A stretch of 31,234 bases of DNA from contig DATKCC010000104.1 in the NCBI GenBank assembly GCA_035513375.1, positions 1 through 31,234 of the forward strand. Direction: 5' to 3'. Every line of letters starts with the position of its first letter. Positions within the stretch are counted from its first letter, which is position 1. A program made the translations under genes and the position numbers. Source of the DNA: Thermoanaerobaculia bacterium. GTDB taxonomy: Bacteria; Acidobacteriota; Thermoanaerobaculia; Multivoradales; DATKCC01. The notes beneath the pieces were generated by a model, which ran no database searches, was not told where the DNA came from, and worked only from the letters and a program-made list of their open reading frames with translations. Of the stretch, positions 1-31,234 are shown in pieces.

Positions 1-1616
1 ACGACCGGCCGCCCGGGCTCGATCCGTTCGCGGAACAGGGCGAGGATCCGAGGGTGGGCGGCCCGGCCGCCGCGGACGCGGTCGACCGGCACCACCTCGC
101 CACGGGCGACCCCCAGGATCGGTTTGATCCCCAGGAGCGAGCCCACCCAGGCCTGCGCCTTGCCGATCCGGCCTCCCCGCGCCAGGTACTCCAGCGTGTC
201 GACCACGAACAGGACCTGGACCCGGTCGCCCATCGCCCGCAGCCGCCGGGCGATATCGGGGGCTGGCAGGCCCCGGTTCGCCATCCGGGCGGCGAACAGC
301 GCGAGCAGGCCGAGCCCCAGGCTGACCTGGCGGCTGTCCACCACCTCCAGCACCGGCGGCTCGCCCCCATGGCGCCTCTCGCGGCCCAGCCGGAGCTCGC
401 GGGCGCCCGCTTCCGAGGCCTTTTTCGCGTGGTTGAAGGTCTCCGACAGCACGCTCGAGATGTGGATCGAGACCACGTCCCGCTCCGGGACCAGGGCCCG
501 GTAGACCTCGAGAAACTCCCCGGGCGTCGGCGGGTTCGAGACCGGGTGGTCGTCGCCACGCTCGAGCAGCTCGTAGAACTCCCGCGGCGTGATGTCGACG
601 CCGTCGCGGAAGCTCCGCTCGCCGAAGCGCACGCCGAGCGCCACGACGCGGATGCCGTGCTCGCGGGCGAGCCGGGCCGGGAGGTCGGCGGTCGAGTCCG
701 ACACCACCCGCACCCCCACCTCCGGCTCCCGGACCGCCGCCACGCCGAGCTCCTGGAGCCGGGCGAGCTCGTTCAGGATCTCGCCGTCAGTCGCCTCCAG
801 CCGGTCGAGGAGGGCGCCGATCGAGGGCTTCTGCTGGCCCTCACTGAGGATCCTCTGGCCGAGCGGGGACAAACGGGTCTCGGGGAAATCCGGGCCGGGG
901 CGCACCTCCAGCCGGGCCTTGGGATTCGGCGGCTCGGCGACGCGGTCCTCGATCGCCTGGATCACCAGGCTCTTGAGGTCCCGCTCCATCTCCCGATGGA
1001 CGCCCGGACGCCCGAGGACCACCCGGAAAGGGCCCTGGCGGCGGGCGCCCACGCGACAGAAGGCCTTGACCCCACGAGCCGTACCTGCCGAGACCGCGAT
1101 CACCTCACCGCGCTCGAGTACCACTTCCGCGCCTTCGAGCAGCACCCGTCCGGAGGCGACGGCGCGGCCGAGGCCCCGCATCACCTCGAGCGCGGGGGTC
1201 AAGGAGAAGTCTCCCACCAGGCTCTGGAGCCGTCCGTCGGGCTCGAGACCGATCTCCCAGCCGACCAGCACCAGCCGGATTCGCCGGACGAGCTCGGCGC
1301 CCTGGAGGCCTCCGGCCGCCAGGTAGAGCACGTCGTCCGGAAGCTCGTCGCCGCCCGCTTCGGCTTCGCCCAGGACCATCAGGCGGGTTGCCGTACCGGT
1401 CGCCCGCCGGAGCTCGTCGCGGATCGACGCGTCGCCGAACCCGGCGACGGCGCCGTCGGCGACGATCACGGCGGGGCCGAGACCCCTGGCGAAGCGGCGG
1501 CCCTGCGCTTCGCCCTCCGCGAGCACCACTTCGTAGCCGAAACGAGCCAGACCCCGGCCCAGCTCCTTGCGGCGGGTCGGGTCCGGTTCGACGATCAGGA
1601 CAGCCGGACGGGTCAT
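1..1616 (-). CDS. DegV/FakB-family fatty-acid-binding protein with N-terminal receiver-like and DUF4388(PATAN)-like domains; 3' end runs off the window
   Basis: Missing from the ORF track because it has no stop inside the window. My translation from ATG at 1616 is open to position 3: MTRPAVLIVEPDPTRRKELGRGLARFGYEVV...PAVIVADG (receiver-like); SLVGDFSLTPALEVMRGLG...GRVLLEGAEVVLERGEVI...GVKAFCRV (DUF4388-like); VRVVSDSTADLP...GVDITPREFYELL...HISSVLSETFN...VVDSRQVSLGLG...VVDTLEYLARGGRIG...IKPIL (DegV signature). Confidence 0.85.
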   Translation of the reverse strand, partial: MTRPAVLIVEPDPTRRKELGRGLARFGYEVVLAEGEAQGRRFARGLGPAVIVADGAVAGFGDASIRDELRRATGTATRLMVLGEAEAGGDELPDDVLYLAAGGLQGAELVRRIRLVLVGWEIGLEPDGRLQSLVGDFSLTPALEVMRGLGRAVASGRVLLEGAEVVLERGEVIAVSAGTARGVKAFCRVGARRQGPFRVVLGRPGVHREMERDLKSLVIQAIEDRVAEPPNPKARLEVRPGPDFPETRLSPLGQRILSEGQQKPSIGALLDRLEATDGEILNELARLQELGVAAVREPEVGVRVVSDSTADLPARLAREHGIRVVALGVRFGERSFRDGVDITPREFYELLERGDDHPVSNPPTPGEFLEVYRALVPERDVVSIHISSVLSETFNHAKKASEAGARELRLGRERRHGGEPPVLEVVDSRQVSLGLGLLALFAARMANRGLPAPDIARRLRAMGDRVQVLFVVDTLEYLARGGRIGKAQAWVGSLLGIKPILGVARGEVVPVDRVRGGRAAHPRILALFRERIEPGRPV

Positions 1617-1725
1617 GCGGTGACAGCGTCTCGAGGGTTCGGGTCGGACCCCGGGTGTCTACCCGGTCCGCGCGAACGATACCCGGCACGATGCCTTGAA
1701 GCAACCGGCAGCAGCCGCGCCACTC

Positions 1726-1745
1726 TCGGCGTACAATAGGCGCCG
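1726..1745 (+). promoter_or_regulatory. Possible -10 element (TACAAT, 1732-1737) in the divergent intergenic region, facing the kinase gene
   Basis: An AT-rich hexamer close to the sigma70 consensus in a very GC-rich background, about 90 nt upstream of GTG 1830. No convincing -35 element. Confidence 0.3.
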
Positions 1746-1829
1746 ACGCTCTCCCCCGGCCCCGGCCGGCACGAAAGGTATGCCGCCCTTCGTGCCACTC
1801 CCGGGTGGACGCGCTTCGAGGACACCGCC

Positions 1830-3392
1830 GTGAACCGCCCGCTCCCCCAGATCGAGGGCAAGTACGAGATCCTCCAGAAGATCAAGGAGGGTGGGATGGG
1901 GGCGGTCTACAAGGTCCGCCACCGCCTGCTCGAAGAGGTGCGGGTGGTCAAGACCGTCCGCCCGGAGTTCGCCGAAGACTCGGACCTCAAGGAGCGGTTC
2001 CTGCGCGAGGCCAAGACGGCGATCCGCCTCCGGCACCCCAACATCGCCCAGCTCTACGACTTCTCGTTGGGTGAGGACGGCACCGCCTACATCGTCATGG
2101 AGTACATCGACGGGGTTACCCTCCAGGAGATGTTGGCGAAGAGCGGTCCGCCCGCCGTCCCCTTGACCCTGGAGATCGCCGGCCAGGGCCTCGAAGCGCT
2201 CGCCTACCTCCACCGCAAGGGCTACGTCCACCGGGACGTGGCGCCTGACAACCTGATGCTCACCCGGAGCTTCGACGGCGGGCCCCAGGTCAAGCTCATC
2301 GACCTCGGGATCGTCAAGCGACTCGAGGGCGGCGGCGCCGACCTGACCGCCACCGGGACCTTCCTCGGCAAGGTGAGGTACGCGGCTCCGGAGCAGTTCT
2401 CGGACGCGGGCGCGCGCTCGCCGGAGCCGACGAGCGACATCTACTCCTTCGGGGTGATGCTCTATGAGCTCCTGACCGGCCGCCTGCCGTTCAAGGGCGA
2501 CAGCGTCTCGGAGCTGATCGCCGGGCACCTCTTCCGCCCGCCCCTGGACTTCGACGAGTCCGATCCCGACGGGCGGGTGCCCGAGGCCCTGCGCGAGATC
2601 GTCCTCCAGGCGATGGCCAAGGACCCCGCGCAGCGCCAGCAGAGTGCCGTCGAGCTCGCTGCTCGCCTTCAACCCCTCCGCGCCGAGAGCGCCACCCTGC
2701 GCGAGGACCTCGACCACACGCTCCACACGACCACGACCCTGCTCATCGAGCGCGGCCCGGTGAAGTCTCCCGGCTCGACCCAGGGGCACCTCGACCGGCA
2801 GTTCGGCCTCCAGGCGACGCCGCGGCCCGAGAGCTCGAAGGCCGCGGCCGAGCCCGCCGCTGGCCCGCGGCGGATCGAGACCCGCAAGCAGGAGGTTGCG
2901 GCTCTGCTCGCCAACGCCCAGCTCCTCACCCGCCTCGAGCAGTTCCAGCGCGCCCGCCACGAGCTCGATCGGCTGCTGGAGATCGAGCCGCGCTCGGAGG
3001 AGGGACGGGAGCTCCTCGAAGCGGTCAATGCCGCGGCGCTCGAGCGCGAGAAGCGCGGCATCCGGCGGGACGCTCCCCGCGGGGGCGAGCTCGATCCGGG
3101 CATCGAGCGCCGGCTGGCCCGCGCCCTCCAGGAGGAGGCGAGCCGCGAGGGCGCCGGCCCGGAGGCCGGGGACGAAGAGTCCGCCCGGCGGCGCGAGGAG
3201 GCGGTCGGCGAGGCGGTCCGGAGCATCGCCGGCTCGCTCGCCGACGGTCGGTTCGACCGCGCCCTCAGCGAGCTCGAGCTCGCCCGCAAGCTCTATGGCG
3301 AGCATGCCGAGCTCGACCGGCTGGCCGAGCGGGCGGACAAGGCGATCGCCGCCGACCGGGCGTTGCAGGATCGCGGCGGCGCCGAGGGTTGA
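1830..3392 (+). CDS. Cytoplasmic Hanks-type Ser/Thr protein kinase with atypical catalytic loop and C-terminal helical (TPR-like) region
   Basis: EGGMGAVY glycine loop, VVK lysine, RFLREA alphaC Glu, HRDVAPDN, DLG, GKVRYAAPEQ, SDIYSFG. No transmembrane segment. The C-terminus is an amphipathic helical repeat region. Confidence 0.93.
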   Translation: MNRPLPQIEGKYEILQKIKEGGMGAVYKVRHRLLEEVRVVKTVRPEFAEDSDLKERFLREAKTAIRLRHPNIAQLYDFSLGEDGTAYIVMEYIDGVTLQEMLAKSGPPAVPLTLEIAGQGLEALAYLHRKGYVHRDVAPDNLMLTRSFDGGPQVKLIDLGIVKRLEGGGADLTATGTFLGKVRYAAPEQFSDAGARSPEPTSDIYSFGVMLYELLTGRLPFKGDSVSELIAGHLFRPPLDFDESDPDGRVPEALREIVLQAMAKDPAQRQQSAVELAARLQPLRAESATLREDLDHTLHTTTTLLIERGPVKSPGSTQGHLDRQFGLQATPRPESSKAAAEPAAGPRRIETRKQEVAALLANAQLLTRLEQFQRARHELDRLLEIEPRSEEGRELLEAVNAAALEREKRGIRRDAPRGGELDPGIERRLARALQEEASREGAGPEAGDEESARRREEAVGEAVRSIAGSLADGRFDRALSELELARKLYGEHAELDRLAERADKAIAADRALQDRGGAEG

Positions 3393-3410
3393 CCCGAGGC
3401 GGAGGCCGCG

Positions 3411-5816
3411 TCAGCTCCGCGGCGCGACCAGCTCCACCACCACCGGCCCCCGCGCACGACACATGCAGGCCAGGCGGTGCTCGCCGGGCGCGAGCGAGCA
3501 GAGCTCCTCCAGGGTCTCGGCCTCCGAGCCCTCGAGCGGGCCGAGGTGCTCGGCGCCGGAGAGGATGCGGATCGGGTCGCTGCCGCAGATCCCGGCGTGA
3601 CACTCGGCATTGATCGGCAGGCCGTGCTCCTCGGCGGCCTCGCAGATAGTCTGGCCGGGCTTGAGCGCCACTGTCTTGCCGGCGGACTCGAAGGTGACCT
3701 GGGGAGAGGCGGCGGCCGGAGCGGCGACCGCGGAGGCGGCGGCCGGAGCGGCGGTCGGGGACGCGGCAGCGGGAGCGGCCTCGGAGGCGCGCGGCGGCAC
3801 CGCCACCTCCCGTACGGCATCCGGGGCAGGCGCTGGCGCCGGTGCGAGCGCGGCTCCCGGAAGCGCTCCCCCCGTCGGCACGTAGCGTAGGGTCTCCCGC
3901 CCCAGGCGCAGCTCGTCCCCCGGCCGCAGGACGGCGGCCGTTTTGACCTTCACCCAGGTGCCGTTGACGCTCTTGAGGTCCTTGAGCTGGACGCGCCCCT
4001 CCCGGACCGAGACTGCGAAGTGCCGGCGGGAGAGGCTGGGATCGGCGGCGTCGAGGACCGCGTCCGGGGCGTCGCGGCCGAAGATCCTGGCCTCCTCCCC
4101 CACCGGGTGGCGCCCCTGCTCGGTCCCCCGATGATCGAAGTGGCGGAGCTCCCAACCCGCTCCGCTTCCCGGTTCGCCACCGTCTCCCGGCGCGGCCGCC
4201 TGCGCCAGCACCAGGAACTGCCGCCCGGCCCGGAACACCGCCCCGGCCGGAAGCTCGGTGTGCTCGCCCGGGAGGGCCCTGAGGAAGACGCCGGTCGCCC
4301 CGCCGTCATCCCGGAGCACCGGTCCTCCCTCCCCAGGGGCGATCGATGCGTGGCGCTCCGAGAGCGCAGCATCGTCGGGAAAGCGCAGGTCGGCGCCCTC
4401 GCCGCGGCCGATCGTGAACGCGACTCCCGAGGGGAGCGGGTACTCCGCCTCCTCGACTCCGCCCGGGAGAATCCGCACCAGGCGGGCCTCCTCCGGCTCC
4501 GGCAGCGCCTCCTCGCCCGGCGGGCCGGCGGGCTCCGCCGAGAGCTCCCCGGTCTCCCTGGGGATCGGCGCCGCACCCTCCGGCGTCCGGCCGCCCTCCT
4601 CCGCCGGCTCGGCGTCGCGCACCTCCACCCGGATCTCGGTCGCCCCGGCGACCTTCTGGGCCACGACCTCGGCCACCAGCACCCCGTCGCGCAGCGCGCT
4701 CTTGATGTTCCCCCGGTGTTTGACCTCCCGGTAGGTGGCGGGGTCGGCCGCGAAGTCGTCGGTCTCGAAATAGGCCTGCGACAGCATGTCGCCGACCAGG
4801 AACACCCCGGGCTGAACGGACTCGAGGTGGCGGGTGACCAGCATGCGCTTGCGCTCGCCGCCGGCGACCGGGACCATGGGGATCCTCAACTGGGCCAGGA
4901 AGCCCTCGGGGATATCCTCCCCGATGCAGGCGATGCAGCACTCCTTGCGGAACTCGAGGTGCACCGTCTCGTGAGGGCGCCCGTCGAGGCAGCGGCGGTC
5001 GACGCGGATCGCCAGGTACTCTTCACGGTCGTCCCCCACCACCACCGCGGTCGGCTCGGAGAGCGGATGGTAGCGGATGTTGCCGTGACCCAGGTAGGCC
5101 TCGAAGAAGACTTCGGCCAGGGCCTTCGAGACCCGCGGGAGGCGGTCCCCCCGGTAGCTCCAATAGACGGCGGTCGGATCCTCGGCCGCGACCTTGGCGG
5201 CGGAGATGGCGATCACCGCCTCGGCCGCCGAGGTCCCGCCGCCGACCACACAGGCCGGCCGGCCGAGGTAGAGGGCCGGGTCGCTCAGCCGGTAGGCGAT
5301 GCCGTCGGTGTTGCCCGGGATGTCGAAGCGCCGGGGCACCCCCCGGCCGATCGCGACGGCGACCGCGCGCGCGAGGAACCGCCGCTCCTCGCGGGCGTTG
5401 TGGTCCCAGACCAGCGCCCGCCACACCCCCTCGGCCTCGCGCTCGAGGCCGGTGAGCTCGAGCCCCACCTGGACCGGCACCTCGTGCTCCAGGTAGAACC
5501 GCTTCCAGCGCTGATGCATCTCGTCCTTGTCGATCGGCTGGAAGTGCAACTTGCGACAGAGCTCGCCGCCGTCGGGGAAGCGCATCCGGTCGCCGCCGCC
5601 GAAGTCGGGGAGGATGAGCTTGTCCTTCGAGTAGTCCCGGATCCGCTTGAGGACGTCGTCGTAGTCGATGACCAGGGCCGAGAGACCGAGCTCCCGGGCG
5701 CGGAACGCGGCCATGGTGCCGCCGGGTCCGCCGCCCACGACCAGCAGGTCCAGAACCTCCGGCAGAACCCGCGGCAGCTCCCGCATGATCGTGAACCCGG
5801 TCGTCTCCGGCGCCAT
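3411..5816 (-). CDS. TrxR-like FAD/NAD(P)-dependent oxidoreductase fused to two FHA domains and a C-terminal [2Fe-2S] ferredoxin domain
   Basis: LVVGGGPGG (FAD), VVGGGTSA and SYRGDRLPR (NADP-type site), GVFLVGD. FHA1 has IGRG..LSERHA; FHA2 has FGRD..LSRRHF..SVNGT. Ferredoxin motif CHAGICGSD...RLAC. AGGAG RBS about 7 nt upstream of ATG 5816. Confidence 0.9.
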   Translation of the reverse strand: MAPETTGFTIMRELPRVLPEVLDLLVVGGGPGGTMAAFRARELGLSALVIDYDDVLKRIRDYSKDKLILPDFGGGDRMRFPDGGELCRKLHFQPIDKDEMHQRWKRFYLEHEVPVQVGLELTGLEREAEGVWRALVWDHNAREERRFLARAVAVAIGRGVPRRFDIPGNTDGIAYRLSDPALYLGRPACVVGGGTSAAEAVIAISAAKVAAEDPTAVYWSYRGDRLPRVSKALAEVFFEAYLGHGNIRYHPLSEPTAVVVGDDREEYLAIRVDRRCLDGRPHETVHLEFRKECCIACIGEDIPEGFLAQLRIPMVPVAGGERKRMLVTRHLESVQPGVFLVGDMLSQAYFETDDFAADPATYREVKHRGNIKSALRDGVLVAEVVAQKVAGATEIRVEVRDAEPAEEGGRTPEGAAPIPRETGELSAEPAGPPGEEALPEPEEARLVRILPGGVEEAEYPLPSGVAFTIGRGEGADLRFPDDAALSERHASIAPGEGGPVLRDDGGATGVFLRALPGEHTELPAGAVFRAGRQFLVLAQAAAPGDGGEPGSGAGWELRHFDHRGTEQGRHPVGEEARIFGRDAPDAVLDAADPSLSRRHFAVSVREGRVQLKDLKSVNGTWVKVKTAAVLRPGDELRLGRETLRYVPTGGALPGAALAPAPAPAPDAVREVAVPPRASEAAPAAASPTAAPAAASAVAAPAAASPQVTFESAGKTVALKPGQTICEAAEEHGLPINAECHAGICGSDPIRILSGAEHLGPLEGSEAETLEELCSLAPGEHRLACMCRARGPVVVELVAPRS
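3706..3780 (-). repeat. 27-nt-period tandem repeat encoding 3x AAPAAAS in the Ala/Pro linker before the ferredoxin domain
   Basis: GAGGCGGCGGCCGGAGCGGCG is exact at 3706-3726 and 3733-3753, with a degenerate third copy at about 3760-3780. The protein reads EAAPAAASPTAAPAAASAVAAPAAASPQ. Confidence 0.8.
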
Positions 5817-5818
5817 CG

Positions 5819-6802
5819 TCAGCTCCTTCCTCCACCGGACAGGTCGATCTTCCCGCGCGCCAGCCGCGCGAGGACCGATCCGAGCTCGAGCTCGGAGCCC
5901 GCGGCGAGAACGGTCGCGGTGCCGGGCTCGAGGTCCACGCCGTCGATCCGCGTGCCGTTGGTGCTTCCGAGGTCGATCACGCGGACAGTGTCGGGCCCCA
6001 CCAGCAGCCGGGCGTGGGCACGGGAGAGAGTGGGGCTCTCGACCACGACGTCGGCTTCGGCGCCGCGGCCCACGAGGTGCTCCCCGGGGCCGAGGCGGTG
6101 GCGCGCCGCACCGCCTGCGGCGGTCTCGACCTCGAGGTAGAAGCCCTCCTCGTGCTCCTCGGTCCTCGCCGGAGCCGAGGCGGCCGCCGGCGGCTCGGCT
6201 CCCAGCTCGGGCAGCGGGAGCGAGAAGTCGGCGTCGACCACGGTTCGCCCGCCCGCCACCTCGGCGCTCGCGGCCGGCTCCGCTTCGCCGAGCGCCTCCG
6301 CCGGCAGCACGAAGTCCGCCGCGTCCTCGTACATCGTCCGACCCCGATCCTCGGCCGCCACCGGTTCCGCCAGGACCGGCGGCAGGACCGGCGGCTCGGC
6401 GTCGGCGAAGGTCCGCCCTGCGGCCGCCGCCGCGGCATCGAGCTCCGGCGGCGGCGCTTCCCCCAGGGCGAGGTCGAGCTCGGTGCGCCAGGGTCCGTCC
6501 CCCTCGATGGTCTGGAACACCAGCTCGCCCACCCCGGCCAGGTCGATCACCTCTAGGCGCTCCAGCTTCTCCGGCTCGCGCACCCGCAAGCCGGCCACGA
6601 AGGTACCGTTGCGGCTGCCCAGGTCCTCGATCAGGTAGCAGCCCTCGTCCGGGTCGAAGAAGACCCGCGCGTGCCGGGCGGAGACCGCCGAGTCGGGCAG
6701 CACCACGGCGTTGTCGGGGCTTCGCCCGAGGGTGGCCTCTTGGCCGATCACGACGCTCAGTCCGGCGAAGGTCCCGGTCCGGGAGAACAGGCGCGCACGC
6801 AC
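5819..6802 (-). CDS. Double-FHA-domain protein with an acidic Pro/Ala linker carrying R-T-x-x-D/E repeats
   Basis: N-terminal FHA LGRS..VSARHA..GSRNGT and C-terminal FHA VGRG..LSRAHA..GSTNGT. GTG start 10 nt after the upstream stop. Confidence 0.92.
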   Translation of the reverse strand: MRARLFSRTGTFAGLSVVIGQEATLGRSPDNAVVLPDSAVSARHARVFFDPDEGCYLIEDLGSRNGTFVAGLRVREPEKLERLEVIDLAGVGELVFQTIEGDGPWRTELDLALGEAPPPELDAAAAAAGRTFADAEPPVLPPVLAEPVAAEDRGRTMYEDAADFVLPAEALGEAEPAASAEVAGGRTVVDADFSLPLPELGAEPPAAASAPARTEEHEEGFYLEVETAAGGAARHRLGPGEHLVGRGAEADVVVESPTLSRAHARLLVGPDTVRVIDLGSTNGTRIDGVDLEPGTATVLAAGSELELGSVLARLARGKIDLSGGGRS

Positions 6803-6812
6803 GCTGAGATCC

Positions 6813-8447
6813 TCAGTCGCCCGCCGCCGAGCGGTAGACCACCAACCCGGCGTGGCGGCTTCGCCCGGGGTGGAACTGATGGCAGGTCACGCAGGCGCTC
6901 GACGCCCCGGCCGGAGTATGGCACTCCCGGCAGACGGCGATCGCCGGCAGGTTGTGGGTCTCGGCGGCGTCGGTCGGGTCGTCCTCCCCCTTGGGCTCGC
7001 CGGCGAGGATCTTCGGGATCGCGCCGTGGCACCCGAGGCACGACGGCAGCTGCACGATGTGGGCGCGGTGGTCGAACTCGGCCCGGATGAGCGTGCGCTG
7101 GTCCTTCTGCACCCGCTGGATGGCGGCGTCGGAGACGACGTGGCACTGCCGGCAGGGCTCGGTCAGGTCGAGCGCGAGCCGCTTGAGCTCCATCACCCGC
7201 TCCTCGGAGAGGCCTGGGGCGTAACCCGGCTGCCGGCCCGAGCCGGGCACGAACGGCGCCGTCGAGGCGGTGCCCTCACCGCGCTCGACCCGCTCTTCGG
7301 CCACGGCCAGGAGCTCCTCGAGCCGGCGGAGCTCCTCCTGGACCTCCGGGCCCGGGAGGCTCCGGAGCTCGGCCGCGCGCTCCCGGAGGGTCGCGATCGC
7401 CTCCCGGTAGAGGGCGTCCCCCCCGGCCAGGACCGTTCCCTCGTCGACCCCGGTCGAAAGCAGCGCGGCGAGGCCCAGGTCGCCGTAGAGGGTCGCCCGG
7501 ATCCGGCGCAGGTTCTCGAGGATCCAGGGATCCTCGTGGTAGACCGGCCGCTTGGCGACCGTACCGCCGGCCTCGCGAACCTCGTCGGGATTGGTGAAGA
7601 GAGCCCAGCGGACCCCCGGCCCCCACTCCCGCTGGAGCGCCGAGAGCGTCAACACCCCGGGGCGCGCGGGGTCGGCGGGATCACCGGCCGGCAGCCTCGG
7701 CGTGGCACTGGTCGCCGTGAGGTGGCAGGCGTCGCAATGGCGGTCGAAATCGAGCGGCCGAAACCCGCGCCCCCGGTCGTCCGGCTCGTGGCACTGGAGG
7801 CAGGAGCGCTCCGGGTTACCGAGACCCAGGCGCTTGGTCACCTCCGCGACATGGATCCGGTGGGGAAAACGGAGATTGGGATCATCCCGGAGACCGTCCC
7901 GGATGACCTCGACCTCCGGGTGGCCGCCGCCGAAGGAGCCGAAGGCGTGGCAGCCCGTACACCGGGCGTCGGGGACCCGGGTGAGCGCCGCCCGGCGCCC
8001 GCCGTGCTCGGCGTGGCAGGAAGCGCACGGCAGCTCCCGGCCGACCGCCCGGGCCGCGGCCGGGGTCGCCGTGGGGGCCTCCGCGCCGGCCGCGACGGGC
8101 GCCGGCCGGCGGTAGGCGTAGTGGGCGGCGTAGCGGTACTCTTCCGGCCCCTCCCCCACCCGCCCGTGGCACGCGAGGCACCCGGCGGCCGCCGGAGCCT
8201 CGAAGCCGCCGTGGCAGGCGCCGCAGTTGGCCTCGAAGTTGGCATGGCTCGAAGACAGCGGTCCGGGCGAGACCGGGGTCCGGTCGCCGAGGGCGAACGA
8301 GGCGCCGAGCCAGGCCAGGGCGCCCAGGCAGCCGGCGAAGCCGGCGCCCAGGAGCCAGCGCCGTGGGCTGCGGGTGACGTAGGCGCCGGCGACGGGTAGC
8401 CGCGCGCCGCCGAAGGAGCCTTTGCCGGGCCGTGCCTTCTTCGCCAT
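6813..8447 (-). CDS. N-terminally membrane-anchored decaheme c-type cytochrome
   Basis: Ten CxxCH motifs: CGACH, CLACH, CASCH, CTGCH, CLQCH, CDACH, CRQCH, CLGCH, CRECH, CVTCH. Hydrophobic segment WLLGAGFAGCLGALAWLGASFAL follows a basic N-terminus. Confidence 0.92.
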   Translation of the reverse strand: MAKKARPGKGSFGGARLPVAGAYVTRSPRRWLLGAGFAGCLGALAWLGASFALGDRTPVSPGPLSSSHANFEANCGACHGGFEAPAAAGCLACHGRVGEGPEEYRYAAHYAYRRPAPVAAGAEAPTATPAAARAVGRELPCASCHAEHGGRRAALTRVPDARCTGCHAFGSFGGGHPEVEVIRDGLRDDPNLRFPHRIHVAEVTKRLGLGNPERSCLQCHEPDDRGRGFRPLDFDRHCDACHLTATSATPRLPAGDPADPARPGVLTLSALQREWGPGVRWALFTNPDEVREAGGTVAKRPVYHEDPWILENLRRIRATLYGDLGLAALLSTGVDEGTVLAGGDALYREAIATLRERAAELRSLPGPEVQEELRRLEELLAVAEERVERGEGTASTAPFVPGSGRQPGYAPGLSEERVMELKRLALDLTEPCRQCHVVSDAAIQRVQKDQRTLIRAEFDHRAHIVQLPSCLGCHGAIPKILAGEPKGEDDPTDAAETHNLPAIAVCRECHTPAGASSACVTCHQFHPGRSRHAGLVVYRSAAGD

Positions 8448-8483
8448 GGTCGTAGGTCGCGCGCTCGCTCTCGCCGCCGGGCT

Positions 8484-9326
8484 TCAGAAGTACCACACCG
8501 CCAGTAAGTGGACCGCCACCAGGAGCAGCAGCACGAGCGACGGCGGGACGTGGGCGTAGAGCCACCAGCGCAGCGGCCGCTGAAGGGTGTAGTGAGCGTC
8601 GAGCTCGAGCTTGGTCCGCACCACCGAGCGCAGCTCGTCGAGTACCCCGCGCCCCTCGGCCGGGAGCCGGCCGGCCAGGTAGTCCAGCTCGCGCAGGCGG
8701 TTGGCGATGCCACCCGTGACGTCGGCGAAGTAGATCCACCGGAAGCGGGGCGCCGCCAGCAGCGGGGCGAGGCTCCGCCGGTAGAGGTCCCGCACCGGCC
8801 CGGGCGCCGCCGCCACCAGCTCCTCCGCGCGCCGGCGGAGGACCGCCGCGAGCTCGGGAATGCGCTCGTAGAGCACTTCGGTCGTGAGCGCGGAGGCGAG
8901 CACCCGAGGGAGCCACTTCCGGACCGCCACCCCGGCGAGGCCGCTCGCCGCCACCCACAGGCTGAGGCCCATCAGCCAGCGGTTCAGGCCGCTCCGGGGC
9001 CACTCGAAGCCGGCGTGCATCAGCACCAGCAGGGCGAACAGCGTGCCGCCGTAGACGTGGAGCTGGACCCAGGTCTGGGTCCGGCCGAGACCCGAGCGGA
9101 AGGTCCTCCGGCGGGCCGCGAGCGACCCGGCGCCCGCCAGCAGCAAGGTCGCCAGCGTGCCGTAGGTCAGCCCCCAGGGCGAGGCCGCTCGTGGCTCCGC
9201 CACCGTGAGGTTTAAGGCGTACACGAGCAGCAGGAGCGCCGCGGCGGCGAGGAAGCCCAAGAGCCATTCGGGCCGCTGAGCCCACCGGCCGGCGCCGGCT
9301 GCGAGCGTCGCCTTCGAGATCCTCAT
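8484..9326 (-). CDS. Polytopic membrane protein with four intramembrane His; probable di-heme b (ferric-reductase-like/cytochrome b) subunit
   Basis: Start reassigned to ATG 9326 (7 nt after the upstream stop; 280 aa). About 5-6 hydrophobic helices, with His in WVQLHVYGG, VLMHAG, LYAHVPPS and VAVHLLAV. Confidence 0.75.
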   Translation of the reverse strand: MRISKATLAAGAGRWAQRPEWLLGFLAAAALLLLVYALNLTVAEPRAASPWGLTYGTLATLLLAGAGSLAARRRTFRSGLGRTQTWVQLHVYGGTLFALLVLMHAGFEWPRSGLNRWLMGLSLWVAASGLAGVAVRKWLPRVLASALTTEVLYERIPELAAVLRRRAEELVAAAPGPVRDLYRRSLAPLLAAPRFRWIYFADVTGGIANRLRELDYLAGRLPAEGRGVLDELRSVVRTKLELDAHYTLQRPLRWWLYAHVPPSLVLLLLVAVHLLAVWYF

Positions 9327-9333
9327 CGCGGCC

Positions 9334-11007
9334 TCATCGCCGGAGCAGCCCTTCGAACTCCTCGAGGCTCCCGATCCGGTAGGCGCAGCCGTTGGGGCAG
9401 CTCTCGACACAGGCGGGCCCTCCCTCCCTCGTGTAGCAGAGGTCGCACTTGCTCGCCACCAGTCGGTCCTTGCCCCGGAGCCCCTCGGGGATCATGTCGT
9501 CCGGCCAGGTCGCGCCGGTCTCGTGCATCACGATGGCGTCGTAGGGGCAGGCACGGGCGCAGCTCCCGCAGCCGATGCAGATCGTCTCGTCGACCGCCAC
9601 CACCTGGCCGAAGCCGGTCCGGTGGATGGCGCCCGTCGGGCAGCCCACCAGGCAGACCGGATCACGGCAGTGGTAGCAGGCGCTCGCGATCTGGAGGTTG
9701 GCGAGCTTGTCCCCTTCGCGGATGAAGCGGGCGCGGCCGCCGTGGGTCCGCTCGCAGGCCCGGACGCAGTCGTCGCACCGGGTGCAGGCCGCCAGGTCGA
9801 TGACCAGCATGGCGCTCCCCTGCACCAACCCGGTGTCGACGGCGGTCTCGAGCAGCTCGGCGTGGGCCAGGTCCCGGCGGCTGAAGCCGGTTTCCCGGAT
9901 GCGGTCGACCGCCGAGCGCCAGAGCCGCTTCTCCACTTCCGGGAACTGGCGGAGCATCTGAACGAGCTCGCCCCGAGGCAGGCGCACGAGCTCGGCATAC
10001 TCGACCGAGGTGGCGCTCGCGGTCCAGCCCCGGGAGTCGTCGACCAGGAGCTCGACCTCGCCCAGGGTCATCCCCTTCGACAGGTAGTTGACCGTGATCT
10101 CACCCTGGTCGAGGCGCTGGGTGAGCTGGAGGAATCCGGAGCGCACCAGGAAGAGCCCGTCGACCGGCTCGCCTTCGCGGGTCAGCGCCTCTCCGGGCTC
10201 GAGCGAGACTAGGTCCACGACCTCCCGGATGGCGGCGAGGAAGACCGGCGGGCAGCCGTGGAAGAGGGGTGTCGCGTCGAGCTGGCCGGCGAGGGAGCGG
10301 CGGCGGTAGGCCGCGTCCAGGCGCTCCTTGAGGGCCTCCGACTTGCGCCGCATCGCCCGGAGCGCCGGCATCCGGAGGTGGACAAGGGTGGCCTCGGAAG
10401 CGGTCCGGGCGGTGACCGACTGGGGCCAGCCGCTCATCGCGCCGATCTCGCCGAAAAGCTCGCCGGGCCCCAGGGTCTCGCGGCTCCCGCGCGGCAGGTC
10501 GAAGTCGAGGGCGGCGAGGAAGGTGATCTCCCCCGGCTTGGCCGCGCGCTGCGCCAGGACGGTCCCCCGCGGCAGCGAGCCGGTGTCTCCGCCATCGTCC
10601 AAGCCCTCCTCCCCCCCCGGCGGTCGCGCCAGGGAGGCGAGCCGCGGCACCTCGAAGAAGCCGGTCCGGTGGAGGTCGAAGATCGGCTGGTCCGCCGCGC
10701 CGCCCGCTCCGAGGCTCACCTCGACCTCGCCTTCGACGACGAAGAAGGCGAGGTCGATATAGGCCCCCTCCTCGAACAGCACGGCCCCCGGGCGCCAGCG
10801 GCCGATCGAGACGTCCGGCCCGATCCGCTCGAGGAAGGCATCGTCGTAGGCGTCGAAGAGCGCGATCCCCCGGAGGGTCGCGAGCGACGGCTGCTCGGAG
10901 AGCGACTCGAGCCCGGTGCGCTCGCCGAACGACGACCACCGGTCACGGTAGAGCTCGCGCCGCTTGAGGAAGGTGCGGCCGACCTCTGGCTCGGCGTGAT
11001 CCGTCAT
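9334..11007 (-). CDS. Tandem cNMP-binding (CAP_ED-like) domains fused to a four-cluster [4Fe-4S] domain of the DmsB/NrfC/HybA type
   Basis: Start ATG 11007 overlaps the upstream stop (ATGA; 557 aa). cNMP-type segments LFEEGAYIDLAFFVVEGEV..GELFGEIG and LTREGEPVDGLFLVRSG..LGEVE. Cys motifs CTRCDDCVRAC, CYHCRDPVCLVGCP, CIGCGSCARACP, KCDLC...PACVESCP. Confidence 0.92.
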   Translation of the reverse strand: MTDHAEPEVGRTFLKRRELYRDRWSSFGERTGLESLSEQPSLATLRGIALFDAYDDAFLERIGPDVSIGRWRPGAVLFEEGAYIDLAFFVVEGEVEVSLGAGGAADQPIFDLHRTGFFEVPRLASLARPPGGEEGLDDGGDTGSLPRGTVLAQRAAKPGEITFLAALDFDLPRGSRETLGPGELFGEIGAMSGWPQSVTARTASEATLVHLRMPALRAMRRKSEALKERLDAAYRRRSLAGQLDATPLFHGCPPVFLAAIREVVDLVSLEPGEALTREGEPVDGLFLVRSGFLQLTQRLDQGEITVNYLSKGMTLGEVELLVDDSRGWTASATSVEYAELVRLPRGELVQMLRQFPEVEKRLWRSAVDRIRETGFSRRDLAHAELLETAVDTGLVQGSAMLVIDLAACTRCDDCVRACERTHGGRARFIREGDKLANLQIASACYHCRDPVCLVGCPTGAIHRTGFGQVVAVDETICIGCGSCARACPYDAIVMHETGATWPDDMIPEGLRGKDRLVASKCDLCYTREGGPACVESCPNGCAYRIGSLEEFEGLLRR

Positions 11008-13109
11008 CCGCCCCCTCCGGTGGCGGCGAACAGCGCGTCGATGCGCTCCTTCACCAGCAGCAGGAGCTCGTCGAGCGGGCGATCGGCGGCGTCTGCGGGG
11101 AGCGCTTCGAGATCGATCGGGGCTGCCCACCCGGAGGTCGGCCCGGCCAGCGGCGCTCCGCCGGCGGTCGAAGCCCCAGCGCCCGGGACGAACGCCGGAC
11201 GCGCCGCCGGGATCGACCGGGCGCCGTAGCCGCTCGCCGGCCCGGTGAGCCCGCCCGGGCCGCTGCCGGTCCCGGCGCTCCGCGAAGCAGCAGTGCCAGC
11301 GGCGCTACGGACGACCGCCGGGTCGAGCCGGGCCACCCGCACCTGGGGCACCGGCCCGCGGCTCTGGAGGGTCTGGCGGTAGGCGGCGCCGAGGGCCGTC
11401 GCTGCCGGCTGGGGGCGGTCCCAGTGGACGATCTTGGCGCTCCGCTCGGCCAGCTCGAATCCCTCCGACCCCGGCGGATGGCCGCTCGCGAGGAGCCGGG
11501 GGTCGGTTACGTAATGGCAGCTCGAGCAGGCCCGGGCCCGGGTGGCCGGGTCGCCGAGATCTGCCATGCCGAGCCTTCGGCGCTCGGCCGGGCTCGCCTC
11601 CTGGTGGCTTTTGAGGTACTCACCGGCGGGGCCGTGGCAGTGCTCACAGCTCACCCCGTCGGCCACCTCCCAGGCCTCGTCGCCGGTGGGGACCGTGCCG
11701 TGGCAGCCCATGCACACCGAGCCCCCTTTGACCATCAGCTCGCCCGCGGCGCGCCCGTAGTAGAGCGTGGCGATCTCGACCGCCTTCGGCCGGCGCTCGA
11801 GGAGTGGCCGCGCGGAGCGGTTGTGGGGATCGCGAAACCACCACTCGGTCTGGCGGGCGTGGCGGTGGCAGGAGCCGCACTCGCCCGCGCCTACGACCCG
11901 CGCCCTGCCGAGAGGCTCCCGGATCCGCTTGCGCAGCTCCCCCTCGACCGCCGGGATCGCCGGGCGGGCAGGCCCCGGTGCGGACGCCGGGGTCGCGCCG
12001 CCACCGCTGGCCGCGGCGCCCGCGTCCGGCGCGGGGCCTCCGGCGGCCTCCGGCGCGGCGGCGAGCAGCTCGGCGAAGGGGTCGGCCGCCTCCCCCTCCC
12101 CACCCTCGACCGCGGCGCCGGTGCCGCCGGCGAGAACGGCATCGAGAGCGCCGAGCCGGCTCCCGTCGTGCGCCTCGCTGAAGCTCCTCGCCGCCTCAGC
12201 CAGCCGCTCGAACCCATGCGTGAGCTCGGCCCGGTTGCCGGCCTCGAGCCGGAGCCCTCCGGCGGTCGCGAGGAGCCGATCGACCTCGGGCACCGAGACC
12301 ACGCGCCCGATCCGGGAGAGGTCGCGGAGCGCCCGCTCTGCGCGGCGGACCAGGGCTCGCGCGTAGCCGCTCTCGGCGTTGCCTGCCGCCGCCAGCGCCC
12401 GCAGGCCGTGCTCGAGCTCGAGCGCCGGCCCGAGCACCGCGAGCTTGCGCCGGAGCTCGGGCGGCAGGGGGGCGTTTCCCGAGCGGCCGGAGGCCACGAA
12501 GTTGTGGCGGATCGCGTCGATCCGGGCCGCCAGGTCGAAGCTCCCGCCGGAGGTGTGACCGCCGGTCTCGACCAGCGTCTCCTCGGGCACCAGGTGGCAG
12601 CCGTAGCAGCGCGCCACGAGGTCGTAGATCCGCTCCGGGGTGTACATGCCGAGGGCGACGTTGCGCTCGACCCGCTCCCGGCGCTGGGCAGCGCTCTCGG
12701 CCGCGCGCCGGACCCGCTGGCCCTGGAAGGTGTTGTGGACCGTGATCCAGCCGCGCGCCACGCCGTGGCAGGACTCGCAGGAGACCCCCGCGAAGGCCGT
12801 GACCCGGCCGCCGGAGAGCGTAGGGGTGAAGTGGCAGCTCAGACAGAGGCTGTCGTGCCGGATCAGGCGCACACCGAGCTTGCCGGCGATCTCCTGGGCC
12901 CGGGGCCGACGATTGAGCGGCTCCTCGGAGGCGTAGAGCCTGGCGTGGGCCGTCTCCCTCCAGACCGCAAACTCGGAGTCGTGGCACTCGCCGCAGGCCT
13001 CGGGACCGACGGTCATCGCCGGGTCGAGTCGGGTCGCGGAGGCCCCCGGTGGGGGCCCGGCCGCGAGGGGGATCAGGGTCGCACCGACGAGCACCAGCCT
13101 ACGGATCAC
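11004..13109 (-). CDS. Secreted octaheme c-type cytochrome made of two c554-like tetraheme repeats
   Basis: Signal peptide MIRRLVLVGATLIPLAAG. CGECH, CLSCH, CESCH, CYGCH and CGSCH, CMGCH, CEHCH, CSSCH. GTG start overlaps the upstream stop (GTGA). Confidence 0.9.
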   Translation of the reverse strand: MIRRLVLVGATLIPLAAGPPPGASATRLDPAMTVGPEACGECHDSEFAVWRETAHARLYASEEPLNRRPRAQEIAGKLGVRLIRHDSLCLSCHFTPTLSGGRVTAFAGVSCESCHGVARGWITVHNTFQGQRVRRAAESAAQRRERVERNVALGMYTPERIYDLVARCYGCHLVPEETLVETGGHTSGGSFDLAARIDAIRHNFVASGRSGNAPLPPELRRKLAVLGPALELEHGLRALAAAGNAESGYARALVRRAERALRDLSRIGRVVSVPEVDRLLATAGGLRLEAGNRAELTHGFERLAEAARSFSEAHDGSRLGALDAVLAGGTGAAVEGGEGEAADPFAELLAAAPEAAGGPAPDAGAAASGGGATPASAPGPARPAIPAVEGELRKRIREPLGRARVVGAGECGSCHRHARQTEWWFRDPHNRSARPLLERRPKAVEIATLYYGRAAGELMVKGGSVCMGCHGTVPTGDEAWEVADGVSCEHCHGPAGEYLKSHQEASPAERRRLGMADLGDPATRARACSSCHYVTDPRLLASGHPPGSEGFELAERSAKIVHWDRPQPAATALGAAYRQTLQSRGPVPQVRVARLDPAVVRSAAGTAASRSAGTGSGPGGLTGPASGYGARSIPAARPAFVPGAGASTAGGAPLAGPTSGWAAPIDLEALPADAADRPLDELLLLVKERIDALFAATGGGG

Positions 13110-13768
13110 TCGCCCTCCAGGTTCACCAGGAGCTGGGCGGCGGCGGCGCGCACCGCCTCGCCCGTGGCCGCGGCCAGGGCCTCCGGGTCGAGCGCCACTC
13201 CCTCCTCCCGGACCCTGCCCCGTGCCGGCGCCGAGGTGGCGCTGCCGGTGGCCGTGGCCGGGAGGAACCGGCTGCCCTCCCGGTCGACGAGGCGGATCTG
13301 GACGGTCACCATGGTGGTCGTCTCGGCCCGACCGGCGAGGCCCGTCACGCGCTCGTCCCGAGCCGTCCGGACCTCGACCAGCTCGCCGTAGAGCAGCCAG
13401 CGGGCCTCCGCCGGCGCATCGGCGTCGCCGGAGCGGGCGCGGAAGTCGGCGATACGGGCGGCCATCTCGGCCTTCTCCTCGACGAAGCGGAAGCGACCTG
13501 AATCGTAGAGGGCGTCGGCGATCCGCTGGGAGATCCCGAGCCCGGCCCGGGCCTCGAGGAGCTCGGGATGGCGCTCGGCGACCTTCTCCGACAGGCCGAA
13601 GCTCGCCACGTAGGCGGTGAGCCGCTCGCCGGAGGCCGCGGCCGGCGCCGCCGGCGCCTCCCGGCTCCGCCAGGTGGGCTCGACGGCAGCGTCGTCGCGG
13701 ACCGTGGTGGCGCAGGCCGCCACGGCGAAGAGGACGGCCGCGAGGAGCGGTAGCACCCGCCGCTTCAC
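13106..13768 (-). CDS. CsgG/HfaB-like lipoprotein
   Basis: Start reassigned to GTG 13768 (GTGA overlap; 220 aa). Lipobox VAAC. LGISQRIADALYDSGRFRFVEEK..ARWLLYGEL..VTVQIRLVD pattern typical of the CsgG/TolB_N-like fold. Confidence 0.75.
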   Translation of the reverse strand: MKRRVLPLLAAVLFAVAACATTVRDDAAVEPTWRSREAPAAPAAASGERLTAYVASFGLSEKVAERHPELLEARAGLGISQRIADALYDSGRFRFVEEKAEMAARIADFRARSGDADAPAEARWLLYGELVEVRTARDERVTGLAGRAETTTMVTVQIRLVDREGSRFLPATATGSATSAPARGRVREEGVALDPEALAAATGEAVRAAAAQLLVNLEGE

Positions 13769-14916
13769 GGCGCCACCCAGACCGACACCAGGTGCCTCAG
13801 GGCCTCCAGGTAGTCGTCCCGGCGGCAGTCGCGGCAGGTCACCTCGCAGCCGGCCGCGAGCTCCCCCTGCTCGACGCCGACCGAGCGCACCGCGAGCGAG
13901 GAGGTCGTCCCCGCCTCGCGGAGCGAGCCGAAGACCAGGAAGCGGACGTTGGCGAGCCGGCCGAGCCGGACCGCGGTCTCCCCTTCGGTCGCCCCCGTCG
14001 TCTGCAGCCAGAGCTCGTCCAGGACCGCCGCGATCCGCTCGCGCTCGGCAACGGTGAAGCCGGCGCCCCGGAGCTCGAGGGCGAGGGCGCCGGTCAGCAT
14101 GCCGTTGACCTCCGAGTCGGCGCCGTCGAAGGCGACGACCGCGAAGGGTCGTCCGGCCAGGGCGGCCGGATCGAGCGGGCTCGCGCACTCGACGACGTAC
14201 TCGGCGATCGAGTACGGGTCCCGGCTGGCGAACCGCCGCTGCCCGCCCGCGGCCTCCTCGGTGAGGCGCATGGGCCGGTCGCCGAGGACCACGCCGTCGG
14301 CCGCCAGCACCACCCGCTCCAGGCCCGCAAGGAGCTCCTGCACTTCGAGCTTGCCACTGCGCGTATTGTAGATCCTGAGCTCCCGGCGGTTGAGGTGGAG
14401 CTCCTCCCCGACCAGCAGGGCGTGCTCGCCGTGCTCGGTGAGCGCCAGGTCCCGGGGCAGGAACGGCCCCAGGTCGATCGACTTGACGCTCTCGCCCGAC
14501 TTCGGGTTGACGACCGCCAGCCGGTGCTCCCGCTCCACGTCTTTGGGGTGGATCCCGGAGCCCGGGGCGAGGGCGCTCCGCCCCCGGACCGAGACCCGTT
14601 CCCGGGCGAGGGCGACGACGAGCTGGTTGGTGGCCGGGGAGATCCCGGCGAGGAGCACCTTCTCGAACCGCTCGGCGAGCCGGACGGAGTAGACGCGAGT
14701 GCCGTCGGCGATCCGCTCCAAGCTTCCGCCGGTGACCAGGTAGACGTCGCCGCTCCGGCCCTCGAACCGGCACTCGGCGCCGGCGCAGGCCGGGAAGGCC
14801 GCGGGCTCCCAGCCGGGAGCCGGCCGGAGCTCAACCGGCCGCAGGGGCTGGGACCCTGCCAGGCCGATCGCCAGGGCGAGAAGCGCCGCGCTCTTCACGC
14901 CTGGACGGGCGCGCAT
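13765..14916 (-). CDS. Secreted protein with a beta-rich (propeller-like) region and a C-terminal CsgG/HfaB-like domain
   Basis: Start reassigned to ATG 14916 (TGATG overlap; 383 aa). Signal-like AALLALAIGLAG. C-terminal FAVVAFD..GFTVAERERIAAVLDELWLQTTG..AVRLGRLANVRFLVFGSL. Confidence 0.7.
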   Translation of the reverse strand: MRARPGVKSAALLALAIGLAGSQPLRPVELRPAPGWEPAAFPACAGAECRFEGRSGDVYLVTGGSLERIADGTRVYSVRLAERFEKVLLAGISPATNQLVVALARERVSVRGRSALAPGSGIHPKDVEREHRLAVVNPKSGESVKSIDLGPFLPRDLALTEHGEHALLVGEELHLNRRELRIYNTRSGKLEVQELLAGLERVVLAADGVVLGDRPMRLTEEAAGGQRRFASRDPYSIAEYVVECASPLDPAALAGRPFAVVAFDGADSEVNGMLTGALALELRGAGFTVAERERIAAVLDELWLQTTGATEGETAVRLGRLANVRFLVFGSLREAGTTSSLAVRSVGVEQGELAAGCEVTCRDCRRDDYLEALRHLVSVWVAP

Positions 14917-15410
14917 CAGAACAGGAAAGTGATGCCGGCCACCGAGCGGACCACGCCGCCGTCGACGTCGCTCCCGACCGCCACGCCGTAGCCGCCCTCC
15001 CAGAAGAAGGCCGCGCGCTCGTTGAGGTAGGACTTGAAGCCGAAAGCGCCGTCCACGAAGCCGTTGCCGAAGTCGTCGAGAACGCCGAAGTAGCCGGCCC
15101 GGGCGTAGAAGGTCCTGACGCTCGCGGGCGAGAAGTAGTAGGCGCCGAAGACCTCCGCGGTCAGGTTCTCGTCGATGTCGTCCACCGGCCCTCCGACTCC
15201 CAGCCCGCCGCCCACCTGCACTGACTCGGTCACGAAGCGGCCGTAGCGGGCATTGGCCACCAGGATGCCGTCCACGTTGCCCTCGGTGGGCTTGAAATAG
15301 GCGGCGAAGAACCCCAGCTCCTGCTCTCCGCCCTCGGTCTGGGCCCGCGCCTCCGTGGCGAAGCCCGCGGCCAGGAACACTCCGATCAGAACGGCGCACA
15401 CTCTCTGCAT
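14916..15410 (-). CDS. Small (about 8-stranded) outer-membrane beta-barrel protein
   Basis: Signal peptide ending EARA, alternating hydrophobic beta-strands rich in G/F/Y, C-terminal ..AGITFLF (BAM signal), strong AGGAG RBS. Confidence 0.8.
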   Translation of the reverse strand: MQRVCAVLIGVFLAAGFATEARAQTEGGEQELGFFAAYFKPTEGNVDGILVANARYGRFVTESVQVGGGLGVGGPVDDIDENLTAEVFGAYYFSPASVRTFYARAGYFGVLDDFGNGFVDGAFGFKSYLNERAAFFWEGGYGVAVGSDVDGGVVRSVAGITFLF

Positions 15411-15460
15411 GGTCGTCTCCTATTTGACATGAATTCGAAAGCTACGAACCCGTGTCCTTA

Positions 15461-15490
15461 AGTGTAACCGACTGCACGGAGAATGCTCAA
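15461..15490 (-). promoter_or_regulatory. Probable internal sigma70-type promoter (TTGAGC-N18-TACACT) driving the lower half of the cluster
   Basis: Minus-strand TTGAGC (15490-15485) and TACACT (15466-15461) lie in a 91-nt, locally AT-rich gap upstream of ATG 15410. Confidence 0.5.
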
Positions 15491-15501
15491 GCCGCCGGCG
15501 G

Positions 15502-16164
15502 TCATCGCCCGGACTCCCATTCTGGCATCAGCCGGTCGAAGGCGTCGACCAGCGCCCGGTCGACCGCCTGGGCCGGCCCGGCTTGGTCGAAGGCCACCTC
15601 GTCTCCCCGGTACTGGACCCCGGCGCTCATCACCCGGGTGACGCTGCGGCCGGTGCCCTCCCGGCACAGGCTGGGCGCGCCCTGGCGGTGGAGGCAGAGC
15701 CGTACCGAGGCCCGGTAGGCCCAGCGCCTGCCTCCCGCGACGCCGCTCACCCGGTCCCGCGTAACCCCCATCGAGTCCAGGCTGCCGTGGGCGATCCATT
15801 CGGCGCCCGTCGCTTCGTGCCAGCGGTCGAGCCCCGCGTCCCCGGAAGGCTCCTCCGCCGACCCCCGCTCACGGAGCCAGTAGCCCCCGACCGCCTCCCG
15901 CACCGACGGTGCGAGCTCACGCTCCTCCAGGGTCTCGAAGGCGCCGCTGTCGGCGAGCATCTGGGACAGCCGCCCCCGCAACCCCATGCCGAGGCGCCTT
16001 TCCCGCCAGGCCTCCTCCTCGAGCGTCGTCTCGAGGCCGACCACCAACACGGTGGGTCGGCCGCCTCGGCCGGCGGGCTCCGGCGGGCTCACGGCCCGGA
16101 CCCCGGTCGCGCACGCGGCGAGGGCCGCCGCCCCGGCGATGGCGAGTGCGGCGCGCCCGGTCAT
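15502..16164 (-). CDS. CsgG/HfaB-like lipoprotein
   Basis: Lipobox LAAC. LGMGLRGRLSQMLADSGAFETLEER..GAEWIAHGSL pattern parallels the other CsgG-like genes in the cluster. Confidence 0.72.
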   Translation of the reverse strand: MTGRAALAIAGAAALAACATGVRAVSPPEPAGRGGRPTVLVVGLETTLEEEAWRERRLGMGLRGRLSQMLADSGAFETLEERELAPSVREAVGGYWLRERGSAEEPSGDAGLDRWHEATGAEWIAHGSLDSMGVTRDRVSGVAGGRRWAYRASVRLCLHRQGAPSLCREGTGRSVTRVMSAGVQYRGDEVAFDQAGPAQAVDRALVDAFDRLMPEWESGR

Positions 16165-16177
16165 GGCACCCCCGCCA

Positions 16178-17320
16178 TCAGAACCTCGTCGAGCTCCCCA
16201 GAGAGTAGGTCAGGCTGTCGAGCTCGTCGATCCCCTCGAGCACCCGCGCCCCCAGGGTGAGGGTGAAGCGCGGTGAGAAGTAGACGCTGAACATCCCACC
16301 GCCGGTGAAGAAGGTGTCGTCGTCGATCTCGGGCTCGATGACGTTGACGGCGTAGAGCTCGAAGTCGAGGGCGAAGCGCTCGCCCAGCGGAAAGCCGTAC
16401 GCCGCACCGGCGCCGAAGTTGATCAGGTCGTCCTCGAGCTCGTCGGAGGTCTGGTACTGGCCGAGGATGCCGCCGGAGAGAACCTGGCCACCGGCGAAGT
16501 AGCGAGCGAAGGCGAGCCGGGCCCCTCCCCCGACGAGGGTGTCGTCTACCGGGCCGCTCACGTCGCTCACCGTGCCGAAAGCCCCCCAGCTCCAGGCGGT
16601 GGCGCCGGCGCCCAGGGTGTGGCCGACGCTGAGCTGGCCGTTGAGGAGCCCGGTCGAGTCGCCGCCGTCAGGGCTCGCGTCCTGATAGCTCGCGGCGGCC
16701 CCGAGGAGGATCCCGGTCTCGGTCTCCCTCAGCCAGTCGAAGCGGATGCCTGTGGTCTCCCCGTCCAGGCCGCCGAGCTCCCAGCTCTCGTACTCGAGGG
16801 CGGTCGTGATCTCGGACAACGGGATCCGGTAGCGATCCGCTCCGTCTTCCTCCCCGTCCTCAGCCGCGTCGTCAGCCTCCTCGCCGTCCTCATCATCGCC
16901 GTCGCCGTCGGCCGCTTCACCCGCCGCCGCCGCGGCGGCCATGAGGTCGCGCGCCGCCATCCGCGCGGTCGCCGGGCGGACGATCTGGGAGCGGAACTGG
17001 CCGTAGCCCGCGAGGGTCAGGAGCTGCTGGCCGACGGGACCGGTGAGGGCCGCGGGCTCGGGGCAGATGGCGTTGACGGTGTAGCCGAGCTCCTCGCATG
17101 CGAAGTCGGCCGGCAAGCTCGACCAGCAGTAGTCGTCGCCGGCCGGATCGCCACCCGGTCGCAGGTGGCAGTGGCGCGCCTCGAAGCCGCGCTCCAGTCC
17201 GCAGAAGCGGCCGATGCAGATCTCCCCCTGCCGCTGCTGCCCGAACGACGGGAGCGCCAGGAGGGTGGAGACCGCGAGGGCGGTCAGCAGTGTGCGACGC
17301 AACCTGGTCATCGGCGTCAT
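16178..17320 (-). CDS. Outer-membrane beta-barrel protein with a short 6-Cys N-terminal domain and an acidic linker (autotransporter-like layout)
   Basis: Signal peptide, six Cys within about 55 aa, D/E-rich tract, then about 215 aa of amphipathic beta-strands ending YSLGSSTRF. Alternative start at ATG 17311. Confidence 0.7.
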   Translation of the reverse strand: MTPMTRLRRTLLTALAVSTLLALPSFGQQRQGEICIGRFCGLERGFEARHCHLRPGGDPAGDDYCWSSLPADFACEELGYTVNAICPEPAALTGPVGQQLLTLAGYGQFRSQIVRPATARMAARDLMAAAAAAGEAADGDGDDEDGEEADDAAEDGEEDGADRYRIPLSEITTALEYESWELGGLDGETTGIRFDWLRETETGILLGAAASYQDASPDGGDSTGLLNGQLSVGHTLGAGATAWSWGAFGTVSDVSGPVDDTLVGGGARLAFARYFAGGQVLSGGILGQYQTSDELEDDLINFGAGAAYGFPLGERFALDFELYAVNVIEPEIDDDTFFTGGGMFSVYFSPRFTLTLGARVLEGIDELDSLTYSLGSSTRF

Positions 17321-17384
17321 CTCCCATCCGTATCGTGGTTCGCGGGCTCGGCGGATTTCTGCCTCGGCAAGGCCATGGGTCCCG

Positions 17385-18077
17385 TCACTCCCCCGAGTCT
17401 CCGGCCGGGGGACCGGCGGGCTTGAACCGCCGCATCAGGGTCTCGACCGCCGCCGCCAGGGCCGCGTCGGTGGCGAGCCCCACCGTCGACCGGGCGAAGG
17501 CCACCTCGCTCTCGGTGCCGAGAACGTCGCCCACGCGCCGCACCTCGCCCGTGCCCGACGCCGGGAGGTACTCGGAGGTCTCGACGTCGACCAGCCGGAT
17601 CTGGATCGAGATCCGGGTCTCGGCCGTGGCGGTGCCGAGCCGCTGGAGGCCGAAGTCGTAGACCTCGCCGTAGAGGACGTAGCGCGCCCCCAGAAGGCGG
17701 CCGTGCCGGACCGCGGACTCGGCCGAGACCGCCCCGGTCGAGGACACCCACTGCCGGTCGATCAGGTCGGCCACCACCTCGGGCTTCTCCTCGACGAAGC
17801 GGAAGCGACCGGTGTCGAACAGGTGGTCGACCAGCAGGTTGTGGACGCCAAGGCCGACGCTGCGCTCGGCGAGCTGGGGGTAGCGCGCGCTCGTCGCCTC
17901 GGTGAGCCCCAGGGGGAGGACGGCGATCGGGATCGGGGGCGCATCGGCCGGAATCGCGGGGCGCCCCGTGGGACCTTCCTCCGGCTCGGCGGACCCCTCG
18001 GCCACCGCTGCATTCGGGCCGCCGGCGCACCCCGCGGACAGGATGAGGACGGCCATCAGGGTCACGAGCCTGGTCAT
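17385..18077 (-). CDS. CsgG/HfaB-family lipoprotein
   Basis: Lipobox-like LSAGC. IAVLPL..GLGVHNLLVDHLFDTGRFRFVEEK..AVRHGRLLGARYVLYGEV..IQIRLVDVET is the clearest CsgG-type match of the four. ATGA overlap with the kinase stop. Confidence 0.82.
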   Translation of the reverse strand: MTRLVTLMAVLILSAGCAGGPNAAVAEGSAEPEEGPTGRPAIPADAPPIPIAVLPLGLTEATSARYPQLAERSVGLGVHNLLVDHLFDTGRFRFVEEKPEVVADLIDRQWVSSTGAVSAESAVRHGRLLGARYVLYGEVYDFGLQRLGTATAETRISIQIRLVDVETSEYLPASGTGEVRRVGDVLGTESEVAFARSTVGLATDAALAAAVETLMRRFKPAGPPAGDSGE

Positions 18078-19861
18078 CTGCTTCCCCCTCTCCCCTTCGG
18101 CGGCTCGCCGGTAGCGCTCAGTGCGAGGACCTGGACGGCAGCGCGACGACCCGCCTCCGCGGCGGCCTCGGCGAGGGCGGTGAGCTCGCTGGGGGCGAGC
18201 TTCCCCTGGCTGTCGCCGGTGCCCACTTCGACGGTGCCGGCCCCCAGGAGCCGCCCGTTGGCCCCGTCGTACGCGCGCAGGTCGAGCACGGCCCGGCCGG
18301 TGTAGAAGCGGCCGACGCTCGGCTGCGCCTCCCCCTCGAAGCGCCCCACCACCACGACCGAGGCGCGGTAGCGCCGGCCGGCCTCGGCGATCCGGCCCGG
18401 ACCGGCGCCGGCGAGGTCGAGCCCCGAGGAGCCGGCACCGGGAGCGACCGCTTCATGGCCGCCGGCGATCAGCTCGTCGAGGAGCGCGCTCTCGGCCGCC
18501 CGGGCCGCGCCGGCCGGCTCGCCGGCGACCGCCAGCAGGAAGCGAGGGGAGCCGGCCGGCGCCGGGGCCGGACCGGGATTCGGCGGGCCGGGCGCCGGCA
18601 CGGGCGCCGAGGCGGTCTCGGTGGCCGAGTCTCCGGTCCCACCGGTCGACGGCAGCGGGAGCGGAATGGCGTCGGCTGCCGTCGCGCCGAGCGCGCCGTT
18701 CGGCGCGCCGGTCGCCGCCCCCTCGTCCCCGGGCTCCCCTGCCTCCGGCTCACCGTGGTCCGCGGCCGCGACCGGGTCCGGGTCGAGCCCGACCTCGAGA
18801 GCCTCGGGCTCCCCGCCCGCATCCGGCCGGAGGGACCAGAGCGCCAGCGCCACCGCCGCCACCAGGACGGCGGCCAGCGCGATCCACGAGGCGGTCCTCG
18901 GCGGGAGCCGGACCGCCGTCCGATAGGTGCCTCCCGCGGAGTCGCCGCCGGCGGGCGGCGAGCTCGGGACGACCCGCGTGGGCACCGCCAGGACCGTGGG
19001 CGCCAAGCGGGCCGGGTCCACCTGCTCATCGCCGGGCCGCCCGGTCCCGGCCAGGCCCGAGCGGACGGCCCGGAGCTCGGCGATTACCGGCGCGAGGCCG
19101 GGGTAGCGGGCGTCCGGGTCCTTGGCCAGGCAGCGGTCGATCACCGCCGCCAGCCGTTCCGGGCATTCGGGCCAGGCCGCCGGCAGCGGCGCGTGCACCT
19201 CGTGGGCTATCTGGTAGAGCACCGCCGACAGGCTTTCGCCTTCGAACGGCCGCCGGTAGGAGAGCAGCTCGTAGGCCAGGACGCCGAACGAGAAGATGTC
19301 CGCCCGCCGGTCCACGGGCTCGCCCCGGAGCTGCTCTGGCGGCAGGTAGCCGGCGGTCCCCATGGTCATCCCGGTCCGGGTGAGCTGGTCTTCAGCCGAC
19401 AGCAGCTTGGCGATGCCGAAGTCCATGATCTTGATCCGGCCGCCGTCGACCACCCGCATGTTGGCGGGCTTGATGTCGCGATGGACGATCTCCCGCGAAT
19501 GGGCGTAGTCGAGGGCTTCGGCGATCTCGATCAACCATTCGAGGCGGCGCTCGCGATCGACCGGGTCGCGCCGGGCGATGACCCGGTCGAGGTCCTCCCC
19601 CGGGAGAAACTCCTGGACCAGGTAAGAGCGCCCGCCTTCGGTGCCGAAGTCGAAGACGGTGGTGATGCCGGAGTGCTGGAGGCCGGCGGCGATCTCCGCC
19701 TCACGAAGGAACCGCGCCCGGAGCTCCGGGTCGGGGGCCGAGAGAGTCTTGATCGCGACCGGGCGCTTCAGGTCCGGGTCGCGGCCCCGATAGACCGTCC
19801 CGAACCCGCCTTCGCCGATCTGCTCTTGAACCTCATACTTCCCGAAGCTCTTCGGCGTCAT
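18074..19861 (-). CDS. Transmembrane Hanks-type Ser/Thr protein kinase with a periplasmic alpha/beta domain
   Basis: GEGGFG, VAIK, HRDIKPAN, DFG, GTAGYLPPE, DIFSFG. TM helix WIALAAVLVAAVALALWSL. Start ATG 19861, alternative TTG 19879. Confidence 0.94.
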   Translation of the reverse strand: MTPKSFGKYEVQEQIGEGGFGTVYRGRDPDLKRPVAIKTLSAPDPELRARFLREAEIAAGLQHSGITTVFDFGTEGGRSYLVQEFLPGEDLDRVIARRDPVDRERRLEWLIEIAEALDYAHSREIVHRDIKPANMRVVDGGRIKIMDFGIAKLLSAEDQLTRTGMTMGTAGYLPPEQLRGEPVDRRADIFSFGVLAYELLSYRRPFEGESLSAVLYQIAHEVHAPLPAAWPECPERLAAVIDRCLAKDPDARYPGLAPVIAELRAVRSGLAGTGRPGDEQVDPARLAPTVLAVPTRVVPSSPPAGGDSAGGTYRTAVRLPPRTASWIALAAVLVAAVALALWSLRPDAGGEPEALEVGLDPDPVAAADHGEPEAGEPGDEGAATGAPNGALGATAADAIPLPLPSTGGTGDSATETASAPVPAPGPPNPGPAPAPAGSPRFLLAVAGEPAGAARAAESALLDELIAGGHEAVAPGAGSSGLDLAGAGPGRIAEAGRRYRASVVVVGRFEGEAQPSVGRFYTGRAVLDLRAYDGANGRLLGAGTVEVGTGDSQGKLAPSELTALAEAAAEAGRRAAVQVLALSATGEPPKGRGGSR

Positions 19862-20006
19862 GTCGTCTCGCAGCTCCAAAGCTGTCTCGCCCCTGTCCTC
19901 CCAACGCTCATCGAGTCATCCCACTCTCATTCGCTCCTGCTTCCACCCGGGCCGCTGGTCGAGCCGCTCCGGCGAGAACCGCGGCTTCGATGTACTCCCG
20001 GGCTCC

Positions 20007-21599
20007 TCAGAACTTCCTCCGGAGCTCGACCCGCACGCCGTAGAGGTTCTCGCGGTCCGCCAGCCAGCCGTGCATGGCGTCGGCGCGGACGATCCAGGCG
20101 TTGGTCACCGGCTTCTGCCAGCGGATCCCGAGGGCGTACTCGTCGCCCAGGGCCTCGGTCACGCCGCCGCCGATCCTCTGGACCACCGCCCCCTCGATCA
20201 CGATCTGCTGATCGAGGGCGAAGAGGTACTGGACGCCCAGGGCGCCGCCGAAGGCGTCGTGGGCGCGGTCGTCTAGCTTGGGGTAGCCGGTCAGGCCGTC
20301 GGTCTCGAAGTTGATGCCGGTGTTCTTGAGCACCCCGCCCGCGTCCGCCGCCCGCACCAGCGCCTGGGGCCGGTCGAAGCCCGCGAACAGGTTCAGGTAG
20401 GGAACCAGGGTATACGGCCGGGAGGTCATGAGGTAGCTCTCGACCAGCACGAGCGCTCCGTCGGCGGTCTTCTCGCGCCCCGGAACGGGCTCCTGCCCGA
20501 GGTTCGCGATCAGGCGTACGCTGTTGGCGACGCGGCCGCCGTAGCGGCGCGAGAATGCGACCGTCAGGTTGTGGTAGTCGAGCTCGTCGAGGCCGGCGTC
20601 GACGAAGCCGTAGCCGAGCTCCCAGAAGCCCTCGTTGGCCTCGACGAAGCCGGCGACGCCGAACAGGTCGGCGGTGTCGGCAAGGGTGCCGTCGGCCCGG
20701 GTGACGGCGGCGGTCGTCACCTCGTCGAAGGCGGCGAAGAAGGTCAGGTCGATGTTGCTCGCGCCGAGGGCGTTGCTGCTGAAGGCGGGGATGGTGAAGG
20801 CCCCCCCGGTGACCGCGTCCTCGGTCCACACCCCGTTCTGGGTGAAGAGCGGGAAGAGGCCGACCGCGAAGGGCAGGTCGATCTGGTTCTCCCGGCCGCT
20901 CATCCCGCGGAAGATCGGCCCCACCTCGCCCTCGAAGAACAGGGTGTCGAGGTCGAGGTCGAGCTCCTCCTCGAAGCCTTCATTGCGCCCCGAGATGTCG
21001 TAGCGGGTGAAGCGGCCGTCCCTCTCCGTCGGGCGGACGAATAGGTGCAGCCGCTCGGTCGCGGTGAGCTTGAAGTCGAGCTCGAGGTTGAGCCGCGTGG
21101 CGACCGTCGCCTGGTAGGACTTCCCCGAGGCGTCGGCGGCGCCGAAGTCGTTGTAGGCGGCGGCGGTTCGCAGGTCGCCGTAGACCATGAGGTGGGGCGA
21201 GGCCGGGTTCTTGGCGCCGAACCACGCCTTGGCCGGCTCGAGCGGTCCTTCGCGGTAGAGCGGGCGGCCGAGCTCGAGCAGCGGGCGAGCCGTCCGGTTG
21301 AGGTGCTTGTCGCCGTAGATGGCGAGCTGCGCCGCCGGGTCGTACGGCTCGTGGGCGTAGGTCGGATCGGGCTTGAACACCCGCCGGTCGTGCTCGACGA
21401 GCTCGGCGCCCGCGGGCAGCTCCGGCCCCTCCTTCTCCTCGCCGTGGGCGGAGGTCTCGGCGGCGCCGGGGGCAGCCTCGGGGCTCGCTCCGTCGGTGAC
21501 CGCGGCCGCCGGGGCCGTGCCGGCCAGGATCGCTGCGAGCACCAGGGCGAGAGCGGCGAGGAGGACTGGTACGGACGGGATCGTCGGTCGCTGGATCAT
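20007..21599 (-). CDS. Large outer-membrane beta-barrel (porin-like) protein
   Basis: Start reassigned to ATG 21599 behind a GAGGGGGAGAG RBS (530 aa). Signal peptide, many amphipathic strands, C-terminus YGVRVELRRKF. Confidence 0.75.
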   Translation of the reverse strand: MIQRPTIPSVPVLLAALALVLAAILAGTAPAAAVTDGASPEAAPGAAETSAHGEEKEGPELPAGAELVEHDRRVFKPDPTYAHEPYDPAAQLAIYGDKHLNRTARPLLELGRPLYREGPLEPAKAWFGAKNPASPHLMVYGDLRTAAAYNDFGAADASGKSYQATVATRLNLELDFKLTATERLHLFVRPTERDGRFTRYDISGRNEGFEEELDLDLDTLFFEGEVGPIFRGMSGRENQIDLPFAVGLFPLFTQNGVWTEDAVTGGAFTIPAFSSNALGASNIDLTFFAAFDEVTTAAVTRADGTLADTADLFGVAGFVEANEGFWELGYGFVDAGLDELDYHNLTVAFSRRYGGRVANSVRLIANLGQEPVPGREKTADGALVLVESYLMTSRPYTLVPYLNLFAGFDRPQALVRAADAGGVLKNTGINFETDGLTGYPKLDDRAHDAFGGALGVQYLFALDQQIVIEGAVVQRIGGGVTEALGDEYALGIRWQKPVTNAWIVRADAMHGWLADRENLYGVRVELRRKF

Positions 21600-21613
21600 G
21601 GTCTCTCCCCCTC

Positions 21614-23383
21614 TCACTCGACCGCGAACTCGACGGTGTAGGGGTGGATGTCCACCATCCACTCGTTCATCGCCCGCTCCATGTCCTTGGTGGCGCCCAC
21701 GAACTTCATGAAGTAGAGCGGTTCGGCCCGGCTCCTCATCCGGACCGCCAGGCGGTAGAGCCCCGGTGTCTCGAGCAGCCTGCCGGGCACCGAGTACTTC
21801 GCGTCCTTGCTCCCCAGCGGCGGGATGCTGCGCTTCTCCATGCGGATGAACGGCGGGTGGTTGAGGATGCTCGTCGGGACGTTGGCCGGCCGGATGAACG
21901 GGATCTGGTCGGCGTCGAACGGCACCGGCAGGTACATCTCCCGGTCGGTGCCCTTCAGGTTGGTGGTCAGGAACTTGCTCTGGAGGTTGAAGAGCTGGCC
22001 GTCGTGGGGGAGCGTGCCGGCCTGGACGTCGAGCGAGTGGAGGTCGGCCATGTCGCCGTGGCTGTCGACGTAGCCCGATTCCCAGACCGTCTCGCCGGCG
22101 GGGTCGATCAGCGCCACGTTGAGCCAGATCTCCGGCTGGGCGCCGAGGGAGCCCGAGGGCATGTTGTGCCCCTTGTTGAGGTTGGTGACCCGGTAGTGGA
22201 AAGCGAGGTCCCGGCCGGTCCTGGGCTGGCGGCGGAAGTACGGGCCGTCGATCCGCGAGCTCGACTCCATGAGGTCGTGGCGGAGCGCGGCCTTCTCTTC
22301 GATCTTGCGCAGGTTCTCGTCGACGATCAGGCGCGCTTCCACCCGGTCGTCCTCGTAGGCCCAGGGCTCAGGGAAGTCGATCTCGACCGCGCCCTCAGCC
22401 ACCCGGTCCTCGAAGTCGGGCGTGCCCCAGCCGGCCCGGTAGTCGAAGGCCAGCCAGTCCCTTGCGGAGAAGCGCCGGGCGGCCGGGTGGTGGGGGAAGA
22501 TCCCGGGATGGGTGATCGGGTAGCCGGGGCCGACGAAGGCGTGGTTGGTCCGCTTCCTCGCGTCGTTGACCGTGCGGCCGTTGACGATCGCCGCGGGGCC
22601 GGTGGCGTAGCCGCTCGGCTGGCCCGGCCGGGTGCTCATGTGGCAGTCCTGGCAGGTGATCCCCTCGGCCAGGGCGGGTGAGGCCCGGTACTCGTCCCAC
22701 ACCGTCTCGAGCTTGATCCCGGGGTGGACCGCCACCTGGTGGCAGGAGAGGCAGAACTCCGACTGCCCGAGCTGCTCGAATCGGATCCCCTGGCGGTGGA
22801 TGTCGAGGCCCATCTCCCCCTCGGTCGCCGCCACGTTGTATGCCTCCCGGTTCTCGATCACCTCGGCCACTCCCGCGCCGCCGATCGAGCCGTAGACCGG
22901 CTCGCGAATGTCGCCGCGGAGGATCCGCCGCTCGCCGTTGACCTTGCCGTAGTACTCGTCCACCCGGTGGCAGGTGACGCAGGTCACCCCCTCGCGCGAG
23001 ACCTGCGAGCGCTCCCACAGCGGCATCGCCCGCGACTCGCCGAGCGAGGTGCTCACCGTGGCGTGGCAGCGCATGCAGAAGTAGCCGACCGTGCCCTGGG
23101 AGAGGTCGTTAATCCGCTGCTCGAACTTGTGGAACATCGGCGAGATCGAGGCGTAGGCGTGCGAGGAGAACCGCCACTCCTCGTACTGGGCCGGGTGGCA
23201 GGCGGCGCACTCCGAGGCCGACGGGAACAGGGTCTCGGCGAGGATCGCGGCGTGGGGGTCGGCGGCAACGTCTGCCGCCGCCCGCGGCTCGGGCGGCGCG
23301 TCCTGCTCCTGCGCCCCAACGGCCAGGCCGGCCGCGGTGAGCGCGAGCAGGCAAAGGCAGACGAGGCTGAACCCAGCTCTCAT
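21614..23383 (-). CDS. Secreted pentaheme c-type cytochrome (c554-like N-terminus) with a C-terminal beta-rich domain
   Basis: Start ATG 23383 behind an AGGAG RBS (589 aa). Signal peptide. CAACH, CMRCH, CVTCH, CLSCH, CQDCH, with extra His candidates (SSHA, TNHAF, KGHNMPSG). Confidence 0.9.
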   Translation of the reverse strand: MRAGFSLVCLCLLALTAAGLAVGAQEQDAPPEPRAAADVAADPHAAILAETLFPSASECAACHPAQYEEWRFSSHAYASISPMFHKFEQRINDLSQGTVGYFCMRCHATVSTSLGESRAMPLWERSQVSREGVTCVTCHRVDEYYGKVNGERRILRGDIREPVYGSIGGAGVAEVIENREAYNVAATEGEMGLDIHRQGIRFEQLGQSEFCLSCHQVAVHPGIKLETVWDEYRASPALAEGITCQDCHMSTRPGQPSGYATGPAAIVNGRTVNDARKRTNHAFVGPGYPITHPGIFPHHPAARRFSARDWLAFDYRAGWGTPDFEDRVAEGAVEIDFPEPWAYEDDRVEARLIVDENLRKIEEKAALRHDLMESSSRIDGPYFRRQPRTGRDLAFHYRVTNLNKGHNMPSGSLGAQPEIWLNVALIDPAGETVWESGYVDSHGDMADLHSLDVQAGTLPHDGQLFNLQSKFLTTNLKGTDREMYLPVPFDADQIPFIRPANVPTSILNHPPFIRMEKRSIPPLGSKDAKYSVPGRLLETPGLYRLAVRMRSRAEPLYFMKFVGATKDMERAMNEWMVDIHPYTVEFAVE

Positions 23384-23416
23384 GGCGTCTCCTCTCGGTT
23401 CGGAACCCTGCCTCGA

Positions 23417-23444
23417 AGTGTACACCGGGGCCGTTTCATTTCAT
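23417..23444 (-). promoter_or_regulatory. Putative promoter at the head of the cytochrome cluster (ATGAAA-N16-TACACT)
   Basis: Minus-strand TACACT at 23422-23417, with the same TACACTT core as the 15461 site. It is preceded by the tandem ATGAAATGAAA and lies 33 nt upstream of ATG 23383. Confidence 0.4.
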
Positions 23445-23495
23445 CGGGGGGAACCGTTCCGACCGGAGCTGCCTCCTCGCCCGGTCCTCCGCCCC

Positions 23496-24692
23496 TCACT
23501 CCCGCGCGAGCTCCGCCGACGCCAACCGGGCGCACTCGGCCAGGACCGCGGCGCCGACCGCCACCGCCTCGTCGGCGGGGAGGAAGCGCGGCGAGTGGGC
23601 GGGGACGACCGGCTCGCCCGGGAGCCGGGCGCCGATCCGGAGGAAGCAGCCCGGGAAACGCTCCAGATAGCGGGCGAAGTCTTCGCCGCCCAGGTTGGTG
23701 AACCCAAGGGGGCGGAGCGCCGCCTCGCCCAGGACCCGCGTCGCCGCAGCCCGGGCCCAGGCGGTACCCAGCTCCGGATTGACCAGCGGCGGAGTGCCGT
23801 CGCCGAGCTCGACCAGCGCCTCCAGCCCGTAGGCCCCGGCGACGGCTCGGGCGATCCCCTCGAGCTCAAGCAGGAGCGCGGCGCGAACCGCCGGGTCCAG
23901 GGCGCGCAGGGTACCGGCGAGCGCGGCGCGCTCGGGGATGACGTTCGGCGCCGTCCCGGCATGGAAGGAGCCGACCGTGACGACGGCCGGCGTCCCCGGC
24001 GACAGGCGCCGGGAGACGATGGTCTGGAGGGCGGTGACGAGGGCGGCGCCACCGACCACCGGATCGCGCCCCTCGTGGGGCCGGGCGCCGTGGGCGCCGC
24101 TGCCCAGGAGCTCGATCCGGAAGGAGTCGGCCGAGGCCGCGAGCGGCCCCGCCTGGGCCACCACCTGCCCGACCTCGAAGCGCAGGTCGACATGGCCGCC
24201 GAAGACCGCGCCCGCGCCTTCGAGTGCGCCGCTCGCCAGGACCGCCGCCGCGCCACCTGCCGTCTCCTCGGCCGGCTGGAGAAGCACCAGTGCGTCCCCG
24301 GCGGCCGGCTCGGTCGCGAGCAGCGCCGCCGCCCCCACCGCCCAGGAAGCGTGGATGTCGTGGCCGCAGGCGTGCATCCTCCCGGGCACCTCCGAAGCGA
24401 ACGGCGCCCCCGTCGCCTCGAGGATCGGCAAAGCGTCGATGTCGCCGCGGACGACGACGGCCGGCGGCCGGCGCCCGCCGCCCCGCCCTGGGATCCGCAC
24501 CAGGAGCCCGGTCCCCGCCACGTCACGGACCTCGGCCAGCCCCAGCGCTGCGAGCTCGGCCCGCAGGCGCTCCTGCGTGCCACGCTCCTCGAAGGCGAGC
24601 TCCGGCCGCCGGTGGAGGTCGCGCCGGAGAGCCGACAGCCGCTCCCGGAGCTCCGCCGGCACCCGGGAGGCGACCCCCGGCGGCAGGGTCAC
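23496..24692 (-). CDS. M20D amidohydrolase; probable N-succinyl-L-amino acid desuccinylase
   Basis: LHRRPELAFEE, RGDIDALPI, MHACGHD, QPAEE, GGEDF. GTG 24692 overlaps the upstream stop (GTGA; 398 aa). Confidence 0.9.
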   Translation of the reverse strand: MTLPPGVASRVPAELRERLSALRRDLHRRPELAFEERGTQERLRAELAALGLAEVRDVAGTGLLVRIPGRGGGRRPPAVVVRGDIDALPILEATGAPFASEVPGRMHACGHDIHASWAVGAAALLATEPAAGDALVLLQPAEETAGGAAAVLASGALEGAGAVFGGHVDLRFEVGQVVAQAGPLAASADSFRIELLGSGAHGARPHEGRDPVVGGAALVTALQTIVSRRLSPGTPAVVTVGSFHAGTAPNVIPERAALAGTLRALDPAVRAALLLELEGIARAVAGAYGLEALVELGDGTPPLVNPELGTAWARAAATRVLGEAALRPLGFTNLGGEDFARYLERFPGCFLRIGARLPGEPVVPAHSPRFLPADEAVAVGAAVLAECARLASAELARE

Positions 24693-25828
24693 AGCTCCTC
24701 CCGCCACGCGGTGATCTCCTGGAGGTACCCCTCATCGACCACGACCCCGGGCCCCGGCCGCTCCCAGGGCACCCGCACCATCCCCTCGGAGTCCATGGTC
24801 CACTCGGGCTCGACCACGTCTCGCTGCCAGTAGCGCTCCGAGGGCGAGAGATCCCCCGGCAAGGTGAACCCCGGCAGCGACGCCAGGGCCACGTTGTGCG
24901 CCCGCCCGACGCCGCTCTCGAGCATCCCGCCGCACCACACCGGCACCCCAGACGTGCGGCAGAGGTCGTGGATCGCGAGCGCCTGCGCGAAGCCTCCCAC
25001 CCGGCCGGGCTTGATGTTGACGATCCGCCCCGCGCCGAGCTCGATCATGTCCTCCGCCCGCTCCGGCGACAGGATCGTCTCGTCGAGGCAGATCGGTGTC
25101 CTCATCCGCCGCTGGAGCCGGGCGTGGCGCAGGAGGTCGCCCGCCTCGAGCGGCTGCTCGATCATCAGCAGCTCGAGCTCGTCGAATGCCGCGAGACGAT
25201 CGAGGTCGGCCGGGCCGTAGGCGGTATTGGCGTCGACCGCGAGCGGCGCCTCGGGCCCGAGCTCGCGGCGCAACGGGTCGAGAACCTCGCGGTCGGCTCC
25301 CGGGCGGATCTTCACCTTGACCTTGCGGTAGCCCCGATCGAGCGCCGCCCGGGCCTTCGCCACGAGCGCCGCCGGGCTCTCCTGGATGCCGAGGGAGATC
25401 CCGGCCGCGACCGCTCGCCGCTCGCCCCCCAGGAGCCGGGCAAGGGGCTCGCCCGCGAGGCGCGCAGCGAGCTCCCAGCAGGCCATCTCGAGCGCCGCCT
25501 TGGCCATGCGGTGGCCGCGGAGGTCGCGGTCGAGCAGCGCGAAGACCACCCGCGGGTGCGCGAACGGCCGGCCCTGGATCCGGGGCGCCAGCCACTCCTT
25601 GAGCGCCCAGCGGGCGGTGTCGACGGTCTCTGGCCCGTAGCTCGGGTACTCGCCGGCCACGCATTCGCCCCGGGCCCGCGCGGTCCCGCTCGAGCCGCCG
25701 GCTCCGTCGCTCCCCTCGAGCTCGACCAGCAGGATCCGCCGGTCCTGCGTCTCTCCCGACGAAATCCGAAACGGCTCCTTCAAGCGCAGCCGGATCTCCC
25801 GTAGGGCCATGCGCCGGACCGTGATCAA
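24689..25828 (-). CDS. menC: o-succinylbenzoate synthase / N-succinylamino acid racemase (NSAR/OSBS subfamily, enolase superfamily)
   Basis: KVKVKI, AVDANTAY, IEQP, CLDET, NIKPGRVGG, VWCGGMLESGVGRAHN, PGDLSPSERYWQRDVV. TTG 25828 with an AGGAGG RBS overlaps the GNAT stop (379 aa). Confidence 0.9.
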   Translation of the reverse strand: MITVRRMALREIRLRLKEPFRISSGETQDRRILLVELEGSDGAGGSSGTARARGECVAGEYPSYGPETVDTARWALKEWLAPRIQGRPFAHPRVVFALLDRDLRGHRMAKAALEMACWELAARLAGEPLARLLGGERRAVAAGISLGIQESPAALVAKARAALDRGYRKVKVKIRPGADREVLDPLRRELGPEAPLAVDANTAYGPADLDRLAAFDELELLMIEQPLEAGDLLRHARLQRRMRTPICLDETILSPERAEDMIELGAGRIVNIKPGRVGGFAQALAIHDLCRTSGVPVWCGGMLESGVGRAHNVALASLPGFTLPGDLSPSERYWQRDVVEPEWTMDSEGMVRVPWERPGPGVVVDEGYLQEITAWREEL

Positions 25829-26712
25829 GCCCCGCCCTCCTTGCGCAGCACGTAGAACGCCTTCGCTCCCTCCCCAGCCCCCTCGCGATAGAACGTCTCG
25901 ACCCGGTACCCCCGGTCGAGCAGCGTCTCGAAGGCCTGCCGGGTCGAGCCTCGCCAGCGCGCCGCCTGCTCCGGCGACCTGCGCCGGACCTCCAGGATGT
26001 CGTCCGGAACCTCGACCCGCACCACCGGCGCCGATGGCGGCTCGGCCGCGACAGCCTCCCCGCCGGCCGGCCGGACGTTCGCGACCGGCGCCCCCGCATG
26101 CTCGGGCGACAGCTCGGGGCCGGCTCCCGCCCGGTCCAACCGCCGAGCCACCCGCTCGTCGGCGAGCCGCCACTCGACCACGAACCGGTCGGTCCCGATC
26201 CCGGCCGAGAGTGCGCTGTCGGAGCCCTCGCCGTAGTAGTCGCGGGCGTAGCGGACGGCCCGCGCCCCGAGGCGCACCAGGTTGAGCTGAGCGTTCTTCG
26301 CCACCAATGGGTCGAAGGTCCAGAGCGCGGACTCGACCCCGAGATCCAGCAGCCGCCGCCGCTGGTAGAGCTTCAGATGGTAGCCGAGATCGCGGCCCCG
26401 GGCCTCGGGCAGGACCGCCAGCATGTGCGACCAGTGGATCAGAGCCCTCTGCTGCCCGTCCGCGAGCCCGGTCACGCCGAAGACGAAGCCGAGCAGGGCA
26501 CCGCCGGCGTCGAAGGCGCCGGCCGCCACACCGCCCACGTTCTGGACGATCTTGAGCACCGCAGGCGAGGCCACGTCGGCAAAGCCCGGGCCCCAGACCC
26601 GGCGCTGGAGATCGGCGCAGGCCTCGAGCTCGGCGCGCGCGGCGAGCGGGCGGATCTCGACGCCGGCCGGCAGCCTGAGGGCCTCGGCGAGAGCGTGCGG
26701 ATCAGCCGCCAT
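25825..26712 (-). CDS. GNAT acyltransferase of the type found beside NSAR/OSBS; probable D-amino acid N-succinyltransferase
   Basis: Start ATG 26712 (295 aa). LQRRVWG, HWSHMLAV, WTFDPL, NAQLNLVRLG, DYYG..TDRFVVEW. Confidence 0.85.
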   Translation of the reverse strand: MAADPHALAEALRLPAGVEIRPLAARAELEACADLQRRVWGPGFADVASPAVLKIVQNVGGVAAGAFDAGGALLGFVFGVTGLADGQQRALIHWSHMLAVLPEARGRDLGYHLKLYQRRRLLDLGVESALWTFDPLVAKNAQLNLVRLGARAVRYARDYYGEGSDSALSAGIGTDRFVVEWRLADERVARRLDRAGAGPELSPEHAGAPVANVRPAGGEAVAAEPPSAPVVRVEVPDDILEVRRRSPEQAARWRGSTRQAFETLLDRGYRVETFYREGAGEGAKAFYVLRKEGGA

Positions 26713-26836
26713 GGCGGGCGAGTATAGTGGCAGGCGGAGCCCCCAGAAGCGGCCCACGAACGGAGGGTCGAGCGCTAAACTCCCAGTTCTGCTATAACTT
26801 GGGCATCCGGACAGTGAACGCGGGGGACCCCTGACC
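26713..26836. promoter_or_regulatory. Divergent promoter region: minus-strand TATACT (26726-26721) 8 nt from the GNAT ATG, and plus-strand extended -10 TGCTATAAC (26790-26798) for parA
   Basis: Near-consensus -10 hexamers stand out in the GC-rich background between divergent start codons. Confidence 0.55.
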
Positions 26837-27649
26837 TTGATCGTAGCTTTCGTCAGCCGCAAGGGAGGTGTGGGCAAGACCACCACGGCGGTCAGCCTGG
26901 CCTCCACTCTGGCCGGCCGCGGCAACCGCGTCCTGCTGGTCGACCTCGACAGCCAGTGCTCGGCCTCGTTCTCGCTCGGGGTTAGCCGCAGGGATCTCGC
27001 CCCGTCCTCGGCGGACCTGGTCCTGCGCGGCGTCTCGGCGCCGTCCCTGATCCGGGCGACCCCGGTCCCCAACCTCGACCTCATCACCTCTTCGGTCGAT
27101 CTGATGGCCGCGGACGTCGAGCTGGTCCGCAAGACCGGTTACACCCTGCGCCTGCGCGACGGCCTCGACGCGGTGCGGGAGCGTTACGACTTCATTTTCC
27201 TCGACTGCGCGCCGTCGCTCTCGGTCGTGCCATTGAGCGCCCTGGTGGCGTCAGACGCCTTCGTGGTGCCGGTGGTGCCGCAGTTCCTGGCGGTCGAAGG
27301 GGTCCAGAACCTGCTCGACGCGGTCGACCGGCTGGCCTTGCGCTCCGGCGGGCACGCACCCGAGCCGTTGGGCATCGTCATGACCATGGTCGACTACCGC
27401 AACCGGGCCACCCGCGTGAACGTCGACCTGGTGCGCGCCACCTTCGGCTCGCTCGTCTTCGCGGTCGAGATCCGGGTCAACGTACGCCTGGCCGAGGCGC
27501 CCGGAGCAGGCAAGCCGATCGTCGCCTACGACCCCTCCTCGACCGGGGCCCGGGCCTACGGGTTGCTGGCCGAGGAGCTCCTCGCCCGAGTCGCCTACCG
27601 GTACGCGCCCCGGCGCGGCACGCCAGCGGAGCGGGTGTCCGGCGGGTGA
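26837..27649 (+). CDS. parA: ParA/Soj-family ATPase (orphan)
   Basis: Deviant Walker A RKGGVGKTT, VLLVDLDSQ, YDFIFLDCAP, EAPGAGKPI. TTG start. Confidence 0.92.
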   Translation: MIVAFVSRKGGVGKTTTAVSLASTLAGRGNRVLLVDLDSQCSASFSLGVSRRDLAPSSADLVLRGVSAPSLIRATPVPNLDLITSSVDLMAADVELVRKTGYTLRLRDGLDAVRERYDFIFLDCAPSLSVVPLSALVASDAFVVPVVPQFLAVEGVQNLLDAVDRLALRSGGHAPEPLGIVMTMVDYRNRATRVNVDLVRATFGSLVFAVEIRVNVRLAEAPGAGKPIVAYDPSSTGARAYGLLAEELLARVAYRYAPRRGTPAERVSGG

Positions 27650-29322
27650 GCCCCCCGGCGATCGACCGCTCCCGCTACCTACGCCTGCGGCGCTACCTGG
27701 CCCGGCTCTTCCTGCACCTGGTCTGGTTCGACCTGGTCCTCAGCCAGCCCGTCCTGCGCCATTTCCGGTCGCCGCCGCTCCGCCGGTGGGCCACCCTGGC
27801 CCGCGACTACCGGTCGCTGGCGGTCGAGCTGGGGGGCGTCCTGATCAAGCTCGGCCAGTACCTGAGCACCCGGGTCGACGTCTTTCCGGCGGAGATCACC
27901 CGAGAGCTCTCGGGCCTCCAGGACCAGGTGCCTGCCGTGCCCTTCCCGGAGGTGGCCCGGCGAATCGAGGAGGACTTCGGTCGCCCGGTCACGGAGCTCT
28001 TCGCCTCGATCGACTCCGAGGCCGCCGGCGCCGCCTCGCTCGCCCAAGCCCACCGGGCGGTCACGGCCGGCGGCGAGGGGGTGGTCGTCAAGGTGCTCCG
28101 CCCCGGTATCGAGCGGCTGGTCGAGACCGATCTAGCCGCGGTCAAGCTCGCGATCCGGTGGCTCAGGCCATGGCGGCGGGTGCGCCGGCGGGTCGACCTC
28201 GATCGCCTCTTCGACGAGTTCGCCGGCACCACCCGCGCCGAGCTCGACATGGAGCGCGAGGCCGCCAACGCCGAGCGCTTCGCCGAGCTCTTCCGAGACG
28301 ACCCGGGGATCCTCGTGCCCCGGGTACACCGGGAGCTCACGGCCCGGCACACCCTGACCCTCGAGGACGTGGGCTACCTTCGGATCGCCGACCTCGAGGC
28401 GATCGAGGCGGCCGGCGTGTCGCTGCCCGAGGTGGCGCGACGGCTCTACCACGCCTACATGGAGCAGCTCTTCGTCCACCACTTCGTCCACTGCGACCCG
28501 CATCCCGGGAACCTGTTCGTCCGGCCGCTCGGTCACGACGAGGAGGGAGCCGGCGGCGAGGCCGGCCGGCCGTTCCAGATCGCCTTCGTCGATTTCGGCA
28601 TGATGAGCGCCATCCCGGAGCGCCTGTGGGCGGCCCTCTCCGAGGTGGTGATCGCCGCCGGCACCCGCGACGCCCGCCGCCTGGTCCGCGCCTACCGCGA
28701 CGCCGGCGTCCTGCTGCCGGAGGCCGACCTGGCGCGGCTCGAGGAGATCCACCGCGACCTCTTCGACCGCTTCTGGGGCCTGAAGCTCTCTGAGCTCCAG
28801 GGGGTCGCCCAGTCGCAAGCGCCGCACCTGATCTGGCAGTACCGGGACGTGGTCTACCAGGCGCCGGTCCAGTTTCCGGTCGACCTGCTGTTCACCTTCC
28901 GGGCGCTCGGCATTCTCACCGGCATGGCGACGACGCTCGACCCCGAGCTCGACCCTTGGGCGGAGACGCTGCCGTTCGCCAAAGAGCTGGCAAAGGAGAG
29001 TCTGGGCGAGGCGGCGCGGCGCGCCTTCGGTGAGCTCACCGAGGCTGGAGGGCTCCTGCTGCGGCTCCCGGCCGGCCTCGAACGGACCCTGGCCCTGGCC
29101 GAAGGGGAGGGGGTCCGGGTCCGGGCCGAGCTCTCGGACGACGACCGTCGCGTCCTGCGCCGGATCGGACGGGCCGGTACGCGCCTGGCCTGGACCATAG
29201 CCGCCTCCGCCCTCCTGCTGGCCGGGCTCCAGCTCGAGCTCGCCCGCCCCGGATCCCACGCGGCGGTAGCCCTGTGGATCGCTGCCGGCGGAGCCTTCCT
29301 CTGGGGGTTGGTGAGAAAATAG
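27646..29322 (+). CDS. ABC1/UbiB/AarF-family atypical kinase with C-terminal membrane helices
   Basis: LGGVLIKLGQYLSTRVD, LQDQVP, AASLAQAH, VVKVLRP, HCDPHPGN, FVDFGM. Two C-terminal hydrophobic helices. GTGA overlap with parA. Confidence 0.92.
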   Translation: MSPPAIDRSRYLRLRRYLARLFLHLVWFDLVLSQPVLRHFRSPPLRRWATLARDYRSLAVELGGVLIKLGQYLSTRVDVFPAEITRELSGLQDQVPAVPFPEVARRIEEDFGRPVTELFASIDSEAAGAASLAQAHRAVTAGGEGVVVKVLRPGIERLVETDLAAVKLAIRWLRPWRRVRRRVDLDRLFDEFAGTTRAELDMEREAANAERFAELFRDDPGILVPRVHRELTARHTLTLEDVGYLRIADLEAIEAAGVSLPEVARRLYHAYMEQLFVHHFVHCDPHPGNLFVRPLGHDEEGAGGEAGRPFQIAFVDFGMMSAIPERLWAALSEVVIAAGTRDARRLVRAYRDAGVLLPEADLARLEEIHRDLFDRFWGLKLSELQGVAQSQAPHLIWQYRDVVYQAPVQFPVDLLFTFRALGILTGMATTLDPELDPWAETLPFAKELAKESLGEAARRAFGELTEAGGLLLRLPAGLERTLALAEGEGVRVRAELSDDDRRVLRRIGRAGTRLAWTIAASALLLAGLQLELARPGSHAAVALWIAAGGAFLWGLVRK

Positions 29323-29327
29323 CGGAG

Positions 29328-29978
29328 ATGTCCGAGCCCGAGATCCGACGCCGCCTGATGGTCGAGCACCAGGTCGAGCGCCGGGGGATCCGTGACCGTC
29401 GGGTGCTCGCCGCAATGCGCCGGGTCCCCCGCGAGGCCTTCGTGCCGCCGGAGCTCTCCGCCCAGGCCTACGCCGATGGCCCGCTGCCGATCGGCGACGG
29501 GCAGACGATCTCCCAGCCCTACATCGTGGCCCTGATGGTCGACGCGCTGGAGCTCAGTGGCGGCGAGCGGGTGTTGGAGATCGGCGCCGGCTCGGGCTAC
29601 GCCGCCGCGGTCCTGGCAGAGATCGCGGCCGAGGTCACCACCGTGGAGCGCCATGCCCGGTTGGCCGAGGAGGCTGCGGCGCGTCTCGCCCGGCTCGGGT
29701 ACGAGAACGTCCAGGTCCGGATCGGCGACGGCTCACGGGGCTGGCCGGAGGGCGCGCCCTACGACGGGATCGTGGTCGCCGCCGGCGCCCCGGAGGTGCC
29801 CGAGGCGCTCAAAGAGCAGCTCGCCGTGGGCGGCCGTCTGGTCATCCCGGTCGGGCGGGGGCGCACTCTCCAGGAGCTGGTCCGCATTCGCCGGCTGTCG
29901 GAGACCGGGTACCAGCGCGAGGAGCTGGGCGGAGTGCGATTCGTGCCACTGGTCGGCGAGGAGGGGTGGGAATCGTAG
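29328..29978 (+). CDS. pcm: Protein-L-isoaspartate(D-aspartate) O-methyltransferase
   Basis: VPREAFVP, GQTISQPYIVALM, VLEIGAGSGY, APYDGIVVAAGA, GGRLVIPVG, FVPLVG. Start ATG 29328 behind GGAG (216 aa). Confidence 0.95.
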   Translation: MSEPEIRRRLMVEHQVERRGIRDRRVLAAMRRVPREAFVPPELSAQAYADGPLPIGDGQTISQPYIVALMVDALELSGGERVLEIGAGSGYAAAVLAEIAAEVTTVERHARLAEEAAARLARLGYENVQVRIGDGSRGWPEGAPYDGIVVAAGAPEVPEALKEQLAVGGRLVIPVGRGRTLQELVRIRRLSETGYQREELGGVRFVPLVGEEGWES

Positions 29979-29990
29979 GGTGCGGCCAGC

Positions 29991-31234
29991 CTACTCGGCC
30001 GCCGCGGCCTCCGCCTCCGCGGCCTCCTGCTCCCGCTTCATGTACCGCATCCCGGACGCCTCGAGCACGAACGGCGGGCGCTCCATACCGGCGACGCAAG
30101 AGGCGTCGAGCCCCTCGGTCGTGCCCCGGTCGAGGAACTCGGTCCTCAGGCGGTCGACGCACTCCGGGTCGGTGAGCCCGTCCCAGCCGTGGTGACCGCG
30201 GGGGATGACCACCAGCAGGGCGTTCGGCATGTGCTTGACCGCCGCCCGGGCGAACCGCGGCGGGGTCACCGGGTCGAGCTCGCCATCGAGAATCAAGACC
30301 GGGAGGTCGGTCACGACCGGCTCGCGAAAGCCCTCCGGGATCTCGGCCACCGGCCAGACCGAGCACGCCCCGAGCTGGGCCGCGGTCCGGAGGTCCCCCA
30401 GGGCGGAGCCATGGTCGTGGACCCGGGCGTCGTCCTCGGTGAACCAGGCGACGTCCTCGCTGCAGGTGATCGACAGGTAGAGGCCGTTGGCGAGCTCGAG
30501 CTCGACGAAGACCCGCCACGGGACGGTGGTCTTGAAGTACGGCGCGAAATCCCCCTCGTGGGCCCGGTGGACGAGGAACGGCAGCTCGGCCGCGCCCGAG
30601 GGGTTGTAGAGCAGGCTCCGGAGGCCCTCGGCGAACATGCCCCGGCCGACCGAGAGCGTCACCTCTTCGCCGGTGAGGGGGTTCGCGAGGGTGGCGCGCC
30701 CGGGGACTTCGTCGAGCCGTTCCAGGACCGCCCAGAGCTCGCTCCGGAGGTCGGGAAAGGCCGACCGGCAGGCCGGCTCTTCCTCGCACAGCAGCAGGAC
30801 CATGTCGAGAGCGCGCTGGCCGTCCCGGGCGTGGTCGAGGGGCATCCGCTGGTCCATGCCTGCGAGCCCCTGGAGCGCCGCCGTCCGCACCGAGCCCGGG
30901 TGCCGGCGCAGGAACTCCTGCACGAATCGGGTGCCGTAGGAGCCGCCGAGGAGGTTCAGCCGCCCGTACCCGAGCCACCGCCGGACCTCCTCCAGGTCAT
31001 CGACCGCGATCGAGGTGATGTACTTCGTCAGGTCGGCCCGCTCCTCGAGCTCTTCCCGGCAGGCCTCGACCCCGGCGATGGGGAACATGGCGTCGTAGCC
31101 CGGCTGGGGGTCCTCCGGGGTGATGCCGAAGGCGCAGAACAGGCCGTTCGATTTCCCGGTGCCGCGCTGGTCGACCAGGAGCACGTCCCTGCGGGCCAGC
31201 ACGTCGGTCCACTGCCTCGGAACGTCGGGCGCGG
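29991..31234 (-). CDS. Alpha/beta hydrolase, tripeptidyl-aminopeptidase (TAP)-like; 5' end outside the window
   Basis: VDQRGTG, nucleophile GGSYG, acid LDPVTP, GHHG His. The frame stays open to the window edge. Confidence 0.88.
   Translation of the reverse strand, partial: APDVPRQWTDVLARRDVLLVDQRGTGKSNGLFCAFGITPEDPQPGYDAMFPIAGVEACREELEERADLTKYITSIAVDDLEEVRRWLGYGRLNLLGGSYGTRFVQEFLRRHPGSVRTAALQGLAGMDQRMPLDHARDGQRALDMVLLLCEEEPACRSAFPDLRSELWAVLERLDEVPGRATLANPLTGEEVTLSVGRGMFAEGLRSLLYNPSGAAELPFLVHRAHEGDFAPYFKTTVPWRVFVELELANGLYLSITCSEDVAWFTEDDARVHDHGSALGDLRTAAQLGACSVWPVAEIPEGFREPVVTDLPVLILDGELDPVTPPRFARAAVKHMPNALLVVIPRGHHGWDGLTDPECVDRLRTEFLDRGTTEGLDASCVAGMERPPFVLEASGMRYMKREQEAAEAEAAAAE

Follow-up and report, generated by a model that had tools for sequence, protein, structure and literature searches.

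Whether 15 neighbouring genes in a soil MAG of the Thermoanaerobaculia (Acidobacteriota) encode one undescribed electron conduit across the cell envelope, under phosphothreonine and cyclic-nucleotide control, is the question raised by a sequence-only reading of this locus. Comparable gene sets have been described, in silico only, as the porin-cytochrome cluster PCC4 (He et al., 2017, PMC5566968) and as the ptdABCDEFG operon (Elbon et al., 2023, bioRxiv 10.1101/2023.11.21.568154). The window, that is, the whole stretch analysed, comprised 31,234 nucleotides. Reading frames in this DNA of 73% GC were chosen by GC3, and the resulting calls confirmed 15 co-oriented genes, all on the minus strand, at positions 3411–23383. 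The longest ORF at 13106–14773 was rejected as a wrong-frame artefact of the high GC content, the real genes being g09 (13106–13768) and g08 (13765–14916); that at 17317–18030 was likewise an artefact and was replaced by g04 (17385–18077). As reported earlier, five junctions overlap (−4, −1, −4, −4 and −4 nt) and most others are below 40 nt (six with 2–36 nt spacing), with three longer gaps of 64, 91 and 145 nt, the largest at the g02/g03 boundary. The genes, together with a kinase gene lying beyond the range first considered, are as follows.

g01, 21614..23383, minus strand: PtdA-like pentahaem cytochrome, secreted, its C-terminal half free of haem
g02, 20007..21599, minus strand: PtdB-like porin, an outer-membrane beta-barrel of 18-strand type
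g03, 18074..19861, minus strand: receptor-type Ser/Thr kinase with a single TM segment and a periplasmic C-terminal domain; opens the insertion
g04, 17385..18077, minus strand: lipoprotein with a CsgG/LpoB-type fold
g05, 16178..17320, minus strand: secreted protein in which an acidic linker joins a Cys-rich N-terminal part to a beta-rich C-terminal part with Phe as last residue; putative outer-membrane barrel
g06, 15502..16164, minus strand: lipoprotein (lipobox ALAAC), distant paralogue of g04 and g09
g07, 14916..15410, minus strand: small secreted protein whose last residue is Phe; putative small barrel
g08, 13765..14916, minus strand: secreted protein with a C-terminal CsgG-like domain; frame from GC3
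g09, 13106..13768, minus strand: lipoprotein (lipobox AVAAC) paralogous to g04; closes the insertion
g10, 11004..13109, minus strand: periplasmic octahaem cytochrome of two c554-type tetrahaem modules, doubled PtdD-like
g11, 9334..11007, minus strand: PtdE-like cytoplasmic protein combining a pair of degenerate cNMP-type domains with four [4Fe-4S] clusters
g12, 8484..9326, minus strand: 5-TM membrane protein, probable di-haem b, PtdF-like, corresponding to the PCC4 inner-membrane protein
g13, 6813..8447, minus strand: membrane-anchored decahaem cytochrome with a conserved cytoplasmic N-terminal tail, PtdG-like
g14, 5819..6802, minus strand: cytoplasmic protein with two FHA domains
g15, 3411..5816, minus strand: TrxR-type FAD/NAD(P)H flavoprotein-FHA-FHA-[2Fe-2S] ferredoxin domain protein
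soluble Ser/Thr kinase, 1830..3392, plus strand: convergent on g15

This inventory bears out what had been read from the DNA: 23 CxxCH motifs in deca-, octa- and pentahaem cytochromes (10 in g13, 8 in g10 and 5 in g01, kept in orthologues), an FAD/NADP-type reductase with a [2Fe-2S] domain, four FHA domains, cNMP-type domains fused to a 4x[4Fe-4S] protein, a four-His membrane protein, a TM Ser/Thr kinase (g03) and four CsgG-like proteins. It had also been stated that haem-maturation, cyclase and phosphatase genes were lacking, and none was matched among the window genes scanned; outside the window, the same genome has a Cytochrom_C_asm gene on contig C335 and a PP2C gene on C477. The observation as a whole is thus real, and its interpretation was supported in part only.

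Eight of the 15 genes (g01, g02 and g10–g15) stay together as a block in at least six phyla. The order g01-g02-g10-g11-g12-g13-g14-g15 was kept in 9/9 order-level relatives having a g11 orthologue and was also present in two near-complete long-read contigs, and among 80 named loci g10/g11–g15 were kept in Acidobacteriota, Ignavibacteria, Bacteroidota, KSB1, Zixibacteria, Gemmatimonadota and Nitrospirota. Conserved linkage was very strong for the redox genes. Natural fusions included a Pyr_redox-cNMP-Fer4 protein of 798 aa, on contig C399 of this genome and in relatives, a fused paralogue that shares 31% identity with g15 over the reductase domain; cNMP-Fer4 joined to the membrane protein (P0379 and, by match position, P0263 and P0304); and an FHA-TM-multihaem protein homologous to g13. 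HbpS-like genes adjoin relatives of the system.

At the cytoplasmic end, g15 matched Pyr_redox_2/3, two FHA domains and Fer2 in Pfam and contained GxGxxG motifs, with C739, C744 and C784 invariant, Asp747 in 42/42 sequences and C773 in 92%. The two FHA stretches of g14 (Pfam, E 2e-32) have Ser, His and Asn of the pThr pocket at least 95% conserved in both domains, and Arg likewise in the second. In g11 (Pfam cNMP_binding and Fer4; no signal peptide; >1000 homologues), 16 invariant Cys fall into four clusters. The phosphate-binding Arg is missing from both of its cNMP pockets, replaced by Gln and Trp in 10/10 aligned homologues, which makes the proposed cyclic-nucleotide control of the cluster unlikely on sequence grounds; these domains probably bind a ligand other than cAMP/cGMP or serve only as docking modules. 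The association of FHA domains with a Ser/Thr kinase held, as both travel with the cluster, but the conserved neighbour is the soluble kinase at 1830–3392 (plus strand; Pkinase E 3e-42, no TM segment), outside the coordinates considered earlier. Its orthologues (45–61% identity) are convergent on g15 in Thermoanaerobaculia loci, and 18/38 loci have a kinase within 3 kb on the downstream side of g15, compared with about one kinase per 150 kb in the window's genome; the neighbouring kinase is either convergent or co-directional with PP2C.

The inner-membrane protein g12 belongs to a family of 3542 representatives and contains the motifs W-x3-H90-x13-H104, S-G-x-x-G (128–132) and W-x3-H259-x13-H273; in an alignment of 33 sequences H90, H104 and H259 were invariant and H273 at least 90% conserved. 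Since neither a Pfam FRD match nor a significant PDB fold match was obtained (AF2 model pLDDT 89.5), its assignment as a probable di-haem b protein is based on these motifs. From R72–R74 in the TM2–TM3 loop, we place H90 and H259 towards the cytoplasmic side of the membrane and H104 and H273 towards its periplasmic side. In g13 (TM at residues 35–53) the ten CxxCH motifs were kept in 59/61 orthologues, and its cytoplasmic tail carries a conserved KG-x-F-[GS]...LPV..Y pattern. No conserved phospho-acceptor Thr was found; this tail has Ser/Thr at one position in only part of the sequences. The eight motifs of g10 (Cytochrome_C554, E 8e-22) are arranged 4+4 with a detectable internal repeat; among 25 orthologues 17 had eight CxxCH and 8 had seven. 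Locus L057 encodes a short one-module form of 341 aa with a c554 match, and at other Ignavibacteria/Bacteroidota-type loci matches to g10 were partial only.

The secreted cytochrome g01 has a signal peptide, a Pfam Cytochrome_C554 match and the pentahaem c552 5ze8 as its top PDB sequence match, and its five haems were kept in 28/28 orthologues. Seven invariant His plus Met would suffice for six-coordination of all five, and no catalytic-haem signature such as CxxCK was found; its haem-free part of ~300 residues includes the invariant polar residues N401, G405, H406, P409 and G411. The barrel g02, which always follows g01 in relatives, gave no Pfam match. Foldseek searches with its AF2 model (pLDDT 66, about 19–20 strands) retrieved MOMP, OprD/Occ, AlgE and chitoporin at E 5e-13 to 1e-7, with MtrB absent from the top 50 matches. 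Because the modelled barrel is of the 18-strand OprD/AlgE/MOMP type rather than MtrB-like, the porin-type wire proposed earlier, with haems threaded through the outer membrane as in MtrAB, is not indicated; by analogy, such a barrel would be too narrow to house a cytochrome. Of three barrels claimed, g02 is borne out by this comparison, and g05 and g07 are plausible.

The remaining genes, g03–g09, form a cassette of their own for envelope signalling, inserted into the cluster in this lineage. The kinase g03 (Pkinase E 2e-51, TM at residues 321–339) is followed by g04 (lipobox LSAGC), whose start overlaps the g03 stop. The PF03783 cut-off was passed by g04 (37.9 bits; PF13036, 30.1 bits) and g08 (22 bits), and g09 and g06 are g04 paralogues (BLASTP E 3e-20 for g09 to g04; for g06, E 7e-4 to g04 and E 2e-4 to g09); the family profile matched solved CsgG structures at E 4e-3. 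Both g05 and g07 have a signal peptide and a C-terminal Phe; g05 had no Pfam, NCBIfam or PDB match and no homologue among 40 relatives, and g07, with no family or PDB match, is always paired with g08, also outside cytochrome clusters. Only 22 homologues of g08 were found among 5.8 billion proteins. It was considered whether all 15 genes form one machine, as first read, with the CsgG/LpoB-fold lipoproteins and small barrels as outer-membrane conduit parts (for example, ring-plus-barrel) and g03 as a dedicated sensor. The order g02-g03...g09-g10 is retained at 54–80% identity in independent samples, g09 overlaps its neighbours by 4 nt on both sides, its stop overlapping the g10 start, the only PF03783 matches of the genome are the two in the window, and a metatranscriptome contained pieces of both parts. 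In addition, a PP2C-kinase-CsgG-like trio follows g15 in seven Ignavibacteria/Bacteroidota loci, so the CsgG-like association may be functional and not just an insertion. However, g03–g09 were found in close relatives only (L110, L111 and L126) and were missing from the 9/9 order-level relatives and 80 further loci inspected; g03-g07-g08, with full-length g03 homologues, or g07-g08 occur without cytochromes (L119, L120, L121 and L125) beside CHAT proteins or an FHA-sigma54 activator; and the 145-nt gap falls at the g02/g03 boundary. We therefore consider one integrated machine unlikely.

We favour, as somewhat the better bet, a PCC4/ptd-family cluster with a pThr-linked architecture, in which an NAD(P)H-fed chain is under FHA control and g03–g09 are a separate cassette. 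With cofactors loaded as the motifs predict and the proteins in physical contact, electrons from cytoplasmic NAD(P)H would enter the FAD of g15, pass to its own [2Fe-2S] domain and the four [4Fe-4S] clusters of g11, cross the inner membrane via two haems b on the H-x13-H pairs of g12, and continue through the anchored decahaem g13, the periplasmic octahaem g10 and the pentahaem g01, which would act beside the porin g02 on an acceptor; the three cytochromes together supply 23 haems c. This order of carriers, as read earlier, fits the topology, cofactor motifs, redox-gene linkage and natural fusions. The FHA domains of g15 and g14 and the adjoining soluble kinase would form a pThr-dependent layer, which probably governs either how the cytoplasmic input end is put together or how electrons pass through it. 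The g03–g09 cassette, with its receptor kinase, lipoproteins of CsgG/LpoB fold and small putative barrels, may feed the same layer.

The same chain could instead end at g01 as a periplasmic terminal reductase with no protein route for electrons across the outer membrane. In that case g02 would admit a small, soluble substrate: an oxyanion of nitrogen or sulfur, a metal chelate or a shuttle resembling a quinone. The substrate-channel fold of g02 and the invariant polar residues of the haem-free part of g01 suit this, as does the placing of PtdA in the NrfA COG (Elbon et al., 10.1101/2023.11.21.568154). The missing catalytic-haem signature and possible six-coordination of all haems in g01 do not, no substrate is indicated, and in one Atlas cluster a cytochrome and a related barrel are parts of a single fusion. 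Occurrence of the cluster in Rhodothermales/Salinibacter, Vicinamibacterales and Gemmatimonadota, which are largely aerobic lineages, adds to the case for a terminal reductase, which we regard as possible though doubtful.

Inward flow, in which the cytochromes would take electrons from Fe(II), Mn(II) or another external donor and pass them via g12 to the quinone pool or cytoplasm, appears quite improbable. PCC4 was proposed to move electrons from an extracellular donor to quinone, and its carriers include Zetaproteobacteria and Hyphomicrobium from sites of Fe/Mn oxidation (He et al., 2017, PMC5566968). A related Ferrigenium cluster was expressed during Fe(II) oxidation, but also under all other conditions tested; on the cytoplasmic side the chain here has an NAD(P)H-type flavoprotein and Fe-S clusters of low potential, and no quinone-site family such as NrfD or NapC/NirT was found. 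Electrons would have to go strongly uphill from Fe(II) to NAD(P)+ and, in moving inwards, against the membrane potential, and hosts of the window-type cluster are taken here as heterotrophs rather than lithotrophs. A redox sensor reporting the periplasmic or extracellular state to the cytoplasm, with the kinase/FHA layer as output, would account for the many signalling domains (four FHA, two cNMP-like, two kinases) and the HbpS-like neighbours, but 23 haems c, two haems b, four [4Fe-4S], a [2Fe-2S] and FAD far exceed what known sensors use, and FHA domains inside the reductase g15 fit enzyme regulation rather than output, making this very unlikely.

The redox core (g01, g02 and g10–g15) matches PCC4 and ptdABCDEFG. 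Shared features are a pentahaem cytochrome with a C-terminal extra domain and 5ze8 as a relative, as also named for PtdA (10.1101/2023.11.21.568154), an adjoining porin, a PF13247 cNMP-FeS gene (g11) directly upstream of the membrane protein, a 5-TM protein with two W-x3-H-x13-H motifs and SGxxG (g12), and a decahaem cytochrome (g13). Two earlier statements thus fell: that the system was undescribed (PMC5566968; 10.1101/2023.11.21.568154), and that porin-cytochrome systems carry no cNMP domains, since the published putative cluster includes a cNMP-type Fe-S protein. The window cluster is a phospho-threonine-linked variant of PCC4/ptd, split by a lineage-specific seven-gene insertion. New relative to He et al. 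(2017) and Elbon et al. (2023) are the TrxR-type flavoprotein-FHA-FHA-[2Fe-2S] fusion (g15) with a separate 2xFHA protein (g14), the doubled tetrahaem protein (g10) and the adjoining soluble Ser/Thr kinase; PtdC, worded as flavohaemoprotein-like (10.1101/2023.11.21.568154), would by that description be of a flavoprotein class other than that of g15.

The window has a G+C content of 72–76%, which makes lists of longest open reading frames (ORFs) unreliable. Gene calls based on codon-position G+C (GC3) resulted in 15 minus-strand genes from 3411 to 23383, numbered g01 to g15 starting from 23383, the first and last of which are:

21614-23383, minus strand: g01, pentahaem cytochrome (GC3-guided call)
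3411-5816, minus strand: g15, flavoprotein with two FHA domains and a [2Fe-2S] domain (GC3-guided call)

The longest ORFs at 13106-14773 and 17317-18030 were rejected as Arg/Pro-rich translations in the wrong frame; GC3 placed g09 (13106-13768) and g08 (13765-14916) in the first region and g04 (17385-18077) in the second. Five gene junctions overlap, six are of 2–36 nt and the others are of 64, 91 and 145 nt. A promoter/terminator scan of this 73% GC DNA found nothing. A contig from the source sample confirmed contiguity over 3472-19296; it was 27 nt shorter at 3706, an in-frame length polymorphism in the Ala/Pro-rich low-complexity linker before the Fer2 domain of g15. Metatranscriptome contigs of 300–800 nt, 95–98% identical, were found on g02-g06 and g14; they are too short to demonstrate co-transcription, and provide weak evidence of expression because DNA carry-over is possible. 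Summed contig depth at 19395-20060 was about ten times that elsewhere in all four runs and, as this stretch corresponds to the conserved kinase domain encoded by g03, probably represents kinase genes of other organisms rather than a repeat.

Pfam searches and motif counts bore out nearly all of the parts list proposed in the sequence-only reading. CxxCH motifs numbered ten in g13, eight in g10 and five in g01; g15 consists of a Pyr_redox_2/3 flavoprotein, two FHA domains and Fer2, in that order; g11 combines cNMP-type domains with four Cys clusters (16 invariant Cys); and g03 is a kinase with one transmembrane (TM) helix. Signal peptides are present in g01, g02 and g10, with none in g11, g14 and g15. 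Three outer-membrane barrels had been proposed, of which g02 is indeed a porin-fold barrel, while g05 and g07 have a signal peptide and a C-terminal Phe and matched nothing. An NCBIfam scan of ten proteins (g05-g13 and g15) gave none above cut-off, and a PDB sequence search with g01, g05, g07, g10 and g13 returned c554/c552-type N-terminal similarity or nothing. Elsewhere in the genome, one cytochrome c assembly gene and one PP2C gene were identified. Outside the 15 genes, the window encodes a DegV-family domain (residues 302-533 of the minus-strand ORF at 3-1616), preceded by about 300 residues that begin receiver-like (response regulator) by eye and have no Pfam match; two overlapping long ORFs at 24732-27132 on the minus strand, also with no Pfam match; and, on the plus strand, a ParA/MinD-type ATPase (26837-27649) overlapping the start of an ABC1/UbiB-type kinase gene (27646-29322).

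Comparison of gene neighbourhoods indicated that the 15 genes, previously taken as one conduit, should be annotated as two modules: linkage of eight genes is kept across phyla, whereas g03-g09 are confined to closer relatives. Of 40 genomes from the same order, 12 encoded full-length orthologues of g11, at 55–62% identity, and all nine neighbourhoods examined had the order g01-g02-g10-g11-g12-g13-g14-g15 with nothing resembling g03-g09 between g02 and g10. These eight genes were also present on two near-complete long-read contigs, with a convergent kinase gene after them. A pattern scan using one genome per species revealed at least 566 stretches encoding a g11 relative, a g11 search gave more than 1000 matches at E ≤ 1e-20 among 8000 candidates scored, and g12-type membrane proteins had 3542 representatives at 50% identity (E ≤ 1e-3). 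Judged by record titles, the relatives of the window are Thermoanaerobaculia (Acidobacteriota), and other carriers of g11 relatives include Vicinamibacterales, Holophagae, Ignavibacteria, Chitinophagales, Rhodothermales/Salinibacter, KSB1, Zixibacteria, Gemmatimonadota and Nitrospirota. Among the best 80 of the at least 566 loci, g10/g11-g12-g13-g14-g15 were retained wherever the contig permits, as were the haem numbers; g13 has ten CxxCH motifs in 59 of 61 orthologues. Every named match to the FHA-containing variant was a MAG, with no cultured carrier among them. The outer end occurs in two versions. The first has g01-g02 upstream, as in the window; the second, in Ignavibacteria, Bacteroidota, KSB1 and Zixibacteria, has genes for an HbpS-like protein, a 584-aa protein, a 1242-aa multihaem/LVIVD protein and a short tetrahaem g10. 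In Ignavibacteria and Bacteroidota, these second-version genes precede the g11-g15 core (L057:1712-21029, and likewise L039, L051, L053, L056, L062 and L064).

The redox core, which had been thought undescribed, matches porin-multihaem-cytochrome clusters that were published from in silico analyses, PCC4 and ptd; every published feature that could be checked was present, compared by description. PCC4 was defined by a porin, by periplasmic cytochromes carrying 4, 5 and 10 haems, by a further redox gene and by a PF13247 Fe-S gene that lies upstream of the gene for a conserved 5-TM protein with W-x3-H-x13-H on TM3 and TM5 and SGxxG on TM4 (He et al., 2017; PMC5566968). Under the name ptdABCDEFG, this gene set was also described in silico, with ptdAB transcripts and a function that 'remains completely unknown' (Elbon, Stewart & Glass; bioRxiv 10.1101/2023.11.21.568154). 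In the window, g01 has all five CxxCH motifs within the first 250 of 589 residues (top PDB match 5ze8) and g02 lies 14 nt downstream of it. The octahaem g10 consists of two c554-type tetrahaem modules, with CxxCH motifs arranged as 4+4; the published number is four, in the same module, and a one-module g10 of 341 aa with a c554 match is found in L057, other loci of that type giving partial g10 matches only. PF13247 (E 2e-9) and PF00027 (E 1e-29) are matched by g11, which is separated from g12 by 7 nt, and g12 has the motifs W86-x3-H90-x13-H104, S128-G129-x-x-G132 and W255-x3-H259-x13-H273. The Pyr_redox_2/3 flavoprotein g15 differs from PtdC in position and in its fusion to FHA and Fer2, and orthology of the two is doubtful because PtdC is described as flavohaemoprotein-like (bioRxiv 10.1101/2023.11.21.568154). 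Atlas neighbours of g01, g02 and g12 fall into large clusters, commonest in Pseudomonadota and Planctomycetota, that bear the same automatic names, an indirect indication of homology to the published proteins. A classical ptd locus was not recovered from two distant g12 relatives, both on short contigs. The cluster in the window is best read as a variant of the PCC4/ptd family, known in silico only, and specific to the window is its being split by a kinase/CsgG-like cassette.

This cassette, g03-g09, has the same position and gene order in the closer relatives L110 (g11 75% identical), L111 and L126 alone, and was absent from the 64%-identical relative L030 and from all other loci inspected. 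Only 22 homologues of g08 were detected in 5.8 billion proteins; the more distant ones lie beside g07 in loci that lack cytochromes, and often a kinase of the g03 type is there too. Outside cytochrome loci, the neighbours of g07-g08 are CHAT-domain proteins, an FHA-sigma54 activator or unrelated genes. Among the lipoproteins and the CsgG-like g08, the PF03783 (CsgG) cut-off of 20.8 bits was exceeded by g04 (37.9 bits, also matching LpoB) and g08 (22 bits), and g06 and g09 would belong to the CsgG family by paralogy alone; the CsgG match covers model positions 6-153 of 210, in proteins of about 220 aa. The profile of the lipoprotein family matched solved CsgG structures as well as 5t10/5t11, which we take to be PelC. 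Curli genes are absent from the window, and in distinction to CsgG, LpoB and PelC the lipoproteins have no curli, Pel or peptidoglycan-synthase genes nearby. An earlier suggestion that the periplasmic domain of g03 shares the fold of these lipoproteins found no sequence support (BLASTP E 2.3, hhalign probability 0.3%). In our reading, g03-g09 are an independent cassette for envelope signalling, inserted between ptdB and ptdD in a single lineage. A functional link of the cassette to the redox cluster is less likely than not; in its favour are the 4-nt overlap of g09 and g10, the retention of the arrangement across 54–80% identity, and the presence in another phylum of separate kinase/CsgG-like neighbours.

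The membrane protein g12 was modelled by AF2 with a pLDDT of 89.5, showing five TM helices and a helical domain of about 100 residues between TM4 and TM5. In an alignment of 33 sequences, H90, H104 and H259 were invariant and H273 was at least 90% conserved. Reading the Arg-rich TM2-TM3 loop as cytoplasmic would place H90/H259 near the inner face and H104/H273 near the outer face, in our reading an arrangement that would suit a stacked pair of haems b. Assignment of g12 to the ferric-reductase domain (FRD) family was considered and rejected because there was no PF01794 match at E ≤ 5, a profile found nothing relevant in the PDB and the best Foldseek match had E 0.2; the H-x13-H spacing alone is shared with FRD proteins, and the label 'ferric reductase-like' derives from automatic names and the papers.

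In the proposed path, electrons would pass from NAD(P)H to FAD and [2Fe-2S], both on g15, from there to the 4x[4Fe-4S] of g11, then to two haems b of g12 and on to the 10 + 8 + 5 haems c of g13, which has one N-terminal TM helix, g10 and g01, and finally to an acceptor. The low-potential, NAD(P)H-type character of the cytoplasmic partners and the absence of a quinone-site family favour flow in the outward direction. Natural fusions join neighbours of the proposed chain: a 798-aa Pyr_redox-cNMP-Fer4 protein is encoded on contig C399 of the same genome and in many relatives, its reductase part being 31% identical to that of g15; cNMP-Fer4 is joined to a g12-type membrane protein in P0379 (L128:693-3263) and probably also in P0263 and P0304, two proteins of comparable length whose membrane-protein match is C-terminal; and FHA-TM-multihaem proteins homologous to g13 occur.

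A paralogous second module is present on C399 (L122:1-3194), where a g12-like membrane protein comes after the 798-aa fusion (Pyr_redox, two cNMP-type domains, 4Fe-4S); in relatives (L123, L124) the module continues with FHA-TM-multihaem and HbpS-like proteins, with a FecR-like protein in L123, and in L124 extends further to 584-aa and LVIVD-multihaem genes. The [2Fe-2S] motif of g15 (window 3576-3602, residues 739-747) is C-x4-C-G-S-D, the Asp being invariant in 42 of 42 orthologues at the position where plant-type ferredoxins carry the third Cys; C773, conserved at 92%, may be a substitute ligand. The cytoplasmic tail of g13 (window ~8364-8447, residues 1-28) has the motif KG-x-F-[GS] ... 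L-P-V-[AS]-x-x-Y, whose conservation across phyla suggests that a cytoplasmic partner docks here. A search of this tail for a conserved phospho-acceptor Thr found none.

Regulation by phosphothreonine (pThr) and by cyclic nucleotides had both been proposed. PF00498 (FHA) matched two stretches each in g14 and g15, and in g14 the pThr-pocket residues S41/H44/N65 and R246/S260/H263/N282 were at least 95% conserved in 41 sequences; the first FHA domain of g14 in the window has Arg27, at a conservation below 95%. With their pocket residues kept, the FHA domains are predicted to be pThr readers. Of the 38 loci with enough flank, 18 have a Ser/Thr kinase gene no more than 3 kb downstream of g15, but the loci are related, so that the count is not a test; the kinase density in the genome containing the window is about one per 150 kb. 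Two arrangements were seen. In Thermoanaerobaculia there is a convergent soluble kinase (here at 1830-3392, outside the range of the sequence-only reading, and 45–61% identical to its counterparts), and in Ignavibacteria and Bacteroidota g15 is followed by a co-directional trio of PP2C, kinase (PEGA) and TPR/CsgG-like genes. Control by cyclic nucleotides is unlikely, as the phosphate-binding Arg is gone from both pockets of g11 in 10 diverse homologues: pocket 1 reads ...SGWPQSVTA with an invariant Gln, and pocket 2 has an invariant Trp and no conserved Arg. The cNMP-type domains of g11 match the PF00027 fold yet lack what a functional cAMP/cGMP sensor would have.

In a further reading, the envelope-sensing cassette, comprising the receptor kinase, CsgG/LpoB-fold lipoproteins and small barrels, would gate an NAD(P)H-driven electron export valve through pThr and the FHA domains of the reductase. 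We regard this as unlikely. If true, an export valve left open would dissipate membrane potential, this would be the first transmembrane electron conduit with post-translational gating, and the kinase/PP2C/CsgG-like neighbours in Ignavibacteria and Bacteroidota would represent the same logic evolved twice. The PCC4/ptd family is very widespread, and the variant in the window makes its input end explicit, as a cytoplasmic NAD(P)H flavoprotein and Fe-S chain and not a quinol site, and would tie this input to Ser/Thr phosphorylation. If electrons do take the proposed path, numerous bacteria of soil, sediment and marine habitats would have a regulated inner-membrane route for cytoplasmic reducing power that bypasses the quinone pool, with a bearing on extracellular electron transfer, metal/humic reduction and possibly extracellular production of reactive oxygen. 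The carriers include lineages known as aerobic.

With MtrCAB, PioAB and MtoAB, the cluster has only the concept in common, multihaem cytochromes encoded beside an outer-membrane barrel. MtrB is a 26-strand barrel; the top 50 fold matches of g02 are all 18-strand-type porins, a substrate-channel fold, and do not include MtrB, and for this reason the last step may take place in the periplasm, with a small substrate, and not as transfer through an outer-membrane protein wire. The 26-strand barrel enclosing a soluble MtrA-type decahaem cytochrome of MtrAB/PioAB-type systems is not found here: g13, in contrast to MtrA, is TM-anchored with a 6+4 haem split, and the DmsE/MtrA-family model TIGR03508 was sub-threshold on g10 (20 versus 192 bits) and had no match in g13. 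The input is predicted to be a cytoplasmic flavoprotein and a di-haem b protein, whereas MtrCAB-type systems have a quinol dehydrogenase. On paper, the FRD superfamily (NOX, FRE, and MsrQ with its flavin reductase) is alike in leading from a cytoplasmic NAD(P)H flavin via two haems b to a far-side acceptor, with haems b on H-x13-H pairs of two helices as proposed for g12; however, g12 has five TM helices where FRD proteins have six, and no solved structure matches it significantly.

In the literature searched, FHA together with a multihaem cytochrome was noted for a related Ferrigenium cytochrome alone, and searches for combinations of cNMP, FHA and multihaem and for cytochrome surveys of peat and bioanodes yielded nothing relevant. 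In the 'NHC' cluster of Ferrigenium straubiae, an FHA-nonahaem cytochrome is encoded beside 5-TM and Fe-S proteins, a combination of FHA with multihaem cytochromes that its authors call previously unreported (bioRxiv 10.64898/2026.01.22.701106, section 6.3.2). Common to both are a membrane-anchored multihaem cytochrome, a 5-TM protein, a [4Fe-4S] protein and a cytosolic FHA domain. The 'NHC' cluster corresponds to the fused paralogous system on C399 and differs from the cluster in the window in the fusion of FHA to the cytochrome, in having nine haems and in the porin/pentahaem pair, which is not described there; its authors propose quinone reduction during Fe(II) oxidation.

PCC4 subgroup II has in common with the window the porin, the 5- and 10-haem cytochromes and a PF13247 gene directly before the motif-bearing 5-TM protein. 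He et al. mention no FHA domains, kinases, CsgG or Acidobacteria and propose flow inward to quinone (PMC5566968), whereas the cytoplasmic NAD(P)H flavoprotein/Fe-S input in the window points the opposite way. The ptd operon likewise has a pentahaem cytochrome with an extra C-terminal domain (nearest solved structure 5ze8 in both) and an adjacent porin, a c554-type tetrahaem module, a cNMP-type 4Fe-4S protein, a 'ferric reductase-like' membrane protein, a decahaem cytochrome and an FAD/NAD(P) oxidoreductase of doubtful orthology to g15; FHA has zero occurrences in its description (bioRxiv 10.1101/2023.11.21.568154). In the window, by contrast, a doubling of the tetrahaem protein gives eight haems; the oxidoreductase, TrxR-type and fused to two FHA domains and [2Fe-2S], closes the cluster, whereas in ptd it is third; a gene for a protein with two FHA domains and one for a Ser/Thr kinase are extra; and the cluster is interrupted by seven genes unrelated to it. 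The hosts also differ, ptd being found in marine Proteobacteria, Nitrospirales and Planctomycetes, and the variant described here in Acidobacteriota and others from soil, sediment and groundwater.

What the first reader, a model, noticed from the sequence alone, without database searches (positions are those of the whole stretch)
20007..23383. Pentaheme cytochrome-porin pair that does not look like MtrAB
Seen: the first two genes, 14 nt apart, encode a 589-aa secreted pentaheme protein and a 530-aa barrel. In the cytochrome the hemes are confined to the N-terminal half and about 300 aa of beta-rich sequence follow. The barrel has an N-terminal extension of about 100 aa before the first strands. 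Established: adjacent multiheme + porin genes are the hallmark of porin-cytochrome conduits (MtrAB, PioAB, OmcB/OmbB). Inference: an independent porin-cytochrome family forming the outer terminal of the chain, or a substrate channel feeding a periplasmic heme enzyme.
Basis: partly seen in the sequence, partly recalled or inferred. Interest (0 to 1): 0.65.

Follow-up and report, generated by a model that had tools for sequence, protein, structure and literature searches.

The report
PtdA-PtdB pentaheme cytochrome and porin pair
The two genes are real and always travel together, but they belong to an already described and still untested cytochrome-plus-outer-membrane-channel system (PCC4/Ptd), and the small 18-strand barrel looks like a solute channel serving a periplasmic five-heme protein, not an Mtr-type sleeve around a heme wire.

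Summary
On the minus strand, a 589-aa exported protein with five CXXCH motifs (21614-23383) lies 14 nt upstream of a 530-aa outer-membrane barrel (20007-21599).

The pair is not an undescribed family. It is ptdA/ptdB of the ptdABCDEFG cluster (bioRxiv 10.1101/2023.11.21.568154). The same system was described earlier as "PCC4" (He et al. 2017, PMC5566968). Neither has been tested at the bench. The other ptd genes (D, E, F, G and a PtdC analogue) lie downstream in this window.

In 80 genome loci from many phyla, the barrel gene lies beside the pentaheme gene in 77 of 77 loci with room, 76 of them directly downstream on the same strand. In 30 relatives the two are present or absent together.

PtdA is a full-length structural homologue of Thermochromatium tepidum pentaheme c552 (Z 14.4), with a heme cap plus an Ig-like stem. 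This is the family of Geobacter ExtKL/MccSep, a periplasmic polysulfide reductase encoded near a porin-like gene.

PtdB models as an 18-strand-class barrel (Occ/OprD, MOMP, ChiP and AlgE at Z 22-26; MtrB at Z 11.9). Its lumen is strongly conserved and charged.

My reading, at moderate confidence, is that periplasmic PtdA is served by a specific PtdB channel at the outer end of an NAD(P)H-fed chain. This scan has reported the same system several times on other DNA.

The parts
21614..23383 (-). ptdA: exported pentaheme c-type cytochrome, 589 aa (stop codon included)
   Evidence: Five CXXCH motifs. Pfam Cytochrome_C554 at residues 58-139. 100% cluster hit. All 40 aligned homologues have exactly five CXXCH and no lipobox.
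22484..23266 (-). PtdA heme cap, about residues 40-300. Holds all five CXXCH plus invariant non-motif His75, His85, His196, His281 and His292.
   Evidence: invariant columns; all five motifs align with the five of T. tepidum c552 (5ZE8), E 4e-10.
21620..22258 (-). PtdA C-terminal Ig-like beta-sandwich (residues 376-588). It carries very conserved loops that are poorly modelled, around the GHN-P-SGS motif at 405-420 and at residues 437-522.
   Evidence: strands, pLDDT; invariant residues; 5ZE8 aligned over model residues 50-586, Z 14.4; generic Ig-like sandwiches at Z 8-10.
21600..21613 (-). 14-nt ptdA-ptdB spacer with a purine-rich ribosome-binding site
20007..21599 (-). ptdB: outer-membrane beta-barrel protein, 530 aa (stop codon included)
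   Evidence: No Pfam or NCBIfam family. The C-terminus is RRKF.
21204..21431 (-). PtdB conserved N-terminal extension (residues 57-132), which precedes the barrel. It may be a plug or a docking segment.
   Evidence: eight invariant residues; pLDDT 64-77, little secondary structure; mean conservation 0.63, against 0.27 for residues 1-56.
20010..21203 (-). PtdB barrel proper (residues 133-530). 18-strand class, conserved charged lumen, long conserved loop at 411-448.
   Evidence: OpdQ Z 25.8, MOMP 25.4, ChiP 23.0, AlgE 22.4, MtrB 11.9; lumen-facing conservation 0.84 against 0.66 for lipid-facing residues, p 3e-10.
11004..13109 (-). Context: PtdD-like periplasmic cytochrome, here octaheme (two c554-like modules)
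   Evidence: synteny.
9334..11130 (-). Context: PtdE, a cNMP-binding plus 4Fe-4S protein. The ORF is listed as found; the true start is probably later.
8484..9410 (-). Context: PtdF, an inner-membrane DUF4405 / ferric-reductase-like protein
   Evidence: PMC5566968 (two HX13H motifs in the PCC4 inner-membrane protein).
6813..8447 (-). Context: PtdG, a decaheme cytochrome
3411..5816 (-). Context: PtdC analogue, a Pyr_redox_2 flavoprotein-FHA-FHA-2Fe-2S fusion
   Evidence: Also found in L012 and L029.

Best explanation
These are ptdA and ptdB, the outer module of the Ptd (= PCC4) redox gene cluster. PtdA is a soluble periplasmic five-heme cytochrome of the PHC family, with a helical heme cap and an Ig-like stem. 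PtdB is an 18-strand-class outer-membrane channel with a highly conserved, charged lumen and a conserved N-terminal extension. The most likely electron path starts at cytoplasmic NAD(P)H. It passes through a flavin/2Fe-2S reductase (PtdC type), the cNMP-binding 4Fe-4S protein PtdE and the two-heme-b membrane protein PtdF, then the periplasmic PtdG and PtdD cytochromes, and ends at PtdA. PtdA stays on the periplasmic side, probably docked on PtdB. There it reduces a defined soluble acceptor or shuttle that PtdB lets through the outer membrane. The whole heme cap does not sit inside the barrel. Shown here: gene identity, family membership, strict pairing, the folds, and the conservation pattern. 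Inferred: the direction of electron flow, PtdA-PtdB contact, the channel function, and the substrate, which remains unknown.
For: Family identity. [quoted passage not shown] The MAG SS_bin_59 listed in Table S7 is my locus L054, at 63% (PtdA) and 50% (PtdB) identity. Locus L025 shows heme counts of 4, 10 and 5 in the order D-E-F-G-A-B-C. The PCC4 description also matches, including Hyphomicrobium loci that lack the Fe-S gene.

Pairing. The barrel gene lies beside ptdA in 77 of 77 loci with room, 76 of them directly downstream on the same strand. Among 30 relatives, the genomes with a 41-44% PtdA homologue are the ones with an adjacent 28-35% barrel homologue.

PtdA. It matches 5ZE8 at Z 14.4 over both domains. 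It has no lipobox and exactly five hemes in 40 of 40 homologues. It is the most conserved Ptd component, at a median 65% identity against 35-57% for the others.

PtdB. It matches monomeric 18-strand specific channels at Z 22-26 and MtrB at only Z 11.9 with rmsd 8.8. Lumen-facing residues are far more conserved than lipid-facing ones, with 12 Arg/Lys and 10 Asp/Glu at 90% conservation or more.

Precedent. Geobacter ExtKL/MccSep is a PHC-family pentaheme encoded near the porin-like ExtI. It proved to be a periplasmic polysulfide reductase.
Against: No structure of a complex could be predicted, and no model coordinates were available. I therefore could not show that PtdA and PtdB touch, or whether the N-terminal extension plugs the barrel. 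PtdA has five invariant non-motif histidines for five hemes and no conserved extra Cys. All hemes may therefore be bis-His, which would make it an electron carrier with no obvious open catalytic heme. Geobacter porin-cytochrome complexes are thought to use barrels of only about 20-21 strands, so small size alone does not exclude a conduit. He et al. proposed the opposite direction of flow. No recurrent neighbouring gene points to a substrate.
Confidence: 0.45

Rival explanations
1. True porin-cytochrome conduit. Part of PtdA, for example its conserved loop or hairpin region or one heme edge, inserts into PtdB. Electrons then cross the outer membrane through the complex to insoluble or impermeant extracellular acceptors. 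This would be a two-membrane, NOX/ferric-reductase-like exporter of electrons from NAD(P)H.
For: Both papers that describe the cluster read it this way. The pair is strictly coupled. PtdA has very conserved loops in the Ig-like domain that AlphaFold2 cannot place, and PtdB has a conserved N-terminal extension; either could be an interface. Geobacter complexes are thought to use barrels of about 20 strands. Cyc2 shows that a small barrel can hold a single heme domain (my own knowledge).
Against: The barrel is in the 18-strand class and resembles Occ/ChiP/AlgE, not MtrB. PtdA is a globular cap-and-stem protein like 5ZE8, and in the relative MccSep the hemes form a branched Y, not a linear wire. 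There is no surface lipoprotein cytochrome in the cluster. The outermost components are the most conserved ones, the opposite of what is reported for Geobacter conduits.
Confidence: 0.25
2. Inward electron flow, as in the PCC4 model of He et al. 2017. An extracellular or periplasmic donor such as Fe(II), Mn(II) or a sulfur species is oxidised at PtdA/PtdB. The electrons pass through PtdD/G to the membrane protein PtdF and on to quinone or cytoplasmic acceptors.
For: PCC4 was found in Zetaproteobacteria iron oxidisers, in Hyphomicrobium from a pyrite-oxidising culture and in Fe/Mn-removing water filters. The PHC relative c552 of T. tepidum comes from a sulfur oxidiser.
Against: The cluster consistently includes cytoplasmic NAD(P)H-type flavin/2Fe-2S and 4Fe-4S proteins. 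Moving electrons inward against the membrane potential to such low-potential centres is unfavourable (inference). The system occurs in hundreds of species from soils, groundwater, lakes and oceans that are not known iron oxidisers.
Confidence: 0.15
3. PtdB is a general porin or a polymer exporter (AlgE/Wzi-like) that shares only an operon with PtdA and has no functional link to it.
For: Fold similarity to AlgE, Wzi and MOMP.
Against: Adjacency in 77 of 77 loci across phyla, and joint presence or absence in relatives, even in a subfamily only 28-44% identical. No polysaccharide genes recur nearby.
Confidence: 0.03

Closest known systems
ptdABCDEFG cluster (Elbon, Stewart and Glass; bioRxiv 10.1101/2023.11.21.568154). 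[quoted passage not shown]
   Same: Same two protein families in the same order and tight spacing. Same partner genes in the window (PtdD, E, F and G types). 58-67% (PtdA) and 43-56% (PtdB) identity to loci from the taxa listed in that paper, including the MAG SS_bin_59 of its Table S7.
   Different: This copy comes from a soil metagenome genome with 73% GC, not a saline habitat. A Ser/Thr kinase and about six exported proteins (CsgG-like and others) lie between ptdB and ptdD. PtdD is octaheme, not tetraheme. PtdC is replaced by a Pyr_redox_2-FHA-FHA-2Fe-2S fusion, and there is an extra double-FHA protein.
PCC4 putative porin-cytochrome cluster (He, Barco, Emerson and Roden 2017, PMC5566968)
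   Same: A porin plus three periplasmic cytochromes with 4, 5 and 10 hemes, a ferric-reductase-like inner-membrane protein, a pfam13247 Fe-S protein and no extracellular cytochrome. The Hyphomicrobium loci without the Fe-S gene (their Subgroup I) are reproduced in my set as L080, L082 and L086.
   Different: That paper proposed inward flow from an extracellular donor to the quinone pool. It did not analyse the fold of the barrel or of the pentaheme.
PHC family: T. tepidum pentaheme cytochrome c552 (PDB 5ZE8) and Geobacter ExtKL/MccSep (PDB 9WT8)
   Same: Five CXXCH motifs in the same order. Heme cap plus Ig-like stem. Z 14.4 to 5ZE8 over model residues 50-586. ExtKL is likewise encoded near a porin-like outer-membrane protein, ExtI.
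   Different: PtdA is about 150 aa longer, with conserved insertions. It lacks the heme-2 Cys ligand and the selenocysteine of MccSep: 34 of 40 homologues have no non-heme Cys. It scores 25 bits against a cut-off of 250 for the ExtKL model NF040886. Whether PtdB is related to ExtI was not tested.
MtrAB / PioAB / MtoAB porin-cytochrome conduits (PDB 6R2Q)
   Same: Adjacent genes for a periplasmic multiheme cytochrome and an outer-membrane barrel, and no extracellular cytochrome (as in PioAB and MtoAB).
   Different: Five hemes in a globular two-domain protein, against a linear decaheme. An 18-strand-class barrel, against 26 strands. No MtrB_PioB Pfam match in 40 of 40 members. MtrB scores only Z 11.9 at rmsd 8.8.
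Occ/OprD, ChiP, MOMP and AlgE 18-strand monomeric channels
   Same: Best structural matches of the PtdB barrel, Z 22-26 over 320-348 residues.
   Different: Sequence identity is only 7-13% and there is no Pfam match. PtdB has a conserved N-terminal extension of about 100 aa that these proteins lack.

Membership tests
Ptd / PCC4 (PtdA-PtdB) | Exported cytochrome with exactly five CXXCH, followed by a heme-free C-terminal beta-sandwich | tested here: met
Ptd / PCC4 (PtdA-PtdB) | Outer-membrane barrel gene immediately downstream of the pentaheme gene | tested here: met
   14-nt spacer. 76 of 77 loci show the same arrangement.
Ptd / PCC4 (PtdA-PtdB) | Sequence similarity to a published Ptd locus | tested here: met
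   L054 is from MAG SS_bin_59, listed in Table S7, at 63% and 50% identity. The contig number in the table differs from that of my locus, so the match is at the level of the MAG.
Ptd / PCC4 (PtdA-PtdB) | Partner genes: tetraheme, cNMP/4Fe-4S protein, ferric-reductase-like membrane protein, decaheme, NAD(P)H flavoprotein | tested here: met
   All are present downstream in the window, with variations: octaheme PtdD, a different flavoprotein type, and inserted genes.
Ptd / PCC4 (PtdA-PtdB) | PtdA is homologous to T. tepidum pentaheme c552 | tested here: met
   E 4e-10 by profile. Z 14.4 by structure.
MtrAB / PioAB / MtoAB | Decaheme MtrA/DmsE-family periplasmic cytochrome | tested here: not met
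   Five hemes. TIGR03508 scores 33.9 bits against a cut-off of 192.
MtrAB / PioAB / MtoAB | MtrB/PioB-family barrel of about 26-28 strands | tested here: not met
   No MtrB_PioB hit in any of 40 members at E up to 10. 19 DSSP strand segments. 6R2Q_B scores Z 11.9 at rmsd 8.8, against Z 25.8 for OpdQ.
ExtKL / MccSep polysulfide reductase | Heme 2 with a Cys ligand and a nearby selenocysteine | tested here: not met
   There are no in-frame TGA codons. No conserved non-heme Cys. NF040886 scores 25 bits against a cut-off of 250. Active-site description.
NrfA pentaheme nitrite reductase | CXXCK active-site heme and the Cytochrom_C552 (PF02335) fold | tested here: not met
   All five motifs are CXXCH. 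PF02335 E 0.93; NrfA model 12.5 bits against a cut-off of 595.
Cyc2 fused cytochrome-porin | Heme-binding motif fused to the barrel polypeptide | tested here: not met
   No CXXCH in PtdB.
Geobacter OmaB-OmbB-OmcB type complex | A surface lipoprotein multiheme cytochrome encoded with the porin | tested here: not met
   No lipobox on PtdA in 40 of 40 homologues, and there are no other cytochrome genes beside the pair. Similarity of PtdB to OmbB was not tested.
Occ/OprD or AlgE channel families | Sequence membership (Pfam OprD PF03573, Alginate_exp PF13372) | tested here: not met
   No hit in 40 members. The similarity is in fold only.

The most novel reading that the evidence does not exclude
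PtdAB would be a new kind of outer-membrane redox terminal. A PHC-type pentaheme docks a conserved heme-free loop or hairpin, or one heme edge, into an 18-strand barrel. With PtdC, E, F, G and D it forms a two-membrane, cyclic-nucleotide-gated system that sends cytoplasmic NAD(P)H electrons out of the cell. That would be a bacterial counterpart of NOX/ferric reductases, used by hundreds of aerobic soil and ocean species, for example for reductive iron acquisition.
Probability: 0.2. Interest if true: 0.75.

Novelty: new member of a known kind. Interest (0 to 1): 0.35.

Why it matters
The Ptd/PCC4 system is widespread. It is reported as highly transcribed in ocean oxygen-deficient zones, yet nobody knows what it does. 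Whether it exports electrons, oxidises metals or is a periplasmic enzyme with its own channel bears on iron, sulfur or nitrogen cycling by common aerobes. This window adds a soil member with kinase/FHA control genes built in. It does not add a new system.

Tried and rejected
1. MtrAB, PioAB, NrfA, Cyc2 and ExtKL membership were each tested and rejected (see the membership table).

2. Barrel-cytochrome fusion. A 1201-aa gene call in the Thermoanaerobaculaceae locus (L007 = L012) suggested a natural PtdB-PtdD fusion. Reading the DNA showed that PtdB ends in RRKF plus TGA, overlapping the ATG of ptdD. The long ORF is a wrong-frame or frameshift artefact.

3. Fetching a Geobacter ExtKL/ExtI sequence through the control genomes of the genome search failed, because Geobacter is not among them. 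Residue-level mapping of the MccSep active-site loop onto PtdA, and a PtdB-ExtI comparison, were therefore not done.

4. Foldseek of PtdA against the PDB gave only generic Ig-like hits. The exhaustive VIA-align search was needed to find 5ZE8.

5. No sigma-70-like promoter or intrinsic terminator was found around the pair. This is uninformative at 73% GC.

6. Neighbourhood clustering found no transporter, TonB receptor or enzyme that would reveal a substrate. The only further recurrent neighbour was a CHASE2-adenylate/guanylate cyclase, in 10 loci.

7. Model coordinates are not exposed, so the lumen diameter and the position of the N-terminal extension could not be measured.
Full report
**1. 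The observation**

The window is 73% GC, and the two genes lie on the minus strand.
- The first ORF starts at ATG 23383, behind a GAGAGGAGA ribosome-binding site, and stops at 21614. It encodes 589 aa.
- A 14-nt purine-rich spacer follows. The second ORF starts at ATG 21599 and stops at 20007, encoding 530 aa.
- Third-position GC is 0.96 and 0.95, as expected for real genes in this genome.
- The first protein has a Sec-type signal peptide with no lipobox. It has five CXXCH motifs at residues 59, 103, 135, 211 and 244 and no other heme motif.
- The second protein has a signal peptide, no heme motif and ends in RRKF.

**2. Folds**

AlphaFold2 models were built on 40-sequence alignments.

The barrel model is confident (mean pLDDT 81). 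Its first long strand starts at residue 133, and DSSP finds 19 strand segments. An exhaustive structural comparison with 48,161 PDB chains gave these scores, each over 320-348 residues at rmsd 3.2-3.6:

| Structure | Z |
|---|---|
| OpdQ | 25.8 |
| Campylobacter MOMP | 25.4 |
| OccAB3 | 25.1 |
| E. coli chitoporin | 23.0 |
| AlgE | 22.4 |
| Maltoporin | 19.4 |
| MtrB (6R2Q_B) | 11.9 (rmsd 8.8) |

- The top matches are monomeric 18-strand channels. MtrB scores no better than pilus ushers or TonB receptors. Foldseek and the ESM Atlas agree.
- No Pfam or NCBIfam family matches the protein. None of 40 family members matches MtrB_PioB, OprD or Alginate_exp, even at E up to 10.
- Residues 57-132 form an extension ahead of the barrel with eight invariant residues, moderate pLDDT and little secondary structure.

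The cytochrome model is less confident in the heme region, because no hemes are modelled. It shows a clear C-terminal beta-sandwich at residues 376-588.
- A profile search of PDB sequences found the pentaheme cytochrome c552 of Thermochromatium tepidum (5ZE8, E 4e-10). All five CXXCH motifs align.
- The exhaustive structural search put 5ZE8 first, at Z 14.4 with 333 residues aligned across model residues 50-586. That covers both domains.
- The 'about 300 aa of beta-rich sequence' is therefore a roughly 125-aa linker followed by a roughly 210-aa Ig-like domain.

**3. What it is**

Homologues are abundant: more than 3000 for the cytochrome and more than 1400 for the barrel. They are 60-76% and 50-60% identical across phyla.

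Neighbourhoods in other genomes show a recurrent set of genes:
- a c554-like cytochrome;
- a cNMP-binding/4Fe-4S protein;
- a small membrane protein;
- a second multiheme cytochrome;
- the pentaheme;
- the barrel;
- an FAD/NAD/2Fe-2S reductase.

The same partner genes lie downstream in this window:
- octaheme at 11004-13109;
- cNMP/4Fe-4S protein at 9334-11130;
- DUF4405 membrane protein at 8484-9410;
- decaheme at 6813-8447;
- double-FHA protein at 5819-6802;
- flavoprotein-FHA-FHA-2Fe-2S fusion at 3411-5816.

A literature search found that this cluster was named ptdABCDEFG in bioRxiv 10.1101/2023.11.21.568154.
[quoted passage not shown] PtdB is 'a porin'.
- The authors note the homology to T. 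tepidum c552 and report high transcription of ptdAB in an ocean oxygen-deficient zone.
- They state that the function 'remains completely unknown'.
- Their Table S7 lists the MAG Gammaproteobacteria SS_bin_59. My locus L054 comes from that MAG and is 63% (PtdA) and 50% (PtdB) identical to the window proteins.
- The isolate genome Kordiimonadales IMCC3096 (L025) shows the textbook arrangement, with 4, 10 and 5 hemes.

Earlier notes of this scan pointed to an older description, which I checked.
- He et al. 2017 (PMC5566968) described 'PCC4': a porin, three periplasmic cytochromes with 4, 5 and 10 hemes, a ferric-reductase-like inner-membrane protein and a pfam13247 Fe-S protein.
- Their Hyphomicrobium subgroup lacks the Fe-S gene. 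My Hyphomicrobium loci L080, L082 and L086 reproduce exactly that.

The pair is therefore a member of a family described twice from genomes and never tested.

**4. Co-occurrence**

- In 76 of these it is directly downstream on the same strand.
- The three exceptions are contigs that end at or near the pentaheme gene.
- 41 of 79 loci hold all seven ptd genes within 10 kb.

Among 30 relatives of the window's genome, nine have a 41-44% identical PtdA homologue, each with a 28-35% identical barrel gene next to it. A tenth has the barrel at a contig start. The other twenty have neither.

The pairing therefore holds even in a divergent subfamily. The window's own copy is closer to copies in other phyla than to those of its relatives. 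The best match is Thermoanaerobaculaceae at 76%. This suggests horizontal acquisition, but I did not test that with a tree.

**5. How it most likely works**

*Steric argument.* An 18-strand barrel has roughly the inner width of OprD or maltoporin (established geometry of beta-barrels). PtdA is a globular cap-and-stem protein like 5ZE8. In its relative MccSep the five hemes form a branched Y, not a line. The whole heme cap cannot sit inside such a barrel the way MtrA sits in the 26-strand MtrB.

*Conservation argument.* Within the strands, lumen-facing positions are much more conserved than lipid-facing ones: 0.84 against 0.66, Mann-Whitney p 3e-10.
- They include 12 Arg/Lys and 10 Asp/Glu at 90% conservation or more.
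- A 38-residue loop (411-448) is also highly conserved.
- This is the pattern of a specific channel or a tightly packed plug, not of a passive sleeve.

PtdA is the most conserved Ptd component, at a median 65% identity; PtdG is the least, at 35%. In Geobacter conduits the reported trend is the opposite: the parts exposed to the environment vary most.

*Precedent.* Geobacter extHIJKL encodes a PHC-family periplasmic pentaheme (ExtKL) and a porin-like protein (ExtI). It was first counted among the outer-membrane conduits. ExtKL has since been reported to be MccSep, a periplasmic polysulfide reductase whose substrate must somehow cross the outer membrane.

*Context.* The cytoplasmic NAD(P)H-type flavoprotein, the Fe-S protein and the two-heme-b membrane protein point to outward flow of low-potential electrons that bypasses quinones (inference from domain content).

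I therefore favour PtdA as a periplasmic terminal reductase or carrier docked at a specific PtdB channel. My confidence is 0.45.

Points against this reading:
- PtdA has five invariant non-motif histidines for five hemes and no conserved extra cysteine. It may therefore have no open catalytic heme.
- Its most conserved segments are Ig-domain loops that the model cannot place. These could equally be a PtdB interface that carries electrons.

A genuine conduit remains a live rival at 0.25. So does the inward Fe(II)/Mn(II)-oxidation model of He et al., at 0.15.

**6. Other evidence**

The contig comes from a soil metagenome. A metatranscriptome from ice holds contigs 90-96% identical to parts of both genes. 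This is weak evidence that close relatives are transcribed, because DNA carry-over cannot be excluded.

**7. Verdict**

- This is a new, rearranged soil member of the PCC4/Ptd family.
- Other agents of this scan reached similar conclusions on other genomes. I saw those notes only after reaching the Ptd identification.

Noticed in passing
window 13106-19879 (minus strand): In this genome a Ser/Thr kinase (18074-19879), a CsgG/LpoB-like lipoprotein (17385-18077) and several exported proteins without Pfam matches lie between ptdB and ptdD. Two FHA-bearing proteins follow ptdG. None of the kinase or CsgG-like genes is found at this position in the 80 other loci, apart from kinases nearby in a few (L012, L013, L056, L078).
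   Followed up: partly
L013:1368-4175 and 9 other loci: A CHASE2-adenylate/guanylate cyclase (935 aa) neighbours the ptd cluster in 10 of 80 loci. This fits regulation of the cNMP-binding Fe-S protein PtdE by a cyclic nucleotide.
   Followed up: no
L009-L011; G002, G010, G011, G015, G019, G021, G022, G024, G029: Relatives in the same order carry a divergent ptdA-ptdB-ptdD trio, 41-44%, 28-35% and about 42% identical. The window's copy is 60-76% identical to copies in other phyla. This suggests two subfamilies or horizontal transfer. No tree was built.
   Followed up: partly
L012:11700-13201 (= L007): The ptdB gene of the Thermoanaerobaculaceae long-read MAG changes frame between its N- and C-terminal parts. 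A public gene call merges it with ptdD into a 1201-aa protein. This is probably an assembly frameshift, not a fusion.
   Followed up: partly
L080, L082, L086 (Hyphomicrobium / Hyphomicrobiaceae): These loci lack a detectable PtdE (cNMP/4Fe-4S) gene and have ptdD, F and G on the opposite strand. This matches 'PCC4 Subgroup I' of He et al. 2017.
   Followed up: partly
window 26837-29322 (plus strand): A ParA/MinD-like ATPase (26837-27649) is followed by an ABC1/UbiB-type atypical kinase (27646-29322). They appear unrelated to the ptd genes.
   Followed up: no
AlphaFold DB cluster hits: Longer relatives exist: an 899-aa protein 50% identical to PtdA and a 970-aa protein 37% identical to PtdB. Each carries about 300-440 extra residues of unknown nature.
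   Followed up: no
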